Of a stretch of DNA of 64,000 nucleotides, positions 1 to 64,000 are shown in pieces. The DNA is taken from positions 1 through 64,000 of the IMG/VR virus record IMGVR_UViG_3300020718_000011. The stretch is one strand, 5' to 3'. Both the position numbers and the translations under genes were made by a program. Position 1 is the stretch's first letter, and each line of letters opens with the position of its first letter. The stretch is from a virus (lineage: Duplodnaviria; Heunggongvirae; Uroviricota; Caudoviricetes). Under the pieces are notes generated by a model. It ran no database searches. It worked only from the letters and a program-made list of their open reading frames with translations, and was not told the DNA's origin.

Positions 1-150
1 TCTATACTTTACCCGGTTGGGAATTATCAACTGGTATCAAAGGGGAGATAGAATTCTGTAAAGCCCACGGCATTGAGGTCATCTATCTCGAAGAGGATAC
101 CTCCTTACCCTATGAAATGAAAATGACCCAATGAAAATGATTGAATATTA

Positions 151-208
151 TGCACTTGGTCATTAATTTGGTCGATTTTAAGCATAAAATTTAAACACCA
201 AAATTGAC
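151..208. repeat. intergenic element copy 1 (TTGGTCGATTTTAAGCAT family)
   Basis: cacttggtcattaatttggtcgattttaagcataaaatttaaacaccaaaatt; related copies at about 39005-39048 and 59471-59520. Confidence 0.55.
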
Positions 209-276
209 TTTAATCATTACATATTATATCACTTTTTTGGTATGTTATTGAGCAAGTATTTTAACCATTTTTAAAT

Positions 277-531
277 ATGTTTAATATTATTTTTCTTGGG
301 CTTTTTATAGTATCATGTATTTCTATATTTCTAATACCAAAAAAATTAATAGAAAAGATTGATAATTTATTGTCACCTAAGTATTATATTTCAATAAAGG
401 ATGAGATTAAGATGGGTAAGATAAAGGATTATGAAATTCATCTAAAAAATGATCTGGATCCTCTTCCATTAGAAATACAAAAAAAAGGAGAGAAATTAAC
501 TAAAGCTTATCATCTACTAAAAAGGAAATAG
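277..531 (+). CDS. small membrane protein, KLTKAxxLLKRK C-tail family
   Basis: 84-aa ORF; N-terminal TM helix; C-terminus GEKLTKAYHLLKRK matches the tail motif shared by about 10 ORFs in this window. Confidence 0.45.
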   Translation: MFNIIFLGLFIVSCISIFLIPKKLIEKIDNLLSPKYYISIKDEIKMGKIKDYEIHLKNDLDPLPLEIQKKGEKLTKAYHLLKRK

Positions 532-532
532 A

Positions 533-832
533 ATGTTTGATGAAATAGAAGATATAGATAGGGCAATATCAAAATTGAGGGATAGAGAAGCCGATTTATT
601 TATTCAATTGGACAAGGAGAGAAAAAGGAATATGTCCAATAAGGATCCCATAGAGGAAAAGATGGCCCGTGAAATGAAACTCCAGATGGATGCCGGTGCT
701 ATAATTTATGCTATCTCTGGATATGAAGAATCCAAACGTTACATATTAAAGAATCGTGCTCTTCGGAGATGGCTCTATTGTATTGTTGGTTTATCAATAC
801 TTGGTTTATATGTAATCATAAAACATTTATAG
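533..832 (+). CDS. hypothetical protein with C-terminal TM segment
   Basis: 99-aa ORF starting 1 nt after the previous stop; coiled-coil-like N-terminus and hydrophobic C-terminus. Confidence 0.4.
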   Translation: MFDEIEDIDRAISKLRDREADLFIQLDKERKRNMSNKDPIEEKMAREMKLQMDAGAIIYAISGYEESKRYILKNRALRRWLYCIVGLSILGLYVIIKHL

Positions 833-949
833 TTATGTTTTTAAATTCAACACAAGGATTACCAAATATGGGAATTTTTAATGATCTATTTATATTCTTA
901 GGAATTGTTATGATAATTTCTTATTTATGGATTAAATCAAACACTAAAA

Positions 950-1201
950 ATGGGAATGAAAAAGAAAACACCAGCGGAGGAATCGAATGATACAAAAATT
1001 TTGAGTGCAATACCAATGACTCTTCATGAGTTTCATTTGGAGCAATTTCCCAATAATGTGATGATTAGTCAGCCATTCACACACGGATACAAGGTCACTT
1101 ATGCAGATGGGTATATTTCATGGTGTCCAAAAGATATTTATAATCGTTTAAATCAAACTAATGAAAAAGCAAATGTTTCTCTTCCTACTACTCTTGCTTA
1201 G
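950..1201 (+). CDS. hypothetical protein
   Basis: 83-aa ORF in the plus-strand block; overlaps neighbouring ORFs, so start and reality are uncertain. Confidence 0.3.
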   Translation: MGMKKKTPAEESNDTKILSAIPMTLHEFHLEQFPNNVMISQPFTHGYKVTYADGYISWCPKDIYNRLNQTNEKANVSLPTTLA

Positions 1202-1442
1202 TGGATGTAGTGGTGAATTAGATCCAAGCAAGGATTGGAGAATATCCAAAAAAACTATTTATACCGAATACGTAAGTCAGTTGGGATTATCTTCTTATAA
1301 GGTTACTGATGGTACCAATTCAGAGATTTTTGATGACTCCACCTATAAATACCATGTAGGAGATACTATTGGGCATCATAAATTTATTCCTGAACCTACT
1401 GTTGATAGCTCGAGGCGGGACAGTTTGAAACTATTAAAATAA
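1161..1442 (+). CDS. putative lipoprotein
   Basis: N-terminus MKKQMFLFLLLLLSGCSG is a signal peptide with an L-S-G-C lipobox. Confidence 0.4.
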   Translation: MKKQMFLFLLLLLSGCSGELDPSKDWRISKKTIYTEYVSQLGLSSYKVTDGTNSEIFDDSTYKYHVGDTIGHHKFIPEPTVDSSRRDSLKLLK

Positions 1443-1449
1443 TCCGGAT

Positions 1450-1611
1450 ATGAAATTACTAATCACAATAGTCTTAATCCTAGCTATTATATTTTCGGTA
1501 ATACAAATTATCGTAACTATTAATTGCTTCAGGAATAAATGGTCACAAAACTTTTTTGCCCTGATAATGGCAGCAATTTTTTGGGGTATATTTTACTACC
1601 TCAAAAGTTAA
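1450..1611 (+). CDS. small membrane protein (53 aa, below ORF-track cutoff)
   Basis: Read by hand: ATG..TAA ORF encoding two hydrophobic helices (MKLLITIVLILAIIFSVIQIIV...), in otherwise ORF-free DNA. Confidence 0.3.
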   Translation: MKLLITIVLILAIIFSVIQIIVTINCFRNKWSQNFFALIMAAIFWGIFYYLKS

Positions 1612-1823
1612 ATAGATATTTTATGTTTGGAATGTTAATGCGTCCCTCTGCCGCCACTGAAGAGGAATATGAAAAAATTTGGCAGTAGTCAAATTTCTGG
1701 ACTGGTGAGGATTTCCGAGGTTTCTATAACAAATATATTACCGCATCTCAACATGTTATTGAGTGCGCCAAAATATATTGTATTAAGAACTGGGAGAAAA
1801 TAACAGACTGGACTGATCTGGAT

Positions 1824-2579
1824 GTGGCAATTCACGATAACACCGGTACCTCTACCGAGTATTACAATTATGTTCCTAATCCTCGCCTGGATCTTAAGCC
1901 TTCTCCTAATAGGGGCGGTACAGATGCAGAAAGGGGTATTAAAAGACCTCGTCCAGTTAGAAGTGATGTTCTGGATAAAATGCTTCGGGGATTAGATGCT
2001 AGGGATAAGGCTAAACATAATCCAATAGTTTCTATTACTAGGGTAGTTTTGGATCCTACTGATGGAGATTTTTCCTTAACTATAAATGGAAAGGATCATT
2101 TATGGATTGATGGGGAAGCTATTATTGTGATTGCAGATTATATAGAACAAAAATTAAAGATTGAAGTTAAGAAAGAGATATTAAAACCGAAACTCCCTGA
2201 GTCAATTACCGAGTTTACCAGGGATATGTTTAACCTTAACAATAAGGTTAAAATTTCATTGGGTGGTAATCCTTCAATAACATATGATGTTGCAAGAGAC
2301 CTCAAGGAAATAATAGATAAGAAACATCCGGATTGGAAAATAGTTAAAAAGATTTGGGGGTTGGATGAACATCCAACCCATTATATTTTGGATGTTCGTG
2401 GTTTTAATGCAGAGGAGTTTGTAGAAGAAATATTAGAGGTGAGTAAATCTGAACATGAATCAGACGGAGGATATCTTATTCATATAGAAAATGTAAATGG
2501 GAAATTCGTAAATTGGGAAGAAAGAGAGGTCTATTCAATATTGTGGAACCAAAGATGTAAATTTTTCAGTAGAAGATAA
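1824..2579 (+). CDS. hypothetical protein (GTG start)
   Basis: 251-aa ORF whose track start codon is GTG; no recognisable motif. Confidence 0.45.
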   Translation: MAIHDNTGTSTEYYNYVPNPRLDLKPSPNRGGTDAERGIKRPRPVRSDVLDKMLRGLDARDKAKHNPIVSITRVVLDPTDGDFSLTINGKDHLWIDGEAIIVIADYIEQKLKIEVKKEILKPKLPESITEFTRDMFNLNNKVKISLGGNPSITYDVARDLKEIIDKKHPDWKIVKKIWGLDEHPTHYILDVRGFNAEEFVEEILEVSKSEHESDGGYLIHIENVNGKFVNWEEREVYSILWNQRCKFFSRR

Positions 2580-2599
2580 GAAATTGATAAATATTTAAT

Positions 2600-3256
2600 A
2601 TGGAAGAATTTATTTTATTAGACGACTTTACAAAAGATATATTTGGCATCAAAGAATTCGGGGTAATTATTGACATTAGTGATGATACCGATTCTATCAA
2701 TAAGGAAATGTATAATGCTTTCCTGGGGTTTTTGGATAAGCATGATATTGGTTATAATCTCATTAGACAATCCAATGACGGGTTATATCAATTTAAGATT
2801 ACCAACTATAATGCGGAGGAACTAAGAAAGCTACTTCCAAAAATTGTCAATGATGAGGATGAAAAGGGAGTAGATGATATTACCATTCATGGGGAATGTG
2901 CTATTGTTCCTTCCGGAACAGGGGCTCTAGGAAAAAATCAAATAGATGCCTCAATAAAGTATAATATTTATTGGAATAGGGAAACTGGATTTTATAAAAT
3001 GTGGGATTGGCGTTGGGATCTTGAAAGCTCTATTTATAGTGGTAATGGTTCTTCTGGATCATCAGGAAGTGCTGGTACTTCTGGAAGTTCTGGTACTTCT
3101 GGGATGTATAGAGTCAATACAAGTACTTCCGGGACAGGAACTGTTAGCGGATCTAGCGGAACTAGCGGAACTAGCGGATTTTTGCTAAAAGATTTAGCGT
3201 TATTAGAAAGGTTAGTTAAGTTTATTGAAAAACCAATTACTTTCTTAAATGGATAA
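2600..3256 (+). CDS. hypothetical protein with Gly/Ser-rich linker
   Basis: 218 aa; low-complexity GSSGSSGSAGTSGSSGTSG...SGTSGTSG tract encoded by nucleotide tandem repeats around 3040-3190. Confidence 0.5.
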   Translation: MEEFILLDDFTKDIFGIKEFGVIIDISDDTDSINKEMYNAFLGFLDKHDIGYNLIRQSNDGLYQFKITNYNAEELRKLLPKIVNDEDEKGVDDITIHGECAIVPSGTGALGKNQIDASIKYNIYWNRETGFYKMWDWRWDLESSIYSGNGSSGSSGSAGTSGSSGTSGMYRVNTSTSGTGTVSGSSGTSGTSGFLLKDLALLERLVKFIEKPITFLNG

Positions 3257-3701
3257 TAAGATAAATGGTAAAAAAACAATATCTACAAATAGTGGATTAA
3301 TTGTAAAATCTAGTTATTTTACTGCTGCTCTTTTTGGATTAGAATATAGGGTTCATATTTCCTTTAATTATTGTGAAGTTGGGCCTAGGTATTTTGAAGA
3401 AGGATGGAGAGATGGTATTAATGCTATTGTTTACCAACAAATAGTTGATCTAATAGATACGCATTGTGATAGGCCTGAATTAACAGGACTTAATTCAACT
3501 ACATTTCGTTATAGCTTTATTGGGATTACTCCCGAAACATTAATTAATAAGTTGCCTTTAGTTGAACGTCAAAGCGACATCAATATAAAAGTAGTAGAAG
3601 CATTTCAAGGGGATCTATGGATTTATTGGAGACCTGATATTGGATTATATCGTAGCAAAACAAGAAGACATATTTGGGGCAACAATAGAGATTTTATATG
3701 A
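3249..3701 (+). CDS. hypothetical protein, tandem paralog A
   Basis: Shares FTAALFGLEYRVHI... and IYWRPDIGLYRSKT motifs with the next ORF. Confidence 0.5.
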   Translation: MDNKINGKKTISTNSGLIVKSSYFTAALFGLEYRVHISFNYCEVGPRYFEEGWRDGINAIVYQQIVDLIDTHCDRPELTGLNSTTFRYSFIGITPETLINKLPLVERQSDINIKVVEAFQGDLWIYWRPDIGLYRSKTRRHIWGNNRDFI

Positions 3702-4081
3702 AACTAAGTCCATTTACGGCTGTGTTATTTGGATTGGAAAAACAAATCCATATCTATTATCTTGGTTATAATAGATATGGTTCAAGGGATTATGAAAACG
3801 ACCATACACAAACCATATCTAAAATAATTGATTCAGTAATTCCGAGTTGGTTAATGGCTAATGCGGCTTATATCCATTTTATAGCGGAACAACCTTATAA
3901 TGATAGAAGGAGGGTTATTTATAATTTACCTGTTTGGGTAGATGAATTATATTATAGTTTACCGCTAATGGAAAATCAAGAATATCAATATCAATTGAGG
4001 ATGGCTCAGGTTGGTGATACCGGGTATAAAGATTACTATGTATATTGGAGAGAGGATTTCGGTCTTTATAGAACTACCTAA
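3698..4081 (+). CDS. hypothetical protein, tandem paralog B
   Basis: ATGA overlap with upstream gene; FTAVLFGLEKQIHI and VYWREDFGLYRTT motifs match paralog A. Confidence 0.5.
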   Translation: MKLSPFTAVLFGLEKQIHIYYLGYNRYGSRDYENDHTQTISKIIDSVIPSWLMANAAYIHFIAEQPYNDRRRVIYNLPVWVDELYYSLPLMENQEYQYQLRMAQVGDTGYKDYYVYWREDFGLYRTT

Positions 4082-4176
4082 ATATTACAATAAAATTAAT
4101 ATCTCAAGAACTGAAACATTGTTCAAATTTCTTGATAAAATTGTTATCTCTGTAACACCTAGGTTATGATGTATGT

Positions 4177-4866
4177 CTAAGAGCCCAAATTGAATTTCTC
4201 AAAACTTATCAAATGATTCAAGTTTTCATTGGGCATATCGCTTCGAGTCACCATATTATCAGTCGCAACTAGTTCAAGCGCTTTGACAGGAATTGCTTTA
4301 TTAGTCATATATGCTTCGTCCCCTACTGTATCATCATACCCATGTGGATCTTCTTCCCATTCACACATAGCGATTTTATTATCTATAAGCCAAATGTCAA
4401 AATTCTTGGCTCTAGAGATACAAATCTTATTAATTCTGGAATTTAATCTTCTTTCCAATTCCATCATATCTTCACTATATCCAAAGCTAGCAATTTTTTG
4501 TTGATGCTCGTTTCCCCTCATTCTTTCGTCATGCTCTGACTTAAATCTTGCTCTTTCTCCATCAAAATCAATATCCTCCTTCCCTTCCTGTACAATCTCT
4601 TCGTATTCTTCATCGGTAAACCCATGAACAATAAGAGGAACTGGAAATACTCTATTTCTAACATCAATTATATCATACGCATCTAAATCATTTCCCATAG
4701 GAACACCGAATATCTTGGGCTCCCCCAAACTTGCATGTAATTCTTCACGCTGCTCCTTATCAAATTGTTTACTCTCTATCACAGCCTTAGGTACCAATCC
4801 ATTCTCCAATATAGATTCCCTATTTTCATTAGATGAGATGTGCAAATAATATCTACTTTCCATATC
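4177..4866 (-). CDS. acidic hypothetical protein
   Basis: Track ORF runs to 4914, but its first 16 codons are the reverse complement of the conserved promoter element at 4886-4940; start moved to the internal Met (MESRYY). Confidence 0.5.
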   Translation of the reverse strand, partial: DMESRYYLHISSNENRESILENGLVPKAVIESKQFDKEQREELHASLGEPKIFGVPMGNDLDAYDIIDVRNRVFPVPLIVHGFTDEEYEEIVQEGKEDIDFDGERARFKSEHDERMRGNEHQQKIASFGYSEDMMELERRLNSRINKICISRAKNFDIWLIDNKIAMCEWEEDPHGYDDTVGDEAYMTNKAIPVKALELVATDNMVTRSDMPNENLNHLISFEKFNLGS

Positions 4867-4885
4867 GTATTTATCTTTTATATTT

Positions 4886-4940
4886 TCTTTAACATTTAGT
4901 ATTTTTTTTGTCAAAGACTTTTTATTATATTTGTATGTTT
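4886..4940 (+). promoter_or_regulatory. class-A phage promoter (TCTTTAACA...TATATTTG)
   Basis: ttctttaacatttagtattttttttgtcaaagactttttattatatttgtatg; -7 box TATATTTG = Bacteroidota TAnnTTTG; about 15 nt before ATG 4955. Confidence 0.6.
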
Positions 4941-4954
4941 AAAAAATGTATTAA

Positions 4955-5290
4955 ATGAAACGACTATTTATACCATTACTGCTATTAATAGGAGCATGTA
5001 ACAATCCAGTAGCCCAGACAAATTTTGACAAGGTTAAGGCAGAACATCCAGCCGGGCGAATATTCTCGGAGCAGCCACAAGTAAATGGAAAAGACTGGGT
5101 TGTCCGGGAAGGGGATGCTATTTACAATGTAGAAATGGATCAAAATGGTGTCCCAAAATCTACATTATTAATTGAAAGGTGGAATCCAGCCTGGGATACT
5201 GCAACACCAAAGAAAGACACAGTTCCAGCAGATGCTCCTCCATTGGATAGTATTAAGAAACTAAACAATGATTCCATAACACACAAATAA
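4955..5290 (+). CDS. putative lipoprotein
   Basis: MKRLFIPLLLLIGACNN signal peptide and lipobox; preceded by canonical phage promoter. Confidence 0.5.
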   Translation: MKRLFIPLLLLIGACNNPVAQTNFDKVKAEHPAGRIFSEQPQVNGKDWVVREGDAIYNVEMDQNGVPKSTLLIERWNPAWDTATPKKDTVPADAPPLDSIKKLNNDSITHK

Positions 5291-5297
5291 TACCAAA

Positions 5298-5603
5298 ATG
5301 AGTTTACCAAAGAAAAGTTCGAACAATGCCAAAGGCATATCGTTAATCGCTTTCCTCCTTATTGGGGGATCAATTTTATTGTGGCAATGTACAGGAAATT
5401 ACCGAGCAAGGTATTTGGGTGGTAGCCAAACAATCAACCTTCCTGCCGGCCAGAAACTGATGAATGTTACCTGGAAGGACAATGAGATCTGGTATCTCAC
5501 ACAGCCAATGTCTCCGAATGAAGTTCCTGTAACTTCTACCTTCCACGAAAAATCTTCTAAGGGAGTTTTGGAGGGTACAATTATTATTAACGAGTCTAAA
5601 TAA
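5298..5603 (+). CDS. membrane protein
   Basis: 101 aa with an N-terminal TM helix (ISLIAFLLIGGSILLW); 8 nt after the upstream gene. Confidence 0.45.
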   Translation: MSLPKKSSNNAKGISLIAFLLIGGSILLWQCTGNYRARYLGGSQTINLPAGQKLMNVTWKDNEIWYLTQPMSPNEVPVTSTFHEKSSKGVLEGTIIINESK

Positions 5604-6025
5604 TTATTAGGGAAACCTGGAAAAAGTGGGTTATGTGGATTCCAGTGGCGGGGTTTTTAACCGTATCTAATCCCGACATAAAAAGGATACTGGATGATAA
5701 GAAATATCTATCCTGGATATATGGAATTTGGCAAGCCCTTGCAATTATTGGAATTATAATTTTAATGCAATATCCGCATGTTGGGAAGTAAACTAAAATG
5801 TGCTTCTGAGGTAATAATGGAACATTGAAAATTACTGATGGGGAATACAAAAATAAGGATAAGGGGAAATTCTATTTTGCTATTGATCCAGTAAATAAAG
5901 ATGCTAAAATCCAACTTTTACCAAAAATTGATGTGACAAGTAGATTTGTTAAAATGGAGCTGATAAAAATACTTTTATCTCAACCGGTAATAGAATAATA
6001 GAACAACTTTTAAAAGATAGAATCA

Positions 6026-6673
6026 ATGCTAAATAAGGATTCCACAAAGGAGGAGATATACCAGGAACTCCTAAAACGTACTGGATATAAAGACGACCAA
6101 GTAATCGAGGCTTATATGTACGGGTCTCGTGTATATGGTAATTCTCGGTCTGATTCGGACTGGGATTTTATTGTTATTATTAAAGCCAACCAAATTCATA
6201 CCGAACAATTTTCAGACAATTTAATAAACGTTAATTTCTATTACTTACACCAACATCACCAGAGGATTAATGAACACGAACCTTCTGCCCTGGAGTGCGT
6301 GTTTTTACCAGAAAAATTCATTCTTAAATTAAAGGACCCAAATTTTTATAAGTCCTTTAAACCAGACCTAGTTAAATTGAGACATGCTTTTTGTGCAAAG
6401 AGCTCTAATTCCTGGGTTAAGGCAAAGAAAAAATTAACAGTACCTGAATCATATAATGATAGCGTTGGAAAGAAATCATTATGGCATGCGATCCGTATAA
6501 TCTTTTATGGCATACAAATTTCTACGGAAGGAAAAATCACTAACTATGCCTGCTGTAATGGATTCTATGACAATGTTATGTATTGTAATGACTGGAGCGA
6601 ACTTTATGAAATATACAAAACCAAGTATAATGAGACACTAACAGAATTTCGTAAACACGCCAAAAAAGAATAG
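6026..6673 (+). CDS. Pol-beta-superfamily minimal nucleotidyltransferase
   Basis: YGSRVYGNSRSDSDWDFIVII fits the GS-x9-13-DxD nucleotidyltransferase signature; 215 aa. Confidence 0.5.
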   Translation: MLNKDSTKEEIYQELLKRTGYKDDQVIEAYMYGSRVYGNSRSDSDWDFIVIIKANQIHTEQFSDNLINVNFYYLHQHHQRINEHEPSALECVFLPEKFILKLKDPNFYKSFKPDLVKLRHAFCAKSSNSWVKAKKKLTVPESYNDSVGKKSLWHAIRIIFYGIQISTEGKITNYACCNGFYDNVMYCNDWSELYEIYKTKYNETLTEFRKHAKKE

Positions 6674-6674
6674 T

Positions 6675-6872
6675 ATGATTTTCACAGGAGGAAGGGATAA
6701 GCTTATGGAGGCTGCACAGAGACATCGTAATTTAGCTGGGAAATTACAACAGATTAAAGATCCAGACGAAAAAACTCTTCATAACATAGAAGCCCATATT
6801 CGCTGTGCTAATCGAATAACCTCATTATACGTATCTAAATATATTAGAAATTTACATAGCTCTGGATTATAA
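6675..6872 (+). CDS. small hypothetical protein
   Basis: 65 aa; TAATG-coupled to flanking genes. Confidence 0.35.
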   Translation: MIFTGGRDKLMEAAQRHRNLAGKLQQIKDPDEKTLHNIEAHIRCANRITSLYVSKYIRNLHSSGL

Positions 6873-7384
6873 TGGACACAAATAATATAGTTGAGAAAAT
6901 TGAGAAAATCCTAGGGATTAGGATAAAGAATATTGATCTCCAAACTCCTATTAAGGAAATTACCCATAAGGAAGCATTAACGGATTTGGATGCTGTTGAA
7001 AAGTATATCATTGAATTGCGTAGGGCTATCAAGAAAATGCCAGTAATAGTAGAGGCAGACCGAATACCTCCTGGGCTTGATCCACATCAGGTAATTTTGG
7101 AAACTGATAAGTGGCTCAAAGAAAGGAAAATGACAAATCCAGATTGGGAAATTCTTTGGATTCATCCTAAAACAGGACAAGTAGTATATTCCAAATATCT
7201 CTGCGATCCAGAAGACGATGGGTATATTAAAGGATTCCAAATAGCATTTGATATAAGCACTAATAAAATGATTTGCCGTAACTGCGATAATATTTGGGTA
7301 TCTTTAAATTCAAGGGGATTCGTAAGAGTAGAAGGCTCATTAGAAGAATTTAAAACAACTTATTCAAAATGGACAAACAAATAG
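6872..7384 (+). CDS. hypothetical protein
   Basis: 170-aa ORF; no recognisable motif. Confidence 0.5.
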   Translation: MDTNNIVEKIEKILGIRIKNIDLQTPIKEITHKEALTDLDAVEKYIIELRRAIKKMPVIVEADRIPPGLDPHQVILETDKWLKERKMTNPDWEILWIHPKTGQVVYSKYLCDPEDDGYIKGFQIAFDISTNKMICRNCDNIWVSLNSRGFVRVEGSLEEFKTTYSKWTNK

Positions 7385-7993
7385 AAGTAAGTATTCCTGT
7401 AAATTTTATTGGCATACTGGGAGAGGATGGTAGATGGCTAAGAACAGAAGGCTATGGAAGGATTTGGGTTGATGATATAACAAAAGGGGCTATTAAGAAC
7501 CCTGTCCATATAAGAACCTTACAAAGAAAACTGTAAAGGGGTATGAAAGAAAATACCTATCCATATTCAGAAGGAGTAAATCCCCAAGTAGTTAGGATAA
7601 AAGAAGTAATAGTTGAAATAATAGAACCTAGATTCACACTCACTGATTGGTTGGATTTTTTAGAAGAAGTAAGAAATGGAGAATTCTAATTTAAGGCATT
7701 CATGTAAAGAGTGTCCATGGACTAATGATTCTAAGAATAATAGAACTATGATAGAATCTATTAATAGATGGTGTGAAAATGGGGGTAGAAAGAATACTGA
7801 GCATAGGTGTCATATGATTAGTACAAACATATGGAATACAACAACACCTGAAAATATTTGTATTGGATCATTAAATAATACATCACATTAAGAAAGTGAA
7901 GGATAATGAAAGTGGTTTCTATAAAATAGATTATTATTTAGGATTACTTTCTAACACCACCATTTAGTAAATAAGAATAAAAACACAACCTTT

Positions 7994-8644
7994 ATGATTC
8001 GCATTGGTATTACAGCCGGAATTGGCGCAGGAAAAACAACAGTATGTCAGGAATTTGAAAAAGTGATGAAAATTCCTGTGTACTATTCAGATCATTGGGC
8101 CAAGTGGCTGATGGTGAATGATCCACAGGTTAAACAAGACATCATCAATCTCCTTGGTGCTGACTCCTATCAACCCGATGGTCTTTTAAATCGTAAACAT
8201 ATTGGAGATCTAATATTTAATAATCTGGAGCTGGAAAAGAAGGTTCAGATAATATTAAAGGAGCCATTCAAAAAGCATTTAGACAATTGGTGTAAAGAAC
8301 AGGAAGAGAATATGAGTGATTGCCATTATGCCCTTATTGAATCTGCAATTTTCTACGAAACAAATACATCTAACCAAGTTGATCTTATGGTTGGTGTGGA
8401 TGCCCCATTGAATATGAGGATTGCTAGAGCCATGAAAAGGGATATGGTAACCGAAGCAGAAGTAATGCGTCGTATTAAACTCCAAAAACATGATGAGAAT
8501 ATGAAGTATTGCGACTTTATCATCCATAATAGCAATAAGGAGGAGATGGTAAAGCAAACAAGGGGTCTTCATATTACACTAATTAAAATAGCATATCTTG
8601 CATTAGGTATTAGCGTTAATTGCGGAGGAGTTTCTATTCGATAA
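7994..8644 (+). CDS. dephospho-CoA kinase-like P-loop kinase
   Basis: N-terminal IGITAGIGAGKTTV Walker A at the CoaE position, plus CoaE-like downstream pattern (DxD region, RD.V..E). Confidence 0.55.
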   Translation: MIRIGITAGIGAGKTTVCQEFEKVMKIPVYYSDHWAKWLMVNDPQVKQDIINLLGADSYQPDGLLNRKHIGDLIFNNLELEKKVQIILKEPFKKHLDNWCKEQEENMSDCHYALIESAIFYETNTSNQVDLMVGVDAPLNMRIARAMKRDMVTEAEVMRRIKLQKHDENMKYCDFIIHNSNKEEMVKQTRGLHITLIKIAYLALGISVNCGGVSIR

Positions 8645-8655
8645 GAATAATTTTT

Positions 8656-9255
8656 CTAGTTAATCCTATTACTCTTTTTAATATTATCAATTTTCCATAA
8701 TGGTTGAAAATTACTATAATGATTTAATTTAATAAGATCCTCTTCATTTAAAGCCGAACTAATAGGTATTATATGATCATATTCCCATTCACCATAATTA
8801 TTCCATGACATCCCATCCACGAATTTATTCTCTATCCATATTTTAAATTCTTTATACGAACAACCCAAGATTCTATATGTTTTTGATGTTTTTGTATATC
8901 CTTGATTTTTAATAGCATTTCTTATAAGATTTCTAATGTTACTACTCATTTTAAAAATAGGATCAATATTTCGTTTTTCGTTCACATAATTGTTTCTCTT
9001 TTTTCTAATTTTTGTTAGCTCTATTTCAGATTTTTTAATTGAACTTTTATCTTTAATTTTTACTTTTTCTCTATAATAATTTTTTGCATATTCGTTTAGT
9101 TTTTTTCTGTTATTTTTACTATATTGATTAGAATAATTTTTCCTTCTCCCTAACTCTTCGGGGTCCTTATGAGTTTCTAAATATAATTTAGTTCTATTAG
9201 AGATAGTTTCCTTGTTCTTTTTATAATATTCCTTATAATATTCTTTCCTATCCAT
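8656..9255 (-). CDS. HNH homing endonuclease
   Basis: C-terminal ILGCSY..W..DHIIPISSA...NHYSNFQPLW..DN..KSN His-Me finger motifs; Lys/Tyr-rich YYKEYYKKNKE N-terminal repeats. Confidence 0.8.
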   Translation of the reverse strand: MDRKEYYKEYYKKNKETISNRTKLYLETHKDPEELGRRKNYSNQYSKNNRKKLNEYAKNYYREKVKIKDKSSIKKSEIELTKIRKKRNNYVNEKRNIDPIFKMSSNIRNLIRNAIKNQGYTKTSKTYRILGCSYKEFKIWIENKFVDGMSWNNYGEWEYDHIIPISSALNEEDLIKLNHYSNFQPLWKIDNIKKSNRIN

Positions 9256-9257
9256 TA

Positions 9258-9268
9258 TCTATATATCA
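9258..9268 (-). promoter_or_regulatory. class-B ATATATA box
   Basis: Minus strand reads gatatatagataATG, immediately before the HNH gene start at 9255. Confidence 0.3.
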
Positions 9269-9291
9269 AATAGCTTTTAAGATTTTATATA

Positions 9292-9346
9292 ATCTTTAAC
9301 ATTTAGTATTTTTTTATTCAAAAACAATTTATTACTTTTGTCTTAT
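9292..9346 (+). promoter_or_regulatory. class-A phage promoter
   Basis: atctttaacatttagtatttttttattcaaaaacaatttattacttttgtcttata; -7 box TACTTTTG; drives 9359. Confidence 0.6.
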
Positions 9347-9358
9347 AAATTTTAATCA

Positions 9359-9868
9359 ATGAGTGAGATTATAAAAAACTTAAAGAAAGGTTCCTTACTG
9401 ATAGCAGAACCCGATATGATTGATCCTGTCTTTTCCCAATCGGTTATATTAATTTGTAACCATGACGAGGATGGAACATTGGGATTGATTCTTAATCAGG
9501 TGTTTCCTCAAACGATGGAAGCTATGACTGGTATGACAATCCATTCAGGTTTTCCTGTTAATGTTGGAGGCCCAATGACAGAGGGTGGCGGAATAATGCT
9601 CCATCATGATAACTCCCTCTATGGTGGTGATGAAATAGCCAATGGAATTTATATTGGAACGAAGGATTCCCTCAGAGCATTAGAGGGATTTATATCACAC
9701 CAGGATGCCAACAAGAACAAGGCAAAAATATACGTGGGATATGCCGGTTGGGGTAAGGGCTCTTTGGAGTTAGAAATCCTTGACGGCAATTGGGCGGTAA
9801 AAGAAAGTACCGTAGACATAGTTTTTAATTCAAATGCAGATACGCTCTGGACAACATTATCCAAATGA
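9359..9868 (+). CDS. YqgE/AlgH (UPF0301) family protein
   Basis: GSLLIAEP.M.DP.F..SVILIC.H...G..GLILN...GGP.....I.LH....GYAGWG.G.LE.EIL.G.W matches YqgE/AlgH across its length. Confidence 0.6.
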   Translation: MSEIIKNLKKGSLLIAEPDMIDPVFSQSVILICNHDEDGTLGLILNQVFPQTMEAMTGMTIHSGFPVNVGGPMTEGGGIMLHHDNSLYGGDEIANGIYIGTKDSLRALEGFISHQDANKNKAKIYVGYAGWGKGSLELEILDGNWAVKESTVDIVFNSNADTLWTTLSK

Positions 9869-10344
9869 CTATAGACAAATTCTTCGAAACCTTAGACAAA
9901 TTCTACACAAAAGTAGGACATACTCCTTGTTGTATAAAATTCTATGCACAACAGAGTACCTTCAGCTTTGAGGTTCATGACAGCACACAAACTTGTTATA
10001 CTGATGAATCCTTAATCTATGAATCTCAGGTTTATTGGTGGAGATCACCAAAGGATATGGACAAGATTATTAAGAATATCAGGTCTTTCTGTAACGACTT
10101 TAAAGAGAAAGCAAAGAAATGGCCAGTTTGGGTTGGAGCATTACCAGATAATGCTCCAGATGGGCCAGTACATTATAATCCATTACCTACCAAAAGGGCT
10201 GAAGTTTATACCGGAGAGAATGCAATTCCCTTCTTCTATACGGAAAAGGCTTGCCAAAACTGGTGTGATAATCATACCTACCAGGGCGAATGGCTATGGG
10301 AAGGAAAAGATCATAGACACAAAAAACCGAAGGTAAAAAAATGA
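9865..10344 (+). CDS. hypothetical protein
   Basis: 159 aa, Cys/Trp-rich with basic C-terminus; ATGA overlap upstream. Confidence 0.45.
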   Translation: MTIDKFFETLDKFYTKVGHTPCCIKFYAQQSTFSFEVHDSTQTCYTDESLIYESQVYWWRSPKDMDKIIKNIRSFCNDFKEKAKKWPVWVGALPDNAPDGPVHYNPLPTKRAEVYTGENAIPFFYTEKACQNWCDNHTYQGEWLWEGKDHRHKKPKVKK

Positions 10345-10970
10345 TGTGGAACGAACAAGAAGCTGATGTTTACCTAGAAAAGGTATTAACAAATCTCGAA
10401 AGAATTAAACCATTTGAGGTAACAGTTCTTACTGGAGCCAATGGTTCTGGTAAATCATTAGTTCGTAAGGTCCTACCACAAAGGATGGCAGAGGAATTAA
10501 ATATACCAAAGGAAAGGGTTATAGGATCTACCTCGATGGAAAGAAGAATGGGAACACCATTCCTAAGTGATAGCCCATGGCAGCCAACCTCTATGGAAAC
10601 ATGGAATCAGATACGCCAAATCTTAAATCAACTGGATCGTTATATTGTTATAGATGAACCGGAAATTGGTACTGACGAGGATGTCCAAATGGCAATCATA
10701 GGTAAAATAAATGATGCGGTAAAGGAAGTTTATGACAAAGGGGATTTTAAAGGTTGCCTTATCATTACCCATAGCAAATTATTTGTTCGCCTTATCAGAC
10801 ATCACCAATTTATAAACCTTAATGGTTTAAGTGAGGATGAATGGCTAGATCGGTTACCAGTAAGAGCAGATCTGGAAGAATTAAAACATAATACTCACGA
10901 ATTAAAACATAATACTCACGAATTATTTCTGGCGGTAGAACGTCGAATTAAAGCTAATAAAGATAAGTAA
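10341..10970 (+). CDS. P-loop ATPase (ABC/AAA-like)
   Basis: Walker A LTGANGSGKS, Walker B YIVIDEPEIGTDED, H-loop IITHS; C-terminal in-frame ELKHNTH tandem duplication. Confidence 0.55.
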   Translation: MMWNEQEADVYLEKVLTNLERIKPFEVTVLTGANGSGKSLVRKVLPQRMAEELNIPKERVIGSTSMERRMGTPFLSDSPWQPTSMETWNQIRQILNQLDRYIVIDEPEIGTDEDVQMAIIGKINDAVKEVYDKGDFKGCLIITHSKLFVRLIRHHQFINLNGLSEDEWLDRLPVRADLEELKHNTHELKHNTHELFLAVERRIKANKDK

Positions 10971-11530
10971 TGGACCAAGAAAATACACTTCATTTAGTAA
11001 AAATATTTGCCGATATTGCTCATGGCGAGCAAAAACGGAAGTATACAGGAGAAAGGTATATTGTTCATCCAGTTCGTGTAATGGAAATTTGCAAAACGGT
11101 TACGGATGATATTCCAACATTAGTTGGTGCATTATTACATGATGTGTTTGAAGATACTACTACAACCGAGGCTGAGGTAAGAAAATTTCTAAGGGAATTA
11201 ATGACAGAGGAAGAGACCGAAGAAGTAATATTGATCATCCACGAACTTACCGACGAATTCATCAAAGAAAAATACCCTCAGTGGAATAGGGAAAAAAGGA
11301 AAAAATTCGAGGCGGAAAGACTCGGAACGATTACTGCAAAATCCCAGACTATTAAATATGCGGATGTGTATGATAATACAGAGGACATCCTTGCCTATGA
11401 TCGCAAATTTTCCTTTACCTATGTTCCAGAGGCTATGGATATGATGACCCAAATGAAACGGGGCAATAAAACATTACGAAAGAAAGCGCTGGAAGGCATA
11501 ATGGTAGCACTTGAAAAACTAGATCTCTAA
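10970..11530 (+). CDS. HD-domain (p)ppGpp hydrolase-like protein (SpoT/Mesh1 type)
   Basis: AHGEQKRKYTGERYIVHPVRV ... ALLHDVFEDT matches the SpoT/RelA hydrolase HD motifs. Confidence 0.65.
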   Translation: MDQENTLHLVKIFADIAHGEQKRKYTGERYIVHPVRVMEICKTVTDDIPTLVGALLHDVFEDTTTTEAEVRKFLRELMTEEETEEVILIIHELTDEFIKEKYPQWNREKRKKFEAERLGTITAKSQTIKYADVYDNTEDILAYDRKFSFTYVPEAMDMMTQMKRGNKTLRKKALEGIMVALEKLDL

Positions 11531-11531
11531 T

Positions 11532-12281
11532 ATGGCAGAGGAATATAAAGTTATCTTATACTTACAACCCGGTAATGAATTGCTGGCCAAGAGGAATGAG
11601 ATTTCTTATGCCGAACTAACTGTACTTGGGTGGGAACATCTAACGCACGATATTCGTGGTGTTCTTTCTGGTCGTCTTGAATTAGTTACATCCAGTGGAA
11701 CATTAAAGAAAGATAGCCTATTGGAAATACATCCAAGGGATCTAAAATCTGGCCATATACGTAAGGTAGAAATAATACCAACAAAAATTACAAAGGAATG
11801 GAAATCTTGGGGATTATCCTCTACCTTTATTGAATTTGACCCAAATTTATTAATGCCATTTAATACTCAAAGACTTCAGACTTGCAAATGTTTATACGAA
11901 CACCATACGGGATTACCTCGTACTAAAAATTGTATGAAAAGATGCGAAGCCCAAATAAACGCAACTAAAGAAAGAATTATGTTACCGCTTGAAAATCTTT
12001 TGGAAAAAGAAGACCTCACAATAGAGGAATTGAAAAAAAGACTGGACCATATTGAGAATTTGGTCAAAGATTTTAATGGTAGTCCGCGTAGGTATTATCG
12101 TATGAAAACACCTCCATCTGATATGGAAGGTGTTATAAGGGAAGCAGCTACGGTTTTATTTCCTGATATGAAGGTTGATAATCCTGTAGTTGTAGAATGG
12201 ATAATGGAATTTTATCCTGTTGACAAAAAAATTGAAATTTGGCCAGACGGAAGTGCCTGGGTAAGAACAATATTAGTATAA
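11532..12281 (+). CDS. hypothetical protein
   Basis: 249-aa ORF starting 1 nt after the upstream stop. Confidence 0.5.
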   Translation: MAEEYKVILYLQPGNELLAKRNEISYAELTVLGWEHLTHDIRGVLSGRLELVTSSGTLKKDSLLEIHPRDLKSGHIRKVEIIPTKITKEWKSWGLSSTFIEFDPNLLMPFNTQRLQTCKCLYEHHTGLPRTKNCMKRCEAQINATKERIMLPLENLLEKEDLTIEELKKRLDHIENLVKDFNGSPRRYYRMKTPPSDMEGVIREAATVLFPDMKVDNPVVVEWIMEFYPVDKKIEIWPDGSAWVRTILV

Positions 12282-12330
12282 GAGTGTTTATTTTTAACAA
12301 TCATCAATTAACCAAAACAAGTTAACGCGT

Positions 12331-13188
12331 ATGAAACGATTAAAGTTAGGGCTATTCGCAGCAATGGCCATCGCGTCCTTAGCAGGATGTTCCGGAGTAT
12401 CACCAGGAGGTGATGAGGAAGCAGTATTAATAGAGAAACCATGGATCTGGGGGCATGGAGGTGTTGATGATGAGCCAGTCACTTCTGGTAATTCTTGGGT
12501 GGCACTATCAACAGACGCCGTCAAGTTTAAAATTACCCCTGCTAAGTACACCGAGGAATTTGATAACTTGATGACCTCGGACAATAACCCGGTAACCTTT
12601 TCGGTGTACATTACACTCCAGGTACAAAAAGGAAAAACTCCCATACTTTATAAAGGCTGGGGCGACAAATGGTATGAGAATAGCCTACAGGCTCAGGTGC
12701 GTACGATGGTAAGAGACAAAGCCAGCCCATTCAAAATGTTTGATCTCACAACAAAAAGGGAAATTTCATCTACAATTGAGCAGGATCTTACAAAAAACAT
12801 CAATTCCCTTATTACCAGTATAAAGGATAAGGATGGTAAATCACTACCCGTTACTCTTATTAACGTAGCCGTTGGTGCTATTACTCCGCCGAAAGAGGTG
12901 ATAGATGAAACGAGCAAGACCGCTGCGCAGAACCAGGCCAAGCTTACCCAGGATGCCAGAATTGCAGTGGAGCAATCCCGTAAGAAGGCCGACATCGAAA
13001 AGGCCAATGCGGATATAGCCTATATGCAAACGATGAACTTTACACCCGACCAGTATTTACGGTTGAGGGAACTGGAAATTCGTAAGGAGACAATTGAGCT
13101 TGCCAAAGACGGTAAAGCTCCTCTATCTCTTAATGTCATAATGGGACAGGGGCAGAATATTACACCGACCGTACAGGTAGGTAAATAA
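12331..13188 (+). CDS. SPFH/band-7 domain lipoprotein
   Basis: MKRLKLGLFAAMAIASLAGCSG lipoprotein signal; C-terminal TPPKEVIDETSKTAAQNQAKL..ARIAVEQS..ADIEKANADIA resembles the SPFH/prohibitin region; GC noticeably above genome background; strong terminator follows. Confidence 0.6.
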   Translation: MKRLKLGLFAAMAIASLAGCSGVSPGGDEEAVLIEKPWIWGHGGVDDEPVTSGNSWVALSTDAVKFKITPAKYTEEFDNLMTSDNNPVTFSVYITLQVQKGKTPILYKGWGDKWYENSLQAQVRTMVRDKASPFKMFDLTTKREISSTIEQDLTKNINSLITSIKDKDGKSLPVTLINVAVGAITPPKEVIDETSKTAAQNQAKLTQDARIAVEQSRKKADIEKANADIAYMQTMNFTPDQYLRLRELEIRKETIELAKDGKAPLSLNVIMGQGQNITPTVQVGK

Positions 13189-13208
13189 TCAATACTGATA
13201 TTACAATT

Positions 13209-13245
13209 AACCTCGGCCAGCTGTGAGTTGGCCGAGGTTTGTGGT
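13209..13245 (+). terminator. intrinsic terminator after SPFH lipoprotein gene
   Basis: aacctcggccag-ctgtgagt-tggccgaggttt: 11-bp GC-rich stem, 9-nt loop, then TTTGTGGTT. Confidence 0.7.
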
Positions 13246-13260
13246 TGAAAATATTTCCTT

Positions 13261-13479
13261 ATGTCTAGTCATACAGTACTATTCTTTATTTGTGCGTTCC
13301 TTGTTTGGTATTCAATAATTTATATCTCACTATATGCACTCTTTTATAAAACCTTCGATCTAAGAAAGTGGATTCCAGACAAATATCTCGTCTGGATATT
13401 ACTAGCAGTAGCCCTAATCATTGACTACTTCTTATTCCCGTACGCCATGCTACTCTTGCTCCTACTAAATTTAATCTAA
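13261..13479 (+). CDS. small membrane protein
   Basis: 72 aa, two hydrophobic helices. Confidence 0.35.
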   Translation: MSSHTVLFFICAFLVWYSIIYISLYALFYKTFDLRKWIPDKYLVWILLAVALIIDYFLFPYAMLLLLLLNLI

Positions 13480-13484
13480 CTAAT

Positions 13485-13784
13485 ATGCGTACCGAAGAAG
13501 AAATAAAGGTGAAGCTGATCTCTCTTAGAGAGGTTGCTCATGATATACAGAAGAGAAGCGATAAACTATTTAGGGAAATGAGTGAAGGTCTTGGTCATCT
13601 GCCAATGGAAAGATTAGAATCCATTAATGAAGAAATTGGCATGATGAGGAATAGAGCTTTTGAACTTTTGGCAAACGCACGAGCCATGAAATGGTGTCTT
13701 GGTGAAATTGACGATATTGATTTCGCGATGAATACCGCTGCTGGAATCATAGAAAACGCACAGGATGGCTTTGATACTTTATAA
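13485..13784 (+). CDS. hypothetical protein
   Basis: 99-aa ORF. Confidence 0.4.
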   Translation: MRTEEEIKVKLISLREVAHDIQKRSDKLFREMSEGLGHLPMERLESINEEIGMMRNRAFELLANARAMKWCLGEIDDIDFAMNTAAGIIENAQDGFDTL

Positions 13785-13785
13785 A

Positions 13786-13845
13786 TTCTTTAACACTTGG
13801 AATTTTTTTATTCAAGAACAATTTATTACATTTGTCTTATATAAA
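13786..13845 (+). promoter_or_regulatory. class-A phage promoter
   Basis: ttctttaacacttggaatttttttattcaagaacaatttattacatttgtcttatat; TACATTTG; drives 13851. Confidence 0.6.
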
Positions 13846-13850
13846 ATTAT

Positions 13851-14072
13851 ATGAAAGAGTCAATAGTTAATATACTTGGAAAGAACCATAAGCATACAAT
13901 AGGCTTCAAGGAAACCCAAGAAATTAGTGGACTCTATACATACAAGGGAGAGATTTATTGTATCCATGCTGGTGAGGATTTTCCATTTGAGAATGTTTCA
14001 GAAGCTGGTAAAAAGAAAATACATCAAGCCATTTTAGATGGTAAATATAAAATCGATAGGACTATACAATGA
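13851..14072 (+). CDS. hypothetical protein
   Basis: 73 aa directly downstream of canonical promoter 13786-13845. Confidence 0.45.
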   Translation: MKESIVNILGKNHKHTIGFKETQEISGLYTYKGEIYCIHAGEDFPFENVSEAGKKKIHQAILDGKYKIDRTIQ

Positions 14073-14608
14073 CACCGGAACAAAGGAAACATTATTTTAA
14101 GGGGGGCAAATTTATTGCTATCTATGGTCCTGTAAAGCTAGATATAGCTTGGGAGTCTAAAATGATGATCGGGAAGAAAATTGAGGTCTATCAGAATTGT
14201 TTAAATACTCCTATGGAGAATGGGCAATTCAGATTTAATTCACCTGCTATTTATGGATGGTTTCCAGAAGAGGATATTAAGGATTTGGAAATTATTGACG
14301 AATTTATAGATTTTCCAGAACCTACTACACAATATTGTTATAGGATGACTCTCACTGATCCAGTAGCCATATTCAAAAATTTTGGTAAAGGCAATTGGGG
14401 AAAGAAAGTAATTACTACCCGGGAATATAATACAGACCAGGATGATTACGTTCTAAATAAGTTACTGGATCCTATGCCTGATACCATTGAAAAAAGGATT
14501 TTAGATTTAACCGTACCCGAAAATGAATATCCGGCATGGGAAGAAATCTATCCTCCTAAAATTAAGTCGAATATTAAATTAGAAGATATAAATGAGCAAG
14601 CCAACTAA
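14069..14608 (+). CDS. hypothetical protein
   Basis: 179 aa; ATGA overlap upstream. Confidence 0.5.
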   Translation: MTPEQRKHYFKGGKFIAIYGPVKLDIAWESKMMIGKKIEVYQNCLNTPMENGQFRFNSPAIYGWFPEEDIKDLEIIDEFIDFPEPTTQYCYRMTLTDPVAIFKNFGKGNWGKKVITTREYNTDQDDYVLNKLLDPMPDTIEKRILDLTVPENEYPAWEEIYPPKIKSNIKLEDINEQAN

Positions 14609-15020
14609 ACAAGTTATAGTTTGGAATAATGGGCTAAGGAATAAGTCTGGAGGAAAAATACGTGCAGGTAAATTCGCTGCCCAAATAAGCCATGCGAGTA
14701 TGGCATTTATAACACGGGGTGGATATTTTACAAAGCCTACTATGGTTGATGGTGCTATCTTTATGAACCCCAATATGTCTAATCCTGCCGAGGCAGAGGA
14801 TTGGATGGAAAATTCATTTACGAAAGTAGTACTAAAGGTTAATTCCGACGAGGAGCTTTTGGAAATTTATAACAAGGCAAAGTCTGCAGGTTTAGAGGTA
14901 CATTTAATAACAGATGCAGGCCGAACAGAATTTAATGGCCCTACAAGAACATGTGTTGGAATAGGACCAAATTATTCCGAACTTGTAGATGCTATCACTG
15001 GACATTTAGAACTCATGTAA
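14592..15020 (+). CDS. pth2: peptidyl-tRNA hydrolase, PTH2 family
   Basis: GKFAAQISHASMA and TKVVLKVNSDEELLEIYNKAKSAGL..HLITDAGRTEF..PTRTCVGIGP match the PTH2 signatures (GKxAAQxxHA, DAGxT..LAIGP). Confidence 0.75.
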   Translation: MSKPTKQVIVWNNGLRNKSGGKIRAGKFAAQISHASMAFITRGGYFTKPTMVDGAIFMNPNMSNPAEAEDWMENSFTKVVLKVNSDEELLEIYNKAKSAGLEVHLITDAGRTEFNGPTRTCVGIGPNYSELVDAITGHLELM

Positions 15021-15394
15021 TGGAAGAAGAAATAAAAACACTACCGGAAGGAATTGAAGAGGTAATACCTGCAAAGGTTCAGCCTGAAGTAATAATAGAA
15101 CCTTTGCAAGCACCTCTAAAGTTTGTGGCAGAATATGAATTTGCCCTAGTGGAAGTTCCAAAAGGAACTATGAAGTATTTTGAAACTTCTAGGGTCAAGG
15201 ATGAATTGGCAGATTGGTTAGTGAAAAATGGGTATCCTGATACTGGAGATTTTTATAAAAATTTTCGTTGTCTTCGTGATGTTTTAGGATTTAAACATGT
15301 AATGACTCAACTAAGACATAAATCCAAGGACAACATACAAACCTATACCGCAGAAATAAAAGAAAACTTAAAAGTGGAAAAAGAAACAGACTAA
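15020..15394 (+). CDS. hypothetical protein
   Basis: Track ORF starts at 14951 inside pth2; the TAATG-coupled Met (MEEEIKTL) is the likely start. Confidence 0.45.
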   Translation: MEEEIKTLPEGIEEVIPAKVQPEVIIEPLQAPLKFVAEYEFALVEVPKGTMKYFETSRVKDELADWLVKNGYPDTGDFYKNFRCLRDVLGFKHVMTQLRHKSKDNIQTYTAEIKENLKVEKETD

Positions 15395-15406
15395 AAAATA
15401 CTAACT

Positions 15407-15751
15407 ATGGATAAGGAAAATATGCGGAAATATGCCAATGATGTTTTAGAACTTACAAAAGGTATATCTAGAAACAATGCCAGTAATGAGTTAAGGGCAT
15501 TGGATGATCTTTCCGGATTCGTCTTGGAATTAACCCAAGAGCCTTATAAGAAATTGGAAGCAATTACTGACGAGGATGCTATAAAGGCATCAGAAATTCT
15601 TGGTGGTGTTGGTCATATATCAAATGAAGCAAAAATACACCAATTGAAGGAATTACTATCTAAATATCATAATGGCCAAACTAATATTCCTGGGTATAAT
15701 TGGTATAAGTTATTTCAATTTTTGGAGAAGGAGCTTTATATAATCGACTAA
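15407..15751 (+). CDS. hypothetical protein
   Basis: 114-aa ORF. Confidence 0.45.
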   Translation: MDKENMRKYANDVLELTKGISRNNASNELRALDDLSGFVLELTQEPYKKLEAITDEDAIKASEILGGVGHISNEAKIHQLKELLSKYHNGQTNIPGYNWYKLFQFLEKELYIID

Positions 15752-15762
15752 AAATATTAACT

Positions 15763-16230
15763 ATGGGATGGTGGGGATTTGGAATAATGGAAGGTGATTC
15801 ACCTCTTGATATGGAAGCAATCATATTTGATACTCTTAAGATAGATCAGTATGATCAAGCACAGCAGGATAAAATTGGTCCTGCTCTGACAGAGCAGCAG
15901 GAAAAAATCTTCCATATGATAAAGAACCATAAGAAAATTATGGCCGAGACCAAATGTATTGGACATCAGGTTCTGGCTTATCTTATGATGAAGCATGGAT
16001 CTACAATGAAGCCAGAGGTAAAAGAGCTTCTTATTAAATCCATCCAAAAAGATGATTGGGCTAAAGGTGATGACAAGCGGAAGAAAAAAATTTCTAAATT
16101 ACTTACTGCAGTAGTTGGATATGAAAATACCCAAATAGAATTACCACAAAAGGGATTATTTGAGGTTTTGGGGGAACATCTCAAAAGTGGAAAGTCTGGA
16201 TTAATAAACGTGATTCCAAAAACAAATTAG
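15763..16230 (+). CDS. hypothetical protein
   Basis: 155-aa ORF. Confidence 0.45.
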   Translation: MGWWGFGIMEGDSPLDMEAIIFDTLKIDQYDQAQQDKIGPALTEQQEKIFHMIKNHKKIMAETKCIGHQVLAYLMMKHGSTMKPEVKELLIKSIQKDDWAKGDDKRKKKISKLLTAVVGYENTQIELPQKGLFEVLGEHLKSGKSGLINVIPKTN

Positions 16231-16259
16231 TTTTATTTTTAAACCAATAAATAGTAAAA

Positions 16260-16622
16260 ATGAAAATTCTAAAATTGGCTGCATTGACAGCTATAGCCGT
16301 AAATGGCTCGAACACAGCAATCCCTGAATGGGCAAAAGAAAGTATTTGGGATCTTACAACAGAAGGTTATATAGCCCCACGGGTTATTGCTGCTGTTTCG
16401 GTAGATCCCCCGGGATACGTAGTAACAGAAAAAGGGCAGAAGCTGGTATCTATGTTGGAGGCATGTTCTGACTATTTCGGGGTGCACCAGGATCTAAAAG
16501 AGGGTGCAGCAGAAGCATACTCCGCAGCCAAAGAGGATACAGGAAAAATTATTAACGAGGGAAAGAAGAAGTTTAACAGTATGTTGGATTTTCTGAAAAT
16601 TCCATTACATGAAGAAAAATGA
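16260..16622 (+). CDS. putative secreted protein
   Basis: N-terminal MKILKLAALTAIAVNGSNTA signal-like segment; TGA/ATG coupling to rtcB. Confidence 0.45.
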   Translation: MKILKLAALTAIAVNGSNTAIPEWAKESIWDLTTEGYIAPRVIAAVSVDPPGYVVTEKGQKLVSMLEACSDYFGVHQDLKEGAAEAYSAAKEDTGKIINEGKKKFNSMLDFLKIPLHEEK

Positions 16623-17836
16623 CAGAAAAACAAATTGCAGTAGATTATTTCTGCGAACCTGATAAGATTGATGAGAATGCTAAAGCCCAATTAGACCAGT
16701 ATAGTAAAATGCCGGGATTGGAGAAGCTTTGTGCTTTCCCTGACATCCACTTTTGTGACGAGAAAGCCATTCCAGTAGGTGTGGCTTTCTCTACTCGGGG
16801 TATATTCTATCCACTCGTAACCGGCAAAGATGTTGGGTGTGGTGTTGGCTATGCCCGAATAGGAAAAAAGTATTTACTAAAACCTTTTGATAAGAGCAAA
16901 CATTACAATGCTTTGGAACGGGCTCATCGTGATATGACCGACGAAGGATTGGGGGGAGGAAATCATTTTCTATCTTTGGAAGAGGATGACGAATATCTTT
17001 ATGTCATTTGCCATACTGGTACAAGGAATAGGGGTATAGCTCTTTACCAAGAAGGCTATCAAATGGTAAAAGAATACTCCAATGAAATTGGGGAGGAGGT
17101 TAAGTATGTTTCCTGGGAATGGATGAGAGAGAAACATCCAGAATACTTAATGAGCGTTTTGAGAATTCCGGATTATGCAACCAAGCGCAGGGCGGATTTC
17201 GTATTCAAAACAATAACCTTCCTTCAAAAGAATGGGTATCTGGAAAACACAAAGCCCATAGAAAAAGATTACTTGTCCCGAGATTATTGGATTAAATCAA
17301 TAATGGATGAATACCATCCTGATCTTGGTATACCAGGGAAGGAGTGGCTCCCAAAGACAAAAAGGACTCCAATTGAAATAAATGGGATACCTTATGAGTG
17401 GCATGATTCGATGCACAATCATTTAGAATTCAAAGAAGATGGATCAATAATACACAGGAAAGGAAGTACGGAAATAAATCCTGGCGATGAGGTAGCTATT
17501 CCCCTTTCGATGACCAGGGGAACATTGATAGTAAAGGTTCATCCGTTTCATGATATAACAGGAGCACTTAATTCTTGTTCTCATGGAGCAGGTAGAAAGC
17601 TATCACGATTTGATTCCATGAAACATTGGCGAACAGTACTGAAGGCTAAGGAAAGAAAAGCATATGAGGAAAGGTTTTCGGAGCTACTTGATAAGAGTGG
17701 GAAATTTCCTTCTGGATACCTCCAGGAATTTGACTACGCATACAAAGATTCGTCGGACATTCTGACGATGCAACCATATTTAAGAAAGGTAACTCAAACA
17801 ATACCTATTGTAACTATTAAATACACAGAAATCTAA
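16619..17836 (+). CDS. rtcB: RNA-splicing ligase RtcB
   Basis: GKDVGCGVGYA, GGGNHFLSLEED, ICHTGTRNRG, WHDSMHNH and SHGAGRKLSR line up with RtcB metal/GTP motifs (GvDIGCGm, GGGNHF, HSGSRG, HNhA, HGAGR); 405 aa. Confidence 0.75.
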   Translation: MTEKQIAVDYFCEPDKIDENAKAQLDQYSKMPGLEKLCAFPDIHFCDEKAIPVGVAFSTRGIFYPLVTGKDVGCGVGYARIGKKYLLKPFDKSKHYNALERAHRDMTDEGLGGGNHFLSLEEDDEYLYVICHTGTRNRGIALYQEGYQMVKEYSNEIGEEVKYVSWEWMREKHPEYLMSVLRIPDYATKRRADFVFKTITFLQKNGYLENTKPIEKDYLSRDYWIKSIMDEYHPDLGIPGKEWLPKTKRTPIEINGIPYEWHDSMHNHLEFKEDGSIIHRKGSTEINPGDEVAIPLSMTRGTLIVKVHPFHDITGALNSCSHGAGRKLSRFDSMKHWRTVLKAKERKAYEERFSELLDKSGKFPSGYLQEFDYAYKDSSDILTMQPYLRKVTQTIPIVTIKYTEI

Positions 17837-18121
17837 TTTGATGATAGAGAAGATATTAATATGTTTTATTGTTCCTATCTTATATGTAGTAATAATGAAA
17901 ACAATTATAAAAATAGATGCAGATCGACAGCCACATCTATTATATATATCCTTTATTATTACTCTGTTTATTCAAATGGCTGTAGTTTATCATTTAAAAT
18001 GATGTAATGAAAAAGGTAGAAGTCAACGCAGGGAATTTCCAAAAACAATTGGCCATTACGAATATTATTGATACCGAATATTATAAAAATAACGACACTT
18101 ACTTTAATTTAGTAGAACAAG

Positions 18122-18871
18122 ATGGCACAGATAACTAATTTAGATACAATGACCTTAGATATTACGAAGCCTTTAGTTCTGCAAGATCAGGAATTAGAGT
18201 TTCGTAAGTTATCATTATTGACTGGTTATAATGGGGCAGGTAAATCTTTTATTCAGGTAAGTGCATTTGTTCTATGCCAGGTAGGAAATGTGATAGTAGC
18301 TGGGGGAAAGGACGAGGAATTAAAAATGTCTGCCCAATTCATCATTGATACCTGTTTTGATAGTAAGGAGATTACAGGATTACTTAGCTGTAAGTTTGAT
18401 AATGATGCCCTACTCCGCATAGTAATGGCCGAAGGAAAGGTAGTTTATGTTTACTTCGATGGATTCGCGGATGTAAAATATATTCCTTCTGTTACCTATA
18501 TGTCCTCTGCAATGAGAACTTTCAATGCAATTAAAAGTTATCTTGTTGCACGGAAGATGGTAATGAAAGCTGTGAATGGTGACATGAATCAATTGGTCGG
18601 AACATTAGTAGAGGACTTCAAACTATATGATGTAATGTATATTGAAGGCCTCATTATGAAGATGCCAAAGGTTGCGGATGAAAAGGTGATGAAATTCTTA
18701 GATTCATTTGAGCTAAAAACAAAGGTTGATGTTGTGTCATTCGGTGTTGACCTGGAAAAATCCGAATTCTATCTAATTGAAAAAAAGGACGGAGAAGAAA
18801 AAACAACTTACTTGTCTCAGATGAGCGTAGGTAATCAGGCTATTTATAATATGATGTTAGCAAACGCTTAA
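18122..18871 (+). CDS. P-loop NTPase-like protein (Walker A, ABC-signature-like, no clear Walker B)
   Basis: LLTGYNGAGKSF Walker A; C-terminal YLSQMSVGNQ resembles the ABC LSGGQ signature; no hhhhDE seen. Confidence 0.45.
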   Translation: MAQITNLDTMTLDITKPLVLQDQELEFRKLSLLTGYNGAGKSFIQVSAFVLCQVGNVIVAGGKDEELKMSAQFIIDTCFDSKEITGLLSCKFDNDALLRIVMAEGKVVYVYFDGFADVKYIPSVTYMSSAMRTFNAIKSYLVARKMVMKAVNGDMNQLVGTLVEDFKLYDVMYIEGLIMKMPKVADEKVMKFLDSFELKTKVDVVSFGVDLEKSEFYLIEKKDGEEKTTYLSQMSVGNQAIYNMMLANA

Positions 18872-18873
18872 TT

Positions 18874-19173
18874 ATGGAGAATAAATTTCCCGAGATAGAG
18901 GGTATTGATTATGGAAAAATTAACGAGACAATCAATAAGTTTGTTGAGCTCCTAAAAGCTAAAGATTATGAAAATGCTATTCCAGTAAGGAATGATATAG
19001 TAGAAATGTTAAAACCATTTAAGGCTTTAATGGTAGTTAATTCTTTCAATAACAAGAACAATCAATATGTTAATGAGGAAACTAAAGAGCTATTAAAACC
19101 TATTGATGAGTATATTAGAACTTTATCCGTGGAGGAGAAGGAAAAAATTAAATTAATACTAATAGGAAAATAG
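18874..19173 (+). CDS. hypothetical protein
   Basis: 99-aa ORF. Confidence 0.4.
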   Translation: MENKFPEIEGIDYGKINETINKFVELLKAKDYENAIPVRNDIVEMLKPFKALMVVNSFNNKNNQYVNEETKELLKPIDEYIRTLSVEEKEKIKLILIGK

Positions 19174-19178
19174 TTTAT

Positions 19179-19433
19179 ATGGCAACCTTTGTAGCAGATA
19201 AGTACGATTGGAAAAATGATCCAGATCTTCCAAAGGCAGGAAGCATCATTAATGATGGCAAATGGGAAGTAGTAAAAGCCGAAGCCGTCACAGTAGAAAA
19301 ATTAATGGCTTGGGCAGAAGATTCTGGAGGTAGGGAACCCGATTTAGTAGAAGGTTCAGGAGCGGTTACTATTATGGACCATTCATCTAGACCCTTCCTT
19401 AAATATATTGTTTGGTATAAAAATGTAACATAA
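19179..19433 (+). CDS. hypothetical protein
   Basis: 84 aa on the plus strand; the overlapping minus-strand ORF 19175-19447 is treated as shadow. Confidence 0.4.
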   Translation: MATFVADKYDWKNDPDLPKAGSIINDGKWEVVKAEAVTVEKLMAWAEDSGGREPDLVEGSGAVTIMDHSSRPFLKYIVWYKNVT

Positions 19434-19792
19434 TGGCGAAGGATCACTTAATGCTTTATACAATGTATCCCGCTGAAAATCTGACAGGAGAATTAACTAC
19501 TACGTTAGACTTATGCGAATGTGGATTAAGAACAGCTACAACTCGTAGTTATCCATTAGGAAAGGTTGGAGAGATTATTACATTTAATAAAAGGCCACAG
19601 CAATATAGGATAACAGAAGTAGTCAAATTGGATACAGTAAATACGATTGATCCAATTTGGATTGAACAATGGTCTAATAAAGAACAGTGGACAATTAATC
19701 ATTTTCATAAAGTAATGGGAGGAAAAACCGTACATCTTGGATCGTGGCAAACCTCCTTTGAAAAAATACCAATGTCAAAACCTTTAATGTAA
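19433..19792 (+). CDS. hypothetical protein
   Basis: 119 aa; TAATG coupling. Confidence 0.45.
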   Translation: MAKDHLMLYTMYPAENLTGELTTTLDLCECGLRTATTRSYPLGKVGEIITFNKRPQQYRITEVVKLDTVNTIDPIWIEQWSNKEQWTINHFHKVMGGKTVHLGSWQTSFEKIPMSKPLM

Positions 19793-19796
19793 ATAT

Positions 19797-20270
19797 ATGA
19801 CTGAATTTGATTTAAGAGAACTAGCAAATGTAACTCATTCCATTTCTCATTTCCATAGCTTACATGCACAACTTATACAATTAGCCTCTCATGAGACACC
19901 AATTCAGGATGGGTTAAAAGATTATTGGACAAGAAGAGTTATGCCGCATACCAAAAATAAAAGTATGGGTTGGCTCGAGCCAGGATATGAGACCTCTTTA
20001 TGGAGACAATGTAATATACATATTATAATCCAAAATTGGGGTAGTACATCTGGTGGCTGGGGTGGAATAGGAGGTGCTGCAATGACAGATTCCTATACTA
20101 CCATTATAGAAAACAAAATTTTCTATATTGCTGGTGTATACTATGGAGGAAGGTTGGCTTATCTTGTAGAGATTAATGATGCCTATATGGAATATAAGAA
20201 AGTGGGGTTTATTAGTATGCCAGCAATGGATTCAACCAGTGGATTAAAAATTCTTTATAAAAGTAAGTAA
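19797..20270 (+). CDS. hypothetical protein
   Basis: 157 aa; Gly-rich WGSTSGGWGGIGGA segment. Confidence 0.45.
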   Translation: MTEFDLRELANVTHSISHFHSLHAQLIQLASHETPIQDGLKDYWTRRVMPHTKNKSMGWLEPGYETSLWRQCNIHIIIQNWGSTSGGWGGIGGAAMTDSYTTIIENKIFYIAGVYYGGRLAYLVEINDAYMEYKKVGFISMPAMDSTSGLKILYKSK

Positions 20271-20277
20271 TTTTAAT

Positions 20278-20652
20278 ATGGTACGATCAGATTTATTTTT
20301 GCCTCAAGAGTTATCTAATTTATTAATTAGTAAAGGATTTGATTGGGAGGTTATTGGAATTTATGGGGGATCCACTGGAATAATGCTATCTAGTGCGAGT
20401 GTTGGATTTAAATCTGCTCACCATTATTATGAAAAGAACGGAGCAATTCTTTGGTATCAGGCGGAAGGATTTTTACGACAAAAAGGATACTCAGTAGAGA
20501 TTTCTTCTTCTTATAGTAATAGGTATAAAACCATTATATACGTATGGGAAATTCGTGTAGCAGGTAAGGTATTTGCAAATCCACGTATTGAACATAATGA
20601 CCATGATAAATGTTTACATGAGGGAATAATCGAGTGTATAAAATTATTATAA
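20278..20652 (+). CDS. hypothetical protein
   Basis: 124-aa ORF. Confidence 0.45.
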   Translation: MVRSDLFLPQELSNLLISKGFDWEVIGIYGGSTGIMLSSASVGFKSAHHYYEKNGAILWYQAEGFLRQKGYSVEISSSYSNRYKTIIYVWEIRVAGKVFANPRIEHNDHDKCLHEGIIECIKLL

Positions 20653-20731
20653 TCTAGTTTCAGTTTGAATAGAAATCTATTAACTATTACATACTTAATT
20701 TCATTATAATAATTGGTAATATATACAGGAT

Positions 20732-21445
20732 ATGAAGAACCTTAAAGATATAAACGAATTCCTTAATGAGAACGAAGAATCTGTAACCTTTACGGGTGCG
20801 GATATGATTAATGGTACCAAAAAATGGGAAATTTGCGGTGAATATTTTGGAAGTTTGATGGGATTAAGTGAAAGGGAAAAGGCAGTTGCTGGTGAATTCG
20901 AATATCTTATATCAGAGGGGAAAGAACAATGGGATGATAAATGGGATGACTATGAAGATACGTTAGATGATGATGAGATAGATCTCAGTGAATACGTTCA
21001 AATGGAAACAGATGAAGAATTATTGGGCCATATGATCTGGAATACCGGGGATCAAGTCCATGATGGAGCATATACAGAAGAGGAAAATCCAGATGGAGGA
21101 TGGTTTAGTGAGGAGGATTTTGATATCGTTATGGAAAAATATGTTTTAGTACCGGGATTATCTAGACCAGACCATATAGAATTTTATTACCTAACTGGAA
21201 TGGCTTTTGTCAATTATATGATGGATAGAAATCCAGTCTTTTGTTGGAAATATTTAGGAAAGGACCAAGTTATTGATAGTATTAAGTCTAATGTAGAAAA
21301 AGGAGTTCCTATGGATTATCTCCAAATTATCAAAATGATGAATACCAAAATACCCAATATTAAACAAATCATGATTAAGAAAGGGATTAATATGGAACGA
21401 ATTAATAAATTATCTAAAGGCTTTCGTCTTCTCCAAAGAAAGTAA
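20732..21445 (+). CDS. acidic protein, MKxLK / KLxKAxxLLKRK family
   Basis: N-terminus MKNLKDINEFLNE and C-terminus GINMERINKLSKGFRLLQRK match the family motifs; highly acidic middle; ATATATA box upstream. Confidence 0.55.
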   Translation: MKNLKDINEFLNENEESVTFTGADMINGTKKWEICGEYFGSLMGLSEREKAVAGEFEYLISEGKEQWDDKWDDYEDTLDDDEIDLSEYVQMETDEELLGHMIWNTGDQVHDGAYTEEENPDGGWFSEEDFDIVMEKYVLVPGLSRPDHIEFYYLTGMAFVNYMMDRNPVFCWKYLGKDQVIDSIKSNVEKGVPMDYLQIIKMMNTKIPNIKQIMIKKGINMERINKLSKGFRLLQRK

Positions 21446-21488
21446 TATATGGAAGGAAACTTATGAAAAGATTCAATCTATAACATTT

Positions 21489-21905
21489 ATGAAGTTAACG
21501 ACTAGAAGAGAAAAGAATGCCAAATTAACATCTGATGAACTGGATGATAATTTTCTTTATCTTGAGAGCTTGTTTAAAACCCGGGGGAGTGTAACAATTT
21601 CTATTGAAGAATATAACAATCTTTTCCGATATAAGGAACAAATAGATAAAGGTTTAGTATCTGTTACTATCACTCATAAAAATGAAAAAGGGGACGATGT
21701 AAGTGTAGATAATACATTAATGCTCCAAAGAAATATTACCTCCCCGATAACAGAAATACTGAATGCCAATAGGAATATGTTAAAATTATTAGAAGGAAAG
21801 AATTCTGAAATACTAAATTCCTATAAAAATGGTAAACTCCCATACAAAAGACCAAGCTTATGGCAGCATATCAAAGATTGGTTTAAAAATTCCCTTTGGC
21901 AATAA
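21489..21905 (+). CDS. small protein with fibre-type N-terminal motif
   Basis: MKLTTRREKNAKLTSDELDDNFLYL resembles the N-termini of fibre proteins 25616-27442 and 27773-29506. Confidence 0.5.
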   Translation: MKLTTRREKNAKLTSDELDDNFLYLESLFKTRGSVTISIEEYNNLFRYKEQIDKGLVSVTITHKNEKGDDVSVDNTLMLQRNITSPITEILNANRNMLKLLEGKNSEILNSYKNGKLPYKRPSLWQHIKDWFKNSLWQ

Positions 21906-21916
21906 ATTTTATATTA

Positions 21917-21970
21917 TCTTTAACATTTGGTATTTTTTTATTTAGAAACTTTTTATTATATTTGTATTCA
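21917..21970 (+). promoter_or_regulatory. class-A phage promoter
   Basis: atctttaacatttggtatttttttatttagaaactttttattatatttgtattca; drives 21982. Confidence 0.6.
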
Positions 21971-21981
21971 ATTAATTGAAT

Positions 21982-22302
21982 ATGAAAGATAAGGATTATA
22001 CATGGGATTCAGAATTTGCAGGCTATGTTAGCATGGGATCTACCCATGAATTTGCTATAGTCCAAATAAAGGATAAGTTCTTCATTGAAGATATTAGGGG
22101 TGAGGATCTTATGAATGCTCCTAGGTTACCATTGATAAAAGAATTAGCCAATCTCTATATAAATCAATTACAAGCATATTTAGATCAGGACCCTGATAAT
22201 CAGGAAAGCGAAAGACTTTATAATGGGGGCCTATTCAACAATATGTGTATTGAGTATTTTAAAGAAAACGCAGAAGAAAAACGAATTTTAGATAGTATAT
22301 GA
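21982..22302 (+). CDS. hypothetical protein
   Basis: Track start 21976 is TTG; the ATG (MKDKDY) 6 nt downstream follows promoter 21917-21970. Confidence 0.45.
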   Translation: MKDKDYTWDSEFAGYVSMGSTHEFAIVQIKDKFFIEDIRGEDLMNAPRLPLIKELANLYINQLQAYLDQDPDNQESERLYNGGLFNNMCIEYFKENAEEKRILDSI

Positions 22303-22511
22303 AAAAGGTAACAAATACACTCCTAATTGTAGTTGGAGGAATATTATTAATAGGACTAGGAATTACCGGTGGTGGGTTAGTAACTCAGGCTTTTAAAATA
22401 GAAGTACCTGAAAGAGTTGGAACCACCATTGAAAATACCAAACCAAATATTGACACTATACATTATCCAGCAATTAATCCACATGATTTGGATATGTGTG
22501 ATAACTATTAA
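22299..22511 (+). CDS. small membrane protein
   Basis: 70 aa; N-terminal TM helix LLIVVGGILLIGLGITGGGL; ATGA overlap. Confidence 0.4.
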   Translation: MKKVTNTLLIVVGGILLIGLGITGGGLVTQAFKIEVPERVGTTIENTKPNIDTIHYPAINPHDLDMCDNY

Positions 22512-22514
22512 TCC

Positions 22515-22838
22515 ATGGCTAAAAATAAAGAACGAATACTCTGTGCAGCTATACTTTTTAATGGAAGATTAGTAGCTGGGTATCGACATAGTGATTGCTA
22601 TGAATTAATAGAATCTTTGATCCCAGATTTAAAGTTACCAGAAAGCCTTCCTCATGGATTTCTTACATCTCATAAACGTTATGTGAGTAGGGAGGAAGGA
22701 TATTTGATTGCCAAGGAGAATGACCAATTGTTACTTAAACCAAAATTGGATGATAGAGGAGAAATACTAACCTCTGAGGATCTTTATTTTGATCCAGAGG
22801 ATTTCTTTGGATTAACAAAAAAAGTATATGTTGGTTAA
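22515..22838 (+). CDS. hypothetical protein
   Basis: 107-aa ORF. Confidence 0.45.
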   Translation: MAKNKERILCAAILFNGRLVAGYRHSDCYELIESLIPDLKLPESLPHGFLTSHKRYVSREEGYLIAKENDQLLLKPKLDDRGEILTSEDLYFDPEDFFGLTKKVYVG

Positions 22839-23061
22839 TTTTGCACCACTTACCCAAAATACATATAACATTATAAATATAATGGTTAATGATGGTGTTG
22901 TAGCAGATTATAAGAAATTGATTGGATTGGTTGAAAGTGACCTACCTGGTATAGATATAAGAAATGAAATGATTAGAAGGGGATTTGATTTCGAGAAGGC
23001 CATGAAATTAACTAGGGCCAAAATGATTCTAAAACGAAACCCTAATTCGTTTACCGAGTAA
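22828..23061 (+). CDS. hypothetical protein
   Basis: 77 aa; last gene of the plus block. Confidence 0.4.
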   Translation: MLVNFAPLTQNTYNIINIMVNDGVVADYKKLIGLVESDLPGIDIRNEMIRRGFDFEKAMKLTRAKMILKRNPNSFTE

Positions 23062-23305
23062 GTTTCTTATTATTTCCCAGCTGTACAAATATATCATGTG
23101 CATTACTATATGCTTCGTCAGTTGGACAATATGTGTGCCCATCTGGCATTAATTCTCCATAGCCGTTATTAGCAAACATATAAACCAGTGATGGCTTACT
23201 AGGCATTGTAGTTCTATTCGATACTATGGAGATTCCATTTATTACTAAGCTCCAAGAGGTTAGATCCATGGAAAATGTTAATGTGTAATAACTAGGTGAT
23301 GACAT
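23051..23305 (-). CDS. hypothetical protein (fibre module, distal)
   Basis: 84 aa, last gene of the minus-strand fibre operon. Confidence 0.4.
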   Translation of the reverse strand: MSSPSYYTLTFSMDLTSWSLVINGISIVSNRTTMPSKPSLVYMFANNGYGELMPDGHTYCPTDEAYSNAHDIFVQLGNNKKLTR

Positions 23306-23643
23306 TATAATATAGTTAGATTAGATATTTTTCCGGAAATGGTATCATAATTAAAAGAAACCTTAGTTTGTTTTAATATTAATTTACCCTTCTGATCCTT
23401 TGTAAGTACTTCTTTATTATATTGAATAGTACGAGCTGGACTAGTTTCTTCAAGTGTAATCGAAGTGGGAATTATATTAGATTCATATTTAGTATCAATA
23501 AATACAAATCCATTAGGTAGATCTGATTCTTTAAAAAATATATTGGGTTGTAATGGATCAGAAGATGCATCAACCAATATACTACCAGATTTGGTAATTT
23601 TATTATAGCTTAATATTATTCCTGTATATGCTTTTGCTGCCAT
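23305..23643 (-). CDS. hypothetical protein (possible fibre assembly/accessory)
   Basis: 112 aa immediately downstream of the 500-aa fibre-like gene. Confidence 0.45.
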   Translation of the reverse strand: MAAKAYTGIILSYNKITKSGSILVDASSDPLQPNIFFKESDLPNGFVFIDTKYESNIIPTSITLEETSPARTIQYNKEVLTKDQKGKLILKQTKVSFNYDTISGKISNLTIL

Positions 23644-23656
23644 TTTTTATTTTTTA

Positions 23657-25159
23657 TTAATCATAATAGTAATCTAATACCACATTATAGGCGAGTAGAT
23701 TTCCAGTATAATTTCCATCTACATCTTTTTCTCTCCAGAAACTAATCTCTCCTCCTTGCCCTCTATTTCCTATAGAAAATGGATCGGTTATAGGAGTTCC
23801 ATCATACCAAGTAGCTCCCCAGTTTCCAGGACCGAAATATTGGATTGTTCCAGCAGGAACTGTTATTTTAAAGTAATCAGGTAGCCACTGAAAGTTAGCA
23901 ATTACCCAAACCGTTGTATCTGAGGTTCCATCTCCTCCACCAATTACTATTTCTCCTGTCCAGTGTGAATATTGGTCAATATTTGCATCTATTAGAAATC
24001 CGTCCTGTATATAAAAAGTTCTTCTTAATGTACTTATACCTTCTGTCAAATTTACTGTTCCATAAAATGGCTGGTCTAAATAAATTACATCCCAATTCCA
24101 AGGTCTCCCAGTAAATGTACCAGATACTACTTGTCCTGCTTGCAAAGCACTTACGTCTAATATAACCTGATTATTTAATTCTACTCCATTTAATGAACAG
24201 TAAGATCCATTTGAGTTTATATATGAATATCCCCTAAAAGCAGATGCCTCCATAGATATATTAGCATTAACATAATTACTTCCTCCATCCTGTGAAAGAT
24301 CATTATCCCAAAAATTATCATTATTGAAAGGAAATGGATTATCGCTATAATGTGTTGACTTATTGTTATTAGAATCCCATTCTAATGAAGGTGAGGAAGA
24401 TTGGTCTTGTCCCCAAATTCCCCCATCTAAAAAATATTTTACGTTTCCAAAATAACCAAATGACAACGGAGGGGTATCTCCAGATTCTACTACCAATGTA
24501 ATTATAGTTGTACTATAATTTGTCTGGTCTATTGTATTCATCTCATATAGGTAGATATTGGTATTGTAATCAGTATACCAATTATCTTGATATCCATTAG
24601 TAAAATTACTAATTAACGTTGTCAATAGATTTGTTGATTGGTCAAATTCTATAGTATTTGATATTTGTGTTGATCCTATCATTAGATGGAATGCCCCGCT
24701 AGTATCTCCAGAATAACCACCTATTATTATTTCCCCTGGAATATATAAGGGTCTCTTAATTAAAATATTTTGATTAACTAACCCTTGTTTTACGTCTACG
24801 TAAATTCCAGAGCCAAAATCAGAGAAGATATCAGTAATATTATATTTACCATTAGCATAAAAACCCAAATTCTCAAATTGAGAAAGTGTTAGAGGAATAT
24901 ACCCATCATAAGTTAGAATCCTCTTTGAAAGGGATCTACTATAAGTTCCATCATATAGTAGTGTTAACTGATCACTATTATTTCCATCATACCTCGCAAT
25001 TAAATTAACGTTACCATCATCTATTAATATCTGATTAGAACTTATTGAATTGACATTAGCTGATTGGACCATTATCTGAATTCCATTAGCTGGTACTAAA
25101 GTAAATGGAAATCCCGAATTAGGTGCATTGTTAATTTGATTTATTATATATGTTGGCAT
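23657..25159 (-). CDS. tail fibre / receptor-binding-like protein
   Basis: 500 aa, Asn/Gly/Ser/Thr/Tyr-rich beta-rich composition typical of fibres; in the fibre operon. Confidence 0.5.
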   Translation of the reverse strand: MPTYIINQINNAPNSGFPFTLVPANGIQIMVQSANVNSISSNQILIDDGNVNLIARYDGNNSDQLTLLYDGTYSRSLSKRILTYDGYIPLTLSQFENLGFYANGKYNITDIFSDFGSGIYVDVKQGLVNQNILIKRPLYIPGEIIIGGYSGDTSGAFHLMIGSTQISNTIEFDQSTNLLTTLISNFTNGYQDNWYTDYNTNIYLYEMNTIDQTNYSTTIITLVVESGDTPPLSFGYFGNVKYFLDGGIWGQDQSSSPSLEWDSNNNKSTHYSDNPFPFNNDNFWDNDLSQDGGSNYVNANISMEASAFRGYSYINSNGSYCSLNGVELNNQVILDVSALQAGQVVSGTFTGRPWNWDVIYLDQPFYGTVNLTEGISTLRRTFYIQDGFLIDANIDQYSHWTGEIVIGGGDGTSDTTVWVIANFQWLPDYFKITVPAGTIQYFGPGNWGATWYDGTPITDPFSIGNRGQGGEISFWREKDVDGNYTGNLLAYNVVLDYYYD

Positions 25160-25644
25160 TTTAAATGGTCATAAATTATATTCACTATATTATTTTCTTT
25201 TATACCTTTATTTGGATACTTTGCCCAGGCTAGGTTAGTTACATCTATATATAGATCATCTACTACAACCCAATTTTCTACCTCATTATTTTGTAGCCAA
25301 TTCAAGATTTCTAATTTCCTATTTTCCTGTATAGATAAACCATTAAATCTAATTATAGGAGTAAATCCTATTGGTCTTTTAATAACCCCTTGTTTTATAT
25401 AAAAATCCCCCATATAATCCAGGGATACTCCAAATCTCCAATCAGAGGATATTACTATCTCACTATTTGTTTCTTCTAATATTCGATTTAATATTTTAAC
25501 TGCATCCTTATCAAAATCTTCAAATTTATTATGGCCTTTTAATTCGGAATATGTTGGAAGACTTGTTTTCTCCCTTATGATTTCCTTATTACTAAGACAC
25601 ATAATGCCATAATGGTCAAGAAATAAAACATTCATAATTTTCAA
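25144..25644 (-). CDS. HAD-fold-like protein (motif I degenerate)
   Basis: NVLFLDHYGIM (DxDG-like, second Asp missing) and WVVVDDLYID (HAD motif IV-like); overlaps the 3' end of the Hint-containing fibre gene. Confidence 0.35.
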   Translation of the reverse strand: MKIMNVLFLDHYGIMCLSNKEIIREKTSLPTYSELKGHNKFEDFDKDAVKILNRILEETNSEIVISSDWRFGVSLDYMGDFYIKQGVIKRPIGFTPIIRFNGLSIQENRKLEILNWLQNNEVENWVVVDDLYIDVTNLAWAKYPNKGIKENNIVNIIYDHLKCQHI

Positions 25645-27442
25645 ATTTTAATAAATTGTTAACATATTTTTCTATAGCAGATAAATCAAATACTTGTTCT
25701 GCTAATCTAAGCCCTTCATAATATTTATTTGGTATGTTTTCAAATTCATTCCTTTCTCTCATATTCCTGTTATCTTTAATAAATTTCATATTCTCTATAG
25801 GGTAAATATTATTATATCTGCATGAAGTTAATATATCATTTCCAAATAGATTTATGTGACCAGAAGTAATAATATTATAGTATTCTACATCCTCATTTAT
25901 AACTTCTTTACTTATTAGTTTAATTTCTTTACTATGTGAATTGAATGTGGTTGTTCCAATTGGAGTATCCTCTGTCATGGGGTATGTAAACATCCCCCTC
26001 TCTTTATTAAAAATCCTATGTTGACTAATGGTTTTTAATTCAGTCCCGTCACTAAAGGTCAATAGGTTATATTTGTTAGAAGTTCCTGGTAATTTAATCC
26101 ATAATGGCTTTGCAGAATCAAATCTTCCTTCATCAAAGTTCCAAACCATTAATGCATCCTCATAAGTAATATCTTCAATATTCTTATAGGAATAGTTAGA
26201 AAGTAATATTCTCGTACCTTTGGCTAAACATAATTCTAATATATTAATAATACCACAATATTGATAACCACTAAGATCTAATGTAGTTCCTGATAAAACT
26301 TGATCAATATAAAGGTTTACCGAGAAGGTAGAAATAGTATTGGTTAATACACATTTAGAATAGCTAATATCTGTAGGGAATGTGAAAACGCTCATATCAT
26401 TTGAATAAGAACACTCATAATGAGAGGTATCATTATTTAAAGAAATAGTACTAAAAGACCATCCATACCCGAATCCATTAAACTCGCAGTGCATAACATC
26501 ACCTTGGTTATTATAATGACTTACATAGGAATTGTTTTTATAGGTTGCATAAATTTCACCAGAATTACTATCTGCCCAGAAATATGATGTATCCTCTACA
26601 TATATTACTATAGTTCCGCTATTATTATTCGTTTGTATTCCTGAACTAAATCCCCTAACGTGACCTTCTATAGATCCAGTATTATAAGGAGCATAATAAG
26701 CCTGATAGTTGCCATTAACATCAACAAATATACTTCCCTGGTTACTATATAGATATACGTAAGCAGATGTTCCAGTTATCGTCCCAGTTATCGTCCCAGA
26801 ATTATTTAATGTGTCTATAGTTACTTCGTAAGTATTTATAATAAAATCGTGTATATTATCATCTCCCCATTGGAAATTAGTTAAATTACTACCACCTAAT
26901 GGTATTCTATTCCCTCTCTTATCTTCTCTCCAATATAATACATCCGATCCAAAATTATATTGTACTTTATCCCAATCCAAAATATATCCTTCCGTTAAAT
27001 TAGCAGTGAGTATACTATAAGCATTTCCGTTCTGATCTGGGGGTGTACCATTTATAGAAGTAATATCAACTACTTCATAATGAGAATTGTTCCATATAAC
27101 AATATCAGCATTATTATATCCGCTCTCTGAAAGTTGTTTCCAGACACCCCTAATATTGGAAGACAATTGACCCACCAGCTGAAAATCTGCTACATAAAAA
27201 CTTGCTATTGCATTCTCATCAATCGTATTAGGGGTTGTACAAAAAGCTATTAGCCCCGCATCTCCTCTATCCGAAATAAATATATGATAACCAGCAGGCA
27301 ATAGATTATTACCCTGGGTAGTTACCCAGTTTGCATAGGTATCGCTAATGATACCACCACCAGAGGATAATAATTCAAAATTATTATCTAAATCCGCCAT
27401 AGTTAATCTTGATCCCTTATCCCTTTTTAATATTAGACTCAT
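25616..27442 (-). CDS. tail-fibre-like protein with C-terminal Hint/intein-like domain plus 68-aa C-terminal module
   Basis: N-terminal MSLILKRDKGSRLTMADLDNNFELL fibre motif; Asn-rich repeats; aa 405-540 CLAKGTRILL..DGTELKTISQHRIF..VEYYNIITSGHINLFGNDILTS-C match intein/Hint blocks A, B, F, G. Confidence 0.6.
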   Translation of the reverse strand: MSLILKRDKGSRLTMADLDNNFELLSSGGGIISDTYANWVTTQGNNLLPAGYHIFISDRGDAGLIAFCTTPNTIDENAIASFYVADFQLVGQLSSNIRGVWKQLSESGYNNADIVIWNNSHYEVVDITSINGTPPDQNGNAYSILTANLTEGYILDWDKVQYNFGSDVLYWREDKRGNRIPLGGSNLTNFQWGDDNIHDFIINTYEVTIDTLNNSGTITGTITGTSAYVYLYSNQGSIFVDVNGNYQAYYAPYNTGSIEGHVRGFSSGIQTNNNSGTIVIYVEDTSYFWADSNSGEIYATYKNNSYVSHYNNQGDVMHCEFNGFGYGWSFSTISLNNDTSHYECSYSNDMSVFTFPTDISYSKCVLTNTISTFSVNLYIDQVLSGTTLDLSGYQYCGIINILELCLAKGTRILLSNYSYKNIEDITYEDALMVWNFDEGRFDSAKPLWIKLPGTSNKYNLLTFSDGTELKTISQHRIFNKERGMFTYPMTEDTPIGTTTFNSHSKEIKLISKEVINEDVEYYNIITSGHINLFGNDILTSCRYNNIYPIENMKFIKDNRNMRERNEFENIPNKYYEGLRLAEQVFDLSAIEKYVNNLLKFENYECFIS

Positions 27443-27453
27443 TTTAACTTCTT

Positions 27454-27780
27454 TTATTTAACTACTGCCATAAAAGGGGAATTGTTTACCTTATGTCCAA
27501 TATCACCTCTAACAATATCTCCAACTTTTAATTGATAGTTAACATCGATAACAATATCACCATTAACTGTTATCTCATAATTTTTTATCATATTAACTGC
27601 ATCTTGTAATGGAATAGATATTAATTCTGCAACAAAATTAGGAAATGCTTCAATAGACAATCTCCTTGTCTTATCTGTTACCTTTGGGTAATATTTTTTA
27701 TACTTACTATTAAAATCCCTTCTTATCTGATCCTTTTGTTGGGCTTTAGATAAAATACCGGATCCATTTGAATTAGTCAT
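27454..27780 (-). CDS. small protein, possible S4-like fold
   Basis: C-terminal ITVNGDIVIDVNYQLKVGDIV resembles the S4 motif (VNG..V....L..GD.I); sits between two fibre genes. Confidence 0.3.
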   Translation of the reverse strand: MTNSNGSGILSKAQQKDQIRRDFNSKYKKYYPKVTDKTRRLSIEAFPNFVAELISIPLQDAVNMIKNYEITVNGDIVIDVNYQLKVGDIVRGDIGHKVNNSPFMAVVK

Positions 27781-29506
27781 TTATATAAGAGTAATTTATA
27801 TTCTTTAGTGTGATCTCATAATATATTGTACCACCTGTTATTGTATTTGTTGCTACTGATGCTAATATTTGTTGGTAATTATCAGCAGGATTAACAGTAT
27901 AGCTAACTTCACCATTAGACAAATCAAAATACCAAATTTTGTTATTAAGATTACTAAATACACCATTTGTTGAATTAACAATGCAAGATGAATTACCAAC
28001 ACTAAGTCCCATTGTAAATACTGGATCATCCCCATCTGCCTTAGTGCCATCTATTAATTGTATTACTCCCCTTTCTATATAAAATCCATATGGTACTGGG
28101 ATTAATGGAATAGTTACAGAACCGATTGACCCTGCTCCACTATCACCATTAAACCCGAATTGTCCTTGATATCTTATAGTATTATAATGATAGTCGGTTG
28201 ATGAAAAAGTAAGATTATTGATTGTACCAAAATCACCCATATATAAATAAAAACCTTGTAAGGATTGATTATTTATATATAAATTAGTTCCCACTATGGT
28301 ACTAAGTCCAGAACCAATAAGAGTACTCAATTCAAAACTACTACTAGTTATGTTTATTCCATAAATATAACTTCCATTGGTAGTAATACTATCCATATTA
28401 CTATTTGTTAATGTTATATTATTCCAATAACTACTATTAGTTAATTCTAAATAATAAACATTTGAATTGGATAGGGTTGTACCCTGAAAACTAGACTCAT
28501 TATTCATATTAAGATTATAAATACTTGACCCAGTAAAAGTACAATTATAAAATTGGGAATAATTATTTATTGTTATTTGGTAGATACTTGTATTTGTTAA
28601 ATTGAGTTCCCCCAGATCAGAATTATTGTTAATGGAAATATTATATAAGGATGAACTATCTATAGTAAGACCAACAATAGAAGAACCATTTGTTACTAAT
28701 ATATCTTCTAGATATGGATTACTACCAATTAATTGATATGCTCCAAAGATAGAATAGTTTAATAGTGTTATTGCTTGTATAGAACCAGTAATATTGTTTA
28801 GGCATTCAAAATAGGAGTCCTCTATATTACAAGAACCAATACCCCTTGATCCATTATAAGGATCCCCCCACCTAAAAACAGCTATTGGATTAAATCCACA
28901 AAAAAACCAGTTTCTTGTTTCATAAGTAATAGAAACTCTATTATTAGAAACAATTTCATGCCTGGATGAGATGAAGTCATCAGCAAAGTCATAGGTAATT
29001 TCATCCCATGAAATATTATAATAAGAAGATATATTATCCCCCGTCGGAGGTAGAGAAATCCAGTCAGTAGTTTCAAGAGTAAAATAATCAACACTAGTTC
29101 CAGTAGATCCTGTTAAATTTTGCCATAATGTTCCACCATAGATAACAACATCATTTATATTATAAGATCCATTATAATCCCAAACCGGAAAATTTAAATA
29201 TTGGGGATTATAAAATTGACCAATCCCATTTGGAGAAAACTGATTTGTAGATAAACCATTAATTAAAATATTAGTACCCCCATACAAAGAAATATCTACC
29301 CCTGATATTATATAAATTTGTCCTGGAATAACACTTGAATTGGATACAAGGGTTTGGGCATCAGTTAATGATAGAGAAGTTATTCCTATAAAGGAAGAAT
29401 CATCATCGGTTATATAGTTAATACAATCCCTTAAATAGGTAAAATTACCATCCATTTCCACGTATGTAAGCTTTGAACCTTTATCTTGTCTTAATATTAG
29501 ACCCAT
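27773..29506 (-). CDS. tail fibre / tailspike-like protein with Asn-rich beta-helix-type repeats
   Basis: N-terminal MGLILRQDKGSKLTYVEMDGNFTYL; long run of N-x-S/T repeat units (NISINNNSDLGELNLTNTSIYQITINNYS...). Confidence 0.55.
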   Translation of the reverse strand: MGLILRQDKGSKLTYVEMDGNFTYLRDCINYITDDDSSFIGITSLSLTDAQTLVSNSSVIPGQIYIISGVDISLYGGTNILINGLSTNQFSPNGIGQFYNPQYLNFPVWDYNGSYNINDVVIYGGTLWQNLTGSTGTSVDYFTLETTDWISLPPTGDNISSYYNISWDEITYDFADDFISSRHEIVSNNRVSITYETRNWFFCGFNPIAVFRWGDPYNGSRGIGSCNIEDSYFECLNNITGSIQAITLLNYSIFGAYQLIGSNPYLEDILVTNGSSIVGLTIDSSSLYNISINNNSDLGELNLTNTSIYQITINNYSQFYNCTFTGSSIYNLNMNNESSFQGTTLSNSNVYYLELTNSSYWNNITLTNSNMDSITTNGSYIYGINITSSSFELSTLIGSGLSTIVGTNLYINNQSLQGFYLYMGDFGTINNLTFSSTDYHYNTIRYQGQFGFNGDSGAGSIGSVTIPLIPVPYGFYIERGVIQLIDGTKADGDDPVFTMGLSVGNSSCIVNSTNGVFSNLNNKIWYFDLSNGEVSYTVNPADNYQQILASVATNTITGGTIYYEITLKNINYSYIND

Positions 29507-29518
29507 TATATCCTTATT

Positions 29519-29701
29519 TTATTCTACGTAACCATCATCTACATATCCATCTACAATGTAATCGGATCCTTGTCCATATCCAGTAATTGCATATGTTAGT
29601 AATATTTCATTCCTATAAAGAACATATTTTCTCTCAATCTCTTGTTCAGAAAGATCCAGATACAAAAATTGCTCCTTAAATCTATCTAATGTAGGTACCA
29701 T
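29519..29701 (-). CDS. small hypothetical protein (first gene of fibre operon)
   Basis: 60 aa; ATATATA box just upstream. Confidence 0.3.
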   Translation of the reverse strand: MVPTLDRFKEQFLYLDLSEQEIERKYVLYRNEILLTYAITGYGQGSDYIVDGYVDDGYVE

Positions 29702-29747
29702 GATAGTATTATATATCTGTTATATAATATTCCTTTTTGTCAGTATT

Positions 29748-30539
29748 TTATTTTCTCTTTAGTAATTTGTTAGCCTTATCTAATTTAGTTAATCTTTCCA
29801 TTTCTATGCCTCTTGATCCCATTTTACTCTCTATATCAGGAATAGCTTGCTTAAATAAATTAATTATAAATCCATAATCTAACATAGTTCCCTGGTCAGA
29901 AATCTCTTTTAATTGGTCCAATACTAGATTTACCCCGGTATTTTCTCCGATACCTCCAACTAATTCATCCAATTTTTGAATTATGTGTACTGCGTCCCGA
30001 TTTTTATATAGTTCAGTCTTAAAGAAATGGTCAGTTATGAAAGTTCTCATTCTACCTGTTTTAGTTGCTCCCAAAAATATAAAATGTTTGGTTCTAGCTT
30101 CCATTTCAATAATAAACTTACCAACTGTGGGTGGAAGAGGTGGCTCCCATTCATTAAATGTCCTACCACCATTTAGACTATGGTGTGGAGAAACATCGTC
30201 AATCGTCATAAAAAAGAAGATCCTTTTATAAATTTCGCTCTGGCATCCTCTTTCCCAATCTTCCTCAGCCTTTTCCATACATTCATTGTATTCATCTGTA
30301 CCCTCTTCAAATTCAATAAAATCCCCGTCTACATCATCAAAAAATATGGTTGAAATATCAGCGGGGGTGCCTTTTTGTGGTTTTTCTTCAGAAAGTGGAT
30401 ATAGTGTAAAAAGCATACCACCGGTCTCATCATTCCCTTGGGGAACGCCCCACCAACAGTAGCTATTAATCCACCTTTTATTAGAGGGGGCTACTTCTGA
30501 CTCATTTAAGAAATTATCCCAATTAATTATTTTTCCCAT
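29748..30539 (-). CDS. acidic protein, KLTKAxxLLKRK C-tail family
   Basis: C-terminus SRGIEMERLTKLDKANKLLKRK; N-terminus MGKIINWDNFLNE resembles 20732-21445. Confidence 0.55.
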   Translation of the reverse strand: MGKIINWDNFLNESEVAPSNKRWINSYCWWGVPQGNDETGGMLFTLYPLSEEKPQKGTPADISTIFFDDVDGDFIEFEEGTDEYNECMEKAEEDWERGCQSEIYKRIFFFMTIDDVSPHHSLNGGRTFNEWEPPLPPTVGKFIIEMEARTKHFIFLGATKTGRMRTFITDHFFKTELYKNRDAVHIIQKLDELVGGIGENTGVNLVLDQLKEISDQGTMLDYGFIINLFKQAIPDIESKMGSRGIEMERLTKLDKANKLLKRK

Positions 30540-30542
30540 AAG

Positions 30543-30552
30543 GTATATATAG
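30543..30552. promoter_or_regulatory. palindromic TATATATA box in 27-nt divergent intergenic region
   Basis: aggtatatatagaaaaataatcaagc lies between divergent family genes 30539(-) and 30567(+). Confidence 0.3.
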
Positions 30553-30566
30553 AAAAATAATCAAGC

Positions 30567-31229
30567 ATGAAACATTTAAAACAATTCTTATTAAATGAGG
30601 GAAAAATATCTAAAGATATTTTAAATTCTATTATTAGTTTAGATAGATGGGGAGCATTTGAGCTTTATATTAAATGTATTACACCTGATACAGAAGAAGG
30701 AATAGCAATACAAAAAGAAATGATAAGCTGTTTTAGCCAAGGAAAAGGGGAATGGGATGTAGGTACAGATCTATATAGAGAGGATGAATTGGAAAATATT
30801 CAAAATGGTACATATGTACAGGATCAGAATGATATGGAATTAATTATCAATATCTGGCAATCAGTTATTGATAATGCCGATGTTGATAATAATTTTGGAA
30901 ATGTTGAAATCCATTCAAATGATGCGGAAAAATTCGGAGAAGAATATATGTACGATTCTAATGATTCCTTTATAGCAGAATTAGAGCCCCTCGAATTCTT
31001 AGAAGAAGTAATAATTAGGATAGATCCAGAAATAGAAAAATTAATAAATTCAGGATCCATTAAAAATGCAGTGGGAATGGGTATTATAGTAGATTATGAT
31101 CTACTATTACCGATTATTTTTAAACTTTACCCACCAATAGAGAAGAAATTTAGATTAGAGGGTGTAGATGTAGAAAGAATGAATAAATTAACAAAGGCAT
31201 CAAGAATTTTGATTAGAGGAAAAAATTAA
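30567..31229 (+). CDS. acidic protein, MKxLK / KLTKAxxIL family
   Basis: N-terminus MKHLKQFLLNEG; C-terminus GVDVERMNKLTKASRILIRGKN; divergent from 29748-30539 with a shared palindromic TATATATA box between them. Confidence 0.5.
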   Translation: MKHLKQFLLNEGKISKDILNSIISLDRWGAFELYIKCITPDTEEGIAIQKEMISCFSQGKGEWDVGTDLYREDELENIQNGTYVQDQNDMELIINIWQSVIDNADVDNNFGNVEIHSNDAEKFGEEYMYDSNDSFIAELEPLEFLEEVIIRIDPEIEKLINSGSIKNAVGMGIIVDYDLLLPIIFKLYPPIEKKFRLEGVDVERMNKLTKASRILIRGKN

Positions 31230-31798
31230 AGCCCTATTCTCTTAATAAAGTCATTTACTTCTTGGTCGTGTTCTAAGATGATAAGCCAAATGAATAATAG
31301 TACAATATGAATTGTTTCGGGTATAGCCAAGCTTCCAATTAAATGAACACAAATTCCTGGTAAAAATACAGATAAAATTCCTATAAACATACTTAATTGG
31401 GCAATTCTAAAACTAATTTTGTGTATCTTCATACCAAAAAGGAAAATTAATACAGAGACCCCGATAAAATAAGCAAAAGCTACAAAATCATGTAGACTAT
31501 AGTTCATATTTATAACTGCAGTAGCTATGAGATTTCCAATAAGAAATTTATTAACCCATTGTAAAGTTCTAGAATCAGTAAATCTACTTATGGAATCCTT
31601 TATCTTATAATAAAGAAGTGCAGATACTAATAATAATCCTCCATTCCATATCCAGCCATTCTCATTAATCCCTAACATCGATAGAGACATCTTACTAAAT
31701 TTTAGATCCTTAGTATGAAAGGTGTAGACCAAAATACTAACGAATGCTAAAATAGAAACATATAAATGTATAGCTTTTATTAATCTAACCTTTTTCAT
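31226..31798 (-). CDS. polytopic membrane protein
   Basis: 190 aa with about 5 hydrophobic helices. Confidence 0.5.
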   Translation of the reverse strand: MKKVRLIKAIHLYVSILAFVSILVYTFHTKDLKFSKMSLSMLGINENGWIWNGGLLLVSALLYYKIKDSISRFTDSRTLQWVNKFLIGNLIATAVINMNYSLHDFVAFAYFIGVSVLIFLFGMKIHKISFRIAQLSMFIGILSVFLPGICVHLIGSLAIPETIHIVLLFIWLIILEHDQEVNDFIKRIGL

Positions 31799-31839
31799 AT
31801 TAATATCTATCCATGATAACTATTAATATCTTTTATATT

Positions 31840-31895
31840 TTCTTTAACATTTAGTATTTTTTTTATCAAAGACTTTTTATTATATTTGTATATAA
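31840..31895 (+). promoter_or_regulatory. class-A phage promoter
   Basis: ttctttaacatttagtattttttttatcaaagactttttattatatttgtatata; near-identical to the 4886 copy; drives 31908. Confidence 0.6.
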
Positions 31896-31907
31896 AATTA
31901 GGGAATT

Positions 31908-32330
31908 ATGATAGTAAACATATTAAAATTAACGTCCCATAATCTACTCTTATCCAGTGATATAATCACTGGAAACGGAGCATTACTACTAATAGTGGGA
32001 ATAGGTTTATTAGCCCTTTGGGGACTTTTTGAATTGATAGACAGAAATAAATACGAAATCTATAAAGAGGACGCGGAGATAATGGATCATTTATTTACGA
32101 ATGATTCTGCAGGGGAACAAATGACAGTAGGGATTGCTACTGGTGGGATGGTATCTGCTTCTACTGATACGTGGAGTTTAAAGATCCGGAAAAAAGATGG
32201 AAATATTATTAAGGTTGAAGTTGGACCTAAATATTATAATTCAATAAAGAATGGAGATAAGGTTCATATAGGTTGTAAGGTATTTTGGATATCAAAGAGG
32301 CGTTCGTCCTGGTCAATTTATCATAATTAG
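31908..32330 (+). CDS. membrane protein
   Basis: 140 aa; TM helix LLLIVGIGLLALWGLF; preceded by promoter 31840-31895. Confidence 0.45.
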   Translation: MIVNILKLTSHNLLLSSDIITGNGALLLIVGIGLLALWGLFELIDRNKYEIYKEDAEIMDHLFTNDSAGEQMTVGIATGGMVSASTDTWSLKIRKKDGNIIKVEVGPKYYNSIKNGDKVHIGCKVFWISKRRSSWSIYHN

Positions 32331-32331
32331 T

Positions 32332-32607
32332 ATGTCAAGGTATAAGAATTTTAGCTCGGATAGAAGATATGAGGTGGCATATGGATATGATCCAGTACCA
32401 ATGGGAGGTTATTTCTTTCAAGTATTCGATAGGAATGCAATTAATGAAACAAACGACGAGGGTGTAATAGTTGACGAAGGACTTATGCCAGGAATACCAA
32501 GTAATGAAATGTTAGCACATTTGGAAAATTTGGAAAAATGGAATATCAAACTTACGGACAGGATAGCACAGCACAAGGTATTAGTAGCGTTAGATATGCC
32601 GATATGA
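32332..32607 (+). CDS. hypothetical protein
   Basis: 91 aa; first of an ATGA-coupled chain. Confidence 0.4.
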   Translation: MSRYKNFSSDRRYEVAYGYDPVPMGGYFFQVFDRNAINETNDEGVIVDEGLMPGIPSNEMLAHLENLEKWNIKLTDRIAQHKVLVALDMPI

Positions 32608-32819
32608 GTCAAGCACCTAAAATACCCGATGTAGTAATAGTACCCTTTAAAAACTTCTATGTTATTAAAGGATTTACTGACGTGGCAAAAGAAAAGTTTA
32701 AACCTTCGGAAGGTCACAAATATGCTTACTATACCAGATCATTTGCTGCACTAAATACTATTATAGTTGTATGTCTAATGTCCGGACTTTCTTGGCACAA
32801 GGAAAAAGAAATAGAATGA
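32604..32819 (+). CDS. hypothetical protein
   Basis: Track ORF 32538-32819 trimmed to the Met (MSQAPKIPD) whose ATG overlaps the upstream TGA stop (ATGA). Confidence 0.35.
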   Translation: MSQAPKIPDVVIVPFKNFYVIKGFTDVAKEKFKPSEGHKYAYYTRSFAALNTIIVVCLMSGLSWHKEKEIE

Positions 32820-33073
32820 GTAAAAATGGAATAGAGAAAGCTCGTTATTTTGATTGGGGTCTTATTAGAATTATAAAGCCTAAACGAAGAAGGCAATTAA
32901 GAACCTTATATAATTCTCTCCGTGAATCCAACCAGGAATTTTTTCACAGGATGTATGGCTCTGATATAGATGCTATACCTAAAGAGAAGCTCCGAAGAGC
33001 AATTGAACAATGCCAGGTAACAATAAAAAAGGATATTGAAAATATAGAAGCGACATTCATACGAATAAAATGA
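32816..33073 (+). CDS. hypothetical protein
   Basis: Track ORF 32771-33073 trimmed to the ATGA-coupled Met (MSKNGIEK). Confidence 0.4.
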   Translation: MSKNGIEKARYFDWGLIRIIKPKRRRQLRTLYNSLRESNQEFFHRMYGSDIDAIPKEKLRRAIEQCQVTIKKDIENIEATFIRIK

Positions 33074-33624
33074 CAAAAGAAACCAGCCCTGCTTTAAATA
33101 AGATAAGGGATTTTAAAATAAAACTCCTAACTGACCTATACAATTCTATAGGTAAAGAGGATCAAATAATTTTCCAAGATTTGTTTGGGTTTCCAATCGA
33201 GGAAATCGAGGATATGGTATTTGAAACTGCAGTTACCATGTGTGAGGATGTGATTACTAAACAAAATGCAGTACTACGGGAAACTATATTAGCCAAACAA
33301 GAATTAAACCATCTTGGACTTCTTGGATATGATTACTTATCCTCTTGTATAACTGAAAATGGTAAAGGCGTTCTTTGGGTATTTAACCACGGCAGCTATT
33401 CTAAAATAAGACACCATCTCTGTGAGTTTATAGATAATGATCGTAAGTTCTCAGAGATAGAGGACTGGTTGATAGACACCTTTTATGATTATAAGTTTCC
33501 TGCAATCCCTACTATTACTTCGATAGAATCAGGGAATAAGGAGCAATATGACGGTAGTTTATTAATTAATTATCCGTCCGGTGAAATTGGTGAAGAATGT
33601 ATCAGGATAAATTTTAAATACTAA
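33070..33624 (+). CDS. hypothetical protein
   Basis: 184 aa; ATGA overlap upstream. Confidence 0.45.
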   Translation: MTKETSPALNKIRDFKIKLLTDLYNSIGKEDQIIFQDLFGFPIEEIEDMVFETAVTMCEDVITKQNAVLRETILAKQELNHLGLLGYDYLSSCITENGKGVLWVFNHGSYSKIRHHLCEFIDNDRKFSEIEDWLIDTFYDYKFPAIPTITSIESGNKEQYDGSLLINYPSGEIGEECIRINFKY

Positions 33625-33626
33625 TT

Positions 33627-33992
33627 ATGAGACCAACATATTTATTAGCCATTGCAATTATAATTCTATCGATTGCTAATTCCATACAAGATATGAGGAT
33701 TAGTAGGCTAAGAGATAGATTAAATCATACTAATGAATTACTATTAATGGTAGATGAGAAGGTAAATCTCATATACGAATCCCAAAAAGCAAATGATACA
33801 ATCTATTGGAGGAACTTTGCCTATCAGGATTCTGTTAATGATACTGTTGCCTATTATATAAGGACTCTTGATAATAGGGCCCTTAAACTATATGGTAATG
33901 ATACATTCTTAAAAAGGAAAATATATCAACTCTATGGTAATGATACTTTCTTAAAAAACGAAATAACTAAGCTTAAAAATAAACACGACTAA
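33627..33992 (+). CDS. membrane-anchored protein with in-frame tandem repeat
   Basis: N-terminal TM helix; LYGNDTFLK(R/N) unit repeated twice, encoded by a 39-bp tandem repeat (about 33888-33966). Confidence 0.4.
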   Translation: MRPTYLLAIAIIILSIANSIQDMRISRLRDRLNHTNELLLMVDEKVNLIYESQKANDTIYWRNFAYQDSVNDTVAYYIRTLDNRALKLYGNDTFLKRKIYQLYGNDTFLKNEITKLKNKHD

Positions 33993-33995
33993 ACA

Positions 33996-34559
33996 ATGGC
34001 AAAGACAACAAAAAACAGGAAGGCTCAAAAAGCCGAAGTAACAAAGGTTCAGTTTGACAAGGCACTTGGGGATTACAGCACTAATCTTCAAACCCTTACG
34101 GATATAACTTCCGCACGGGATGTCAAGATAAAGGCAATCATGGATGAGTATGCAGGACAGATTGGAAATCTCCAGTCAGTACAGGGTGCTCAATTTGAAA
34201 CCCTAAAGAACTTCTGCCTGCAGAACAAGGATACTCTCTTCTCCGAAAAGAAAAGGAGTATGAAAACCGCATTACTGATTCTTGGCCTACGAAAAGATAC
34301 ACCAAGTGTTGTCTTGAAAAGCGGAAAGAGGTGGGAAGATGTTATCAAGTTGATGAAGGAAAAACTTCCCGGTTTCATTCGTACCAAGGAGGAGCCCAAC
34401 AAAGATGAGATTTTGGCGAAGAGGTCAGAAATTGGCCTGCAGTTAAATGAATGCGGAATTACAATCAAGCAGGAGGAGAAATTCTTCATTACCCCAATAG
34501 GGAAAGAAGAAACTCCAATTGTAACATTGGCCCCGGAAGCGGTAGAGGAAGTAAAATAA
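33996..34559 (+). CDS. hypothetical coiled-coil protein
   Basis: 187 aa, basic N-terminus, helical-looking. Confidence 0.45.
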   Translation: MAKTTKNRKAQKAEVTKVQFDKALGDYSTNLQTLTDITSARDVKIKAIMDEYAGQIGNLQSVQGAQFETLKNFCLQNKDTLFSEKKRSMKTALLILGLRKDTPSVVLKSGKRWEDVIKLMKEKLPGFIRTKEEPNKDEILAKRSEIGLQLNECGITIKQEEKFFITPIGKEETPIVTLAPEAVEEVK

Positions 34560-34576
34560 TTAAATAATCCTATAAA

Positions 34577-34885
34577 TTGAGAGCTATGCAAATTTGTGAA
34601 TCCCCTTTTGATTTTTGGTATTGTTTTACAACCTTTTATATAGCTACTATTTTTCTGGCTGGAGAGTTTGTCAGAATGGAAGCTAAATATGAAGGATGGA
34701 AAAATCCAGAAGAAACAGAGTTAATATTCTTTTATTGGATACCAATTATCAATACCTGTCTATTGTTAATGTTTTATGCCAGCTTCCGATACGACCTTTA
34801 TATACTTAAACATCGTATGGTGAGGGAAGTAGAAAAGATAATAAGGGAAGATGATGGAGAGGATATTATAAACAAATTTCTATAA
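34577..34885 (+). CDS. membrane protein
   Basis: 102 aa with two hydrophobic helices. Confidence 0.4.
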   Translation: MRAMQICESPFDFWYCFTTFYIATIFLAGEFVRMEAKYEGWKNPEETELIFFYWIPIINTCLLLMFYASFRYDLYILKHRMVREVEKIIREDDGEDIINKFL

Positions 34886-35233
34886 ATGTCGGTATCCAAG
34901 AAAATTCAAGAGCTAGTAAAGGACTCGGTTGATTATGGCATTAATCAAGCTTTACCGGAATTTATGATTTTCTTTGTCCATGCTAAGGCAAGAAGATTGC
35001 CACAAAGGGGTTGGGCTGTTATCGGAGCAACTACCAAAAAAGAAGCGAAAGAGATAGCTCAAAATGATGGATGGCTACATACTGCACGGGTAGTATCTGT
35101 CTATACCTTTGAAGAGTATTGTAAGGGAATATGTTATATTGATAATCCGGACGAAGAGTATAATCGTTTGAAGAAACTTAAAAAATTACCCAAGAAGATT
35201 CGGGATTGGCACGAATTGGAATGGGGAATATAA
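34886..35233 (+). CDS. hypothetical protein
   Basis: 115 aa; starts 1 nt after the upstream stop. Confidence 0.45.
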   Translation: MSVSKKIQELVKDSVDYGINQALPEFMIFFVHAKARRLPQRGWAVIGATTKKEAKEIAQNDGWLHTARVVSVYTFEEYCKGICYIDNPDEEYNRLKKLKKLPKKIRDWHELEWGI

Positions 35234-35238
35234 ATATT

Positions 35239-35721
35239 ATGACGGACGCAATACAAAATGGTTATACCTGGATTAAGGTAAAACAATTCAAGGAGGAAGA
35301 CTATCCCACCTTAGAAGAAAAGTACGAAGCTCTCAAGGTTCATCACCAAAAGGAGACAGAGTTCTTGATTAAGAAGGTTAGGCAATTGGACAAAGAGGAA
35401 TCTGAGTCTCCTTGCCAAAATTTCATAATGTCCTTATTTGATGTAACCAGATTATGCCAAAGGTGTAAGGATTCCAAAACGGGAAAGTGCTCTGTTATTT
35501 CTAATGTGAAGGATGTAGCAAAAAGATTGCAGGAGGCTGCGGATGCATTGATATTTGATACAGACATTAACGATGCCATAAATGCAGTAGATGCACTGGA
35601 TAGTTTAAATAGCCTCAACGTTCTTGAAAAAGAACAAGCCGATACTCTAATAGAGAAACTAAAGGTCTCATTGAGATCTATTCGTAACCGTAACAAAATG
35701 GATAATGGCAAAAAAACATAA
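35239..35721 (+). CDS. hypothetical protein
   Basis: Track ORF 35206-35721 trimmed to the first non-overlapping Met (MTDAIQNG). Confidence 0.45.
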   Translation: MTDAIQNGYTWIKVKQFKEEDYPTLEEKYEALKVHHQKETEFLIKKVRQLDKEESESPCQNFIMSLFDVTRLCQRCKDSKTGKCSVISNVKDVAKRLQEAADALIFDTDINDAINAVDALDSLNSLNVLEKEQADTLIEKLKVSLRSIRNRNKMDNGKKT

Positions 35722-36433
35722 TAGTATTGATGAAGCCCTAAAGGCTGGCAATAAGCTCCACATCTTCCGCTCGGGTGGAGGATTACGTGTTATTAACATG
35801 TGGGATCGTAATGATGTAACCGAAGGATCTATTTATTATGGGGAATGCTTTAATTTAAAAGAGGCACTCCGCATATTAGGTGATGATATTAAAGCAGGCG
35901 GACGTAAATATAAAGAAGTGTATGGTCCAATAGAACCGCATTATCTAACTGGTGCATATTGGGAAGGTACGGACAAAGGAGATCGTTGGGTAGTACTTGG
36001 ACACACAATAGATGCCGAATGGTGTGATGAATTCAAAGGCCATGAACATATGGAAGTTACGCTGAAGGGTCTTTTGGATTACAGAAGAACCCCCAAAGAA
36101 ATAACTGGTCCTGCAGAGAAGGGAGAAACAATTTGGTGGAAATATACTGATTCCGAAATGGTATATCTCACCGAACAATTCATCTTTCCTGGTAATGGAG
36201 AAATTGGAGCATCAACTAAAACAATACTAAATCCATTAAAGGAAGAAGAGGTACGTTTTCCTAAAGCATTAGTCGTTGGCGAAGGGGATACTTTTCAATC
36301 CGCATTGGATGATGCCATAATAAAAGTGGAAATTCTCGAAGAAGAGAATAAGAATAAGCCATACGTAATTATGGATGGAGCAGACAGAAAAGCATATTTA
36401 CAAAAACATAAAAACCCAGAGGTAAAAGTATGA
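35705..36433 (+). CDS. hypothetical protein
   Basis: 242-aa ORF. Confidence 0.5.
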   Translation: MAKKHNSIDEALKAGNKLHIFRSGGGLRVINMWDRNDVTEGSIYYGECFNLKEALRILGDDIKAGGRKYKEVYGPIEPHYLTGAYWEGTDKGDRWVVLGHTIDAEWCDEFKGHEHMEVTLKGLLDYRRTPKEITGPAEKGETIWWKYTDSEMVYLTEQFIFPGNGEIGASTKTILNPLKEEEVRFPKALVVGEGDTFQSALDDAIIKVEILEEENKNKPYVIMDGADRKAYLQKHKNPEVKV

Positions 36434-36819
36434 CAGTACTAGTAATGGGAGGAGAGGAAAAGGAAAAACTCCACTCCCTGAAAGAATACGCAGAAGCTCA
36501 CGAGGTGTCGCTTGATGATCTATTTGACCAAATGAATGGTCATAGGCCTTCTGTTGGAACTATGCCAGAGTACACCAGGTATATCCCTGATAGTTTTAAA
36601 GTTGTCTATAGTATCGAACAACAGCCCAAAGCAGATGTTCGCCACTGTTCCATCTCGTGTAAAACCAAAGCTCCTGCCATCGAAGCAGTAGATATGATAA
36701 TGAAAGAGCTCGGTTATGAAAATACGCTCGAATCTGGGAATTGCCATGTATATCTCGAGGATATGGATGATGGAAAGAAAGCTGTCAATGTGATTGAGAT
36801 TATTCGAATGAGACCTTAA
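36430..36819 (+). CDS. hypothetical protein
   Basis: 129 aa; ATGA overlap upstream. Confidence 0.45.
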   Translation: MTVLVMGGEEKEKLHSLKEYAEAHEVSLDDLFDQMNGHRPSVGTMPEYTRYIPDSFKVVYSIEQQPKADVRHCSISCKTKAPAIEAVDMIMKELGYENTLESGNCHVYLEDMDDGKKAVNVIEIIRMRP

Positions 36820-36829
36820 GAATTTAGTT

Positions 36830-37399
36830 ATGACAGATAAAAAGATTAAGATACTAAATTACAAAGAAGAATTGGACAAATATATGGCTAATGAGGATTA
36901 CTACGAGCCACAAATGAACATCCTTCTTAATGCAGACAATCCACCACAAGGAGATTGGTATAAGGCTATCGGGAAAAGAATGTATGAACAATTCGGAGGA
37001 AACCTTCCAACCGCGTTAAAAAACTATGAGGATATTATAAAAGATACCTCATGGAAAGGGAGATTGAAAAGATTAACAGGTGATGTATATTCCCGGATGG
37101 CTATTATGTTCCTAACTAATACATTGGGTCCAACTTTACTAGAAGATATGTTTGGTAAGCCTCTTCTTCATAGTAAATTCGGAGAGGGGTTTGATCATGA
37201 TAGACACCAAGGAGAGCAATACGCATCATATTTTGTTGAGATACTTGGTATCAAAACGCATATAGGATATGATCACAGGGGAACATCAATTGAATTTGGC
37301 AAGTATAAAGATAAGATGGGAGGAGAGACTACACCAGCACCAACTATGTTAGCATATTGTATTGCCGAGTTAGTAGAAAGGGTAAAAGAAGTAAGTTAA
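36830..37399 (+). CDS. hypothetical protein
   Basis: 189-aa ORF. Confidence 0.5.
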   Translation: MTDKKIKILNYKEELDKYMANEDYYEPQMNILLNADNPPQGDWYKAIGKRMYEQFGGNLPTALKNYEDIIKDTSWKGRLKRLTGDVYSRMAIMFLTNTLGPTLLEDMFGKPLLHSKFGEGFDHDRHQGEQYASYFVEILGIKTHIGYDHRGTSIEFGKYKDKMGGETTPAPTMLAYCIAELVERVKEVS

Positions 37400-37418
37400 C
37401 AAATAAATAATATAAAAA

Positions 37419-37802
37419 ATGGCAGGAATTACATGGCTAATTGATACGGATCAATATACAAACAAACAATTAAAAAAATTGTCGGGTATACTTTATGATT
37501 ATGACTACTCTATCTCTAAACATATAGATCAAGAATTAGAGCAAAGAGCAGCTAAGGAAGAAGAATCCAAACGAATCCGAGATCAGGTAGCAAAAGTAGA
37601 GGCTGAAGAGGCAAAGAAACACCAGAGTAAAAAAGGAGAAGGTGGTATACCACTGGGGAGAAAACCAAAATGGACACCAGAAGCTATTCGCATAGAAGCA
37701 GTTAAACACAAACTTCGTTCAGATTTTTCGAAGGGAGCACCTGGTGCTTATTCGGCAGCTAAAGGTTTTGGAATGATGGAAGAATTATTTCCACTAAAAT
37801 AA
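37419..37802 (+). CDS. hypothetical protein, possible C-terminal HTH
   Basis: GRKPKWTPEAIRIEAVKHKLRSDFSKGAPGAYSAAKGFG loosely resembles transposase_8/InsN-type HTH; weak. Confidence 0.35.
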   Translation: MAGITWLIDTDQYTNKQLKKLSGILYDYDYSISKHIDQELEQRAAKEEESKRIRDQVAKVEAEEAKKHQSKKGEGGIPLGRKPKWTPEAIRIEAVKHKLRSDFSKGAPGAYSAAKGFGMMEELFPLK

Positions 37803-37810
37803 CAATAAAA

Positions 37811-38230
37811 ATGGCTAGAAGTAAATATAAAGAAATAAAAGACGCATCCCCATATTTTATTTTCTCTTTTGTGTTAATGATATTAACATTTTTGTTTATA
37901 ATTATAACTAAAGAAGAAAAAATGGAAATAAGTCATACCAGCTTATTCAAGTTAATTATTACTATTTCCCTTCTTTTTTCTATTTTTCTATTTTCAATAG
38001 GGGAATCATATGATCCAACATTAGATAGTGAGTATACCAAACTTAATCATATAAAGGATGGATTGGATTTTTTAATTGATGGTGATATAAGAAATTATAT
38101 AGAAACATCTCACAAATATTCTATTCCTAATTATGATAATTTAGTATTGAATTTAGCTAAAAAGAAAGGAATTGGGTTAAACATACTTAGAAAAAGAATT
38201 AAAGCTTCCAAAATATTAAATAGAAAATAA
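37811..38230 (+). CDS. membrane protein, weak member of the LLKRK C-tail family
   Basis: Two N-terminal TM helices; C-terminus GIGLNILRKRIKASKILNRK. Confidence 0.45.
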   Translation: MARSKYKEIKDASPYFIFSFVLMILTFLFIIITKEEKMEISHTSLFKLIITISLLFSIFLFSIGESYDPTLDSEYTKLNHIKDGLDFLIDGDIRNYIETSHKYSIPNYDNLVLNLAKKKGIGLNILRKRIKASKILNRK

Positions 38231-38253
38231 TTTATAAAAGTAGTATTGGATAG

Positions 38254-38706
38254 TTATTTATTAGAATTTTCTACATCTTCTAATTTCTTGAGTATATCCA
38301 GCATCATTTGATTCTGATTAGCTATCATTTCATTTTGGTTCTCAAGATGTTTTAGAATTGTTTCTACTTCTAACTCTGCTTTTTTGTTTATTTCAAAGTC
38401 TTCATCCGCCCTGGCTTCTGAATGGGCTGATTGTAGATTTTGTCCTATCATAATTAATGGTAGGAGTACCAATTGTAATAGAGATGAAGAGATAAACATA
38501 ATCACCGTCATTGTTGCAGGAAAAGCAACAGGAATCATTGTTAGGATAATAGTAAAGATAAAGAACCCGAATGTACCAACCTTACTTACAATCCACAAAG
38601 CAACCTTATTACCAATTGACATCCCTTCCCTTTGTTGGATATTAATATTTCTTATTGGTTCAATAATTGCTTTTATCTCATCAACACTTTTTGTTTTTTG
38701 GAACAT
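38254..38706 (-). CDS. membrane protein with C-terminal coiled coil
   Basis: Two TM helices then QNLQSAHSEARADEDFEINKKAELEVE..; the DUF1003 comparison is from memory and not an HMM hit. Confidence 0.4.
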   Translation of the reverse strand: MFQKTKSVDEIKAIIEPIRNINIQQREGMSIGNKVALWIVSKVGTFGFFIFTIILTMIPVAFPATMTVIMFISSSLLQLVLLPLIMIGQNLQSAHSEARADEDFEINKKAELEVETILKHLENQNEMIANQNQMMLDILKKLEDVENSNK

Positions 38707-39004
38707 AATTTTCTTTTATATTTTTAGTTTATTTTATTTAAAAGTTTCTCCTTGGACTATGGATTACATATTTGTTAAATCGTCTATTCCTTTCCAAAAT
38801 TCTATAGTCTAATAAAGGTAAGGGAACTAAATATATACATAATAAATAAAATTCTTTAATAAATATAATATGATACTCATTAACATTATTTATATACTAT
38901 CCGGGATTTCCTTCTCAACCTGGTTTATGAAGGAAGCTATTTATGACCAGTTTGGAAAATAGCTTTAATTCATTTAAAAATGATATAAAATATGCCCTTG
39001 GAAT

Positions 39005-39048
39005 GCACTTTTGGTCGATTTTAAGCATGAAATTTTAAATCCAAAATT
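39005..39048. repeat. intergenic element copy 2
   Basis: gcacttttggtcgattttaagcatgaaattttaaatccaaaatt; inverted ends ttttgg/ccaaaa. Confidence 0.55.
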
Positions 39049-39141
39049 ATTTTTAATATAAATCATTAGGGAGAAGAAATAGGATTGCTAACAAGCAACT
39101 ATATTAATTTAGTTATTTTTTAGCTATCTAGGTTTGGCCAA

Positions 39142-39717
39142 TTATTTTCTTAGTAATAATTTGGCTGCCCTTATTCTTTTTTCTATTCCTCCCAAATCTC
39201 CCCCTTCTTGAACCCACTTATCTTTAATTCTTTCTTCCCAATCTCTTATAAAAAATCCATTAAATATATCTACGTATTTACTTAAATTTGTTTTCAAAAG
39301 AGTTAAAGCATAATCCACATATAGTTCTTTATATTCTTCTGAATTGATAAGTTCCCAGAAACTACCCTTCGTATCTTGGCCATTATAATATTCCTCTTTC
39401 CATCTTGGTCCATAACCATATAGTTCATTTAGTTCCCCCGGATTTTTTTTACTTATTCTATAAGTAACAATTGTATCAACCCCATTCATTGGAGCATATA
39501 AACAAAATATATTCTCTCCCGTATAGTAATACCCCCATAATTTTTTACCCATTTCTCCATTTTTTGGTAAAATAAATTCTAATTGAGGATTTTTATCAAA
39601 CATTTCCTCAATCTCTGGGTATTGATTTAAAAAAGCCCAAAAATCATCAATTTGGGTAAACATATTCATTATGGGAGGATTAATAGACAACTCCTCATAT
39701 AGTTTTAAATGCTTCAT
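39142..39717 (-). CDS. MKxLK / LLLRK C-tail family protein
   Basis: Track ORF extends to 39882; the internal Met gives the family N-terminus MKHLKLYEEL and has an ATATATA box upstream; C-terminus GGIEKRIRAAKLLLRK. Confidence 0.5.
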   Translation of the reverse strand: MKHLKLYEELSINPPIMNMFTQIDDFWAFLNQYPEIEEMFDKNPQLEFILPKNGEMGKKLWGYYYTGENIFCLYAPMNGVDTIVTYRISKKNPGELNELYGYGPRWKEEYYNGQDTKGSFWELINSEEYKELYVDYALTLLKTNLSKYVDIFNGFFIRDWEERIKDKWVQEGGDLGGIEKRIRAAKLLLRK

Positions 39718-39996
39718 TATCCTTATATATTTCAATACTCCTTGGATAAATACTACCATGAAACATCTTTTAGAATGGGTAAAATATGTTAAGATCCATC
39801 GGAGGGATTTCGATCCGCCTAGAAGGATTAAATATGTCAAACCATATAATGATTTAGTACAGGATAAGGAATACGAAACCACATTTAAACATAAATCTCC
39901 AATAGACCATAAATGGTATTATCATATACCAGAATTAAATGGAGCATATAGAACTAATGCTTTTGTGGATATTTCGGTATAAATGACTTTAACATA

Positions 39997-40045
39997 TCTT
40001 TAACAAAGCTCTTCAATGCCATTCAGAATAAATGTCATATATTTG
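39997..40045 (+). promoter_or_regulatory. class-A phage promoter (variant)
   Basis: atctttaacaaagctcttcaatgccattcagaataaatgtcatatatttg; TATATTTG box; upstream of small ORF 40062. Confidence 0.45.
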
Positions 40046-40061
40046 CCTAAAGATAAATTGT

Positions 40062-40244
40062 ATGAACATACTCATATACGTTTGCCAAAAGGATATGATT
40101 ATCCCATTTGTTGATACTGACAGGGGAGGGGCAAAGAAGGATCCTACTTATAAAGGGATTAATAAAGGGATTTTATCGTTAAAGTTGATGGCAATCTTTG
40201 GTGGAAACCCGAAAAACAAGGAGATTCATTTCATTCACAGGTAG
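40062..40244 (+). CDS. small hypothetical protein
   Basis: Track ORF 40032-40244 begins inside promoter element 39997-40045; trimmed to Met MNILIY. Confidence 0.3.
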   Translation: MNILIYVCQKDMIIPFVDTDRGGAKKDPTYKGINKGILSLKLMAIFGGNPKNKEIHFIHR

Positions 40245-40298
40245 CTTCATTGGATGATATGCTAGATAACGAAGAATGGTTTAAAAGGAATTATTAAT

Positions 40299-40484
40299 AT
40301 GATCTGGATTATAATAGGAATATGGACTATAATAGCTATCGTCACAATGGCTATTACAAAGAACGAAAGACAAAAAAGTCAATTAATGAAAAATCACATG
40401 TGGTTATATAAAATATTAACTCTACCAATACAGATAGTGTTATTATTAATATTTGTTATAATTATACTATTTTCAGAAACATAA
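40299..40484 (+). CDS. small membrane protein
   Basis: 61 aa, two TM helices (IIGIWTIIAIVTMAI.., IQIVLLLIFVIIILF). Confidence 0.3.
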   Translation: MIWIIIGIWTIIAIVTMAITKNERQKSQLMKNHMWLYKILTLPIQIVLLLIFVIIILFSET

Positions 40485-40590
40485 AATTTAAAAATATGGG
40501 AAAGATAATAATGTTAGGCTTGATAGTAATAATTTTCCTTGTAGTTGCTTGGAAGAATGGATGGTTAAAAAACAATGGTGATGATAATAT

Positions 40591-41343
40591 TTGGCATTAA
40601 AAATAATTAGAATTTTTATGTTGTCTTGGTTCAAAAAATTTGGGGGAAAAGATAATTCACCTAAACCGGATTTAAGTGAATTATTTACTAGTAAAAAATA
40701 TCAGGATATCTTTCAATTGTTTGGAATCCATAGGGTGTATACGCCTGAAAAGATTAAGGATGATCCGAAAAATAAAGAGATGGGATGCTTAAAAATTGGG
40801 TGGTATTATTGTTATGAATTAGATAATGGAATTCTGGAAAATCCAGCCCTTTGGGGATTATTTTATCCTTTACTATTTCCAATTAAAGAAGCAGAAACTT
40901 TACAATTTGCTTCTATTATAGTTTATGGAAAAGAGAAGCGACGCCATATTATAAATAAGGCAACTCAAAGTATTACTGTTGGCCCTGCTTCTATAGAAGA
41001 ATTGGAAATGGCTATTTCCATACATTTCATTATGTGTATGAATGATCTAATAGAAAAGGGTAATATAATAAATTATTCCTGTATACCAAATCTAATTTAT
41101 GTTAGGATGATTGAGCATTGTTTATTATATCCCACTAGACCAGATGGATATAATCCGGTTGGAGTATTAATCTCAACATTGAATTCCTGTATACAAAAAG
41201 GAGATATATTGGATTATAAACATATAATAAAACAATCAGAAAAAATATGTACTAGTGATACTATTATCTCAGGAATCCAGGATATTAAAAGAATGGAGAA
41301 CTTAACAAAAGCGCACTCCCTCCTAAAAAGGAAACATAAATAA
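40591..41343 (+). CDS. KLTKAxxLLKRK C-tail family protein
   Basis: C-terminus GIQDIKRMENLTKAHSLLKRKHK; the IS element begins just after its stop; the true start may be Met-10 (MLSWFKKF). Confidence 0.5.
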   Translation: MALKIIRIFMLSWFKKFGGKDNSPKPDLSELFTSKKYQDIFQLFGIHRVYTPEKIKDDPKNKEMGCLKIGWYYCYELDNGILENPALWGLFYPLLFPIKEAETLQFASIIVYGKEKRRHIINKATQSITVGPASIEELEMAISIHFIMCMNDLIEKGNIINYSCIPNLIYVRMIEHCLLYPTRPDGYNPVGVLISTLNSCIQKGDILDYKHIIKQSEKICTSDTIISGIQDIKRMENLTKAHSLLKRKHK

Positions 41344-41346
41344 CTA

Positions 41347-42314
41347 TATAGGTATAGGCGTTTAGATCGCAATGCTGTAGCTTTGCCTTATGGAGAGGCG
41401 AATTACCTTTGCAGGTGTGAATTCAATTATGTTCCACCAACGGTTTAAAACAGACGACGACTGCCTGGAATATTTATCTGGCGTTAAATGGGAGAATGGA
41501 TTTAGCTGTAAGAGATGCAACAATGATAAATATTGTGCTGGTAAAAAGCCGTTCAACAGACGATGTACCAAATGTCGGTATGAGGAAAGTCCAACATCGG
41601 GTACTATGTTTGACAAGGTTAAATTTTCAATTTTAAAGGCATTTCACATTGCTTTTAAAATAAGTACAAAGAAGAAAGGGATGTCCAGTTTAGAGTTAAG
41701 CAATGAGTTTGACCTGCGCCAAAAGACTTGTTGGGAGTTTAAATGGAAACTACAGCAGGCCATGGCAAGCAGTCTAAAATACCCTTTAACAGGAACGGTA
41801 CACGTAGATGAGTGTTACATTGGGGGCCCCGAAGAGCAAAAAAGAGGTAGAAGTAAAGGCGATAAAAAACTCATTGTTTTAGTATTAGAGATTATTGATG
41901 GTGGTGTAGGCAGAGCATATGCTGAAGTGATAGAACATTCATCGGCTAAAGAATTGGGCGCATTTTTGAGGAAATATGTATCCAAGGATGCAAAGATTAT
42001 ATCGGATGAATGGCTCGGTTATACTCCCTTAAAAACAGAATTTACGAAATTGGAGCAAGTGGCATCGGATGACGGAAAAAACTTTAAAGACATACACATT
42101 CATATAATGAATATAAAAAGCTGGTTAAGAGGTATTCACCACCATTGCAGTAAGGAACGTATTCAAGGATACCTGGATGAATATCACTTTAGATATAACA
42201 GAAGACAAAAAATGGGGGTAATCTTTGATTCCCTTATAAAACGAATGGTCAAAAATGATCCAATACGCTTGTTATCAAAGGATTGATATTGCGACCTAAG
42301 TGCCTATACCTATA
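41347..42314 (+). mobile_element. IS1595-family insertion sequence (about 970 bp)
   Basis: Single transposase ORF flanked by 13-bp terminal inverted repeats TATAGGTATAGGC (41347-41359) / GCCTATACCTATA (42302-42314), and ACTA immediately outside both ends (candidate 4-bp target duplication). Confidence 0.65.
41390..42286 (+). CDS. IS1595-family transposase
   Basis: N-terminal zinc ribbon (CKRC...CTKC) and the hallmark VDECYIGGPEE (DEtyIGG) of ISXO2-like/IS1595 DDE transposases. Confidence 0.75.
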   Translation: MERRITFAGVNSIMFHQRFKTDDDCLEYLSGVKWENGFSCKRCNNDKYCAGKKPFNRRCTKCRYEESPTSGTMFDKVKFSILKAFHIAFKISTKKKGMSSLELSNEFDLRQKTCWEFKWKLQQAMASSLKYPLTGTVHVDECYIGGPEEQKRGRSKGDKKLIVLVLEIIDGGVGRAYAEVIEHSSAKELGAFLRKYVSKDAKIISDEWLGYTPLKTEFTKLEQVASDDGKNFKDIHIHIMNIKSWLRGIHHHCSKERIQGYLDEYHFRYNRRQKMGVIFDSLIKRMVKNDPIRLLSKD

Positions 42315-42649
42315 ACTATATTAATGTATTCCAAAAAGTTGCATAAGCATATCATCCGTTATTTCATTATTTCCCTTTGGTAATGGCTTATCTTCTTTAT
42401 ATGTTTCGACTAAAATTTTTTCAACCTTATAAACAATCTTCTCTTTTTGTTTTCACAAATTAGCTCATGTAGTCTTAACATTTCGTCATCTGTTGACATG
42501 TGTTTAACCCATCTTTTGGCATTATCCATGGATTCCTTATTGCTCTTAGCTGTATTAGCAACATCCCAACAAAACTGCATGCACTCCCCTTACATTTTAA
42601 TTGAGTACAAATCTATCCTATACTCTTGGGGAAGGATTAAATAATTAAT

Positions 42650-43048
42650 ATGGATTATAAATTAATAGCATACGAAAATAATATTCGCCTTACAGAGATT
42701 GGAGAATATGACGATGATGCTAATGAGTATCTAAACAGGAGTAGTTGCTGTGGTCATCTATATGGTGGGGAAGCAGAAATTATTTTGGGTGTTTATGAAG
42801 ACCAGGAATTAAAAGACCTTTCTTTCCTACATGAATTTGCCCATGTAAAATATACTTATTCTGATTGGAGTATTAATCACATACTAACTAGATATGAATG
42901 GGAGCTCCAAGTTTGGAATAATACTTATAAACTAGCCAATGAATATAAGTTCTATATTTCCCCTAATGCAATGAGATGGGCACATGAACAATTAGCTACC
43001 TATATAGGTTGGGAAGAAAGAGAAATTCGTAATTACAAAAGATATTAG
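42650..43048 (+). CDS. hypothetical protein
   Basis: 132-aa ORF. Confidence 0.45.
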   Translation: MDYKLIAYENNIRLTEIGEYDDDANEYLNRSSCCGHLYGGEAEIILGVYEDQELKDLSFLHEFAHVKYTYSDWSINHILTRYEWELQVWNNTYKLANEYKFYISPNAMRWAHEQLATYIGWEEREIRNYKRY

Positions 43049-43049
43049 A

Positions 43050-43313
43050 ATGCCATATATTAAACAAGAACAACGTCCAGAATTAGACGAAGCATTAAAA
43101 CCATTGATAGCAGCATTGAAAGCATCTGAAATGGATCAAGTAGATGGTAAATTAAACTATTCTATTACCAGAATACTAAAAGCAGTATATCCACGAAGCT
43201 ATTTCTCTATGAATAGGGCTCTTGGTGTATTGACTGCTATCCAATTAGAGTATTACAGAAGGGACGTAGCCCCTTACGAAGAGATTAAGGTTCGTGAAAA
43301 TGGTGATTTATAA
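43050..43313 (+). CDS. hypothetical protein
   Basis: 87 aa; 1-nt spacing upstream. Confidence 0.4.
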   Translation: MPYIKQEQRPELDEALKPLIAALKASEMDQVDGKLNYSITRILKAVYPRSYFSMNRALGVLTAIQLEYYRRDVAPYEEIKVRENGDL

Positions 43314-43321
43314 TTTTATAA

Positions 43322-43378
43322 TTTTTTTAACATTTGTAATTTTTTTAGTCAGATAATTTTGTTTATATTTGTATGAAC
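43322..43378 (+). promoter_or_regulatory. class-A phage promoter
   Basis: ttttttaacatttgtaatttttttagtcagataattttgtttatatttgtatgaa; drives 43398. Confidence 0.55.
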
Positions 43379-43397
43379 ATTAAATTTATAAAAAACT

Positions 43398-43775
43398 ATG
43401 AGCGATCCAAAAAACAAAAGGTCCAGCATTGGTTACTCTAAAGCGGACGACAAAATTATCAAGGAGCACGTAGCTGCTAATCCTGGTAACAAACAGGCAG
43501 CATTCAAATCCGCTGCCGCTATAATTGCCCGGAAATGGACGTCGATAAGCGCCCATTACTATGCACAGTTAGTAAAAAGTAAGAAGAACAAACCAAATGC
43601 TACATCAATTCCCACCCTAACAACTACACACGAACCCCAGGTACGTGTTATCCGAAGGGCTAAAAAGGGATACCCCGAACAGGAGATTGACCTCGGTGAG
43701 GTAGCTCTTTCCCTAATAATCCCAAAACTCAGCCAAAAGGCCAAGGCATCGCTTATCCGTAAGCTCCTGGCCTAA
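43398..43775 (+). CDS. basic hypothetical protein
   Basis: 125 aa, Lys/Ala-rich; preceded by promoter 43322-43378. Confidence 0.45.
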   Translation: MSDPKNKRSSIGYSKADDKIIKEHVAANPGNKQAAFKSAAAIIARKWTSISAHYYAQLVKSKKNKPNATSIPTLTTTHEPQVRVIRRAKKGYPEQEIDLGEVALSLIIPKLSQKAKASLIRKLLA

Positions 43776-43863
43776 TTAGTACTGAGCCTCTAAATAATGG
43801 AGTTCCCTAAAAAGGCTCCATTATTTAGTGTAAATGTATATGGGTTTCATCATATATACTTAT

Positions 43864-44541
43864 ATGAAGAACCTACTATTACTATTTGGGTTTATATTCC
43901 TAAGCCTGATAGCTTGCTCGTCCAAAAGAAGCTTTACGAAAGCAGTTCAAAAATCAACAAATTCGGTAGTAAGAGTAGTAGTCTATCTTCGAAATCCAAA
44001 TAACGATTCATTACAGGTTTACAAAATAGGATCAGCAATAGTAATCAAGAAGGAAGGATATATTGTTACCTGTAATCATATTATAGAATGTGCAGATAGT
44101 ATATTAGTGATAGCTAAATCTGATACACTAACTGCAAAAATAGTAAATCATAATCCTAAATTAGATATAGCTCTTCTAAAAGTTCATCAAGTCTCAAACT
44201 TGATCCCTATTAATATAGGAACTTCTAAATATTTAGAAGTCGGAGAACCAATTTTAAATATTGGATATCCTCTTTACTTAGGTAAAACAGTTACTTCCGG
44301 AATTGTTAGTGCAAGAATGAAATACCCAGATACTACTGTAGTTAATATGACTTATATCCAAACAGATGCAGTACTCAACCCCGGTAATTCTGGAGGAGCA
44401 CTTGTTAATATTGATGGAGAGTTAGTAGGAATAAATGGTATGCTCGTATCAATGACAGGATACTACATTGGATATTCCTTTGCAATTCCTATTGATGAAG
44501 TTCTTCCTACTTTAAATAAATGGATAGAGAAGGATAAGTAA
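43864..44541 (+). CDS. trypsin-like (S1) serine protease, lipoprotein
   Basis: MKNLLLLFGFIFLSLIACSS signal/lipobox; TCNHII..(His), DIALLKV (Asp), NPGNSGGALVN (Ser) catalytic-triad motifs in S1/HtrA order; start trimmed from 43834. Confidence 0.75.
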   Translation: MKNLLLLFGFIFLSLIACSSKRSFTKAVQKSTNSVVRVVVYLRNPNNDSLQVYKIGSAIVIKKEGYIVTCNHIIECADSILVIAKSDTLTAKIVNHNPKLDIALLKVHQVSNLIPINIGTSKYLEVGEPILNIGYPLYLGKTVTSGIVSARMKYPDTTVVNMTYIQTDAVLNPGNSGGALVNIDGELVGINGMLVSMTGYYIGYSFAIPIDEVLPTLNKWIEKDK

Positions 44542-44739
44542 CTTAAAGTGATTCCCTTAGAGCTTTAACTACTGCCTGTGTATGGGCTATTGTCTTTAAT
44601 CTCTTTACTTGATTGCTCCTATTTGGTTTTGGTGATTTGGGTGCCTTCTTTGCTTTTGCCATTGGATAAAATAATATTAGGCTATTTATCCTGATATTGC
44701 CTTGTTATTATTTTTACCATTCTATATACTAATTATATT

Positions 44740-45540
44740 TTAAAAAATTCCTTCTGGGTCTTCATCATCAGGAAGCCTATTGTCTAAATTCATAATTCGT
44801 AGATTCTCCTGATTCTTTAGTTCAATTCTTTCTGCTCTAGATAATACAACAGGACTATTCCTTTTCATTAAGTTTGCAGCAGCTGATAATTTTTTAGCTC
44901 TTTGAACATTCAATTTATTAAGTTCGGATGGTAATATTTTATTTTGGTCTATTAATTCCTTAAAAATAACTTCATAATTAATTAGAACCCCTGAATCTAT
45001 CATCTTTTTAATTGGACCTATCGCCATATCAGCGGAGTCAGGAAGTAACCAAATAAGTATATTTTTCGAAATTGGATTATCCCAAAATATTTTTTGGGAT
45101 AATAAATCTATAAATCCTATACCATTTTCTTTCATTGCAGTAATCTTATTCCTGTTATAGGTTCTTTTATTTTCATATCCATAAGCTACATTAGGATCAT
45201 TATCATTCTTAACCTTATTTAATTCAACTGCCGCCTGGTAGTAAACAAATTTACGAATACTAGTATTCCAATCATCTAAGGTTTCCATTTTAAGCCCATT
45301 AAGAATAATATACCTATCCTCTATTCTACCCTTCTTAGGGTAAAAAATATAAGTTCTTCCCATCAAATTTTCGTCTTTATGAAAAAATTCTACCTTTCTA
45401 GCACCAGAACCAGTCTCCTTATAAGGGACAAATCTCATTTCAAAACCTTTCCATACATCTTTCATGGCTGGAAGATTATTAAGTTGTTCGATAGTAGGAA
45501 TACTATCCCAATTTTCCGTTAATGGTATTAAATGTTTCAT
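44740..45540 (-). CDS. MKxL family-like protein with C-terminal extension
   Basis: Internal start gives MKHLIPLTENW; QRAKKLSAAANLMKRN tail motif followed by a 40-aa extension. Confidence 0.45.
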   Translation of the reverse strand: MKHLIPLTENWDSIPTIEQLNNLPAMKDVWKGFEMRFVPYKETGSGARKVEFFHKDENLMGRTYIFYPKKGRIEDRYIILNGLKMETLDDWNTSIRKFVYYQAAVELNKVKNDNDPNVAYGYENKRTYNRNKITAMKENGIGFIDLLSQKIFWDNPISKNILIWLLPDSADMAIGPIKKMIDSGVLINYEVIFKELIDQNKILPSELNKLNVQRAKKLSAAANLMKRNSPVVLSRAERIELKNQENLRIMNLDNRLPDDEDPEGIF

Positions 45541-45620
45541 ATATGAGGACATTTCAGTCCATTTAATTATATTCTATAAAGTAAGATACCTATCAAAATG
45601 GTTATAGGTTATTAAAAAAC

Positions 45621-46559
45621 TTATTTTCTCCTTAGTAGATGGAATGCCTTTGTTAATTTTTTTGCCCGTATCATATCATCACCATAGAACTTAACCTTTG
45701 GATATTCCTTTAACATCTCTATATAATCACAAAGGATACCATTCCTAATACCTTTATCGAAAAGATCCTGTAAATTAATACCCATTTTAATTAAGTCCTG
45801 TTCATTGTTACCAAGATCCGGTAACATCTTAAGCATAACACTATAGTATATTTCTACTATATCTTTAGGCCTATTAACCAATTGGATTAATTCTTCCTTT
45901 CTTTTTCCCAATTGGATTAAAGAATAAGTAATACTTCCATGATTTTTCTTTACGAATTCTTCCATATTAGATATAACTATTGGTCGTATACTATCTAATA
46001 AGACCTTTTTATCTATTCCAATGAATCCAACGATGTCATCCAACTTCATTTTAACCTGTCTTGGCCCATCTCTTACTATAATAATCTTCGTATACCCTTC
46101 AAAGTATCCAAGGAAAATGGGATTTAATGATTCTAATAATTCCTCTTTTGTAAATCCAAGAGTAATAAATCCATTGATATGATCTCCCAATGCTACTAGA
46201 CCGGCATGGGTATTAATTACCATCTGGGCATATTGTACAAGACTTGTTGTTACAAGCCCTTTAATTTTTTCTACCAATTCTCTTTCGGCAAAACCTAAAC
46301 TAATATATTCATTTTCCTTATTTTTTAAGGAATCTATTTTTTCGCCGTTGATAATAACGCTTTTGGCTTCCTTTGCAAAATCATTAAATACTAAATCCCT
46401 GATACCAGATAGTAATTTATCCCTATTAGCCCCATTTTTAATATAACCATTAATTTTTGCACGAAGAAGGCCGATCTTACCAAGGCCATTTGTGGTCTTA
46501 AAGAAGCTACGCAACTCATCAACATAGTCTATATCTTTATAGAACTTCAAATTCTTCAT
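45621..46559 (-). CDS. MKxLK / KLTKAxxLLRRK family protein with internal repeats
   Basis: N-terminus MKNLKFYKDIDY; C-terminus DDMIRAKKLTKAFHLLRRK; internal GFTKEELLESL.. repeats shared with 47579-48385. Confidence 0.55.
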   Translation of the reverse strand: MKNLKFYKDIDYVDELRSFFKTTNGLGKIGLLRAKINGYIKNGANRDKLLSGIRDLVFNDFAKEAKSVIINGEKIDSLKNKENEYISLGFAERELVEKIKGLVTTSLVQYAQMVINTHAGLVALGDHINGFITLGFTKEELLESLNPIFLGYFEGYTKIIIVRDGPRQVKMKLDDIVGFIGIDKKVLLDSIRPIVISNMEEFVKKNHGSITYSLIQLGKRKEELIQLVNRPKDIVEIYYSVMLKMLPDLGNNEQDLIKMGINLQDLFDKGIRNGILCDYIEMLKEYPKVKFYGDDMIRAKKLTKAFHLLRRK

Positions 46560-46580
46560 TACTCTATTTATCCATTATGT

Positions 46581-47075
46581 TTAGTGCAATATATGTAGTA
46601 AAATTGCTAATAGAAGAAGAGAAGAAAGCATACCCAGGGCAAACCAAATAAATTTGGCCAATCGTGGAGTTTTTTTATCCTCTACCTTGATGAGATCACT
46701 ATTTTTAGCATTGATATATTTTTCTAGCGTTTCCTGGTTAACCCCTGCCTTAAGAAGTAATTCCTTTTGAGTTATTAATGAGTTAACAATATCTCTGGAT
46801 ATTACTAGTTGATCCTCGTACTCCTTTTTTGCATAGGTGTATAGAGACTCAATTTTATTGGAAATTTTTCCGAGATCCCTACCCAATTCCTCCAGGTTTT
46901 TGCTATCTAATGGATTAGATTCTTGGAGATTCCAATCGGTTCCATAAGTATTCTTTTCTACTTGAGAAACTAGGGTACCAAGGAATTTTTCTACCTCTTC
47001 TTTGGAATTAAAGTTTCTCGTGATACTTAATTTTAACATGGTATCAGTAAATTTTGATGTTAACAATGAAAACAT
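46581..47075 (-). CDS. tail-anchored coiled-coil membrane protein
   Basis: 164 aa; C-terminal TM helix FIWFALGMLSSLLLLAILLHIL; canonical minus-strand promoter upstream. Confidence 0.45.
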   Translation of the reverse strand: MFSLLTSKFTDTMLKLSITRNFNSKEEVEKFLGTLVSQVEKNTYGTDWNLQESNPLDSKNLEELGRDLGKISNKIESLYTYAKKEYEDQLVISRDIVNSLITQKELLLKAGVNQETLEKYINAKNSDLIKVEDKKTPRLAKFIWFALGMLSSLLLLAILLHILH

Positions 47076-47079
47076 TTAA

Positions 47080-47135
47080 TAATATACAAATGTAATGAAT
47101 TGTTTTGACATAAAAAAATACCAAAAGTTAAAGAT
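47080..47135 (-). promoter_or_regulatory. class-A phage promoter on minus strand
   Basis: Reverse complement reads ctttaacttttggtatttttttatgtcaaaacaattcattacatttgtatatta; drives 47075 and probably 46559. Confidence 0.55.
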
Positions 47136-47282
47136 TTTATAAAGTAGCTTTAATTTATATAAACGATAAAATAGAATATCCATCTATTCCCGAAATTTTA
47201 TAGCAATAAAAAGCAAAGGAAATAGAACGTCTCTTGGTCTTTAAAACCTCTCCTGTTTCTGGATTAAATAAATCTAATGTGC

Positions 47283-47582
47283 TCACATTAAAATCATATT
47301 TACGTCCAATATATCCGGAATTTTTTGTTTGCTAACGGTTGTAAAAATTCTAATCACATCATATGGTTTAATTCCTTCATCAAATTCTGCAACAAAATAT
47401 CTATCATTTTGATACAAAACATTAAACATAAAGGAACCCTTCCCTTCAAAATGTTTTATAATATAAGGAAGTAAGTCCTCCGGAATGCTTGAATTTGTGG
47501 TAGATATCATGATATAATTACCAAGACTAAATAGTGCTTTAGTCCAATCACTTAATTGTTCATATATCTTTAGATACTTCAT
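47283..47582 (-). CDS. small protein with family N-terminal motif only
   Basis: MKYLKIYEQLSDW N-terminus but no LLKRK tail; ATGA-coupled to the upstream gene. Confidence 0.4.
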   Translation of the reverse strand: MKYLKIYEQLSDWTKALFSLGNYIMISTTNSSIPEDLLPYIIKHFEGKGSFMFNVLYQNDRYFVAEFDEGIKPYDVIRIFTTVSKQKIPDILDVNMILM

Positions 47583-48385
47583 TTTCTTTTTAGTAATTTG
47601 TATGCCTTGGTTAATTTGTTTGCTTTGTCCAATTCCTCTGGAGTAATTTCAATAGAAGGATATTTAGCTAACAATTCTTTGTAATCCATCAAAAACCCTT
47701 TCCTTATTCCACCTATAATAATATACTCTGACTTATCTATAATATCCTTCCTGTATTGTGGTAGTTTTAGGTATTCATCAAATAGGATATCATAAAAAGA
47801 ATCCATTAATCTATTTGGAGTATTAACTAATTCTAATAATTCACCCAATTTCCTTTTAATATACACAAATGGAGAAATTGAATTAATCATCATCTTAATA
47901 TACCTATCCATTCCTTCTATGACCAAATCCTCTATTAATCCCTTTAGATGTGATCCTTCTATACCAAGATCTTTATTCCAAGAATTAATTTTTAACTTGA
48001 CGTAAAAAGGTCCATTTGAACCTTTTAACATCATATTAGTGTAATCTATAAATCCTTGATCTATAATAGGTATTGCTCTGGTTATTAATTCATCTCCATT
48101 AAATCCAAGATTTATAAAATCATCCAATTTATTTTTTATAAATCTAGTATTGTCAGTCGATCCAATCATCATCTTGACATATTTTTCGAACCACTCTAGA
48201 ACTATATCATGAATACTGTCCAATAGATCTTCTTTTGGTATTCCAGCTTCTATGAAAATTTCCATATTTTGTTTAATGTATTTACTCGCATTGCTAGAAC
48301 CTATAAACATCCTGGTATATCTTATAAATTCTTGTATTCGTGGGTCTTCTGGATTGAAAGTCTCAAATATCTGGATATATTTCAT
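47579..48385 (-). CDS. MKxLK / KLTKAYKLLKRK family protein with internal repeats
   Basis: N-terminus MKYIQIFETF; C-terminus EELDKANKLTKAYKLLKRK; three internal Y..MMIGS..FIK.KL..F..LGF..EL repeats. Confidence 0.55.
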   Translation of the reverse strand: MKYIQIFETFNPEDPRIQEFIRYTRMFIGSSNASKYIKQNMEIFIEAGIPKEDLLDSIHDIVLEWFEKYVKMMIGSTDNTRFIKNKLDDFINLGFNGDELITRAIPIIDQGFIDYTNMMLKGSNGPFYVKLKINSWNKDLGIEGSHLKGLIEDLVIEGMDRYIKMMINSISPFVYIKRKLGELLELVNTPNRLMDSFYDILFDEYLKLPQYRKDIIDKSEYIIIGGIRKGFLMDYKELLAKYPSIEITPEELDKANKLTKAYKLLKRK

Positions 48386-48420
48386 TACTTATATATATTC
48401 GATATCTACCTTAAATATTT

Positions 48421-48480
48421 CTTAACGTTTCATTAACAATACATATTTTTTTCGTCAGAACTTTTTATGTACTTTTGTGT
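48421..48480 (+). promoter_or_regulatory. class-A phage promoter (variant)
   Basis: ttcttaacgtttcattaacaatacatatttttttcgtcagaactttttatgtacttttgtgtatat; TACTTTTG box; drives 48509. Confidence 0.45.
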
Positions 48481-48508
48481 ATATTCTCACATTAAAAAAC
48501 ACAATCGT

Positions 48509-49366
48509 ATGGGTATCAATTTAAAAAAAGAGCTCGACCAAAGTAAGGAGCAGCAATTAGAACGTTCCGTTAATGAGAGGGATTCTGTCCAGGAGGTAAA
48601 ACTGCTATTGGCAGGAGAGGACCAGGAAGATAAAAGGATCCTTCGCAATCTCGGTAGCAATTCCACCGTAATGCAGCTGGAAAACTTCAAGGGTGATAAC
48701 ATTCAATGGGAGAACCTGGAAAAGGAATATGGCCAAGTCTTTACTATAGACCAAATTAAACAATTGGCAGTAGACTACAGACTCCGCTTTCTTAATTCCA
48801 ATCACTTTGTTGGCGATATGGATCGAGAGGTAACCGCCAAGATAAAAGAATTCTCTAAGGCTACTGGAGTAAAATTGGACGATTCCACCTTACGCTATAA
48901 TTTCTATATCCTTTCTGTACCCAGCAGTTTTTCATTGACTACTGTTCGGGCAACCCGCTTTGAAGAGTGGAAGGAAAGGAGAAGGTTAGCAGCACTTGAT
49001 CCAGTACTCTTCTATAAAATAGACGATACGCACTATCGCCTGATTCACCAATGGGGCAAAGAGTTCACTACCTGGAGAAGAATTCTCGGGTATCGCTGGA
49101 GAAATCATAATACTTACCGAACTACAAACTTCTTTTTCCTGGTTCCAACATTCTCATTATTGATGGCTTTGATATTCCCTGGTGCTATTTGGAATAACCC
49201 GATATTAACCCCGTTCTGGATTCTTTTGGCGTCTGCCTTTTCTGCCTGGGTATTGAATATCAAGGTAATTAAGGAAAATGGGCATTTTTCTGAAGGTACT
49301 ACTGAATATCACGAAAATTTCTTCACCCCAACAAATTGGAACAGCACAGAAAAGCTGGTAGGATAA
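48509..49366 (+). CDS. membrane protein
   Basis: Track start 48467 lies inside promoter-like DNA; Met MGINLKK chosen; C-terminal half has 2-3 TM helices. Confidence 0.45.
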   Translation: MGINLKKELDQSKEQQLERSVNERDSVQEVKLLLAGEDQEDKRILRNLGSNSTVMQLENFKGDNIQWENLEKEYGQVFTIDQIKQLAVDYRLRFLNSNHFVGDMDREVTAKIKEFSKATGVKLDDSTLRYNFYILSVPSSFSLTTVRATRFEEWKERRRLAALDPVLFYKIDDTHYRLIHQWGKEFTTWRRILGYRWRNHNTYRTTNFFFLVPTFSLLMALIFPGAIWNNPILTPFWILLASAFSAWVLNIKVIKENGHFSEGTTEYHENFFTPTNWNSTEKLVG

Positions 49367-49367
49367 T

Positions 49368-49736
49368 ATGAAAAAGATAATCATACCATTAACATTTACT
49401 GGGCTTCTTTTAATCTCTGGAAGCTTCTTATACCTGTCGGAATTAAGGCACTTTAAAAATCAGCCGCAGTTCACATTAGATACCAAGGAAAGGCCTCTTT
49501 CTTTGGCAGAGGTTAAATTGACCAGCGTCAAGATACAACCAAATGTTAACTATTCCATTAAATATGCAATAGAAACAATGGTAATTACTACTGGATGGAA
49601 AATACATTCTCATTCCGATACGACATCAATCTGGATGCAGGCCGAATCTGAAACCGATGGTAATGGTAAAGCACTTACGCAGCCATCACTTCCAAAGGGT
49701 GGCAATTTTAATTGGGGAACATTAAACTTTAGATAA
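49368..49736 (+). CDS. putative secreted protein
   Basis: MKKIIIPLTFTGLLLISGSFLYL signal-anchor. Confidence 0.45.
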   Translation: MKKIIIPLTFTGLLLISGSFLYLSELRHFKNQPQFTLDTKERPLSLAEVKLTSVKIQPNVNYSIKYAIETMVITTGWKIHSHSDTTSIWMQAESETDGNGKALTQPSLPKGGNFNWGTLNFR

Positions 49737-50087
49737 TTGGATGCTATTGTAGTAGAAAATGAAATACCAAAGAGTATTGGGTATTTCTTGGACCAAAGAT
49801 TGGGGACAGAACCAGAATTATCTGATTGGAAGGTTGTTTTATATTCTAGAGTATCTCCGGAGAGAGCTGCATATGATCCTAACTACATAACGATCCATTT
49901 TAAATATATTGGTTTAAAATACCAACGTGTTCATGATGTGGATTTTCTGGCTGCTAAAATGGCATTACTTAGATTGTTTAATGCTGACCTTATCTGGTTT
50001 CAGATTAGTGAAACTAATGAGCATAGAGATTTCTGGGCTATCATTCGAGATATTGACCATTCTAAATCTTGGACTAGGTTTAAATAA
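49737..50087 (+). CDS. hypothetical protein
   Basis: 116-aa ORF. Confidence 0.45.
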   Translation: MDAIVVENEIPKSIGYFLDQRLGTEPELSDWKVVLYSRVSPERAAYDPNYITIHFKYIGLKYQRVHDVDFLAAKMALLRLFNADLIWFQISETNEHRDFWAIIRDIDHSKSWTRFK

Positions 50088-50092
50088 TTGCT

Positions 50093-50446
50093 ATGGTAAA
50101 TGAATTAGTAAAACATAAAACCCTATCAATGGGTATAGGATGTATAGCAAAGGTATACAAGAAACACTATACTGTTAATTGGGGACTTGATTCTCATTCT
50201 AAGGTTCTCCAAAAGGACGTAGAACTAATAGATACATCTCTTTGTCCTACTGTTAAGTTTAGCGATTATAAGAACAGGATCCTAATGGCAGATCCAGTAA
50301 CCAAAAATCTCAATGAAGTTATCCTCGGTAATGTTGTACAACGCTTCGTTGGTATTGGTTGGATTAATAGAAAGGTAGTAGACGAGAAAGACCTCAAAAA
50401 AATACCTAGAGTAGTAGCAGATGAATTATGGACACGGTTTAAATAG
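50093..50446 (+). CDS. hypothetical protein
   Basis: 117 aa; last gene before the 730-bp non-coding region. Confidence 0.45.
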   Translation: MVNELVKHKTLSMGIGCIAKVYKKHYTVNWGLDSHSKVLQKDVELIDTSLCPTVKFSDYKNRILMADPVTKNLNEVILGNVVQRFVGIGWINRKVVDEKDLKKIPRVVADELWTRFK

Positions 50447-50520
50447 CCCAGTATTCCCCAACCACATGACCCCCACCTAGTATACACACCCATCCCCCCG
50501 GGAGACCCCCTGCGTGTCTA
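50447..50520. repeat. C-tract-rich island (G-quadruplex potential on minus strand)
   Basis: cccagtattccccaaccacatgacccccacctagtatacacacccatccccccgggagaccccctgcg: six C-runs of 3-6 in an otherwise AT-rich genome. Confidence 0.5.
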
Positions 50521-50571
50521 TCTATAGTAAATAATTAAACCTCGAATTATTCTCCCCTAAATACTTAAAAC

Positions 50572-50603
50572 TTCCGAACCAAGAAATATTACTTGGTTCG
50601 GAA
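50572..50603. repeat. 12-bp perfect inverted repeat (hairpin)
   Basis: TTCCGAACCAAG-aaatatta-CTTGGTTCGGAA in the 730-bp non-coding region. Confidence 0.7.
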
Positions 50604-51074
50604 TAAATATGTGGATAAAATAACCAAAAGTGTTAGAACCTACAAAGACCGGAGTTAAGAAAAGTATATCACAATCTACAAGGATGGTAAAAATTACATA
50701 TAATGGAATTTCTATGTTAGCAGTAGCAATTAGTTTTGTTAGTGGAGCATATTATATGGAAAAATATTATCTACTACAAGATGGTAATATAGGTTTAGAG
50801 TATGGGGATTTTGATTCTATAGTTGGCATGAATCCATCCGAATTATTTAATAGTAAAATGTAATCTATTATAGATTTACCTTCATTATAATAGATAGAAA
50901 TTAATTAGGATTATCCCATAATCCCACCTCCGGTTTATGGATCCGGAAAAAGGAATCCCCTTCAATAGTTTGCGGGAAAACATTAAAGGTTTGTTAATGA
51001 CATTTGCATTCAGGTTTACAAAAAAAATGCAAACTCGCCCGAAGCACCCCCGCGGAATTTTCGGAGAACATATT

Positions 51075-51155
51075 TAACAAAGATTTAACAATGGAATTTT
51101 TTTTATTCAAGAACTATTATTATCGCGGGCGTGTGTGCGGGCTTCTTATTATTAT
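51075..51155 (+). repeat. promoter-like element with the -7 box replaced by a GC-rich block
   Basis: agatttaacaatggaatttttttattcaagaactattattatcgcgggcgtgtgtgcgggc; upstream half is class-A promoter, downstream half is a GC island related to the 56491 and 56615 blocks. Confidence 0.5.
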
Positions 51156-51177
51156 AAAAATTCAAGGAGTTTCTTAA

Positions 51178-51795
51178 CTATATAATTTTATTACTCTTTT
51201 TTAAATTATCTAATTTCCATAATGGTTGTAGATTTGTATAATGGTTTAATTTAATAACCTCTTCGAATGTTGTCGCACTATCTAATGGTATTATGTGGTC
51301 TATATGCCATTTTCCATAATTTTCTATAGTCATTCCATCTACAAATTTAGATTTAATATACTCTACGAAAAATTCAGGTGTACAACCTAATATATCAAAT
51401 GTCTTACTTTCTTTAACTAATCCTTTCCTCTTAAAAGAACCATATACTAAGTTTCTAGTATTGGCTTTAAATTTATACAATGGGTCAATTTTCATTCTGT
51501 TCTTACGGTACTCTTTCATTTCTTCCTTTACTTCAGAATATGGCTTTCTCTTTTTTGGTTTAATCTTATAGTATTCGTTTTGCTTTTTATTAAGTTCTTT
51601 TCTCTTTTCTGGTTCCTTTCTATTTTCTAGTATACTCCCTTTATTTTTTAGATAGTAACTATTAGACTCTTCCTTTATCTTATCCTCATTCTTTTTGTAA
51701 TACTCCTTTTTATATTTCCTAATTTTCTCTTTATTAAGTTCTCTATATTTTTTCTGGTACTCACTCATATTTTGAGTCTTATTGGGTTCTTTCAT
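51178..51795 (-). CDS. HNH homing endonuclease
   Basis: DPLYKF...ILGCTPE..W..DHIIPLDSA..NHYTNLQPLW..DN..KSN; KEYYKKNEDKIKEE N-terminal repeats; ATATATA box upstream. Confidence 0.8.
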   Translation of the reverse strand: MKEPNKTQNMSEYQKKYRELNKEKIRKYKKEYYKKNEDKIKEESNSYYLKNKGSILENRKEPEKRKELNKKQNEYYKIKPKKRKPYSEVKEEMKEYRKNRMKIDPLYKFKANTRNLVYGSFKRKGLVKESKTFDILGCTPEFFVEYIKSKFVDGMTIENYGKWHIDHIIPLDSATTFEEVIKLNHYTNLQPLWKLDNLKKSNKII

Positions 51796-51820
51796 GTCTA
51801 TTATATTTTATCTATATATC

Positions 51821-51830
51821 TGAGTTATTG
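51821..51830 (-). promoter_or_regulatory. class-B ATATATA box
   Basis: Minus strand reads gatatatagataaaatataatagacATG before HNH 51795. Confidence 0.3.
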
Positions 51831-51891
51831 CCTAATTTTTAGAAAACTTATTACGCATAACGAAAACGCACACAATTAAATTCCTTAACAA

Positions 51892-51950
51892 ATCTTTAAC
51901 TTAAAAAATTTTTTTATCTTGAAAACATGCTTTATATTTGCTTTATCAAT
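51892..51950 (+). promoter_or_regulatory. class-A phage promoter
   Basis: aatctttaacttaaaaaatttttttatcttgaaaacatgctttatatttgctttatca; drives 51984; this sequence block is duplicated at 56850. Confidence 0.55.
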
Positions 51951-51983
51951 TTAATTATTAACAATTAAACAAGTTTAAAAAAA

Positions 51984-52526
51984 ATGGAAAAGACAGCATC
52001 GGCCAACACGGCCACAGACACAAAAACAACCGGAGCACAGGGTGCAGAGGTTGTAGTAACAGAGCAGCCTGCTGCAAGCAGCGTTAGCATCGTTCCAACA
52101 GCGGTAGCCGTAGAGGTACCAAAAGTTCGCCTGTTCTGGCAGAAAGCGTGCGGATCTATGAAGGATTCTACCCTTACGCCAATTAAAGACGACGAAGTAT
52201 TTGTAAGGACCTCTCACCAGGTAGGCGTTATCCCTGCCGGCGCACCGGATGGCACTGCACCAGTTGCAGAGACCGTTTACAGCATGAAGCGCGGTAAAAG
52301 GATCTACTACACACCTTCTTCTTTCATTACCGATGCACAGCGTCTCGCTGCTGATACCGCGACTGACCTCAAGGTAAAAGAGAAAGAGGCAGCAGCCAAG
52401 GTAAAGGCTGATGAAAAAGCCAAGAAAGAGCAGGCGAAAAAGGATGCGGCAGCAGCCGGTCCAAAAGTAGTAGCTGGCCCAACAGTGGTAGCGGCTCCGG
52501 CAACAATTACCGAAAAATCTCTCTAA
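51984..52526 (+). CDS. Ala/Lys/Thr-rich protein, paralog A of a duplicated pair
   Basis: Core VPKVRLFWQKACGS..TLTPIKDDEVFVRT.H.VGVIPAGA..GTAPV..VYSMKRGKRIYYTPSSFITDAQR with AKVKADEKAKKEQAKKDAAAAGPKVVAG tail; GC and codon usage above background; own promoter and bidirectional terminator. Confidence 0.55.
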   Translation: MEKTASANTATDTKTTGAQGAEVVVTEQPAASSVSIVPTAVAVEVPKVRLFWQKACGSMKDSTLTPIKDDEVFVRTSHQVGVIPAGAPDGTAPVAETVYSMKRGKRIYYTPSSFITDAQRLAADTATDLKVKEKEAAAKVKADEKAKKEQAKKDAAAAGPKVVAGPTVVAAPATITEKSL

Positions 52527-52543
52527 AGGGGTACATCGGAATT

Positions 52544-52582
52544 AAAAGAAAAACATCAGCTTAGTGCTGGTGTTTTTCTTTT
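52544..52582. terminator. bidirectional intrinsic terminator between convergent genes
   Basis: aaaagaaaaacatcagc-ttagt-gctggtgtttttctttt: about 17-bp stem with A-rich 5' arm and U-rich 3' arm, between 51984-52526(+) and 52561-53394(-). Confidence 0.6.
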
Positions 52583-53394
52583 GTCCAATTTAATTTATTT
52601 CGTTTGCTTTGATTATCAGGAGCCCATAATGGCTGGAAATTTGTATAATGGTTCAATCTTATAATTTCTTTTTGGGTAGTAGCGGAACTAGATGGTATAA
52701 TATGATCAATTTGCCATAGATTTCTATTATCCCACGACATTCCTTCCCAAAATTGAGATTCTATATGAATTTTAAATTGTTCTATGGTACATCCTAATAT
52801 TTCTTGGGAACGTGAATTTTTACTAAATCCATTATTTTTTAGGGATTGCCTTATTAGGTTACTTGTCTCTTTAGAAAACTTAAATAAGGGATCTCTTTTT
52901 AATCTCTCTTTTATATAATTACCATTTCTTTTAGCGATGGCTTTTTTATTTTCTATATAATATTGTTTTTTATCAATGGAGACTTTATTCTTGTTTTTTA
53001 GATATTTCTCTTTATCCTTTTCTATCCTTTTCTCCTTATGTAATTGATATGATTTTTTGTTATTAGATAATATTTTCTCTTTATTTAATTGATAGAGCTC
53101 TCTTCTACGTGCTAATTTTTCTTCCCTATTTGCTTGATAGAGTTCTTTTTTACGAGTTAATTCCTTATCCTTATTTAGTTTATAATATTCTCTTTTATTG
53201 GAATTTATTTCATCCCTTTTTAATTGTCTATTTTCTCTCCTTCTTTTTAATTTCTCTCCCTTGTTTAATTTATAAAGCTCATTTCTATTAGATAATTTTT
53301 CCTCGTGTGTCATATAGTATTTTATATTAACTATATATTTAAGTTTCAACCGGGGTATGCTTGTGTTTATCCAATCCATCTTTGATCGATTCAT
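52561..53394 (-). CDS. HNH homing endonuclease
   Basis: DPLFKF..ILGCTIE..W..DHIIPSSSA..NHYTNFQPLW..DN..KRN; long Lys/Glu/Tyr repeat N-terminus; likely true start MTHEEK (about 53313), which is preceded by an ATATATA box. Confidence 0.8.
   Translation of the reverse strand: MNRSKMDWINTSIPRLKLKYIVNIKYYMTHEEKLSNRNELYKLNKGEKLKRRRENRQLKRDEINSNKREYYKLNKDKELTRKKELYQANREEKLARRRELYQLNKEKILSNNKKSYQLHKEKRIEKDKEKYLKNKNKVSIDKKQYYIENKKAIAKRNGNYIKERLKRDPLFKFSKETSNLIRQSLKNNGFSKNSRSQEILGCTIEQFKIHIESQFWEGMSWDNRNLWQIDHIIPSSSATTQKEIIRLNHYTNFQPLWAPDNQSKRNKLNWTKEKHQH
53329..53340 (-). promoter_or_regulatory. class-B ATATATA box
   Basis: Minus strand reads aaatatatagttaatataaaatactatATG before the probable internal start of HNH 52561-53394. 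Confidence 0.3.
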
Positions 53395-53468
53395 TGGTCG
53401 AGGGAGCGCCCCGCAATTCAGTAAGAAATTTAATAAAATCAGTAAAAGTGGAAAGATATATAGGGTAT

Positions 53469-53822
53469 ATGAAAACTATAAAAGAATTTGATAACTATAC
53501 TCCTCTTAATGAGGATGAAACTACCGGTGGCTCTTTTGACGTAGCTAGGTTTAGTATTGCTGTTAAAAGGTGTGCAGCAGCATTGGAAGAACATGATATA
53601 GGTAAATTTGTTAGTATCTACAGCAGCCAGATAAAGAGTGTAATTAATAGTCCAGAAGCTCGTCAGAGAACGGATTTAATTAAACAATTGGCAGAAAGTA
53701 TCGAGATAGCAAAGGAAGGAATGAGCCCAGAAGAAAAGAGAGAGGTATTTGTTCTTATTATGCCTAAACTAACAGAGCAAATAGATAAAGATCCTGAGTT
53801 AAGGGCTAAGTACGAAATATAG
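53469..53822 (+). CDS. hypothetical protein
   Basis: Track ORF 53361-53822 overlaps the HNH gene start; trimmed to Met MKTIKEFDNY. Confidence 0.4.
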   Translation: MKTIKEFDNYTPLNEDETTGGSFDVARFSIAVKRCAAALEEHDIGKFVSIYSSQIKSVINSPEARQRTDLIKQLAESIEIAKEGMSPEEKREVFVLIMPKLTEQIDKDPELRAKYEI

Positions 53823-53861
53823 GTTAGAGATCCCCCTGGAGGCCCCTTGTGTAAGAGAAGA

Positions 53862-54317
53862 TTAATGTATTCTTTGGAAGTCTGGTTCTGGCCAGACTTT
53901 TTTATTGTAGGCTTCCATTAGAATTTTCACTACGTGTTCAAATATAAATGGGATTTCTCCCATTTCAAAGGTTCTTATAGTAGAAGGTACCAAAGGATCT
54001 AATTCCGTTGCGTTGTATTCCTGTCCTTGTAAAACATTAAAAAACCAATTAGATTTTTCTATATCATAATATAGTATACATAAAACACCTACATCTTTAT
54101 AGATATCCTCTTCTGTGGAGTTCCCATATACATATGTGGATTGTGTCCAAAGAGAATTTGGATTAGGTAAAATATAATCAACCCTAGTTGTTATATGAAC
54201 AGCAGGCATTACCCACTTAGTCATAGCTGCTTGTGCATTCCTATAATGAGATAGCATAAAAAGAATGAGGATAATAATAAACACATTAGTCCCCCCTATG
54301 GGCCCCTTGTGTTCCAT
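53862..54317 (-). CDS. hypothetical membrane-anchored protein flanked by direct repeats
   Basis: 151 aa; N-terminal TM helix; the CDS is bracketed by near-identical 22-bp direct repeats containing GGCCCCTTGTGT. Confidence 0.45.
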   Translation of the reverse strand: MEHKGPIGGTNVFIIILILFMLSHYRNAQAAMTKWVMPAVHITTRVDYILPNPNSLWTQSTYVYGNSTEEDIYKDVGVLCILYYDIEKSNWFFNVLQGQEYNATELDPLVPSTIRTFEMGEIPFIFEHVVKILMEAYNKKVWPEPDFQRIH

Positions 54318-54580
54318 TATACCGTTACTTTAATGATGAGGATTTTATCTTTATATTTGTCCGTAGATTGCTCTAAGGTTTCGACGCGGAAGGTCTCGTT
54401 GGGCTTTGCTACGTGTTTATTAAGAAACTCTCCGACTGAGATTTTAGTTCCCTTATGTTCACCAGTAAACCCTATATCATCGAGTGCGTCTTTATGAGAT
54501 TTGATTAGTCTTAGTTGCGCCCAGTTCTCTGATTTACCCTGGACTCTTGTTACACGAAAGGTCTCGATTTTAACTGCCAT
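54317..54580 (-). CDS. hypothetical protein
   Basis: 87 aa with internal ETFRVTRVQG / ETFRVETLEQ repeat. Confidence 0.4.
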   Translation of the reverse strand: MAVKIETFRVTRVQGKSENWAQLRLIKSHKDALDDIGFTGEHKGTKISVGEFLNKHVAKPNETFRVETLEQSTDKYKDKILIIKVTV

Positions 54581-54908
54581 GGTTCGTGGTAGATTTAATT
54601 AGTTAGATAATTGTAATGGGGTTATTTCTTCTTTACGAAGTACTTATAGTATAGAACCGCACAAATGATAATTGCTACTACCATATATGCTTGAGGTTCC
54701 GTTTCTGCCTGTAGAAATAATGGACTTCGGATATGGAGAGTGGAAACTTGCATATTGGTATCGTTTTTGAGGATAAGTCAATAAAATGATATTAACAAAA
54801 TCTTAGAGCAAATTTAATGAAAAGTTAACAAATAAAAAAATCCAAAATGTTAAATTTGCGTTAAAGAATTTTAACATCTCCCGGCTTAATTCTGTATACT
54901 TATTTCCT

Positions 54909-54919
54909 GATATATAGAT
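54909..54919 (+). promoter_or_regulatory. class-B ATATATA box (T4-late-like)
   Basis: gatatatagat ends 3 nt before the ATG of GIY-YIG gene 54922. Confidence 0.3.
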
Positions 54920-54921
54920 TT

Positions 54922-55734
54922 ATGAAAGGTTATATTTATAAAATAACAAGCCCATCTGGTAAAGTTTATATAGGTCAAACTAAAAATATTTCTAATAGGA
55001 AGAATAGTTATAAAGGATTTAATACTCCTAGCACTTCTATAAAAGCTCAAATTAAATTATATAATAGTCTTAGTAAATATGGATGGGATAATCATAAATT
55101 TGAAGTTATAGATGAATGTCAATTTTGTGGTATTAATAATTGGCTATTGGATTCTTTAGAAATTCATTGGATAAATGAATATGATAGTTTTAATAATGGA
55201 TTAAACTGTACTAAAGGTGGATCTGGCCAGTGCGGACATAAACATTCAATAGAAGCTAAACTAAAAATGGGTAACTCAATGAAGGGAAGGGTTATGTCAG
55301 AGCAAACTAAACAAAAAATAAGTAATTCAAACAAAGGAATACTTATTCACACAAAAAGAAAACCTCTTTCTGATGAGACCAAACAAAGAATAAGTAATTC
55401 AAATAAAGGAAGAACTCATGCTAAATACGAGAGAACCCCTCATTCAGAGGAAACTAAACAAAAGATGAGTAATTCTCAAAAGGGTAGGGTACCATCAGAA
55501 GAAACTAAAAAGAAAATAAGTAATTCTAAAAAAGGAACGGTATGTTCAGAAGAAACTAAACAAAAGATGAGTAATTCTCAAAAGGGTAGGGTTACATCAG
55601 AAGAAACTAAACAAAAAATAAGTAGTTCACACAAAGGAAAGAAACAAATCCCGCATTCAGAAGAAACTAAAAAGAAAATAAGTAATTCTCTTAAGTCAAA
55701 GAAAACTAATTTGAATAATCTACTTCTATTCTAA
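54922..55734 (+). CDS. GIY-YIG homing endonuclease with NUMOD3-like repeats
   Basis: MKGYIYKITSPSGKVYIGQT (GIY-YIG), KYGWDNHKFEVI, NGLNCTKGG; about 7 repeated SEETKQKISNS(N/Q)KG(R) modules; ATATATA box upstream. Confidence 0.8.
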   Translation: MKGYIYKITSPSGKVYIGQTKNISNRKNSYKGFNTPSTSIKAQIKLYNSLSKYGWDNHKFEVIDECQFCGINNWLLDSLEIHWINEYDSFNNGLNCTKGGSGQCGHKHSIEAKLKMGNSMKGRVMSEQTKQKISNSNKGILIHTKRKPLSDETKQRISNSNKGRTHAKYERTPHSEETKQKMSNSQKGRVPSEETKKKISNSKKGTVCSEETKQKMSNSQKGRVTSEETKQKISSSHKGKKQIPHSEETKKKISNSLKSKKTNLNNLLLF

Positions 55735-56344
55735 AATTTGATATAGGTTGGTCTTCAATAATAAGGAGTAACTTAGATATAAGTTCTGCCCTATTTAGTG
55801 AACCTGCTAATGAGAATGTTACCTGGGAGTGAACTGGTACAGTTTCAATTGGTGGTGCCGGAGGTTGTATTGGTCCTTGGTGCTGTATAATTGGACTAAC
55901 ATCCAAGATAATAGTTTCTTGGTCTTTGGTCTTTACCTGTACTTGTTGTTTGGCTTTTGCTCTTTCATCGAGTATAGCCTGTCTTTCACGTTTCTCTTTT
56001 TCTTTGTGTTCCTTTTTGGCCTTCTTGAGTTTGTATTCCTCAGACGAATAATATGTGTAAGCCTTTTGATTAAGTTCGTAGATCGCTCCAGTTACTCTGG
56101 TAGCCAAATGAACTGCAGTTGTATTAGAAGGTTTGGAGTACTTCCAATCAAATACAAAGCCACCTAGTTTTGAGCTTTCCAATATTTCCAATACTCCCAT
56201 CTCTTCTAATACCTTAAAGAAGCGAGCATCTAATTTATGGTCTTCTATAAATGCGGTTTTTTTAATGGGAACCACCTTCTGTACCATATCCTGTAGTACA
56301 TTTAGTGCGTCTGTGTAATTTTCTATACTAAGTTGTTGTGACAT
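55706..56344 (-). CDS. hypothetical protein
   Basis: Track ORF starts at 56380; Met MSQQLSIENY chosen; Lys/Glu-rich coiled-coil middle and Pro-rich segment. Confidence 0.45.
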   Translation of the reverse strand: MSQQLSIENYTDALNVLQDMVQKVVPIKKTAFIEDHKLDARFFKVLEEMGVLEILESSKLGGFVFDWKYSKPSNTTAVHLATRVTGAIYELNQKAYTYYSSEEYKLKKAKKEHKEKEKRERQAILDERAKAKQQVQVKTKDQETIILDVSPIIQHQGPIQPPAPPIETVPVHSQVTFSLAGSLNRAELISKLLLIIEDQPISNFRIEVDYSN

Positions 56345-56443
56345 TTTTAAGAAAGAATTTAATATAACGTAAATATACATAAAATATTTTAAGGTTAAAA
56401 ATCAATAGCTGTAATATTTTGTTAAAGAAATTATTTATACACA

Positions 56444-56625
56444 TTAACAACTCCCTAACAATTTATTCAAAAACTATTGTTTATTATTCGCGCTCGTGCG
56501 CCCACCCGCGCGAGGAGAATTTCGCAGAGGCACCCCCGCGCATGATATTACAATGAGTTTAAAAGCTTTAACAACTCCCTAACAATTTATTCAAAAACTA
56601 TTGTTTATTATTCACACGAGCGTAC
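56444..56625. repeat. two 47-bp perfect direct repeats, each abutting a GC-rich quasi-palindrome
   Basis: TTAACAACTCCCTAACAATTTATTCAAAAACTATTGTTTATTATTC at 56444-56490 and 56568-56614; followed by gcgctcgtgcgcccacccgcgcg and, inverted, cacgagcgtacgcgcacgc. Confidence 0.7.
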
Positions 56626-56701
56626 GCGCACGCACTTTTTTATATTTATATCAAAAATTCAAAGAGTTTACACAAAGAGTTGGGTCTCTACTCTTTTAAT
56701 T

Positions 56702-56775
56702 TTCTTTAACATTACCTTAACAACATTTATTTTTTTATTTTGAAACGATTCTTTAAATTTGCTTCAACAATTTAA
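56702..56775 (+). promoter_or_regulatory. class-A phage promoter (upstream copy of a tandem pair)
   Basis: ttctttaacattaccttaacaacatttatttttttattttgaaacgattctttaaatttgcttcaaca; TAAATTTG box. Confidence 0.45.
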
Positions 56776-56849
56776 TTATTAACAATACAAAAAATAATTA
56801 AAATGGAGTATAAAAAAACGAAACGAAACTCTATTAAATTCATTAACAA

Positions 56850-56910
56850 ATCTTTAACTTTAAAAATTTTTTTATCTTAAAACGATTTCTTAAATTTGCT
56901 TTATCAATTT
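56850..56910 (+). promoter_or_regulatory. class-A phage promoter
   Basis: atctttaactttaaaaatttttttatcttaaaacgatttcttaaatttgctttatca; drives 56940. Confidence 0.55.
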
Positions 56911-56939
56911 AATTATTAATAATCAAAAATCAAAAAAAA

Positions 56940-57653
56940 ATGAGCAACAACAAACACAGTAAAGGACGCGGCGCAGCCGGTCACACAACAGGCAGCGAGC
57001 ACACTTCTGCTGAACACACTGACACTGCAATCGACACTGCAATCGACACTGCAGAACACACTGACACCGCAACGGAAGAAACCAAAACGGAAACTACCGA
57101 GGCCAGCGCAGAACACACCGACCCCGCAACAGAAACTGCAGAACACACAGAGCCAGCACCAGAAGTGAAAGTTACTGAAACACCTGCTGCTTCTACCCTG
57201 TCTATCGTGCCAACCGCAGTGGCCAAGGAAGTACCAAAAGTTCGTCTCTTCTGGCAGAAAGCGTGCGGATCAATAAAAGAAAGCACTCTCACCCCTATCA
57301 AGGATGATGAAGTATTCGTTCGCACTGCCCACACCGTAGGTGTCATCCCTGCAGGTGCAGCAGAAGGTACTGCACCTGTTATCGAAATCGTTTACAGCAT
57401 GAAGCGCGGTAAAAGGATCTACTACACACCTTCTTCTTTCATTACCGATGCACAGCGCGTTGCAGCCGACCTGGCCACTAATACGAAGAACGCAGAAAAG
57501 GAAACCGCAGCCAAAGTAAAGGCTGATGAAAAACTGAAAAAAGAGCAGGCGAAAAAGGACGCAGCCGCAGCCGGTCCTAAGGTAGTAGCGGGAGCAACAA
57601 TAGTTGCCGCACCAGCAGCAGCCACAGAAACCGCTACCGAAGAAGTAAAATAA
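56940..57653 (+). CDS. Ala/Lys/Thr-rich protein, paralog B
   Basis: Same conserved core and AKVKADEKLKKEQAKKDAAAAGPKVVAG tail as 51984-52526, plus N-terminal AEHTDTAIDTAIDTAEHTDTA repeats; tandem promoters upstream; terminator downstream. Confidence 0.55.
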   Translation: MSNNKHSKGRGAAGHTTGSEHTSAEHTDTAIDTAIDTAEHTDTATEETKTETTEASAEHTDPATETAEHTEPAPEVKVTETPAASTLSIVPTAVAKEVPKVRLFWQKACGSIKESTLTPIKDDEVFVRTAHTVGVIPAGAAEGTAPVIEIVYSMKRGKRIYYTPSSFITDAQRVAADLATNTKNAEKETAAKVKADEKLKKEQAKKDAAAAGPKVVAGATIVAAPAAATETATEEVK

Positions 57654-57711
57654 GAATATCCCATTTCGGGTATCATATTAAAGATGTCCGTGGCGGATTA
57701 GGTTAGAGAAC

Positions 57712-57748
57712 AAAACCCCGGCGGCGTAAGCTCGCTGGGGTTTTCTGT
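57712..57748 (+). terminator. intrinsic terminator after paralog B
   Basis: aaaaccccggcggcgtaagctcgctggggttttctgtg: stem AAAACCCC/GGGGTTTT with an extended inner stem, then a T-run; followed by the 14-bp palindrome tgtgtagctacaca. Confidence 0.6.
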
Positions 57749-57812
57749 GTAGCTACACATCTTAAAAAATCATATATTATTAAACACTGGACCGATGGGT
57801 TGTAGAGGGCGC

Positions 57813-58400
57813 CTACAAAATTTTATTACTTTTCCATATGTTATCAGAAGCCCATAATGGTTGAAAATTACTGTAATGGTTTAATTTAATTATCTCATCC
57901 TCGTTGGTTGCACTATCTATTGGTATGATATGGTCAAAATGCCATTTACCATAATTAGACCAATCCATTCCTTCCGTAAATTTATTCTCAATCCATATTT
58001 TAAATTCCTCATAAGAGCAGCCAAGTATTTGGTAAGTAGAGGATTTTTTCGTATAACCATTTCTACGAATACTTTGTGCTATGGTTCTTTTAATCTTTTG
58101 GTGTAATTTATAAAGTGGATCTACCTTCATTCTTTCTCTAAGACGTAATTTCCTTCTACTACTTCTCTCTTCTTTTGTTAGTGGTATTTTAGGTTCCTTT
58201 TTTGGAAGTTTTTCGTAGCATCTCTTTTTGGCAGCTACGCATTTCTCTTTATTGTTTTTATAATACTCTTTTTGGTATTCCTTCTTACTTTCCTTATTTC
58301 TTTCATACCATTCTGCCATTCCAGTCCTTTTGTGCATAATTTTTATTTTTATATATCTAATGTTTACGTCTCGAAAACCAGGAATTCTGTGTTTATACAC
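57813..58400 (-). CDS. HNH homing endonuclease
   Basis: DPLYKL..ILGCSYEEFKIW..DHIIPIDSA..NHYSNFQPLW..DN..KSN; true start probably an internal Met (MHKRTG/MAEWYER), which is preceded by an ATATATA box. Confidence 0.75.
   Translation of the reverse strand: MYKHRIPGFRDVNIRYIKIKIMHKRTGMAEWYERNKESKKEYQKEYYKNNKEKCVAAKKRCYEKLPKKEPKIPLTKEERSSRRKLRLRERMKVDPLYKLHQKIKRTIAQSIRRNGYTKKSSTYQILGCSYEEFKIWIENKFTEGMDWSNYGKWHFDHIIPIDSATNEDEIIKLNHYSNFQPLWASDNIWKSNKIL
58349..58360 (-). promoter_or_regulatory. class-B ATATATA box
   Basis: Minus strand reads agatatataaaaataaaaattATG before the internal start of HNH 57813-58400. Confidence 0.3.
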
Positions 58401-58403
58401 ATT

Positions 58404-58461
58404 CTTTAACGTTATCTTAACAAATAGTATTTCACAATACAGAAACGATTTGTTATATTTG
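58404..58461 (+). promoter_or_regulatory. class-A phage promoter with no downstream protein gene
   Basis: ttctttaacgttatcttaacaaatagtatttcacaatacagaaacgatttgttatatttg; TATATTTG; about 190 nt later an intrinsic terminator, no substantial ORF. Confidence 0.45.
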
Positions 58462-58464
58462 CTT

Positions 58465-58661
58465 TTTAATAATAATTATTTAAGCGTACCTAAATTGTTT
58501 GACTATGATAAGGAATAAAGGTTCTCCATAAGTAGTAACTTATTTATTATATTATATTTAGATTATGTCCGAAGACCGAATAAGTCCAGAGTAGGAAAAG
58601 ATTAATTTAGTTTGAGAATGGCAGGATAGAATTAGTTACTATTCTGCCATTTTTGTTTTTT
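58465..58661 (+). ncRNA. candidate about 190-nt non-coding transcript (promoter to terminator, no ORF)
   Basis: Class-A promoter 58404-58461 followed by only tiny ORFs (under 12 codons) and the strong terminator at 58617-58661. Confidence 0.3.
58617..58661 (+). terminator. plus-strand intrinsic terminator
   Basis: tggcaggatag-aattagtta-ctattctgcca: 11-bp stem (one G.U), then TTTTTGTTTTTT; overlaps the 3' end of minus-strand GIY-YIG gene. Confidence 0.6.
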
Positions 58662-59330
58662 AGAGTGAGCTATCTTTAATGAATTACTCATCTTTTGTTT
58701 GGCTTCAGGAGTATTAAATTTTTCCTTCATCATAAGTTTTAATTTTAACTTATGCTCATCAGATAATGGTTTTCTTTTAGCCCTATTATTACCTTCCCTA
58801 ATTTTTTGTTTAGTCTCTTCAGATATAGGATTTCTAGTTTTACCCTTTAATGAGATGGATATTTTCTTCTTAGTTTCATCCGTAACAAATTTACGTTTAT
58901 CTATTTTTGGTTGATCTATTTTAGCCTTAGCTATTTTTGGTTTACTATCTCTATCTTTTATTAATCCCAATAAATTTCTATTTTTATTTCCTTTTAATGA
59001 ATTGGATATTTTTATTTTCATCTCTTCGGATATACTAGTAGTTCCACCACCTCCTTCCGTACAATTTAATCCATCCTTAAATGAGTTAAATTTAGAAATC
59101 CAGTATATCTCTCTTTCAAAAAGTATAGGGTCCTTATTATTATCCAATGTGAGTTCTTCTATTACTTCTTTAGTATGATTCTCCCATCCATATTTATTTA
59201 CGGACCAATATAATTTATGTTGTTTCCTATCAACTCCATATTTATATCTTTCGTTTATACTATTTTTAGTTGTACACCCTATATAAATACGTCCGGTTGG
59301 GCTAGTAATTTTATAGATAAGTCCTTTCAT
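58632..59330 (-). CDS. GIY-YIG homing endonuclease with NUMOD3-like repeats
   Basis: MKGLIYKITSPTGRIYIGCT, KYGWENHTKEVIEEL, DGLNCTEGGGG; repeated SEEMKIKISNSLKG / TDETKKKISISLKG / SEETKQKIREGN modules. Confidence 0.8.
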   Translation of the reverse strand: MKGLIYKITSPTGRIYIGCTTKNSINERYKYGVDRKQHKLYWSVNKYGWENHTKEVIEELTLDNNKDPILFEREIYWISKFNSFKDGLNCTEGGGGTTSISEEMKIKISNSLKGNKNRNLLGLIKDRDSKPKIAKAKIDQPKIDKRKFVTDETKKKISISLKGKTRNPISEETKQKIREGNNRAKRKPLSDEHKLKLKLMMKEKFNTPEAKQKMSNSLKIAHSKKQKWQNSN

Positions 59331-59332
59331 GT

Positions 59333-59345
59333 TACTATATATTGC
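59333..59345 (-). promoter_or_regulatory. class-B ATATATA box
   Basis: Minus strand reads caatatatagtaacATG before GIY-YIG 59330. Confidence 0.3.
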
Positions 59346-59470
59346 TCTTACTTATACATCATTGCCTGGGTGTTAAGTAGATAACAATTTTAGCAGAGTT
59401 TTTCATTTTAGTTCCAGCTATTAATACATATTTGTTTTTCTTATATTACTCAACAAAATGCCCTATAATA

Positions 59471-59520
59471 ATCACTTTGGTATATCACTTTGGTCGATTT
59501 TAAGGCATATTTAAAGCGAC
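59471..59520. repeat. intergenic element copy 3
   Basis: tcactttggtatatcactttggtcgattttaaggcatatttaaagcgaccag; arms tttggtcg/cgaccag. Confidence 0.55.
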
Positions 59521-59620
59521 CAGAAGTAATTATAATATCATCAATAATGCCCCCGGGGTGGTGCTGAAATTTTGACACCAAAATAAAGACCTTCTGTGGT
59601 CAGGTAAAAATACTTTATAA

Positions 59621-59680
59621 TTTCTTTAACGATGGTAATTTTTTTATTTGATAACTATTTATTACATTTGTCTTATAATT
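59621..59680 (+). promoter_or_regulatory. class-A phage promoter
   Basis: ttctttaacgatggtaatttttttatttgataactatttattacatttgtcttata; drives 59687. Confidence 0.6.
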
Positions 59681-59686
59681 TTTTAT

Positions 59687-60031
59687 ATGAAACTTTCAAA
59701 GATAGTAGACCACATACAAACGATGCCACAGGGACTTAATGCCGAGGCACGTGATAAACATTGGTCCAAGCTAAAATTAACCGAAAACGAGATGCTATTA
59801 GCAGAGCGTTACTATAATGTAGAATGCTATGTTAGCTTACCAGATTGGGGAAGGTTTTGGTTAATGTGGGATATGTCTAACGGTCACAAGGGAGGTAAAG
59901 GTTATATGTGGGTGTTCCGTACTAAAAAGGAAGCTCTTGACCATAAGAGAGACCAGAAAAAAAGAGGTGGTGCTTCTTTAAGTTTACCACAAAAGGTGGA
60001 AATACCAAACCGTAAGAATATTTACAATTAA
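59687..60031 (+). CDS. hypothetical protein
   Basis: Track ORF begins with a TTG inside promoter 59621-59680; ATG Met MKLSKIVDH chosen. Confidence 0.45.
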   Translation: MKLSKIVDHIQTMPQGLNAEARDKHWSKLKLTENEMLLAERYYNVECYVSLPDWGRFWLMWDMSNGHKGGKGYMWVFRTKKEALDHKRDQKKRGGASLSLPQKVEIPNRKNIYN

Positions 60032-60044
60032 CTACTTTATATAA

Positions 60045-60098
60045 TCTTTAACGCTGGTAATTTTTTAATTTGAATACTATTTATTACATTTGTATTAA
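60045..60098 (+). promoter_or_regulatory. class-A phage promoter
   Basis: aatctttaacgctggtaattttttaatttgaatactatttattacatttgtattaag; drives 60114. Confidence 0.6.
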
Positions 60099-60113
60099 GA
60101 AAAAAATATAAAG

Positions 60114-60314
60114 ATGTTTGAATTAGACGAAATACCGGATTGGATGGTACAATACATCCCAGAAATTACAGATGGTTCTCATACTACCATCGAAGGGATT
60201 AAAGAGGATGTGAGAAAACTAAAACCCCTACATATGGAAGGTGGAATGGTAGTTATGCTCAACTCTCGGATAGCTCTTTTAAATAACCTCAAAAAGGCAG
60301 ACAACTTAAAATAG
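60114..60314 (+). CDS. small hypothetical protein
   Basis: 66 aa after promoter 60045-60098. Confidence 0.4.
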   Translation: MFELDEIPDWMVQYIPEITDGSHTTIEGIKEDVRKLKPLHMEGGMVVMLNSRIALLNNLKKADNLK

Positions 60315-60320
60315 TTAACT

Positions 60321-60737
60321 ATGTACGACAGGAACAAGGAAATAGAACGCGTATCAGAAGAACTCAAATACTATGCAAATAGTTGGGGTGTAGCAGTGGC
60401 AGAGGAGGGTGAGAAGAACGCAAAGTTGATATTCCAGAAATTGGTACACGAAGCTCGTATGCTTGGACTGGAAGCTACAAAAACATTTCCTGATGGTACT
60501 CCTGTATTCAAAACCATGATACTACAAATACCTGAAGAGCTAATAGGTGCAGACAATTCTGGTGCGGTACAAAGAGCTATTAATTCTTTATGTAAGGGTA
60601 TTCAAATTGGTTGGGTTTCTACATTGACAAGAAGGTTTGATGGGAACCAGGATTACCAAATCGAGTATCGTGAATTGAACCTCGAAGAGAAAAAACAACT
60701 CTCCATAAGGAGAACTTATAAGAAACATAATAAGTAA
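60321..60737 (+). CDS. hypothetical protein
   Basis: 138-aa ORF. Confidence 0.5.
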   Translation: MYDRNKEIERVSEELKYYANSWGVAVAEEGEKNAKLIFQKLVHEARMLGLEATKTFPDGTPVFKTMILQIPEELIGADNSGAVQRAINSLCKGIQIGWVSTLTRRFDGNQDYQIEYRELNLEEKKQLSIRRTYKKHNK

Positions 60738-60804
60738 ACATATGCTTAACTGGATTGATGTTGATGACCCTTATACGTCACACATCTATTAAATCGATAA
60801 CGAA

Positions 60805-61269
60805 ATGACCAACCAATTGCAATATCTACAATCCGTTGATGGCTTTTATAAGTACAAGGTCAATCATGAGTTACAAAGGATTACGCGTATCAGTAATAAT
60901 AAGCGTACCTTTCCCGAGTGGACAGAGTTGGATGAGATAATGAATAATACTACCAAGTTGTCCAAACAGAAATGGCGTATGGTAGAAAATACGTTCTACA
61001 TATCTCAAAAATGGGAATGGGAATATAATGGTGAAAGGTATCGTATATCTGATATACCATTCGAAAAGGAACAACTCCAACCTAATCCTAATTGGCAAAA
61101 TGGAGGAGGTTATCCTTCACTCGCTTTTAATAATGGACAGATATGGGAAACCGCAATTTGCGGTAACTACTTTCCCCAAATGCCACTAATCAGAACGGAC
61201 AAGGATGGTAAGGTAATTCGCAGATGGACTAATATTAAATATGTTCTCAACTTTGAAAAAATTTCGTAA
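60805..61269 (+). CDS. hypothetical protein
   Basis: 154-aa ORF, Trp-rich. Confidence 0.5.
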   Translation: MTNQLQYLQSVDGFYKYKVNHELQRITRISNNKRTFPEWTELDEIMNNTTKLSKQKWRMVENTFYISQKWEWEYNGERYRISDIPFEKEQLQPNPNWQNGGGYPSLAFNNGQIWETAICGNYFPQMPLIRTDKDGKVIRRWTNIKYVLNFEKIS

Positions 61270-61424
61270 TGACAATAGAACTGAAACCAATTTATCCACC
61301 ACAACCAAAATCAATGGTACCTCGCAAAGCTACCATCATTGTGGTTCAACCCGTAACTTCACCACGGGGAGACAAGGGGACAGCGTTTATAGGTGATATT
61401 CCAAACCAGCAAACAAGTTAAGTT

Positions 61425-61745
61425 ATGCCAGACCAGGAACAAAAATTAACGGACGACAAAATCCTCAACATCAAGAGCTATACCGAAAGGAGTTTTCTTG
61501 TTTGGGGTAAGGAAGCAACCATGTTACACAAGACCATGTTAATGGATCATGGTGGACAATATGGTAAGTTCTGGAAACAACAGAAACTCCAGGACAGAGG
61601 ACTTACACACGAGATACCTGATGACCGCAAGGAGAACAAAGGTGAAAACCTGAAAGGGTATATGTTCCCTGCCACCAAAAGGAGTGCGTTGATAACTAAC
61701 CTCATTATGATGGACATCAATTATACCGACTGGGATGCCCGTTAA
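61425..61745 (+). CDS. hypothetical protein
   Basis: 106-aa ORF. Confidence 0.45.
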   Translation: MPDQEQKLTDDKILNIKSYTERSFLVWGKEATMLHKTMLMDHGGQYGKFWKQQKLQDRGLTHEIPDDRKENKGENLKGYMFPATKRSALITNLIMMDINYTDWDAR

Positions 61746-62022
61746 GCCACTAAGCCAGAACATGCTGGACGTCAATGAACTAATGGTTCAGATTGACAAT
61801 TTAAGTACTGAGCTTAAGGATACGTGGACAGAGTATAATAGGCTCAATGGGAGGTTAAGGGAACTATTTGATACCAGAGTAGACGTTGAGTGGAGAGATA
61901 CCTGGAAATCCAAAGAGTCAGCCGATACCAAAATAAAAGACCTACGAAAAGTTATTCGTGAGAAGAAGCAACTCGCAGTAACCATTATAGACGGTTTAGA
62001 TAAAAAAATATATGAGCAGTAA
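61735..62022 (+). CDS. hypothetical coiled-coil protein
   Basis: 95 aa overlapping the upstream gene by 11 nt. Confidence 0.45.
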   Translation: MPVKPLSQNMLDVNELMVQIDNLSTELKDTWTEYNRLNGRLRELFDTRVDVEWRDTWKSKESADTKIKDLRKVIREKKQLAVTIIDGLDKKIYEQ

Positions 62023-62305
62023 TAAGGGTGGAACAACTGGCGGTACAAGTAACTTCGCAGACCTCGCAGACATACTTGCCAGAACATCAAAGGATGGTGT
62101 GGAATGCAGGGTTCATACTAATGCAAGTTGCGTTAATTGTGGGGTCATTCATAAAACAATGGTGCGGGTTGGAGCATTTATAATGTGTAACCCATGTTGG
62201 GAACACAACTTCAATGTGGACTTAATTCCTATGGAAGGTCCACTCCGAGAAAAGTATTTAGTATTCTTAAAAAGATACCAAAATGAAGTCGACAAAGAAG
62301 AGTAA
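62012..62305 (+). CDS. small Cys-rich (zinc-ribbon-like) protein
   Basis: C..C (CVNCGVIH) and C..C (CNPCWEH) pairs. Confidence 0.45.
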   Translation: MSSNKGGTTGGTSNFADLADILARTSKDGVECRVHTNASCVNCGVIHKTMVRVGAFIMCNPCWEHNFNVDLIPMEGPLREKYLVFLKRYQNEVDKEE

Positions 62306-62597
62306 AATTAAACATGGTGATATAGTATCCTGTATGTCAACCTCTGACCCTGGTAGTCTTGCCAATGGCGTTAAGAGAAGAGTGTTCTGTGTAGCACTCT
62401 ATGTGGACATACAAAAGAACCCAGGATTTATGGGTGGTGAAAAGAGTGGACTCTATTTATTCAGGGGTCAGTGGTATGGAAACAATAAGTTAAACAGTAG
62501 GAGCTACGGAAAGTGTTATGGTATGGTCTCCGAAGGATGGTACAAACCCATGTATCGTGTAGGTCATGCTAATAATTGGACAACTAATTTAAACTAA
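62283..62597 (+). CDS. hypothetical protein
   Basis: 104-aa ORF. Confidence 0.45.
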   Translation: MKSTKKSKIKHGDIVSCMSTSDPGSLANGVKRRVFCVALYVDIQKNPGFMGGEKSGLYLFRGQWYGNNKLNSRSYGKCYGMVSEGWYKPMYRVGHANNWTTNLN

Positions 62598-62598
62598 T

Positions 62599-62829
62599 AT
62601 GAGCTTTGTATTTACACCAATAGCAGGTTTACAATGTGAGGATAGCTACTTACATGGAGCAGGAAATCGGGACACAATGGGATATTCTGGATTTATCGAA
62701 TATGTTGGACCAGATTATTTCATACTAAGAATTTTTAGTGCACCTGACGAGTTACCAATAATAGTATACAAAAAAAGCTATCACGCAATACAGGAAAACG
62801 ATTTTGAACCTTCAAGAAGTAAAGGATGA
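62599..62829 (+). CDS. hypothetical protein
   Basis: 76-aa ORF. Confidence 0.4.
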   Translation: MSFVFTPIAGLQCEDSYLHGAGNRDTMGYSGFIEYVGPDYFILRIFSAPDELPIIVYKKSYHAIQENDFEPSRSKG

Positions 62830-63101
62830 AGAGATATAAAGTAATCTCCCCTAATTTTGGTGGAGTCGATAAGTTCGATGAAGATTGGTTGTTTCTGGTC
62901 ATGGGTATTAAAATAGAAATGACCAATATCGTAATGACCCGATTAAAAAAACTACCGGGTACTGACGTTAAGGAGATACAGGATGATGGTGTTGTCCAGG
63001 ACATAACCTCTTTCTATGCTAACCTAAACGAAAAACAATTGGAACAAATAAGAGCATTAGGTTTCTACTGCTCTGAACAACATGGTGCATTTAATCCTTA
63101 A
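62826..63101 (+). CDS. hypothetical protein
   Basis: 91 aa; ATGA overlap. Confidence 0.4.
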   Translation: MKRYKVISPNFGGVDKFDEDWLFLVMGIKIEMTNIVMTRLKKLPGTDVKEIQDDGVVQDITSFYANLNEKQLEQIRALGFYCSEQHGAFNP

Positions 63102-63150
63102 CAAATTCTTAACAAAGACTATTAAAACTATTCTTTATATTTGTATCTAA
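63095..63150 (+). promoter_or_regulatory. class-A phage promoter (short-spacer variant)
   Basis: cttaacaaattcttaacaaagactattaaaactattctttatatttgtatcta; drives 63163. Confidence 0.45.
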
Positions 63151-63162
63151 AATTAAATTTCT

Positions 63163-63477
63163 ATGTCAGTAAGAATTCGATCCACCTGCGATAAGCATGC
63201 AGGTCGCGCACTGGGTATCTCCGATGAACGTATCCAACAATTTGAAGAGGTAATTCAAAACATCCTCCAAAAGAACGAGAGGATTTGTTACACCAGAATA
63301 GGTGAGATCGTATCCCAACAACTCGACCTGAACGAGAAGGAGCTATTCTTCGTTGGTATGATGATTGGTGGTCTCGCCCAGTTCAACATGATAGTAGAAG
63401 GTGCAATACGTGCCAGCGAGATGATGAACATCGACGATTCTCCTGTACCTGTTGTAAAACAAATGGCTTACGCATGA
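63163..63477 (+). CDS. hypothetical protein
   Basis: 104 aa after promoter 63095-63150. Confidence 0.45.
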   Translation: MSVRIRSTCDKHAGRALGISDERIQQFEEVIQNILQKNERICYTRIGEIVSQQLDLNEKELFFVGMMIGGLAQFNMIVEGAIRASEMMNIDDSPVPVVKQMAYA

Positions 63478-63776
63478 AACGTAAACTAAAGAAATGGCTA
63501 TATGGTCCGAGTGTGTATGTACACAAGGGTAATAATCTTTGGGTACTTCGAGAACCTAATGTACCCAAGCCAACAAAACCATTATTTAAAACATTATGGT
63601 ATTTTGGTATGGGTATTCTAACTCAAATAGTTCTCATAAGTTTCGCAGGTTACTTATTTGGGAAACACGAATACCTTATTTGGTTAATAATGTTAGTACC
63701 TATTTCCATTCTTCTTGGTTCACTTAGGGAACTATTCAAAGAGTTTAAACATTATCTTTACTACCACGCTTTTTAA
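63474..63776 (+). CDS. membrane protein
   Basis: 100 aa, two TM helices; ATGA overlap. Confidence 0.45.
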   Translation: MKRKLKKWLYGPSVYVHKGNNLWVLREPNVPKPTKPLFKTLWYFGMGILTQIVLISFAGYLFGKHEYLIWLIMLVPISILLGSLRELFKEFKHYLYYHAF

Positions 63777-63915
63777 TTTCTCATCCCCCATAAACCTCCT
63801 GGCATTCTCCGTAAAGAGTGCCTTTTTTTTGACCAATTATATTATAAATATGAAGATATATTTTTTGCGGGGGTGCCTCACCTATATTTTAAATACAAGC
63901 AAACTACTTTATAAA

Positions 63916-63972
63916 ATCTTTAACAAATCTATTTGACAAACTTATTAAATTATTTCATACATTTGTATTAAT
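63916..63972 (+). promoter_or_regulatory. class-A phage promoter
   Basis: aatctttaacaaatctatttgacaaacttattaaattatttcatacatttgtattaat; a truncated ORF (MRMIK) starts at about 63986. Confidence 0.5.
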
Positions 63973-64000
63973 AAAATTAGGAATTATGAGAATGATAAAA

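Follow-up and report, generated by a model that had tools for sequence, protein, structure and literature searches.

The window, by which we mean the whole stretch of 64,000 nucleotides that was analyzed, is an accessory region with many homing endonucleases and small ORFs and one insertion sequence, and it carries three copies of a short repeated element, all of them on the + strand (Table 1). Copy 1 lies within a + strand operon, 11 nt past the stop codon of a DUF1937 gene, and the next + gene starts approximately 50 nt further on without a class-A promoter in between. Copy 2 is antisense between two - strand genes according to independent gene calls, and copy 3 occupies a divergent gap with a NUMOD3 homing-endonuclease gene on its left and a class-A promoter on its right. 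The original prediction placed all copies at the boundaries of transcription blocks, which is correct for copy 3 and not for copy 1, which is internal to an operon, or for copy 2, which has a - strand gene on either side.

Table 1 Positions of the three element copies, their parts and neighboring features in the window.
Feature	Position	Strand	Details
Copy 1, whole unit	143-245	+	Profile match 145-225, E = 4.6e-15
Copy 1, upstream half		+	TATTAT 146-151; upstream TTGG 156-159; 16-mer 167-182; variable 15 nt 183-197
Copy 1, invariant 16-mer	167-182	+	Supplies the 5' arms of both the outer and the inner helix
Copy 1, downstream half		+	CCAAA inverted arm 198-202; TTTAAT 209-214; second TATTAT 222-227; downstream TTGG 237-240
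Copy 2, whole unit	38981-39085	+	Upstream TTGG 38998-39001; 16-mer 39010-39025; CCAAA 39041-39045
Copy 2, 3' part		+	TTTAAT 39052-39057; ATTA 39065-39068; GGGAGAAGAAATAGG 39069-39083
IS1595 40-nt inverted repeats	41334-41373, 42288-42327		Resident insertion sequence
NUMOD3 homing-endonuclease gene	58632-59330	-	Left of copy 3
Copy 3, whole unit	59464-59563	+	Upstream CACTTTGG 59474-59481; 16-mer 59489-59504
Copy 3, invariant 16-mer	59489-59504	+	Next letters GCAT, not CAT
Copy 3, 3' part		+	CGACCAG inverted arm 59518-59524; TATAAT 59531-59536
Class-A promoter	59610-59678	+	Right of copy 3

The exact 16-mer TTTGGTCGATTTTAAG is present in all three copies. An 18-mer search allowing up to 3 mismatches returned exactly three sites in the window, against 0.08 expected from shuffled sequences (0 of 100 shuffles reached three), and a profile made from 16 homologues scored the window copies at E values from 3e-12 to 2e-16 and found no fourth copy in the window or in the 10 kb on either side. 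It is clear from these results that the three copies are true members of a non-coding element of approximately 60-100 bases. The 18-mer TTGGTCGATTTTAAGCAT, thought to be common to all copies, is exact in copies 1 and 2 only, as copy 3 reads ...AAGGCAT. Outside the fixed motifs the window copies are just 36-47% identical to one another, which is near the AT-rich background.

All copies have a fixed layout, in which a TGG located 12-13 nt upstream is followed by the 16-mer, 15 nt, the inverted arm CCA(A/G)A, 6 nt and T(T/A)TAAT. Distances between the core and the TGG ahead of it (12-13 nt) and between the core and the inverted CCAAA (28 nt) are kept in 16 of 16 distinct copies, an additional TGG is found about 69 nt downstream in most of these, and the distance from the 16-mer to TTAAT shows zero indels in the entire set. 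This holds even though the 15-nt stretch enclosed by the arms has several variable positions and includes A and T runs, and the flanking intergenic DNA of orthologous loci contains many indels. A short motif repeated at fixed spacing, as in a multi-site operator or an iteron-type site, is thus what the element contains. In a second palindrome, TTAAT...ATTAA, the spacer varies from 6 to 8 nt, and the inner arms are not alike in all groups of copies but change in a hairpin-like manner. The inverted arms of the original prediction are found in every window copy, with TTTGG(TC) paired with (GA)CCA(A/G)A. The upstream half-repeat, a TGG 12-13 nt before the core, is a property of all three copies and not of copies 1 and 3 alone.

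A search of related phages recovered 13 more distinct copies in metagenomic contigs, making 16 with the window copies, and the exact-pattern searches by which these relatives were recruited account in part for the constancy of the 16-mer and CCA in them. The element is often the sole DNA that can be aligned between the window and the related contigs, and the proteins beside it in those relatives are 40-76% identical to those of the window, or unrelated. Where the neighboring proteins are 42-76% identical, blastn aligns nothing but the element, at 79-91% identity. When the neighbors were compared across loci, no protein family was found to recur beside the element. Orthologous positions are retained across very divergent genomes, suggesting function rather than mere mobility; the expectation that the element is conserved was borne out, and it has the appearance of something functional. 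Genes of the window were also found on contigs of 140 kb and 474 kb, so that its source is a huge phage. The element is conserved within a limited set of huge phages from freshwater, none of them cultivated, which probably infect Bacteroidota.

All four arrangements of the neighboring strands occur. The right-hand gene runs opposite to the element in 9 of 14 loci, the left-hand gene is mostly on the + strand, and the copies designated copy 2, L032/L044 and L074 are antisense to both neighbors. One contig of 108 kb carries two copies in opposite orientations. The orientation of the element is independent of that of the flanking genes.

Several known classes of elements could be rejected. The promoters of the phage are of the Bacteroidota type, and all strong class-A promoters in the window carry a TAnnTTTG box. 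A Bacteroidota primary-sigma promoter was defined by this box (-7) at a fixed position and TTTG near -33; among the 16 copies no TAnnTTTG was found at a shared + strand position, and on the - strand it was present, at +39, in 3 of 16 only. Together with the opposite-strand right-hand genes this rejects the class, and confirms that the copies are not class-A promoters, since neither strand has such a box at a constant position. Intrinsic terminators resemble the element in having a hairpin, which is followed by a T-rich run in some copies, and the element is often located just after a + strand ORF. For an intrinsic terminator we demanded a G+C-rich uninterrupted stem, a short loop and a T run 0-2 nt past the stem, whereas the stems found here are A+T-rich and interrupted, the T run is non-adjacent (beginning 2-6 nt after the stem) or absent in most copies, and it is the sequence rather than the structure that is conserved. 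A terminator scan of positions 30000-48000 did not predict copy 2, and in L059, L061 and L077 a canonical G+C-rich terminator is present next to the element as a distinct feature. A terminator acting in sense at the end of a transcription unit is excluded by the copies mentioned above that are antisense to local transcription, and by the location of copy 1.

Neither is the element the end of an insertion sequence or a MITE, as the inverted repeats of the resident IS1595 are unrelated to it and no variable direct repeats were found to flank its copies. A CRISPR repeat is rejected by a single unrelated match among 185,579 species-representative genomes. A - strand micro-ORF (MLKIDQ...) loses its start codon or frame in copy 3, L032 and L082, its length ranges from 11 to 123 aa, its mismatches fall on the three codon positions as 2/3/2, 4/4/2 and 3/3/2 with no concentration at the third, and indels disrupt the frame, so that a coding sequence is rejected too. 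Rfam gave nothing at gathering score in the whole window, with chance-level matches only around copy 2 (E >= 4, 12-15 bits against cut-offs of 36-75), and the element has no tRNA match, so that it belongs neither to an Rfam family nor to the tRNAs. No base pair changes on both sides either (see below).

The arms were originally thought to differ between copies by compensatory changes, which would indicate a conserved secondary structure. The first part of this claim fails, as the 5' arm is part of the 16-mer, which does not vary, and the variation is confined to the 3' arm. Extending the structure alignment to the further copies gave an RNAalifold consensus of -2.4 kcal/mol in which none of the six pairs is compensatory, and neither these six nor the 13 pairs that we named contain a single two-sided change, a test which is weak because the search pattern had fixed the 5' arm. 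What survives of the second part is a conserved potential: a two-helix hairpin of 13 pairs, with the stems TTTGG/CCAAA enclosing a 24-nt interior, can pair in 91% of the alignment cells, compared with 34-63% when the 3' partners are slid. The potential is slightly better on the + strand, where several of the pairs are G-U (A-C in the - strand equivalents) and where the folding energy is below that of the - strand in 15 of 16 copies (mean z -1.7 versus -1.1). Copy 3 is the most stable of the window copies (-14.3 kcal/mol, z = -3.5) and belongs with L065, L070 and L074 to the 5 of 16 copies with z < -3, whereas z is above -1 in about 7 of 16 and copy 2 (z = +0.8), like about half of all copies, folds no better than its shuffles.

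Of the two readings first put forward, an RNA element and a protein-binding site, neither is decisively favored by the data. The hairpin data agree with an RNA element read from the + strand, an imperfect hairpin of two helices with a U-rich stretch after it. Within transcripts it would be an attenuator (intercistronic or in a 3'-UTR), a signal for processing or stability, or a protein operator, or else it would be a small RNA made from its own unrecognized promoter. A + strand ORF ends 22-47 nt ahead of the 16-mer at many loci, a T5-6 run follows a few nucleotides past the stem in several copies, and copy 1 is located within a + strand operon. We nevertheless regard this reading, a main rival of the protein site proposed below and held with only slightly less confidence, as somewhat unlikely. 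Besides the missing covariation, the copies that fold like shuffles and the lack of an Rfam match, there is neither a + strand gene nor a recognizable promoter upstream of copy 3, L032/L044 and L063, a canonical terminator separates the upstream gene from the element in L059, and a terminator downstream is inconsistently present. The length of the "loop" is also constant, which is unusual for an RNA hairpin.

Our best explanation, put forward tentatively, is that the element is a lineage-specific cis-acting site for a sequence-specific protein that acts on DNA. Such a protein, probably encoded by the phage, would read the 16-mer plus three equally spaced flanking motifs, namely the TGG upstream, the inverted CCAAA and TTAAT, and it would act on the DNA itself, whatever the direction in which the neighboring genes are transcribed; the candidate site may serve a global regulator or a protein of replication or genome organization. 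This reading is suggested by the invariant spacing from the 16-mer to TTAAT in 16 copies and the half-sites repeated at fixed distances, by an orientation unrelated to the neighbors, by the strong constraint seen in the blastn alignments, by the absent covariation and the weak or absent folding signal in half of the copies, and by the absence of a fixed host-type promoter box and of Rfam or tRNA matches. Protein binding, double-stranded DNA as the target and the process downstream are all proposed with low confidence. Half-site spacings (13 and 28-29 bp) that do not amount to whole helical turns count against a protein site, as do inverted arms that are widely separated for a simple dimer. A purely double-stranded site does not predict the self-complementary sequence between the arms or the better + strand hairpin either, and the variable spacer and hairpin-like inner-arm differences of the second palindrome also speak against it. 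Pfam analysis of the window proteins revealed no obvious DNA-binding, ParB or Rep protein, and neither the window nor the set of neighboring genes offered a candidate for the binding protein.

At the KorB operators of IncP plasmids and the scattered partition sites of phage N15, a known protein of the ParB family binds compact perfect palindromes of 13-16 bp. Like the element, these are inverted-repeat sites of few copies, intergenic and scattered irrespective of gene orientation. The element differs from them by arms 28-29 bp apart, an asymmetric core and no ParB-like gene seen.

Another known kind of module, the PeSLs (promoter-early stem-loops) of T4-type phages, combines a terminator with a recognizable host early promoter (PMC2839356, PMC4122927). 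PeSLs and the element are alike in being short, conserved and intergenic, and in residing where large phage genomes are plastic and accessory. Each includes a stem-loop, which in the element is a possible one, is better conserved than the flanking genes and stands beside unrelated genes in related phages. The element could be a mobile regulatory cassette, a remnant or variant of a terminator-plus-promoter module, the main evolutionary effect of which would be to offer homology for the exchange of gene cassettes in hyperplastic regions. The accessory nature of the window fits this, as does copy 2, which over approximately 105 nt is 88-91% identical (blastn) to L032, L047, L044 and L061 with unrelated flanks; outside the searched bases it is 80-84% identical to L032, L044 and L061 and just 75% identical to the syntenic copy in L066. 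Genes adjoining the element in L061, L060 and L074 also have homologues elsewhere in the window, and the class-A promoters of these phages show the same pattern of conserved DNA beside unrelated genes. We find a cassette of this kind, the other main rival of a protein site, unlikely, since PeSLs are numerous and co-oriented with genes, whereas the element has no host-type promoter, is present in three copies in ~84 kb (compared with at least 10 class-A promoters), does not track its flanking genes and keeps its orthologous positions in very divergent genomes.

The rigid distance from the 16-mer to the near-invariant TTAAT is also a promoter-like architecture, and the element may be a non-canonical rightward promoter in which an activator or sigma factor of the phage, or an RNA-guided factor, targets the 16-mer and T(T/A)TAAT resembles a -10 box. 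A + gene begins approximately 100-113 nt after the 16-mer in copy 1, L082, L065 and L070, a sub-group in which a conserved 19-nt block precedes that gene, and copy 1 heads a 3.8-kb run of + genes without a class-A promoter of their own. The opposite-strand right-hand gene at most loci makes this quite unlikely, as does the lack of the TAnnTTTG box or a sigma-70-type hexamer pair at a fixed place, and we saw no gene for a sigma factor or an RNA polymerase among those of the window.

It is distinctly improbable that the element is a type of strand-specific nucleic-acid signal as yet undescribed in large double-stranded DNA phages, a reading of which we see two versions. The element could be the conserved target of an RNA- or factor-guided transcription system that needs no promoter, in analogy with the dCas12f-sigmaE systems of Bacteroidota, where transcripts begin about 46 bp beyond a conserved target (PMC13472631). 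The end of TTAAT lies about 45 nt past the GG of the core. Or a single-stranded DNA hairpin of the + strand could recruit the priming or replication machinery of the phage at several sites in a genome of about half a megabase.

REP/BIME palindromes and the subterminal hairpins of IS200/IS605-type elements share with the element an extragenic location, an imperfectly palindromic and conserved sequence, and G-T pairing that differs between the strands. The copies of the element are very few, no associated tyrosine transposase was found, and its positions are stable across divergent genomes. A strand-specific single-stranded replication hairpin, either a signal for priming or helicase loading that resembles the ssi sites of plasmids or a REP-like element for a tyrosine/HUH enzyme, would explain why folding favors the + strand, why transcription direction is irrelevant and why the three window copies are identically oriented, and a gene with a BT4734-like primase domain is located 1.7 kb upstream of copy 1 and its orthologues. 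It is very unlikely all the same, as the stems are weak, neither a Y1 nor a HUH enzyme turned up in the window, the 108-kb contig has its two copies in opposite orientations, and we are aware of no such case among large double-stranded DNA phages.

To our knowledge, huge phages of uncultivated Bacteroidota are known almost solely through their protein genes. No DNA in these genomes evolves more slowly than the element and the class-A promoters, which are therefore direct handles on how expression or replication is organized. The invariant 16-nt core may be used as bait for the partner protein or RNA, and as a metagenome marker for this phage lineage. If the element should be a recombination linker only, the idea of cassette shuffling by PeSLs would reach beyond T4-type phages to a group of phages that is very different.

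Three copies of a non-coding intergenic element are found in the window, all on the + strand and at the three sites of the original prediction. They have an exact 16-mer core, TTTGGTCGATTTTAAG, in common, while the 18-mer initially proposed for all of them is matched exactly by copies 1 and 2, copy 3 reading TTGGTCGATTTTAAGGCAT. With up to three mismatches the 18-mer occurs at these three window sites only (0.08 expected), and none of 100 shuffles reached three. The common layout is TGG, the 16-mer, 15 variable nucleotides, CCA(A/G)A, 6 nt and T(T/A)TAAT, where the upstream TGG lies 12-13 nt 5' of the core, the spacer between the core and CCA(A/G)A is exactly 15 nt in each copy, and CCA(A/G)A is the inverted partner of TTTGG. 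A tandem half-duplication previously assigned to copies 1 and 3 is real and corresponds to this upstream TGG, which all three copies possess. Outside the shared motifs the identity is only 36-47%. A profile scan of the window and 10 kb on each side (approximately 84 kb) returned the three copies and no more, and neither TTTGGTC as a sub-motif nor TATTAT-N2-9-TTGG was significantly commoner across the window than in shuffles. GC skew tracks gene orientation and gives no signal at the elements. One Logan contig, a single observation, terminates at the upstream TTGG of copy 1.

Positions of the element copies and of other features in the window
Feature	Position	Strand	Remarks
Element copy 1	143-245	+	within a run of + strand genes, 11 nt past a DUF1937 stop codon (independent gene calls)
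Element copy 2	38981-39085	+	antisense to two - strand genes, in the 435-nt gap that separates them (independent gene calls)
Element copy 3	59464-59563	+	flanked by the NUMOD3 endonuclease gene (-) and by a class-A promoter (+) (independent gene calls)
Core 16-mer	167-182, 39010-39025, 59489-59504	+	
Class-A promoters	4874-4945, 9280-9349, 13773-13844, 21905-21972, 31828-31902, 43313-43382, 59610-59678, 60032-60103	+	
Class-A promoter	47148-47080	-	
Weaker class-A copies	48429, 51084, 54854 (-), 56716, 56850, 58398		
Intergenic repeats, families D14 and D8	56434-56489, 56558-56613 (93% identical), 63088-63143		
Intergenic repeats, families D14 and D8	51859-51982, 56680-56803, 56817-56940		
IS1595-family insertion sequence	41334-42327		~1 kb, apparently intact, inside the phage genome
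IS1595 transposase gene	41390-42286		
IS1595 terminal inverted repeats	41334-41373 and 42288-42327		40 nt, 80% complementary
GIY-YIG gene	54922-55734	+	seven or eight tandem NUMOD3 repeats, 51-nt period, 55246-55704
NUMOD3-only relative	58632-59330	-	adjoins copy 3
Four homing-endonuclease-like paralogues	8656-9255, 51178-51795, 52561-53394, 57813-58400	-	
Hydrophobic 30-codon ORF (MILINIIYILSGISFSTWFMKEAIYDQFGK)	~38870-38962	+	ends 47 nt before copy 2
RNA-repair/translation-rescue type Pfam matches	16619-17836 and neighbours		RtcB ligase, 'Swiss Army Knife' RNA repair HAD domain, peptidyl-tRNA hydrolase PTH2, HD domains
Three largest proteins	23657-29506	-	500, 608 and 577 aa; without a match in PHROG or, above the curated cut-off, in Pfam

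A search of related phages, proposed along with the original prediction, was made by exact-pattern scans and yielded 13 distinct homologous copies from four IMG/VR contigs and lake metagenome contigs, giving 16 with the window copies. Because these relatives were required to carry the 16-mer (and in one scan also CCA), the fact that those bases do not vary outside the window is built in and partly an artefact; searching with neighbouring proteins recovered no further copies, and searches with the downstream blocks or the loop sequence returned known loci or chance matches only. The scans did not demand the upstream G, the AAT of TTAAT or several inter-arm positions, yet these too are conserved. 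In most related contigs no DNA other than the element can be aligned with the window. Copy 2 is matched at 88-91% over approximately 105 nt in contigs where the adjoining genes are unrelated, and copy 1 has orthologues in two contigs (L082 and L070) behind the same genes (a BT4734-like primase domain and a 236-aa protein), where the proteins are 42-76% identical as against 79-85% for the element DNA. Being often the only alignable DNA, 79-91% identical beside diverged or unrelated genes, the element is under strong constraint. Copies from other genomes are closer to each window copy than the remaining two window copies are.

The + strand run around copy 1 begins 2.5 kb upstream, at a class-A promoter, and extends 3.8 kb past the element. 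Over all loci every combination of neighbour orientations occurs, with 9 of 14 right neighbours on the opposite strand, and no protein family recurs beside the element at the loci compared.

Several established identities were rejected. A host-type promoter is not indicated, as no TAnnTTTG box stands at a shared fixed position on either strand, and a sigma-70-type scan gave fewer promoter-like sites than shuffles did (84 vs 90.9). No tRNA, tmRNA or Rfam family was found. The element is not coding: on the + strand the reading frames differ between copies, and a - strand ORF ('MLKIDQ...'), which begins at the CAT following the core, has lost its start codon or its frame in three of the copies, ranges from 11 to 123 codons and lacks third-position bias. 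The inverted repeats of the resident IS1595 are unrelated to the element, which is therefore neither an IS1595 end nor a MITE. Nor does it qualify as a canonical terminator; ordinary G+C-rich terminators stand separately beside it in three of the contigs compared (L059, L061 and L077). A host CRISPR-like repeat was dismissed since the element is absent from representative bacterial genomes, the one bacterial-genome match being unrelated. The 16-mer is also present in an unrelated viral contig, L018 (IMGVR_UViG_3300032038_001210, 240-400), among five GGTCGATTTT and several TGTGACAC repeats just upstream of the gene for a 940-aa protein, which resembles, by eye, a fusion of a primase/helicase with a DNA polymerase, and the repeat arrangement looks like an iteron-type origin. 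We treat this match as chance because approximately 45 other unrelated 15-mer matches were found.

Changes in the inverted arms had been described as compensatory, but across the 16 copies the covariation argument fails, as the changes are one-sided and opposite an invariant arm. RNAalifold retained six outer pairs only (TTTGGT/ACCAAA) at -2.4 kcal/mol with 0 compensatory pairs. A fuller hairpin, consisting of the outer helix and an inner helix of GATTTTA with T(G/A)AAATT, is paired in 91% of cells vs 34-63% with the 3' partners slid; no pair is changed on both sides, and the shuffle control is therefore uninformative. Copy 3 folds at -14.3 kcal/mol (z = -3.5) and copy 1 at -9.5 (z = -1.6), whereas copy 2 folds no better than shuffles (z = +0.8). 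The mean z for the 16 copies is -1.7 on the + strand vs -1.1 on the - strand, and the + strand fold is the more stable one in 15 of them, because several pairs are G-U. Downstream lies a second palindrome, in which TTAAT pairs with ATTA(A) over 6-8 nt; in two copy groups its inner arms differ yet are complementary (TAAT-GAT/ATC-ATTA vs TAAT-ATC/GAT-ATTA), and the copy 1 and copy 2 groups retain just four pairs. Hairpin potential has been retained, with a slight strand bias. A + strand hairpin acting as RNA would account for the self-complementary interior, the G-U asymmetry and the second palindrome with its variable spacer, but it would need unexplained transcription in about one third of the contexts, and we regard it as doubtful.

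Among the 50,697 deposited phage records there was no DNA or protein match to the first 8 kb, a 608-aa protein or the element itself. The window belongs to a huge phage, since identical proteins recur on two contigs 140,088 and 473,921 bp long, the longer one being ERZ27271905 k141_26427. A ribosomal protein L12 domain gene (PF00542) is located approximately 9 kb left of the window start (L083/L084, 10 kb left). The gene content includes GIY-YIG/NUMOD3 and HNH-like homing endonucleases, the IS1595 element, RtcB and other RNA-repair genes, and further Pfam matches are to CoaE, Mu Gam, an SPFH/Band-7 protein and a trypsin-like protease. Free-standing homing-endonuclease-like genes are dense, and in one of the four paralogues there is a weak match to HNH (E = 0.009, short of the curated cut-off); they are inserted antisense between + strand genes. 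In a blastn comparison the IS1595 transposase had no counterpart in the syntenic relative L066, in which the 30-codon ORF, absent from the source annotation, is conserved at the protein level; it may encode a small membrane peptide. In its mosaic flanks and its location in an accessory region the element is reminiscent of the PeSL cassettes of T4-type phages (PMC4122927), and on these two points a PeSL-like cassette would be conceivable, if unlikely.

The class-A promoters, a separate family with at least 10 copies in the window, are approximately 70 nt long and consist of a conserved upstream block (TTTATAnnnTCTTTAACA...), an A/T run and, at the end, a -7 box TAnnTTTG 12-20 nt before the start codon. 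Their DNA is 80-87% conserved in related contigs carrying unrelated genes, and the D14/D8 repeats at 51892, 56716, 56850 and 63125 score as weak variants of them. Primary-sigma promoters of Bacteroidota have TAnnTTTG as their -7 box, from which we infer a Bacteroidota host. That the element itself is a non-canonical rightward promoter would match its geometry and the copy 1 group but does not fit the majority of contexts, making this quite improbable. Least weight of all is given to a + strand hairpin in replication-phase single-stranded DNA, which would share the structural features cited for an RNA hairpin.

It is clear that the element is real, conserved and lineage-specific, and unlike catalogued promoters, terminators and RNA families. 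Tentatively we put first the reading that it would be a site on the DNA read by a sequence-specific protein, as its rigid spacing without any indel, its repeated half-sites and its indifference to the direction of transcription would fit such a site.

Follow-up and report, generated by a model that had tools for sequence, protein, structure and literature searches.

The internal proteins of bacteriophage T4 have diverse bodies, and the only element common to all of them is a cleaved N-terminal tag of ~10 amino acids (PMC3012670, PMC8442874), which loads them into the prohead before it is cleaved off (PMC8442874, PMC3012670). For the huge phages phiKZ and SPN3US, head-internal proteins with multiple paralogues are reported, together with a prohead protease that cuts them at x-x-E (PMC5694885, PMC7411985). 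The P22 scaffolding protein gp8 has an acidic body (pI 4.8, net -14) and a basic end; its last 40 residues have a pI of 10 and a net charge of +5, ending in ...KGDVETYRKLKAKLKGIR. C-terminal cargo-loading peptides bind the shell of encapsulins, and phi29 p16.7 consists of a membrane anchor and a small helical DNA-binding domain. The cleavage motif of the phiKZ/SPN3US type is (S/A/G)-x-E.

Approximately 12 proteins of an uncultivated freshwater phage of ~474 kb, whose host probably belongs to the Bacteroidota, end in one previously undescribed four-helix domain of ~60 residues, here called the module. We analyzed a 64,000-nucleotide stretch of this phage, referred to as the window. A first-pass annotation of the window had described a family of about 10 proteins; all ten translations agreed with ours, and the C-terminal element is present in 10 of 10. 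This element, common to otherwise unrelated proteins, defines a real family that is larger than described, as an additional member lies in the window at 22828-23061 and a fusion to DUF6011 lies past its right end. Most of the start positions given earlier stand, and three (39142, 40591 and 44740) were corrected. The members and related features, including an N-terminal tag (N-tag) discussed below, are as follows.

277..531, plus strand: 84 aa; N-terminal transmembrane (TM) helix, then the module; leave-out HMM E 3e-4.
20732..21445, plus strand: subfamily A; 237 aa; N-tag MKNLKDINEFLNE; acidic, all-helical body (pI 4.1, net -31); module 178-237; E 9e-13; ATATATA box 6 nt upstream of the ATG.
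22828..23061, plus strand: new member; 77 aa; stand-alone module with a 6-aa extension; E 6e-24, leave-out E 2e-10; the database gene call is shorter (59 aa from 22882).
29748..30539, minus strand: subfamily B; 263 aa; degenerate N-tag MGKIINWDNFLNE; acidic body; module 205-263; E 3.5e-12; orthologue L007a 56% identical.
30540..30566, no strand: divergent intergenic region of 27 nt; palindromic box GGTATATATAGA common to members 29748 and 30567, its motif on both strands at 30544-30553.
30567..31229, plus strand: subfamily A; 220 aa; N-tag MKHLKQFLLNE; acidic body; module 162-217 plus 3 aa; E 4e-10.
37811..38230, plus strand: 139 aa; two TM helices, then an E-type module variant (..RKRIKASKILNRK).
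39142..39717, minus strand: subfamily E; 191 aa, as in the database gene call; corrected start 39717; N-tag MKHLKLYEEL; module 135-191; E 5e-5 with the orthologue excluded.
40618..41343, plus strand: subfamily F (ORF 40591, start corrected to the ATG at 40618); 241 aa, as in the database gene call (P0005, 241 aa); no N-tag; module 183-239 plus 2 aa; E 4e-8; an IS1595 transposase lies directly 3' (41390-42286).
44740..45540, minus strand: subfamily D; 266 aa; start at 45540 or 45552; N-tag MKHLIPLTENW; module 171-228, then a 38-aa acidic extension; relatives P0016 (60% identity) and P0012 (43%); E 3e-9 with the subfamily excluded.
45621..46559, minus strand: subfamily C; 312 aa; N-tag MKNLKFY; 4-5 tandem repeats of ~46 aa; module 262-312; E 4e-8.
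47283..47582, minus strand: ORF with N-tag only (MKYLKIYEQL); 99 aa; module absent; start overlapping the 47579-48385 stop.
47579..48385, minus strand: subfamily C; 268 aa; N-tag MKYIQIFETF; four ~46-aa repeats; module 211-268; E 2e-8.
53469..53822, plus strand: ORF with an N-tag-like start (MKTIKEFDNYTPLNE); 117 aa; no module; conserved on related contigs; ATATATA box 6 nt upstream.
L029 16176-16841, ~6 kb right of the window: member with a DUF6011 body; 221 aa.

Membership was assessed with leave-out profiles. With an 11-member profile, each held-out member came immediately below the training set in a ranking of 926+ six-frame ORFs (E 1e-12 to 2e-3), the exception being 37811 (E 0.1). A 31-sequence profile comprised the window members plus relatives, with orthologues dropped together with the tested member. 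It recovered 277 (E 3e-4), 37811 (2e-4), 39142 (5e-5) and 44740 (3e-9), compared to E 0.03-0.19 for the best non-member, so that alignment and HMM analysis of the C-termini recovers all members at E 3e-4 to 1e-12. An ORF at 50770-50904 on the minus strand was considered as a module relic (E 0.03) and dropped, as the tail is absent in every frame.

The genome has ~33% GC and is rich in K, L, I and N, and the tail alone is short, features that favor reading the element as a compositional artifact of K/L-rich ends in an AT-rich genome. The tests that were run refute this reading and leave it next to no probability. Leave-out E-values reach 1e-12 and the best non-member lies ~100-fold or more away, contradicting a K/L-rich background, an objection that the first-pass annotation had itself raised. 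Moreover, an exhaustive search of 1.84 billion proteins returned only ~23 clusters, all of them on contigs related to this phage and all carrying the module at the C-terminus. Finally, Tyr, Gly and Pro residues are conserved 20-40 residues N-terminal to the tail, and the fold is predicted with confidence.

The conserved tail reported earlier is real, but alignment and AlphaFold2 (AF2) models show it to be part of a folded domain of ~60 residues rather than 13-20 residues. Its consensus, over ~55-60 aa, is h..hK..h-G-h-h-(D/N)-Y-..hh......-P-.I.......-G-h-D-.-E-R-..-K-L-T-K-A-..-L-L-K-R-K, in which the Tyr and the penultimate Arg are invariant (31/31 sequences) and the K, L, K, A, L and L positions are 81-90% conserved; K-L-T-K-A-x-x-L-L-K-R-K forms the last helix. 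The stop codon follows within 0-6 residues of the module end in 28 of 31 sequences, and subfamily D has an extension of 26-38 aa beyond it. The AlphaFold check proposed in the first-pass annotation gave confident models for the products of 22828 (pLDDT 88; four helices, 6-21, 28-38, 44-50 and 55-70) and 20732 (pLDDT 84, pTM 0.73), with module helices at pLDDT 89-97. As had been noted, conservation is at the protein level and is not that of a DNA repeat: the last 16 codons share 53% nucleotide identity, and identical residues use the same codon in 51% of cases. The module matched no entry in Pfam, PHROGs, PDB or BFVD, in agreement with the earlier statement that no described domain resembles the tail.

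The module is basic (pI 9.1-10.2 in 29 of 31 sequences), and the net charge of the last 20 residues is +2 to +7, compared to body pI values down to 4.1. When the last helix is drawn as a helical wheel, its conserved basic residues (K..K...L..RK, next to the invariant Arg) line up in one stripe, opposite the conserved hydrophobic positions. To judge from this pattern, the stripe would be an exposed docking surface for one common polyanionic partner.

The proteins to which the module is attached are diverse. Once the module is cut off, BLAST separates the bodies into at least six mutually unrelated groups; besides these subfamilies there are membrane-anchored (277, 37811, P0022, P0024), stand-alone (22828, P0014, P0013) and DUF6011 forms. 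The acidic bodies, the internal repeats of 45621 and 47579 and the TM helices of 277 and 37811 are present as first reported. The acidic bodies have pI values of 4.1-4.7 and net charges of -16 to -31; in subfamilies A and B, bodies in this pI range are joined to modules of pI 9-10 in all-helical models. The DUF6011 body scores 41.2 bits against PF19474 (cut-off 26.6), Pfam gave no DUF6011 match in other members, and a literature search on DUF6011 returned nothing. Homologue searches with the subfamily E body and with a 577-aa fiber-like protein returned close relatives only. In 7 of 11 pairs of orthologues or paralogues, the module is better conserved than the body. It is at least as conserved as the bodies, confidently folded, fused to unrelated bodies and also found alone.

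One interpretation of this diversity is that the module serves homo- or hetero-oligomerization or structural capping and derives from a common ancestor, with duplication and fast divergence of the bodies and with no shared external partner. We consider this improbable. Bodies of different subfamilies have no detectable similarity, which makes domain shuffling likelier than divergence. The existence of stand-alone and TM-only forms points to a function in the module itself, and the conserved basic stripe would point outward, opposite the hydrophobic face. An origin of the module from helical-repeat (ARM/HEAT-like) proteins would predict homology to the 46-aa repeats of subfamily C; hhalign aligned the two in a plausible register but without significance (P = 0.2), and the module HMM gave partial, weak matches beside the terminal module.

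The second shared element, the N-tag, spans ~12 residues with the pattern MK(H/N/Y)(L/I)K..(F/Y)..(L/I)xE. A position-specific scoring matrix (PSSM) of residues 2-11, built leaving out one subfamily at a time, ranked the window members of the omitted subfamily right behind the training genes among 121 genes, bearing out the shared N-terminus described earlier. The motif also reported in 47283-47582, an ORF that was never in the training set, scored 13-16 bits in every leave-out PSSM. By this analysis the N-tag does not depend on either the body or the module; it is missing from the membrane-anchored and DUF6011 forms. Of the 11 window members, 6 have an (L/I)xE site between residues 4 and 16, compared to 14 among the 110 other genes (Fisher p = 0.003, a significance inflated by paralogy); most N-tagged relatives have the site as well. 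The N-terminus of the 20732 model is disordered (pLDDT 52-62).

The N-tag resembles that of T4 IPI, IPII, IPIII and Alt (MKTYQEFIAE): in both cases, unrelated proteins carry an N-terminal MK-x-h-(K/Q)-x-F and an (L/I)-x-E site, and the loci are diverse and fast-evolving. ORF 53469 starts with MKTIKEF, compared to MKTFKEF in T4 ipI. However, the family PSSM for residues 2-11 left ipI, ipII and ipIII outside the top 15 of 155 T4 ORFs, and we therefore treat T4 as an analogy and not as a family assignment. The T4 proteins lack a conserved C-terminal domain, whereas the defining element here is C-terminal and is found on membrane proteins as well. There is no homology between the two. In the ~90 kb of the 474-kb contig that were read (the window plus 10-kb flanks), no structural genes were recognized, among them a gp21-type prohead protease or a gp22-type scaffold core. 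The inner-body proteins of phiKZ and SPN3US likewise have multiple paralogues per huge phage, but their genes lie in structural clusters, and a BFVD search found no sequence or fold relation. A further parallel is phi29 p16.7: members 277 and 37811 have one or more N-terminal TM helices followed by a small basic helical domain facing the cytoplasm, an orientation suggested for 277 by the KK after its TM helix. Here, however, DNA binding by the module is something we infer.

We tentatively prefer an explanation in which the module is a docking domain that binds one common partner, likeliest DNA, and the N-tag is a capsid-targeting or processing tag; the family would then be, equally tentatively, a lineage-specific set of modular accessory proteins. 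Each protein would have up to three parts: the N-tag, a freely exchangeable body (acidic helical, an array of 46-aa repeats, DUF6011, or a membrane anchor alone) and an autonomous C-terminal four-helix domain. The basic stripe would bring all members to one polyanionic partner, likeliest phage genome DNA, and the N-tag would be a separate signal for capsid targeting or processing. Tagged members would enter the prohead and be trimmed after (L/I)xE, and the C-terminal domain would hold them on the packaged DNA for injection with the genome, like the T4 internal proteins. Untagged members, membrane-anchored or with DUF6011, would use the domain in the infected cell, for example in tethering phage DNA to the membrane. 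The functional hypotheses of the first-pass annotation are borne out in part, in that the shared folded module and the N-tag are real and the function is one that we infer. A broader and rather improbable proposal is that the N-tag and C-terminal domain form a two-part megaphage addressing system, in which the peptide would load a variable set of effectors into the giant capsid, the domain would keep them on DNA or a capsid receptor for delivery along with the genome, and membrane-anchored copies would receive or organize that DNA in the cell.

Alternatively, the module could be a cargo-loading domain that docks on the procapsid interior or scaffold, like an encapsulin cargo-loading peptide or the basic C-terminal helix-loop-helix with which the P22 scaffolding protein binds coat protein. 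The acidic helical members would then be scaffold, inner-body or cargo proteins, and the membrane-anchored ones would tether assembling proheads to the membrane; in T4, prohead assembly takes place at the membrane through gp40, annotated in the T4 record as "membrane-associated initiator of head vertex assembly". The module is nearly always at the protein end, and the all-helical, very acidic subfamilies A and B with their basic C-terminal domain have the charge layout of P22 gp8, in which an acidic helical body precedes a small, strongly basic helix-turn-helix that docks electrostatically on its partner. This layout may hint at what the module works like, not at membership: the module HMM scores gp8 at -0.4 bits, with no sequence similarity, and the module has four helices, ~60 aa and an invariant Tyr and is carried by ~12 distinct proteins, some of them membrane-anchored. 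A set of twelve scaffolds, each built differently, would be unusual. Gene regulation bears on this explanation as well as on the preferred one. At least 6 members have an ATAWATA box 3-17 nt before the ATG; orthologues keep the box, which is distinct from the host-type TAnnTTTG class. This promoter-like box also precedes the first gene of a tail-fiber-like operon flanked by two members, which favors procapsid docking, but the DUF6011 member has a host-type promoter. Furthermore, the member genes lie dispersed between homing endonucleases and an IS1595 element, not in a head-gene cluster. Taken with the distribution described next, procapsid docking seems unlikely.

The module has a narrow distribution. 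A single-protein scan of IMG/VR gave no match, and the module was not found in 185,579 species genomes. A degenerate nucleotide pattern encoding KLTKAxxLL[KRQ]RK-stop had 0 matches in IMG/VR and recovered only member 277 from metagenome contigs; its 2 matches in species genomes, in Kaistella and a Loki archaeon, were chance, neither being the module. Megablast and tblastn searches of INPHARED phages were negative for the region, for the module and for the 500/608-aa proteins. The module is also absent from the whole genome of the 735-kb phage LR756501, whose RtcB is 46% identical and which has homologues of just 8 window genes. The clade and predicted host of that genome are confirmed in the Mahaphage literature. 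The absence of the family from a phage that shares RtcB argues against a core assembly function, and thus against procapsid docking. At the same time, with the module absent and only 8 genes shared, LR756501 is unusable for inferring the type of head assembly.

This distribution is compatible with proteins that are never packaged. The module could dock intracellular effectors for take-over or anti-defense, possibly DNA mimics, on a single hub of host or phage origin (for example the nucleoid, RNA polymerase, ribosome or a replication compartment), with the N-tag as a stability or translation feature. We regard this alternative as possible but doubtful. Consistent with it, the module is found alone and joined to membrane anchors that face the cytoplasm, as would suit a general adaptor, and DNA mimicry would be in keeping with the acidic bodies. 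The region is accessory and rearranging, with homing endonucleases, the IS1595 element and a 16.7-kb inversion polymorphism, and the family turns over quickly in orthologue comparisons and is missing from the distant relative LR756501. However, an unpackaged adaptor leaves the amino-acid-level conservation of the N-terminal peptide on unrelated bodies unexplained, and the main promoter class is not host-type. In addition, apart from the DUF6011 body, neither bodies nor module match PADLOC-independent known families (Pfam, PHROGs).

Huge phages are known almost exclusively from metagenomes, and most of their genes are unannotated. A domain and a peptide that mark ~12 unrelated proteins provide a way into this unannotated gene space, because they imply a common destination or partner. 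The 60-aa domain merits a family entry in either case, with 31 sequences aligned, and the 77-aa stand-alone protein (22828) is an easy biochemical target. Were the module to act as an adaptor that binds DNA or a hub, it would define a novel small fold with this function. Should the tags signal loading or delivery, sequence alone would be enough to predict which proteins a megaphage injects, and the tags could be reused for loading foreign proteins, as was done with the T4 tag. Should two-part addressing prove true, it would constitute a new, sequence-recognizable cargo-loading code through which the injected proteome of uncultivated huge phages could be read from metagenomes.

The ten open reading frames (ORFs) singled out by the first-pass annotation all translate as stated, and the C-terminal element that they share is real. 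However, it is not the basic tail of 13-20 residues described there: alignment of the last 60 residues defines a folded module of approximately 55-60 residues, consisting of an amphipathic helix, a second helix opened by G-h-h-(D/N)-Y, a short third helix opened by Pro, and a fourth helix with the pattern G-h-D-x-E-R-x-x-K-L-T-K-A-x-x-L-L-K-R-K. A six-frame scan added an eleventh member, 22828-23061, consisting of little more than the module. In leave-one-out searches of more than 900 six-frame ORFs, each held-out member ranked directly after the training members (E 1e-12 to 2e-3), with the exception of 37811 (E 0.1; members are named by start coordinate). A 31-sequence profile that included database relatives regained the four weakest members at E <= 3e-4, with the best non-member at 0.03. 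A compositional artefact was excluded as the source of the similarity. The tails are 53% identical in nucleotides, and where residues are identical their codons agree only about half the time; therefore, the similarity lies at the protein level and not in the DNA, as had been proposed. A recurrent best non-member (E ~0.03) was a 45-residue ORF, 50770-50904 on the minus strand (GKSIIDYILLLNNSDGFMPTIESK), which resembles the middle of the module. No tail helix was found for it in any frame, and it may be a module relic or a chance likeness.

With the module removed, the bodies form groups that mutually lack BLAST similarity.

Body types of the family
Subfamily A: 20732 and 30567, pI 4.1, net charge as low as -31
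Subfamily B: 29748, acidic body
Subfamily C: 45621 and 47579, four or five repeats of ~46 residues
Subfamily D: 44740, extension of 26-38 residues beyond the module
Subfamily E: 39142
Subfamily F: 40591 (start corrected to 40618)
Membrane-anchored forms: 277 (one TM helix), 37811 (two TM helices) and database relatives P0022 and P0024
Stand-alone forms: 22828 and database relatives P0014 and P0013
DUF6011 fusion: one protein of 221 residues, ~6 kb right of the window end, body matching Pfam DUF6011

Whichever body is attached, the module keeps a basic character, with a pI of 9.1-10.2 in 29 of 31 sequences and a net charge of +2 to +7 in its last 20 residues. In 7 of 11 orthologue or paralogue pairs, its conservation exceeds that of the body. 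It thus behaves as an independent, shuffled domain. Charged residues beside the TM helices suggest that the module of membrane-anchored members faces the cytoplasm. One explanation, which we consider unlikely, is that the module docks onto the capsid interior or scaffold. The P22 scaffolding protein gp8 has a matching charge layout, with an acidic helical body and a basic C-terminal helix-loop-helix, but its sequence is not similar to the module. The membrane-anchored and DUF6011 members argue against packaging as the module's own function.

The window belongs to a 473,921-bp contig (ENA ERZ27271905 k141_26427), and shorter, near-identical copies occur in freshwater metagenome assemblies (JGI and Logan). 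Its GC content is 33%, and its genes are short and densely packed. Recognisable genes encode RtcB, an SPFH protein, a Mu Gam-like protein, an IS1595 transposase, a lipoprotein-type trypsin-like protease, and GIY-YIG/NUMOD3 and HNH-like homing endonucleases. Lipobox signal peptides among the products, the near absence of Shine-Dalgarno cores (7 of 121 genes), and a TTTATTAcATTTGTcTtATA element, strongly conserved and placed 19-29 nt ahead of some 10 start codons, suggest a Gram-negative host, probably a member of the Bacteroidota; the element includes TAnnTTTG, the Bacteroidota -7 box. One gene points to a relative:

16619-17836 (+), RtcB RNA ligase, best match (46% identity) in the 735-kb 'uncultured phage' LR756501

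Within the Mahaphage clade, LR756501 is the largest genome, with Bacteroidetes as predicted host (PMC7162821). Only eight genes, RtcB and seven others, are common to the window and LR756501, which makes the two phages distant relatives.

Exhaustive searching with HMMER across 1.84 billion representative proteins (E <= 1e-3) returned 25 matches, two of which were repeat-driven false positives in eukaryotic proteins. Among the 23 true matches, the module lies at the C-terminus or a few residues from it, except in subfamily D representatives, where 26-30 residues follow it. Eight are window proteins and the rest are on other lake-metagenome contigs of 0.5-118 kb; two of these, L006 with three members and L007 with four, have clear orthologues in syntenic positions. 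None of the matches fell outside the window on the 474-kb contig, so within this genome the members occupy a single region. Inspection of 10 kb on either side revealed no member to the left and, to the right, only the DUF6011 fusion. The module was not found in LR756501, INPHARED (tblastn) or IMG/VR, and a degenerate tail pattern matched only twice in 185,579 species genomes, both times by chance. Member proteins that were looked up carried no names in their sources. The view of the first-pass annotation that this is a real family matching no known domain stands, with no relative in Pfam, PHROG, PDB or BFVD, although the element is a domain and not a tail. The domain and family are undescribed and, judging from the sequences searched, the family is small, young and clade-restricted.

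At least six members (20732, 29748, 30567, 39142, 47579 and 45621, the last with GATAAATAGA) carry an ATAWATA box 3-17 nt before the ATG. Several homing-endonuclease genes, the opening gene of the 23051-29701 operon and ORF 53469 are likewise preceded by the box.

Genes with a (G)ATAWATA(G) box 3-17 nt before the start codon
Minus strand: 8656, 29519, 29748, 39142, 47579, 51178, 57813, 58632
Plus strand: 20732, 30567, 53469, 54922

A start codon follows within 40 nt for 18 of 53 strict matches (expected, 3.8%). The 27 nt that separate the divergent 29748 and 30567 are filled by a palindromic copy, and orthologues on L006 and L007 have kept the box upstream. It differs from the host-type (TAnnTTTG) class, which precedes none of the window members and is present at the DUF6011 member. 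We interpret the box as a second, promoter-like class; because it is so near the start codon, transcripts would be almost leaderless. The operon 23051-29701 (-), flanked by members 22828 and 29748, encodes ORFan proteins, including paralogous N/S/T-rich proteins of 577 and 608 residues with beta-helix or pentapeptide-like repeats. These two share the N-terminus M.LIL..DKGS.LT..E.D.NF with the 138-residue product of 21489-21905 (+). No named homologues of them were found; by composition, they look like tail fibres. If the operon truly encodes tail fibres, the box may mark a late class.

A 16.7-kb segment (47.13-63.92 kb) is inverted in another population. Contig L004 (JGI 3300021139) is 100% identical to the window from 51131 to 47127, then resumes at 63888 to 64000 and runs on past the window end; these two matches have 37 nt in common, and the overlap falls precisely on a 42-nt inverted repeat. 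One breakpoint is ~115 nt from ORF 47283, placing family genes at a recombination-prone junction.

Repeats, mobile elements and a protease gene
47127-47168 and 63883-63924, inversion arms, 42-nt inverted repeat
47084-47152, 51885-51940, 54797-54874, 56696-56773, with further copies at 56836-56910, 59605-59682 and 60032-60095, ~65-nt intergenic cassette carrying the host-type promoter element (…TTTATTACATTTGT…)
41390-42286 (+), complete IS1595-family transposase (zinc ribbon and DDE domain), directly downstream of member 40618-41343
8656-9255 (-), 51178-51795 (-), 57813-58337 (-), 52561-53394 (-), 54922-55734 (+), 58632-59330 (-), homing-endonuclease-like genes (at least six)
43834-44541 (+) and L006 9183-9857, lipoprotein-type (periplasmic) trypsin-like protease, adjoining a subfamily D member in both

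Both arms of the inversion fall within or next to copies of the cassette, which recalls the mobile promoter cassettes that mediate gene shuffling in T4-type phages. Three of the homing-endonuclease-like genes are paralogous, ending in ..LW..DN.KKSN.I.; a fourth, 52561-53394 (-), has its tblastn match in the same part of LR756501, with homologues clustering at 601-602 kb. The set also includes two GIY-YIG/NUMOD3 genes. The protease and the subfamily D member have opposite relative orientations in this phage and in the 118-kb L006, indicating a local inversion.

Seven window members share a related start (MKNLKDINEFLNE, MKHLKQFLLNE, MGKIINWDNFLNE, MKHLKLYEEL, MKHLIPLTENW, MKNLKFYKDI and MKYIQIFETF), and most relatives begin likewise. 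When a PSSM of residues 2-11 was built with one subfamily left out and scored on 121 genes, the window members of that subfamily ranked directly after the training genes, bearing out the shared N-terminus. The PSSM also consistently picked ORF 47283-47582 (99 residues, no module), never in training, as already noted in the first reading; ORF 53469, starting MKTIKEFDNYTPLNE, is a second case with the peptide and no module. The peptide usually closes with (L/I)-x-E (6 of 11 members versus 14 of 110 other genes; p = 0.003, although paralogy inflates the significance). Positions 17-37 of the module HMM (helix 2 to Pro) weakly match this region of 47579 and of 53469. This likeness (E 0.006 for 47579 in a 3-sequence search) is not significant, and only hints that the peptide and helix 2 may be related or complementary. 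T4 internal proteins carry a capsid targeting sequence, MKTYQEFIAE, which is removed by the prohead protease and is the sole feature common to these otherwise diverse proteins (PMC8442874, PMC3012670). The peptide resembles it in position, length, amphipathic MK-start and x-E end. However, the PSSM placed ipI, ipII and ipIII outside the top 15 of 155 ORFs in the first 100 kb of T4, so the likeness is one of kind, and the two sequences cannot be shown to be the same; another phage would presumably carry a tag of its own.

The analysis shows a C-terminal domain that is folded, basic and conserved and that occurs on unrelated bodies, on membrane anchors and as a stand-alone protein; a distinct peptide at the N-terminus accompanies it. 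Most simply, every member would be docked onto one common partner by the basic stripe of this domain; that it is a plain oligomerisation or capping domain seems quite improbable. Alternatively, the module could be an adaptor bringing non-packaged effectors to a host or phage hub, which we consider doubtful. The N-terminal peptide common to members speaks against a purely intracellular role. We tentatively prefer a model, itself held with low confidence, in which the partner is DNA and the N-terminal peptide is a capsid-loading or processing tag. The basic stripe would contact DNA, the peptide would load members into the capsid or mark them for processing, and tagged members would, like those of T4, be internal proteins injected along with the genome. 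Members that lack the tag and are anchored in the membrane would keep that DNA there. Diverse phage proteins marked by a common targeting element are known among the T4 internal proteins and the MuF-type polymorphic toxins, and the general design is familiar from scaffold and encapsulin cargo signals. The family offers a clean, testable handle on unannotated megaphage sequence, but it is clade-restricted and its function is as yet putative.

Follow-up and report, generated by a model that had tools for sequence, protein, structure and literature searches.

The window, the whole 64,000-nucleotide stretch of a Caudoviricetes virus that was analysed, has 127 ORFs and carries 18 full copies of a conserved cassette of about 70 bp, 16 on the plus strand and 2 on the minus strand. 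All of them are intergenic and have the same orientation as the next gene. The 17 copies listed in a preliminary description (16 plus, 1 minus) are all present, with coordinates correct within 1 nt; the minus-strand copy given there as the only one is confirmed, and a second, with its -7 box at 54816-54809 and two TTAAC boxes, had been overlooked. The motif had been described as 55 bp long. The conserved block is about 70 nt, since a distal element sits 11 nt upstream of TCTTTAACA.

Cassettes are numbered here with the sigma-A -7 box set at -12..-5. This box reads TA[ACT][AT]TTTG, and the six near-invariant positions of TAHHTTTG are matched in 18/18 copies. It had been thought to be always TA(c/t)(a/t)TTTG; the TAnnTTTG form holds, and three copies, which read TAAATTTG, break the stricter one. 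A TTAAC(A) box at -49..-44 ends 32-33 nt before the TA in every one of the 18, and a second box lies one helical turn (11 nt) further upstream, being TTAAC in class B and CTTTATA in class A, which has a single true TTAAC box. The two classes differ in their distal boxes, +1 contexts and leaders. The T7 run, first described as lying off the canonical -33 spacing, spans -36..-30 and occupies the -33 position, lacking only the G. Measured from the G of the -7 box, the start codon is 11-26 nt away in single-box copies, close to the 10-25 nt originally proposed, and 16-43 nt away in double-box copies, which reach beyond that range. Two copies (-7 boxes at 56754 and 58454) have no real ORF behind them, and three further, degenerate copies keep the upstream half and are without TAnnTTTG. 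Scores below are in bits, from a 67-nt weight matrix applied ungapped and leave-one-out, with 100 shuffled windows as the null.

4864..4933 (+), class A: distal element CTTTTATATTT, then TCTTTAACA, a T8 run and -7 box TATATTTG (4926-4933); predicted TSS about 4938; ATG 4955; 57 bits
9271..9340 (+), class A: -7 box TACTTTTG (9333-9340); 0 mismatches to the strict pattern; 61 bits; leads 10 co-directional genes from 9359 (AlgH-like, AAA, HD, others)
13765..13834 (+), class A: -7 box TACATTTG (13827-13834); ATG 13851; 60 bits
21895..21964 (+), class A: -7 box TATATTTG (21957-21964); ATG 21982; 66 bits
31819..31888 (+), class A: -7 box TATATTTG (31881-31888); ATG 31908; 57 bits
39976..40045 (+), class B: two TTAAC (gaps to TA 44 and 33), T run absent; -7 box TATATTTG (40038-40045); likely start ATG 40062; missed by the ungapped matrix, 1-nt offset
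43302..43371 (+), class A (TTTTTAACA): -7 box TATATTTG (43364-43371); ATG 43398; 45 bits
47087..47156 (-), class A: -7 box TACATTTG (47094-47087); ATG 47075; 54 bits
48408..48477 (+), class B: TTAAC gaps 43 and 32, T7 run, -7 box TACTTTTG (48470-48477); likely start ATG 48509; 27 bits
51871..51940 (+), class B: -7 box TATATTTG (51933-51940); conserved leader CTTTATCAATTTAATTATTAACAAT; ATG 51984; 42 bits
54809..54878 (-), class B: TTAAC gaps 43 and 32; -7 box TAAATTTG (54816-54809); 37 bits
56692..56761 (+), class B: -7 box TAAATTTG (56754-56761); 47 bits; downstream only a 25-codon micro-ORF, overlapping the next cassette
56829..56898 (+), class B: -7 box TAAATTTG (56891-56898); conserved leader; ATG 56940, its gene a paralog of the one starting at 51984; 50 bits
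58392..58461 (+), class B: no T run; -7 box TATATTTG (58454-58461); 40 bits; no ORF behind, terminator-like hairpin at about 58615-58660
59601..59670 (+), class A: -7 box TACATTTG (59663-59670); ATG 59687; 60 bits
60023..60092 (+), class A: -7 box TACATTTG (60085-60092); ATG 60114; 54 bits
63074..63143 (+), variant: TTAAC gaps to TA 33 and 22, T run absent; -7 box TATATTTG (63136-63143); ATG 63163
63896..63965 (+), class A-like: TTAAC gap 33, T run absent; -7 box TACATTTG (63958-63965); ATG 63986
51067..51129 (+), degenerate class C: two TTAAC, T8 run, TTCAAGAAC; TATCGCGG at the -7 position; 13.9 bits; GC-rich hairpin next
56443..56492 (+), degenerate class C: TTAACA, CTAACA, ATTCAAAAAC; TATTCGCG at the -7 position; then a GC-rich hairpin
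56566..56616 (+), degenerate class C, near-duplicate of 56443-56492: TATTCACA at the -7 position; then GC-rich sequence and a T run

When up to 3 mismatches are allowed, the strict upstream pattern has 5 matches in the window and none in 100 dinucleotide shuffles. Fifteen copies score 27-66 bits against a shuffle maximum of 16.9. Those with -7 boxes at 40038, 63136 and 63958 fail the ungapped matrix because their spacing is off by 1 nt only, and TTAAC still lies 33 nt before the TA in each. The top intergenic-enriched 7-mer is CTTTAAC, with 17 of its 24 occurrences in intergenic DNA, which makes up 9.8% of the sequence.

The downstream box agrees with the Bacteroidota sigma-A -7 element, TAHHTTTG at -12..-5 (PMC6847099, PMC9723704), as had been proposed, and Bacteroidota promoters also have a -33 TTTG element (PMC7366714). 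TAHHTTTG boxes are found 5-60 nt before a co-directional start 16 times against 4.1 expected, every one with the upstream TTAAC element. Together with the position and orientation of all 18 copies, this argues for the promoter function suggested at the outset. Like the canonical sigma-A promoter of Bacteroidota (-7 TAnnTTTG, or TAHHTTTG in its refined form, with a weak TTTG at -33), the cassettes have an identical -7 box with no G at both variable positions, a T-rich -33, short leaders, no Shine-Dalgarno sequence and A-rich -11..-13, whereas at -33 they carry a T7 run that lacks the G. To our knowledge, conserved TTAAC boxes at -47 and -58 have not been reported for host promoters.

Direct repeats with helical phasing could also be iterons for replication, packaging signals or relics of a small mobile element, and the three degenerate copies, which lack the -7 box, adjoin GC-rich hairpins. 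However, the cassettes always share the orientation of the next gene, stand 11-43 nt ahead of start codons, head gene runs spread across 59 kb with no clustering, and contain a perfect host -7 box. A role other than as promoters is hardly credible on these grounds.

The host belongs to the Bacteroidota, in a freshwater, non-Bacteroides lineage, as several observations support. The Shine-Dalgarno core is present in 7.9% of genes, compared to a background of 10.7%, and A is enriched at -11..-13 before start codons. The combination of a missing Shine-Dalgarno sequence and A-rich -11..-13 is a Bacteroidetes trait (PMC6847099). Sigma-70-like promoter sites show no enrichment in the window. An IS1595 element inserted in the phage has 92% nucleotide identity to copies from MAGs of freshwater Bacteroidetes. 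Its identity to copies from five further Bacteroidota MAGs, of which three are Ferruginibacter or Chitinophagales, is 74-77%. The host phylum, which the preliminary description had deduced from the -7 box, is thereby borne out independently.

The cassettes are probably strong sigma-A promoters for the host RNA polymerase, with UP-like upstream boxes. Each copy would be a complete promoter for that polymerase and its primary sigma factor, with TA[ACT][AT]TTTG as the -7 element and the T7 run filling the -33 position. Transcription is predicted to start about 5 nt past the G, giving A/T-rich leaders of 7-39 nt without a Shine-Dalgarno sequence. The phage-specific part would be the upstream half, where a component of the host most likely docks on the phased TTAAC(A) boxes as on UP elements. 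The best candidates for this reader are the C-terminal domains of the RNA polymerase alpha subunits, or possibly another conserved host DNA-binding protein. By raising recruitment, the boxes would allow phage genes to out-compete host promoters, probably early and with no need for a phage protein. The original suggestion of a UP-like element or regulator site was a reasonable one. The cassette is a variant of a known promoter type, real and useful, and not a new kind of element.

Large phages often carry their own transcription machinery, the nearest homologs of the RtcB protein are found in uncultured phages of 363 kb and 735 kb, and the cassette is much longer than a minimal host promoter. 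It might be read by a phage-encoded sigma factor or RNA polymerase, in which case the likeness to TAnnTTTG would be coincidental. This reading is very improbable, given that the six positions of TAHHTTTG are present in all copies at the correct distance to start codons, and that L213, a distant huge-phage relative, also has plain TAnnTTTG boxes in front of genes. Searches against Pfam and PHROGs found no sigma, HTH, RNA polymerase or transcription-regulation families among the 127 ORFs of the window, and the equivalent Bacteroides phage promoters are active with the host polymerase alone.

These Bacteroides phage promoters have much in common with the cassettes: a host -7 TAnnTTTG behind two short direct repeats, 11 bp apart, with a TTAA core; recurrence before several phage genes on the coding strand; and an A/T-rich leader with ATTAyTAACAAT. 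In Bacteroides phage B124-14, five promoters have two TGTTAAA boxes 11 nt apart, TGTTAAA being the reverse complement of TTTAACA. Compared to these, the boxes in the window are inverted and about 5 bp nearer the core, ending 31-33 nt before the TA rather than 36 nt. The window also differs in its class A, with one true TTAAC and CTTTATA, in the T7 run at -33, and in the freshwater, non-Bacteroides host of its phage. The inverted B124-14 box, about 5 bp further upstream, is hard to explain by a single rigid reader. Promoters of this kind are the source of P_BfP1E6 (Whitaker, Shepherd and Sonnenburg, Cell 2017), reportedly with the consensus GTTAA(n)4-7GTTAA(n)34-38TA(n)2TTTG; presumably P_BfP1E6 carries the GTTAA boxes, and B124-14 has five sites of this form. 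P_BfP1E6 has been described with “UP elements”, is constitutive in phage-free B. thetaiotaomicron, and reaches about 5 times the expression of P_rRNA and P_rpoD (bioRxiv 10.1101/2025.03.18.644028; PMC11554821).

The UP elements of E. coli rrnB P1 and other strong promoters, which are alpha-CTD binding sites, resemble the cassettes in their paired sub-sites, spaced by roughly one helical turn and placed upstream of where sigma region 4 makes contact. They go with very strong promoters and need no extra factor, a property that on the cassette side is shown for the Bacteroides phage analogue only. The E. coli sub-sites are A/T tracts near -42 and -52, without a specific core containing C or G, while the TTAAC cores in the window are centred near -47 and -58, about 5 bp further from the start. 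We know of no demonstration of alpha-CTD binding in any Bacteroidota. In sequence, the TTAAC box is more specific than alpha-CTD sites usually are, and a dedicated DNA-binding protein fits this equally well.

The same box geometry is present in at least seven metagenomic phage lineages that, judged on the fetched DNA, detectably resemble neither the window nor one another. Their TTAAC distances to the -7 box have sharp maxima at 32-33 nt (25 of 101 boxes) and 42-44 nt (12), counted after dropping copies picked by the scan itself, and the inter-box sequences of unrelated lineages are completely different. No TTAAC peak 32-33 nt before TAHHTTTG was seen in 262 kb of Bacteroidota genome fragments, a small sample consisting mostly of IS flanks.

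Alternatively, the TTAAC boxes of host sigma-A promoters might bind a phage-encoded regulator that sets timing and not basal strength, either a middle-class activator like MotA of T4 or a repressor that closes early genes. Dimeric or tandem-binding transcription factors give such short, phased direct repeats, and the boxes are indeed short and specific, with an 11-bp period and a fixed distance from the core promoter. Conservation over the whole 60-nt region exceeds what a core promoter needs, and sub-classes A and B could be differently regulated. In the middle promoters of T4, too, a conserved box specific to the phage is joined to a core element for host sigma, but the MotA box at -30 replaces the -35 element, whereas the cassettes keep -33 and have their boxes further upstream. 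Neither a MotA-like nor an AsiA-like protein turned up in the window, and no DNA-binding or transcription-regulation family is present among its ORFs, although the regulator could be encoded elsewhere, since the window is part of a larger genome. A phage regulator nevertheless seems rather unlikely: a host reader is the more economical explanation for the same box and distance in at least seven lineages without common genes in the fetched DNA, and the related promoter of Bacteroides phages is very strong with no phage protein present.

The DNA that the window has in common with its IMG/VR relatives consists almost solely of the cassettes, together with a single conserved stretch of non-coding sequence about 100 nt long. 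The 4864..4933 cassette is 90% identical to its L240 ortholog, with homology ending at the start codon, and that at 43302..43371 is 79% identical to the orthologous region of L232. The 51871..51940 cassette has 95.6% identity to L216, confined to the cassette, and another L216 homology patch ends at 59678, beside the 59601..59670 cassette. In all, 5 of 28 patch ends lie inside cassettes against 0.8 expected (P = 0.0012). On the favoured reading, the cassettes would also mark mosaic boundaries, and since the same cassette of about 70 bp stands before many small accessory genes, it may double as a homology patch for gene exchange between related phages.

In T4-like phages, PeSL (promoter-early stem-loop) cassettes similarly place conserved early-type promoter motifs before small variable ORFs in plastic regions and coincide with homology end points between related phages (PMC2839356, PMC4122927). 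The cassettes of the window are without the stem-loop/terminator half and belong to another host promoter type. By analogy, their uniformity could be mainly evolutionary and not regulatory, a mobile promoter cassette spreading with, and recombining, small accessory genes in a hyperplastic region, with the upstream conservation due to recent common descent or gene conversion and not to a binding site. The near-restriction of common DNA to cassettes and the non-coding block, the homology breaks exactly at cassettes and the richness of the region in small ORFs without known families are in keeping with this. However, there is no stem-loop or terminator part; terminator-like hairpins show no enrichment within 1-40 kb, and no cassette adjoins one. 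Nor can common descent account for a shared TTAAC position among unrelated lineages whose inter-box sequences have nothing in common. As the whole explanation it is improbable, though it is compatible with a host-read promoter and not exclusive of it.

The preliminary description had taken the rightward bias of the cassettes as a sign of separate transcription classes. The bias is not significant (P about 0.09 for 16 plus and 2 minus copies against 92 plus and 35 minus ORFs). Another signal nevertheless makes a second transcription class plausible: a second conserved motif, RATATATAR, 3-17 nt before the ATG, is frequent at genes without a cassette and may mark such a class.

By their sequence, the cassettes are a real, well-defined family of putative promoters. 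A copy is present at each of the 17 positions (16 on the plus strand and one on the minus strand) listed in a preliminary description of this DNA, and a scan brought the number to 18 by adding one full copy:

54816-54809, minus strand: -7 box of the added cassette copy

A 67-nt weight matrix was built on the copies aligned at their TAnnTTTG box, with leave-one-out scoring. Fifteen copies score 27-66 bits, whereas none of 100 dinucleotide-shuffled windows exceeded 16.9 bits. The remaining three, with -7 boxes at 40038, 63136 and 63958, score low and differ by a spacing of 1 nt only, and their TTAAC box is still found 33 nt before TA, the first two bases of the -7 box. CTTTAAC is the top intergenic-enriched 7-mer of the window, with 17 of its 24 occurrences in intergenic DNA, which makes up 9.8% of the total.

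The sigma-A -7 box occupies positions -12 to -5 (T-12, A-11, T-8, T-7, T-6, G-5; PMC6847099), and its consensus was refined to TAHHTTTG (PMC9723704). All 18 cassettes have TA[ACT][AT]TTTG at this site. Upstream are a GAAAC-like block near -24 to -20 and, in 13 of the 18 copies, a run of six to eight Ts at -36 to -30, mostly without a G. This run had been described as being out of register with the -33 element, which is wrong: it occupies the classical position of the -33 TTTG (PMC7366714) and lacks only the G. The -33 element, TTTG some 19-21 nt upstream of the -7 box, is itself weak or missing according to the literature (PMC6847099, PMC7366714). Next comes the proximal box, TTAAC(A), at -49 to -44, which ends 32-33 nt before TA in every copy. 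A distal element, located 11 nt upstream of the proximal box, divides the cassettes into two classes. The ten class A copies have yTTTATAww there, which is related to CTTTAACA and takes the form of a CTTTATA-type element 11 nt upstream of TTAAC in nine of them. In class B (the other eight), it is a second TTAAC, 11 nt from the first. The classes also differ downstream: TTTG is followed by T in class A, which has leaders of 7-22 nt, and by C in six of the eight class B copies, three of which have the conserved leader CTTTATCAATTTAATTATTAACAAT. Copy 63136 has boxes 33 and 22 nt before TA. It was considered as a variant shortened by 10 bp, which is ruled out by the box at the canonical 33 nt, the one at 22 nt being extra.

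All 18 copies are intergenic and oriented towards the next gene. There are 72 TAHHTTTG octamers in the window, of which 16 sit 5-60 nt before a co-directional start codon (4.1 expected), and all 16 of these are within cassettes. The phage thus has essentially one kind of -7-box promoter, always with a TTAAC box. Start sites are predicted about 5 nt after the G of the -7 box. Across the left 40 kb, cassettes are spaced 4-10 kb apart and each heads a run of 1-10 genes, while they are more closely spaced in the right 24 kb. The suggestion that the motif is strand-segregated did not hold up: with 92 ORFs on the plus strand and 35 on the minus strand, a 16:2 bias is not significant. In none of the three thirds of the window did sigma-70-type sites exceed the number expected from shuffles.

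Two copies lack a real ORF downstream. Copy 56754 has nothing but a 25-codon micro-ORF behind it, and the other is:

58392-58461, plus strand: cassette with -7 box at 58454, only MIRNKGSP* downstream

A strong terminator-like hairpin that could act in both directions is found at about 58615-58660, some 170 nt downstream of this copy. The segment 58466-58660 on the plus strand may encode a small RNA of the phage, about 190 nt long.

The TTAAC box is not confined to this phage. At least seven other phage lineages, represented by short loci, have several promoters in which one to three TTAAC boxes in an 11-nt phase precede TAHHTTTG. These lineages have no detectable similarity to the window or to one another, and the sequences between the boxes are unrelated. 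When copies selected by the scan itself are dropped, the distances from TTAAC to TA still show sharp peaks at 32-33 nt (25 of 101 boxes) and 42-44 nt (12 boxes), with 0-2 boxes at other distances.

One unrelated lineage, IMGVR_UViG_3300034105_003891 and its relatives (L120, L214, L254), has its own cassette at least nine times in 6 kb, of the form CACCGTGAGAAAAC-TTTAACGTTT-N26-TTCT-TATATTTG-CT..GTAATTAAAAC, with TTAAC 33 nt before TA. In two further lineages (L251 and L215), perfect inverted repeats, possibly operators, separate the box from the -7 element.

The nearest known counterpart comes from Bacteroides phages, for which Whitaker et al. (Cell 2017) reportedly described the promoter consensus GTTAA(n)4-7GTTAA(n)34-38TA(n)2TTTG. 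Bacteroides phage B124-14 has five sites of this consensus, all intergenic and on the coding strand, with a conserved leader in common. Its box, TGTTAAA (TTTAACA read on the opposite strand), is located 36 and 47 nt before TA. Promoters of this P_BfP1E6/B124-14 type are characterised by two direct TTAA-core repeats 9-12 bp apart upstream of TAnnTTTG. The cassettes of the window share this trait, with two TTAAC boxes in class B and, in nine of the ten class A copies, one TTAAC plus the related CTTTATA-type element. However, the GTTAA of the Bacteroides phages is 34-38 nt before TA, whereas the window has yTTAAC(A), inverted, at 32-33 nt. In other words, B124-14 uses the same heptamer as the window, but inverted and about 5 bp further from the core. 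Since the box in the window is inverted and nearer to TA, it is a variant of the Bacteroides phage motif rather than the same motif. The cassettes belong with the known Bacteroidota phage promoters that have upstream repeats and do not constitute a new class of element. What is modestly new is the conservation of box geometry across unrelated environmental phages, the inverse relation to the Bacteroides phage motif and the coincidence of cassettes with mosaic boundaries.

A preprint in which P_BfP1E6 is engineered ascribes “UP elements” to this promoter along with a -7 consensus. Its expression in phage-free B. thetaiotaomicron is constitutive, it is active in several other species, and it is about five times stronger than P_rRNA and P_rpoD (10.1101/2025.03.18.644028; see also PMC11554821). 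This Bacteroides counterpart is already a workhorse part. The cassettes would be a natural and probably very strong promoter set for Flavobacteriia, Chitinophagia and their relatives, where genetic tools are scarce.

We consider it probable that the cassettes are strong host promoters. RNA polymerase carrying the host sigma-A would read them as such, and the phased TTAAC boxes would be UP-element-like and bound by a conserved component of the host, for which the alpha-CTDs are the simplest candidate. The boxes would thereby give early, high-level expression of accessory genes without an extra factor, and the repetition of the cassettes would provide recombination points. The position and phasing of the boxes are compatible with UP elements, the sites of alpha-CTD, although the alpha-CTD contact is putative here.

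The main rival, which we consider unlikely, is that a phage regulator binds the TTAAC boxes. The box is more sequence-specific than the classical UP sub-sites, and the inverted and shifted form in B124-14 would be awkward for a single rigid reader. However, the same geometry is used by many unrelated phages, and the Bacteroides counterpart works without a phage factor. No regulator family lies within the window, nor any phage transcription factor according to Pfam and PHROGs, although the window is only part of the genome. The families of activators and co-activators of T4-type middle promoters were likewise absent from this partial sequence by Pfam and PHROGs. In promoters of that type, the activator box replaces the upstream sigma contact, whereas the window retains the -33 position and has its boxes at -47 and -58. 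The recurrence of one geometry in unrelated phages points to a new step in the transcription of Bacteroidota, in which DNA upstream of the core promoter is recognised.

Relatives were sought by pattern scans, with a 21-base pattern in place of a 16-base pattern that was too loose and yielded single chance matches. The same extended cassette was found in IMG/VR contigs and in many metagenome contigs, above all from samples Ga0316224, Ga0214178 and Ga0214207. Some Ga0316224 contigs are true relatives with patches that are 75-96% identical. In the first set of IMG/VR relatives, there is almost no similarity to the window apart from the cassettes and a single conserved non-coding block, about 100 nt long. 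One contig (L240) is 87-90% identical over the divergent gene, the cassette and the leader, and falls to random level from the start codon on. Ends of homology patches fall inside cassettes in 5 of 28 cases (0.8 expected; P = 0.0012). PeSL cassettes of T4-like phages similarly place a conserved early-type promoter before small, variable ORFs, at recombination end points (PMC2839356, PMC4122927). However, PeSL has a stem-loop or terminator as a partner, which is missing at the cassettes of the window: terminator-like hairpins in 1-40 kb were at chance level (13 vs. 11.5 expected and 9 vs. 10.1 expected), and none adjoins a cassette. The position of the patch ends suggests that the exchange of accessory genes at repeated promoters, first described in T4-like phages, also takes place in other phages.

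The non-coding block (…CCTTGGAAGTGCATTTTGGTCGATTTTAAGCATGAAATTTTAAATCCAAAAT…GAAGAAATAGG) lies at 38981-39083, within the intergenic region 38707-39141, and again at 167-214, and is also found in three related contigs (L131 3700-3802, L126 1786-1888 and L232 119-362). It is 79-91% conserved among related contigs that have differing flanking genes, contains a TAATTTTG box on its minus strand and matches no Rfam family. It could represent a small RNA or a conserved leader.

Besides the full cassettes, the scan revealed three degenerate copies:

51067-51177, plus strand: degenerate cassette, copy at 51067-51129
56443-56556, plus strand: degenerate cassette, copy at 56443-56492
56566-56650, plus strand: degenerate cassette, copy at 56566-56616

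These retain the TTAAC boxes and ATTCAAAAAC but have TAtyCGCG/TATTCACA in place of the -7 box. Each is directly followed by a GC-rich, hairpin-forming sequence, with a T run beyond it in one case. They could serve as decoys or give rise to very short transcripts, or they could mark the junctions of a GC-rich element that was inserted.

A leader motif, ATTA(T/C)TAACAAT, occurs about 20-28 nt after the -7 box (window 51945-51983, 56766-56802 and 56903-56939). It is common to the class B leaders of the phage group (L216, L232, L233, L265) and the five B124-14 promoters, and may be a translation enhancer for ribosomes that do not use Shine-Dalgarno sequences.

A second motif, (G/A)ATATATA(G/A), is found 3-17 nt before ATG, often at genes that lack a cassette, many of them on the minus strand and in divergent intergenic regions. 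Nine of its ten occurrences in the window precede an ORF:

9267, 29717, 39731, 51820, 53339, 58357 and 59343, minus strand: (G/A)ATATATA(G/A) sites
53455 and 54909, plus strand: (G/A)ATATATA(G/A) sites

The genes concerned include two of the GIY-YIG type, one of the HNH type and the gene that opens the fibre-like cluster. Across 221 kb from relatives, an ORF follows 18 of 31 occurrences, compared to 7-16% for control 9-mers of the same composition; the motif is also present in eight of the compared loci (L216, L222, L232, L244, L247, L250, L262 and L264). It could be a second, late-like promoter class or a translation signal. In the promoter case, the mRNAs would have almost no leader. The preliminary description had proposed more than one transcription class, and this part of the proposal is supported by the second motif, while strand segregation of the cassettes is not.

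A more far-reaching version of the model is tentative. It holds that the TTAAC boxes at about -47 and -58, and further turns, are a phylum-wide code that is read by a conserved Bacteroidota component, either alpha-CTD or another host protein, and that many unrelated phages, as different as siphoviruses of gut Bacteroides and large phages from freshwater, adopted independently for super-strong early promoters. In this phage lineage, a phage factor would additionally read the RATATATAR class, so that structural genes and homing endonucleases are expressed from late mRNAs with almost no leader.

The proposed Bacteroidota host holds on four lines of evidence that do not depend on the motif: the translation signals, the lack of sigma-70 enrichment, an insertion sequence and the Bacteroides phage-like promoter architecture. 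A Shine-Dalgarno core precedes 7.9% of genes (10.7% of random 16-mers), and A is enriched upstream of starts at -11 to -13 (0.49-0.61) and at -3, a pattern like that of Bacteroidetes (PMC6847099). The combination of a -7 box, TTAAC at a fixed distance and no Shine-Dalgarno sequence provides a sequence-only signature of host phylum for uncultured phages. The insertion sequence is located just past the stop codon of gene 40618-41343:

41329-42325 (approximate), plus strand: IS1595/ISXO2-family insertion sequence, transposase 41390-42286

Its homology to bacterial copies is confined to the element and ends at its boundaries. The top matches are two freshwater “uncultured Bacteroidetes” MAGs (92% nucleotide and 95-96% protein identity), and the next five matches compared are 74-77% identical (Chitinophagales, two Ferruginibacter, Bacteroidia and Chitinophagaceae MAGs). 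Nearly all of the best 80 loci are from Bacteroidota, and Flavobacterium sp. NK2020 has more than 20 copies of a relative with 74-76% protein identity. Our best guess for the host is a freshwater lineage akin to Chitinophagales or Flavobacteriales. TTAAC gave no signal in host promoters in 262 kb of Bacteroidota fragments, a sample that is biased to IS flanks and hence uninformative on this point.

The window looks like a piece of a large phage. Besides several homing endonucleases (GIY-YIG and HNH) and large fibre-like proteins rich in repeats, it encodes RtcB, Mu Gam and endonuclease VII. Only about one fifth of the ORFs have a family match. The closest RtcB homologs are from uncultured phages of 735 kb and 363 kb. 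When 50,697 phage records were searched by megablast with 24 kb, nothing matched, and sensitive blastn with one cassette gave only chance-level matches (E ≥ 0.06). There is no cultured relative in that collection. There are no tRNAs in the window and no Rfam families at gathering thresholds; other RNA family matches were at chance level in 50.4-59.7 kb and absent from 38.65-40.1 kb.

A cluster of homing endonuclease genes at 52561-59330 includes an HNH gene (52561-53394), two GIY-YIG/NUMOD3 genes (54922-55734 and 58632-59330) and endonuclease VII-like matches. The genes are free-standing and interspersed with cassettes and GC-rich segments, and no group I introns were found by Rfam.

The minus-strand region 23657-29506 encodes three large proteins (500, 608 and 577 aa) rich in Asn/Ser/Thr/Gly repeats, which are presumably tail-fibre-like. 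All three lack PHROG matches, and tblastn with the 577-aa protein found nothing in the 50,697 phage records. The 608- and 577-aa proteins have a common N-terminus, M(S/G)LIL(K/R)(R/Q)DKGS(R/K)LT, and the former has a C-terminal segment starting with Cys that is Hint-like by eye, with no Pfam family detected.

Two plus-strand paralogs without a family match, 51984-52526 and 56940-57653, have a common core (VPKVRLFWQKACGS.K.STLTPIKDDEVFVRT…YSMKRGKRIYYTPSSFITDAQR) and Ala/Thr/Lys-rich, low-complexity ends, and each lies behind a class B cassette with the conserved leader. Another paralogous family, of 200-310 aa and with no Pfam match, is scattered over both strands and has the C-terminal motif …(A/L)(N/T)KLTKA..LLKRK:

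29748-30539, minus strand: KLTKA-motif protein
30567-31229, plus strand: KLTKA-motif protein
39142-39717, minus strand: KLTKA-motif protein
40618-41343, plus strand: KLTKA-motif protein
44740-45552, minus strand: KLTKA-motif protein
45621-46559, minus strand: KLTKA-motif protein
47579-48385, minus strand: KLTKA-motif protein
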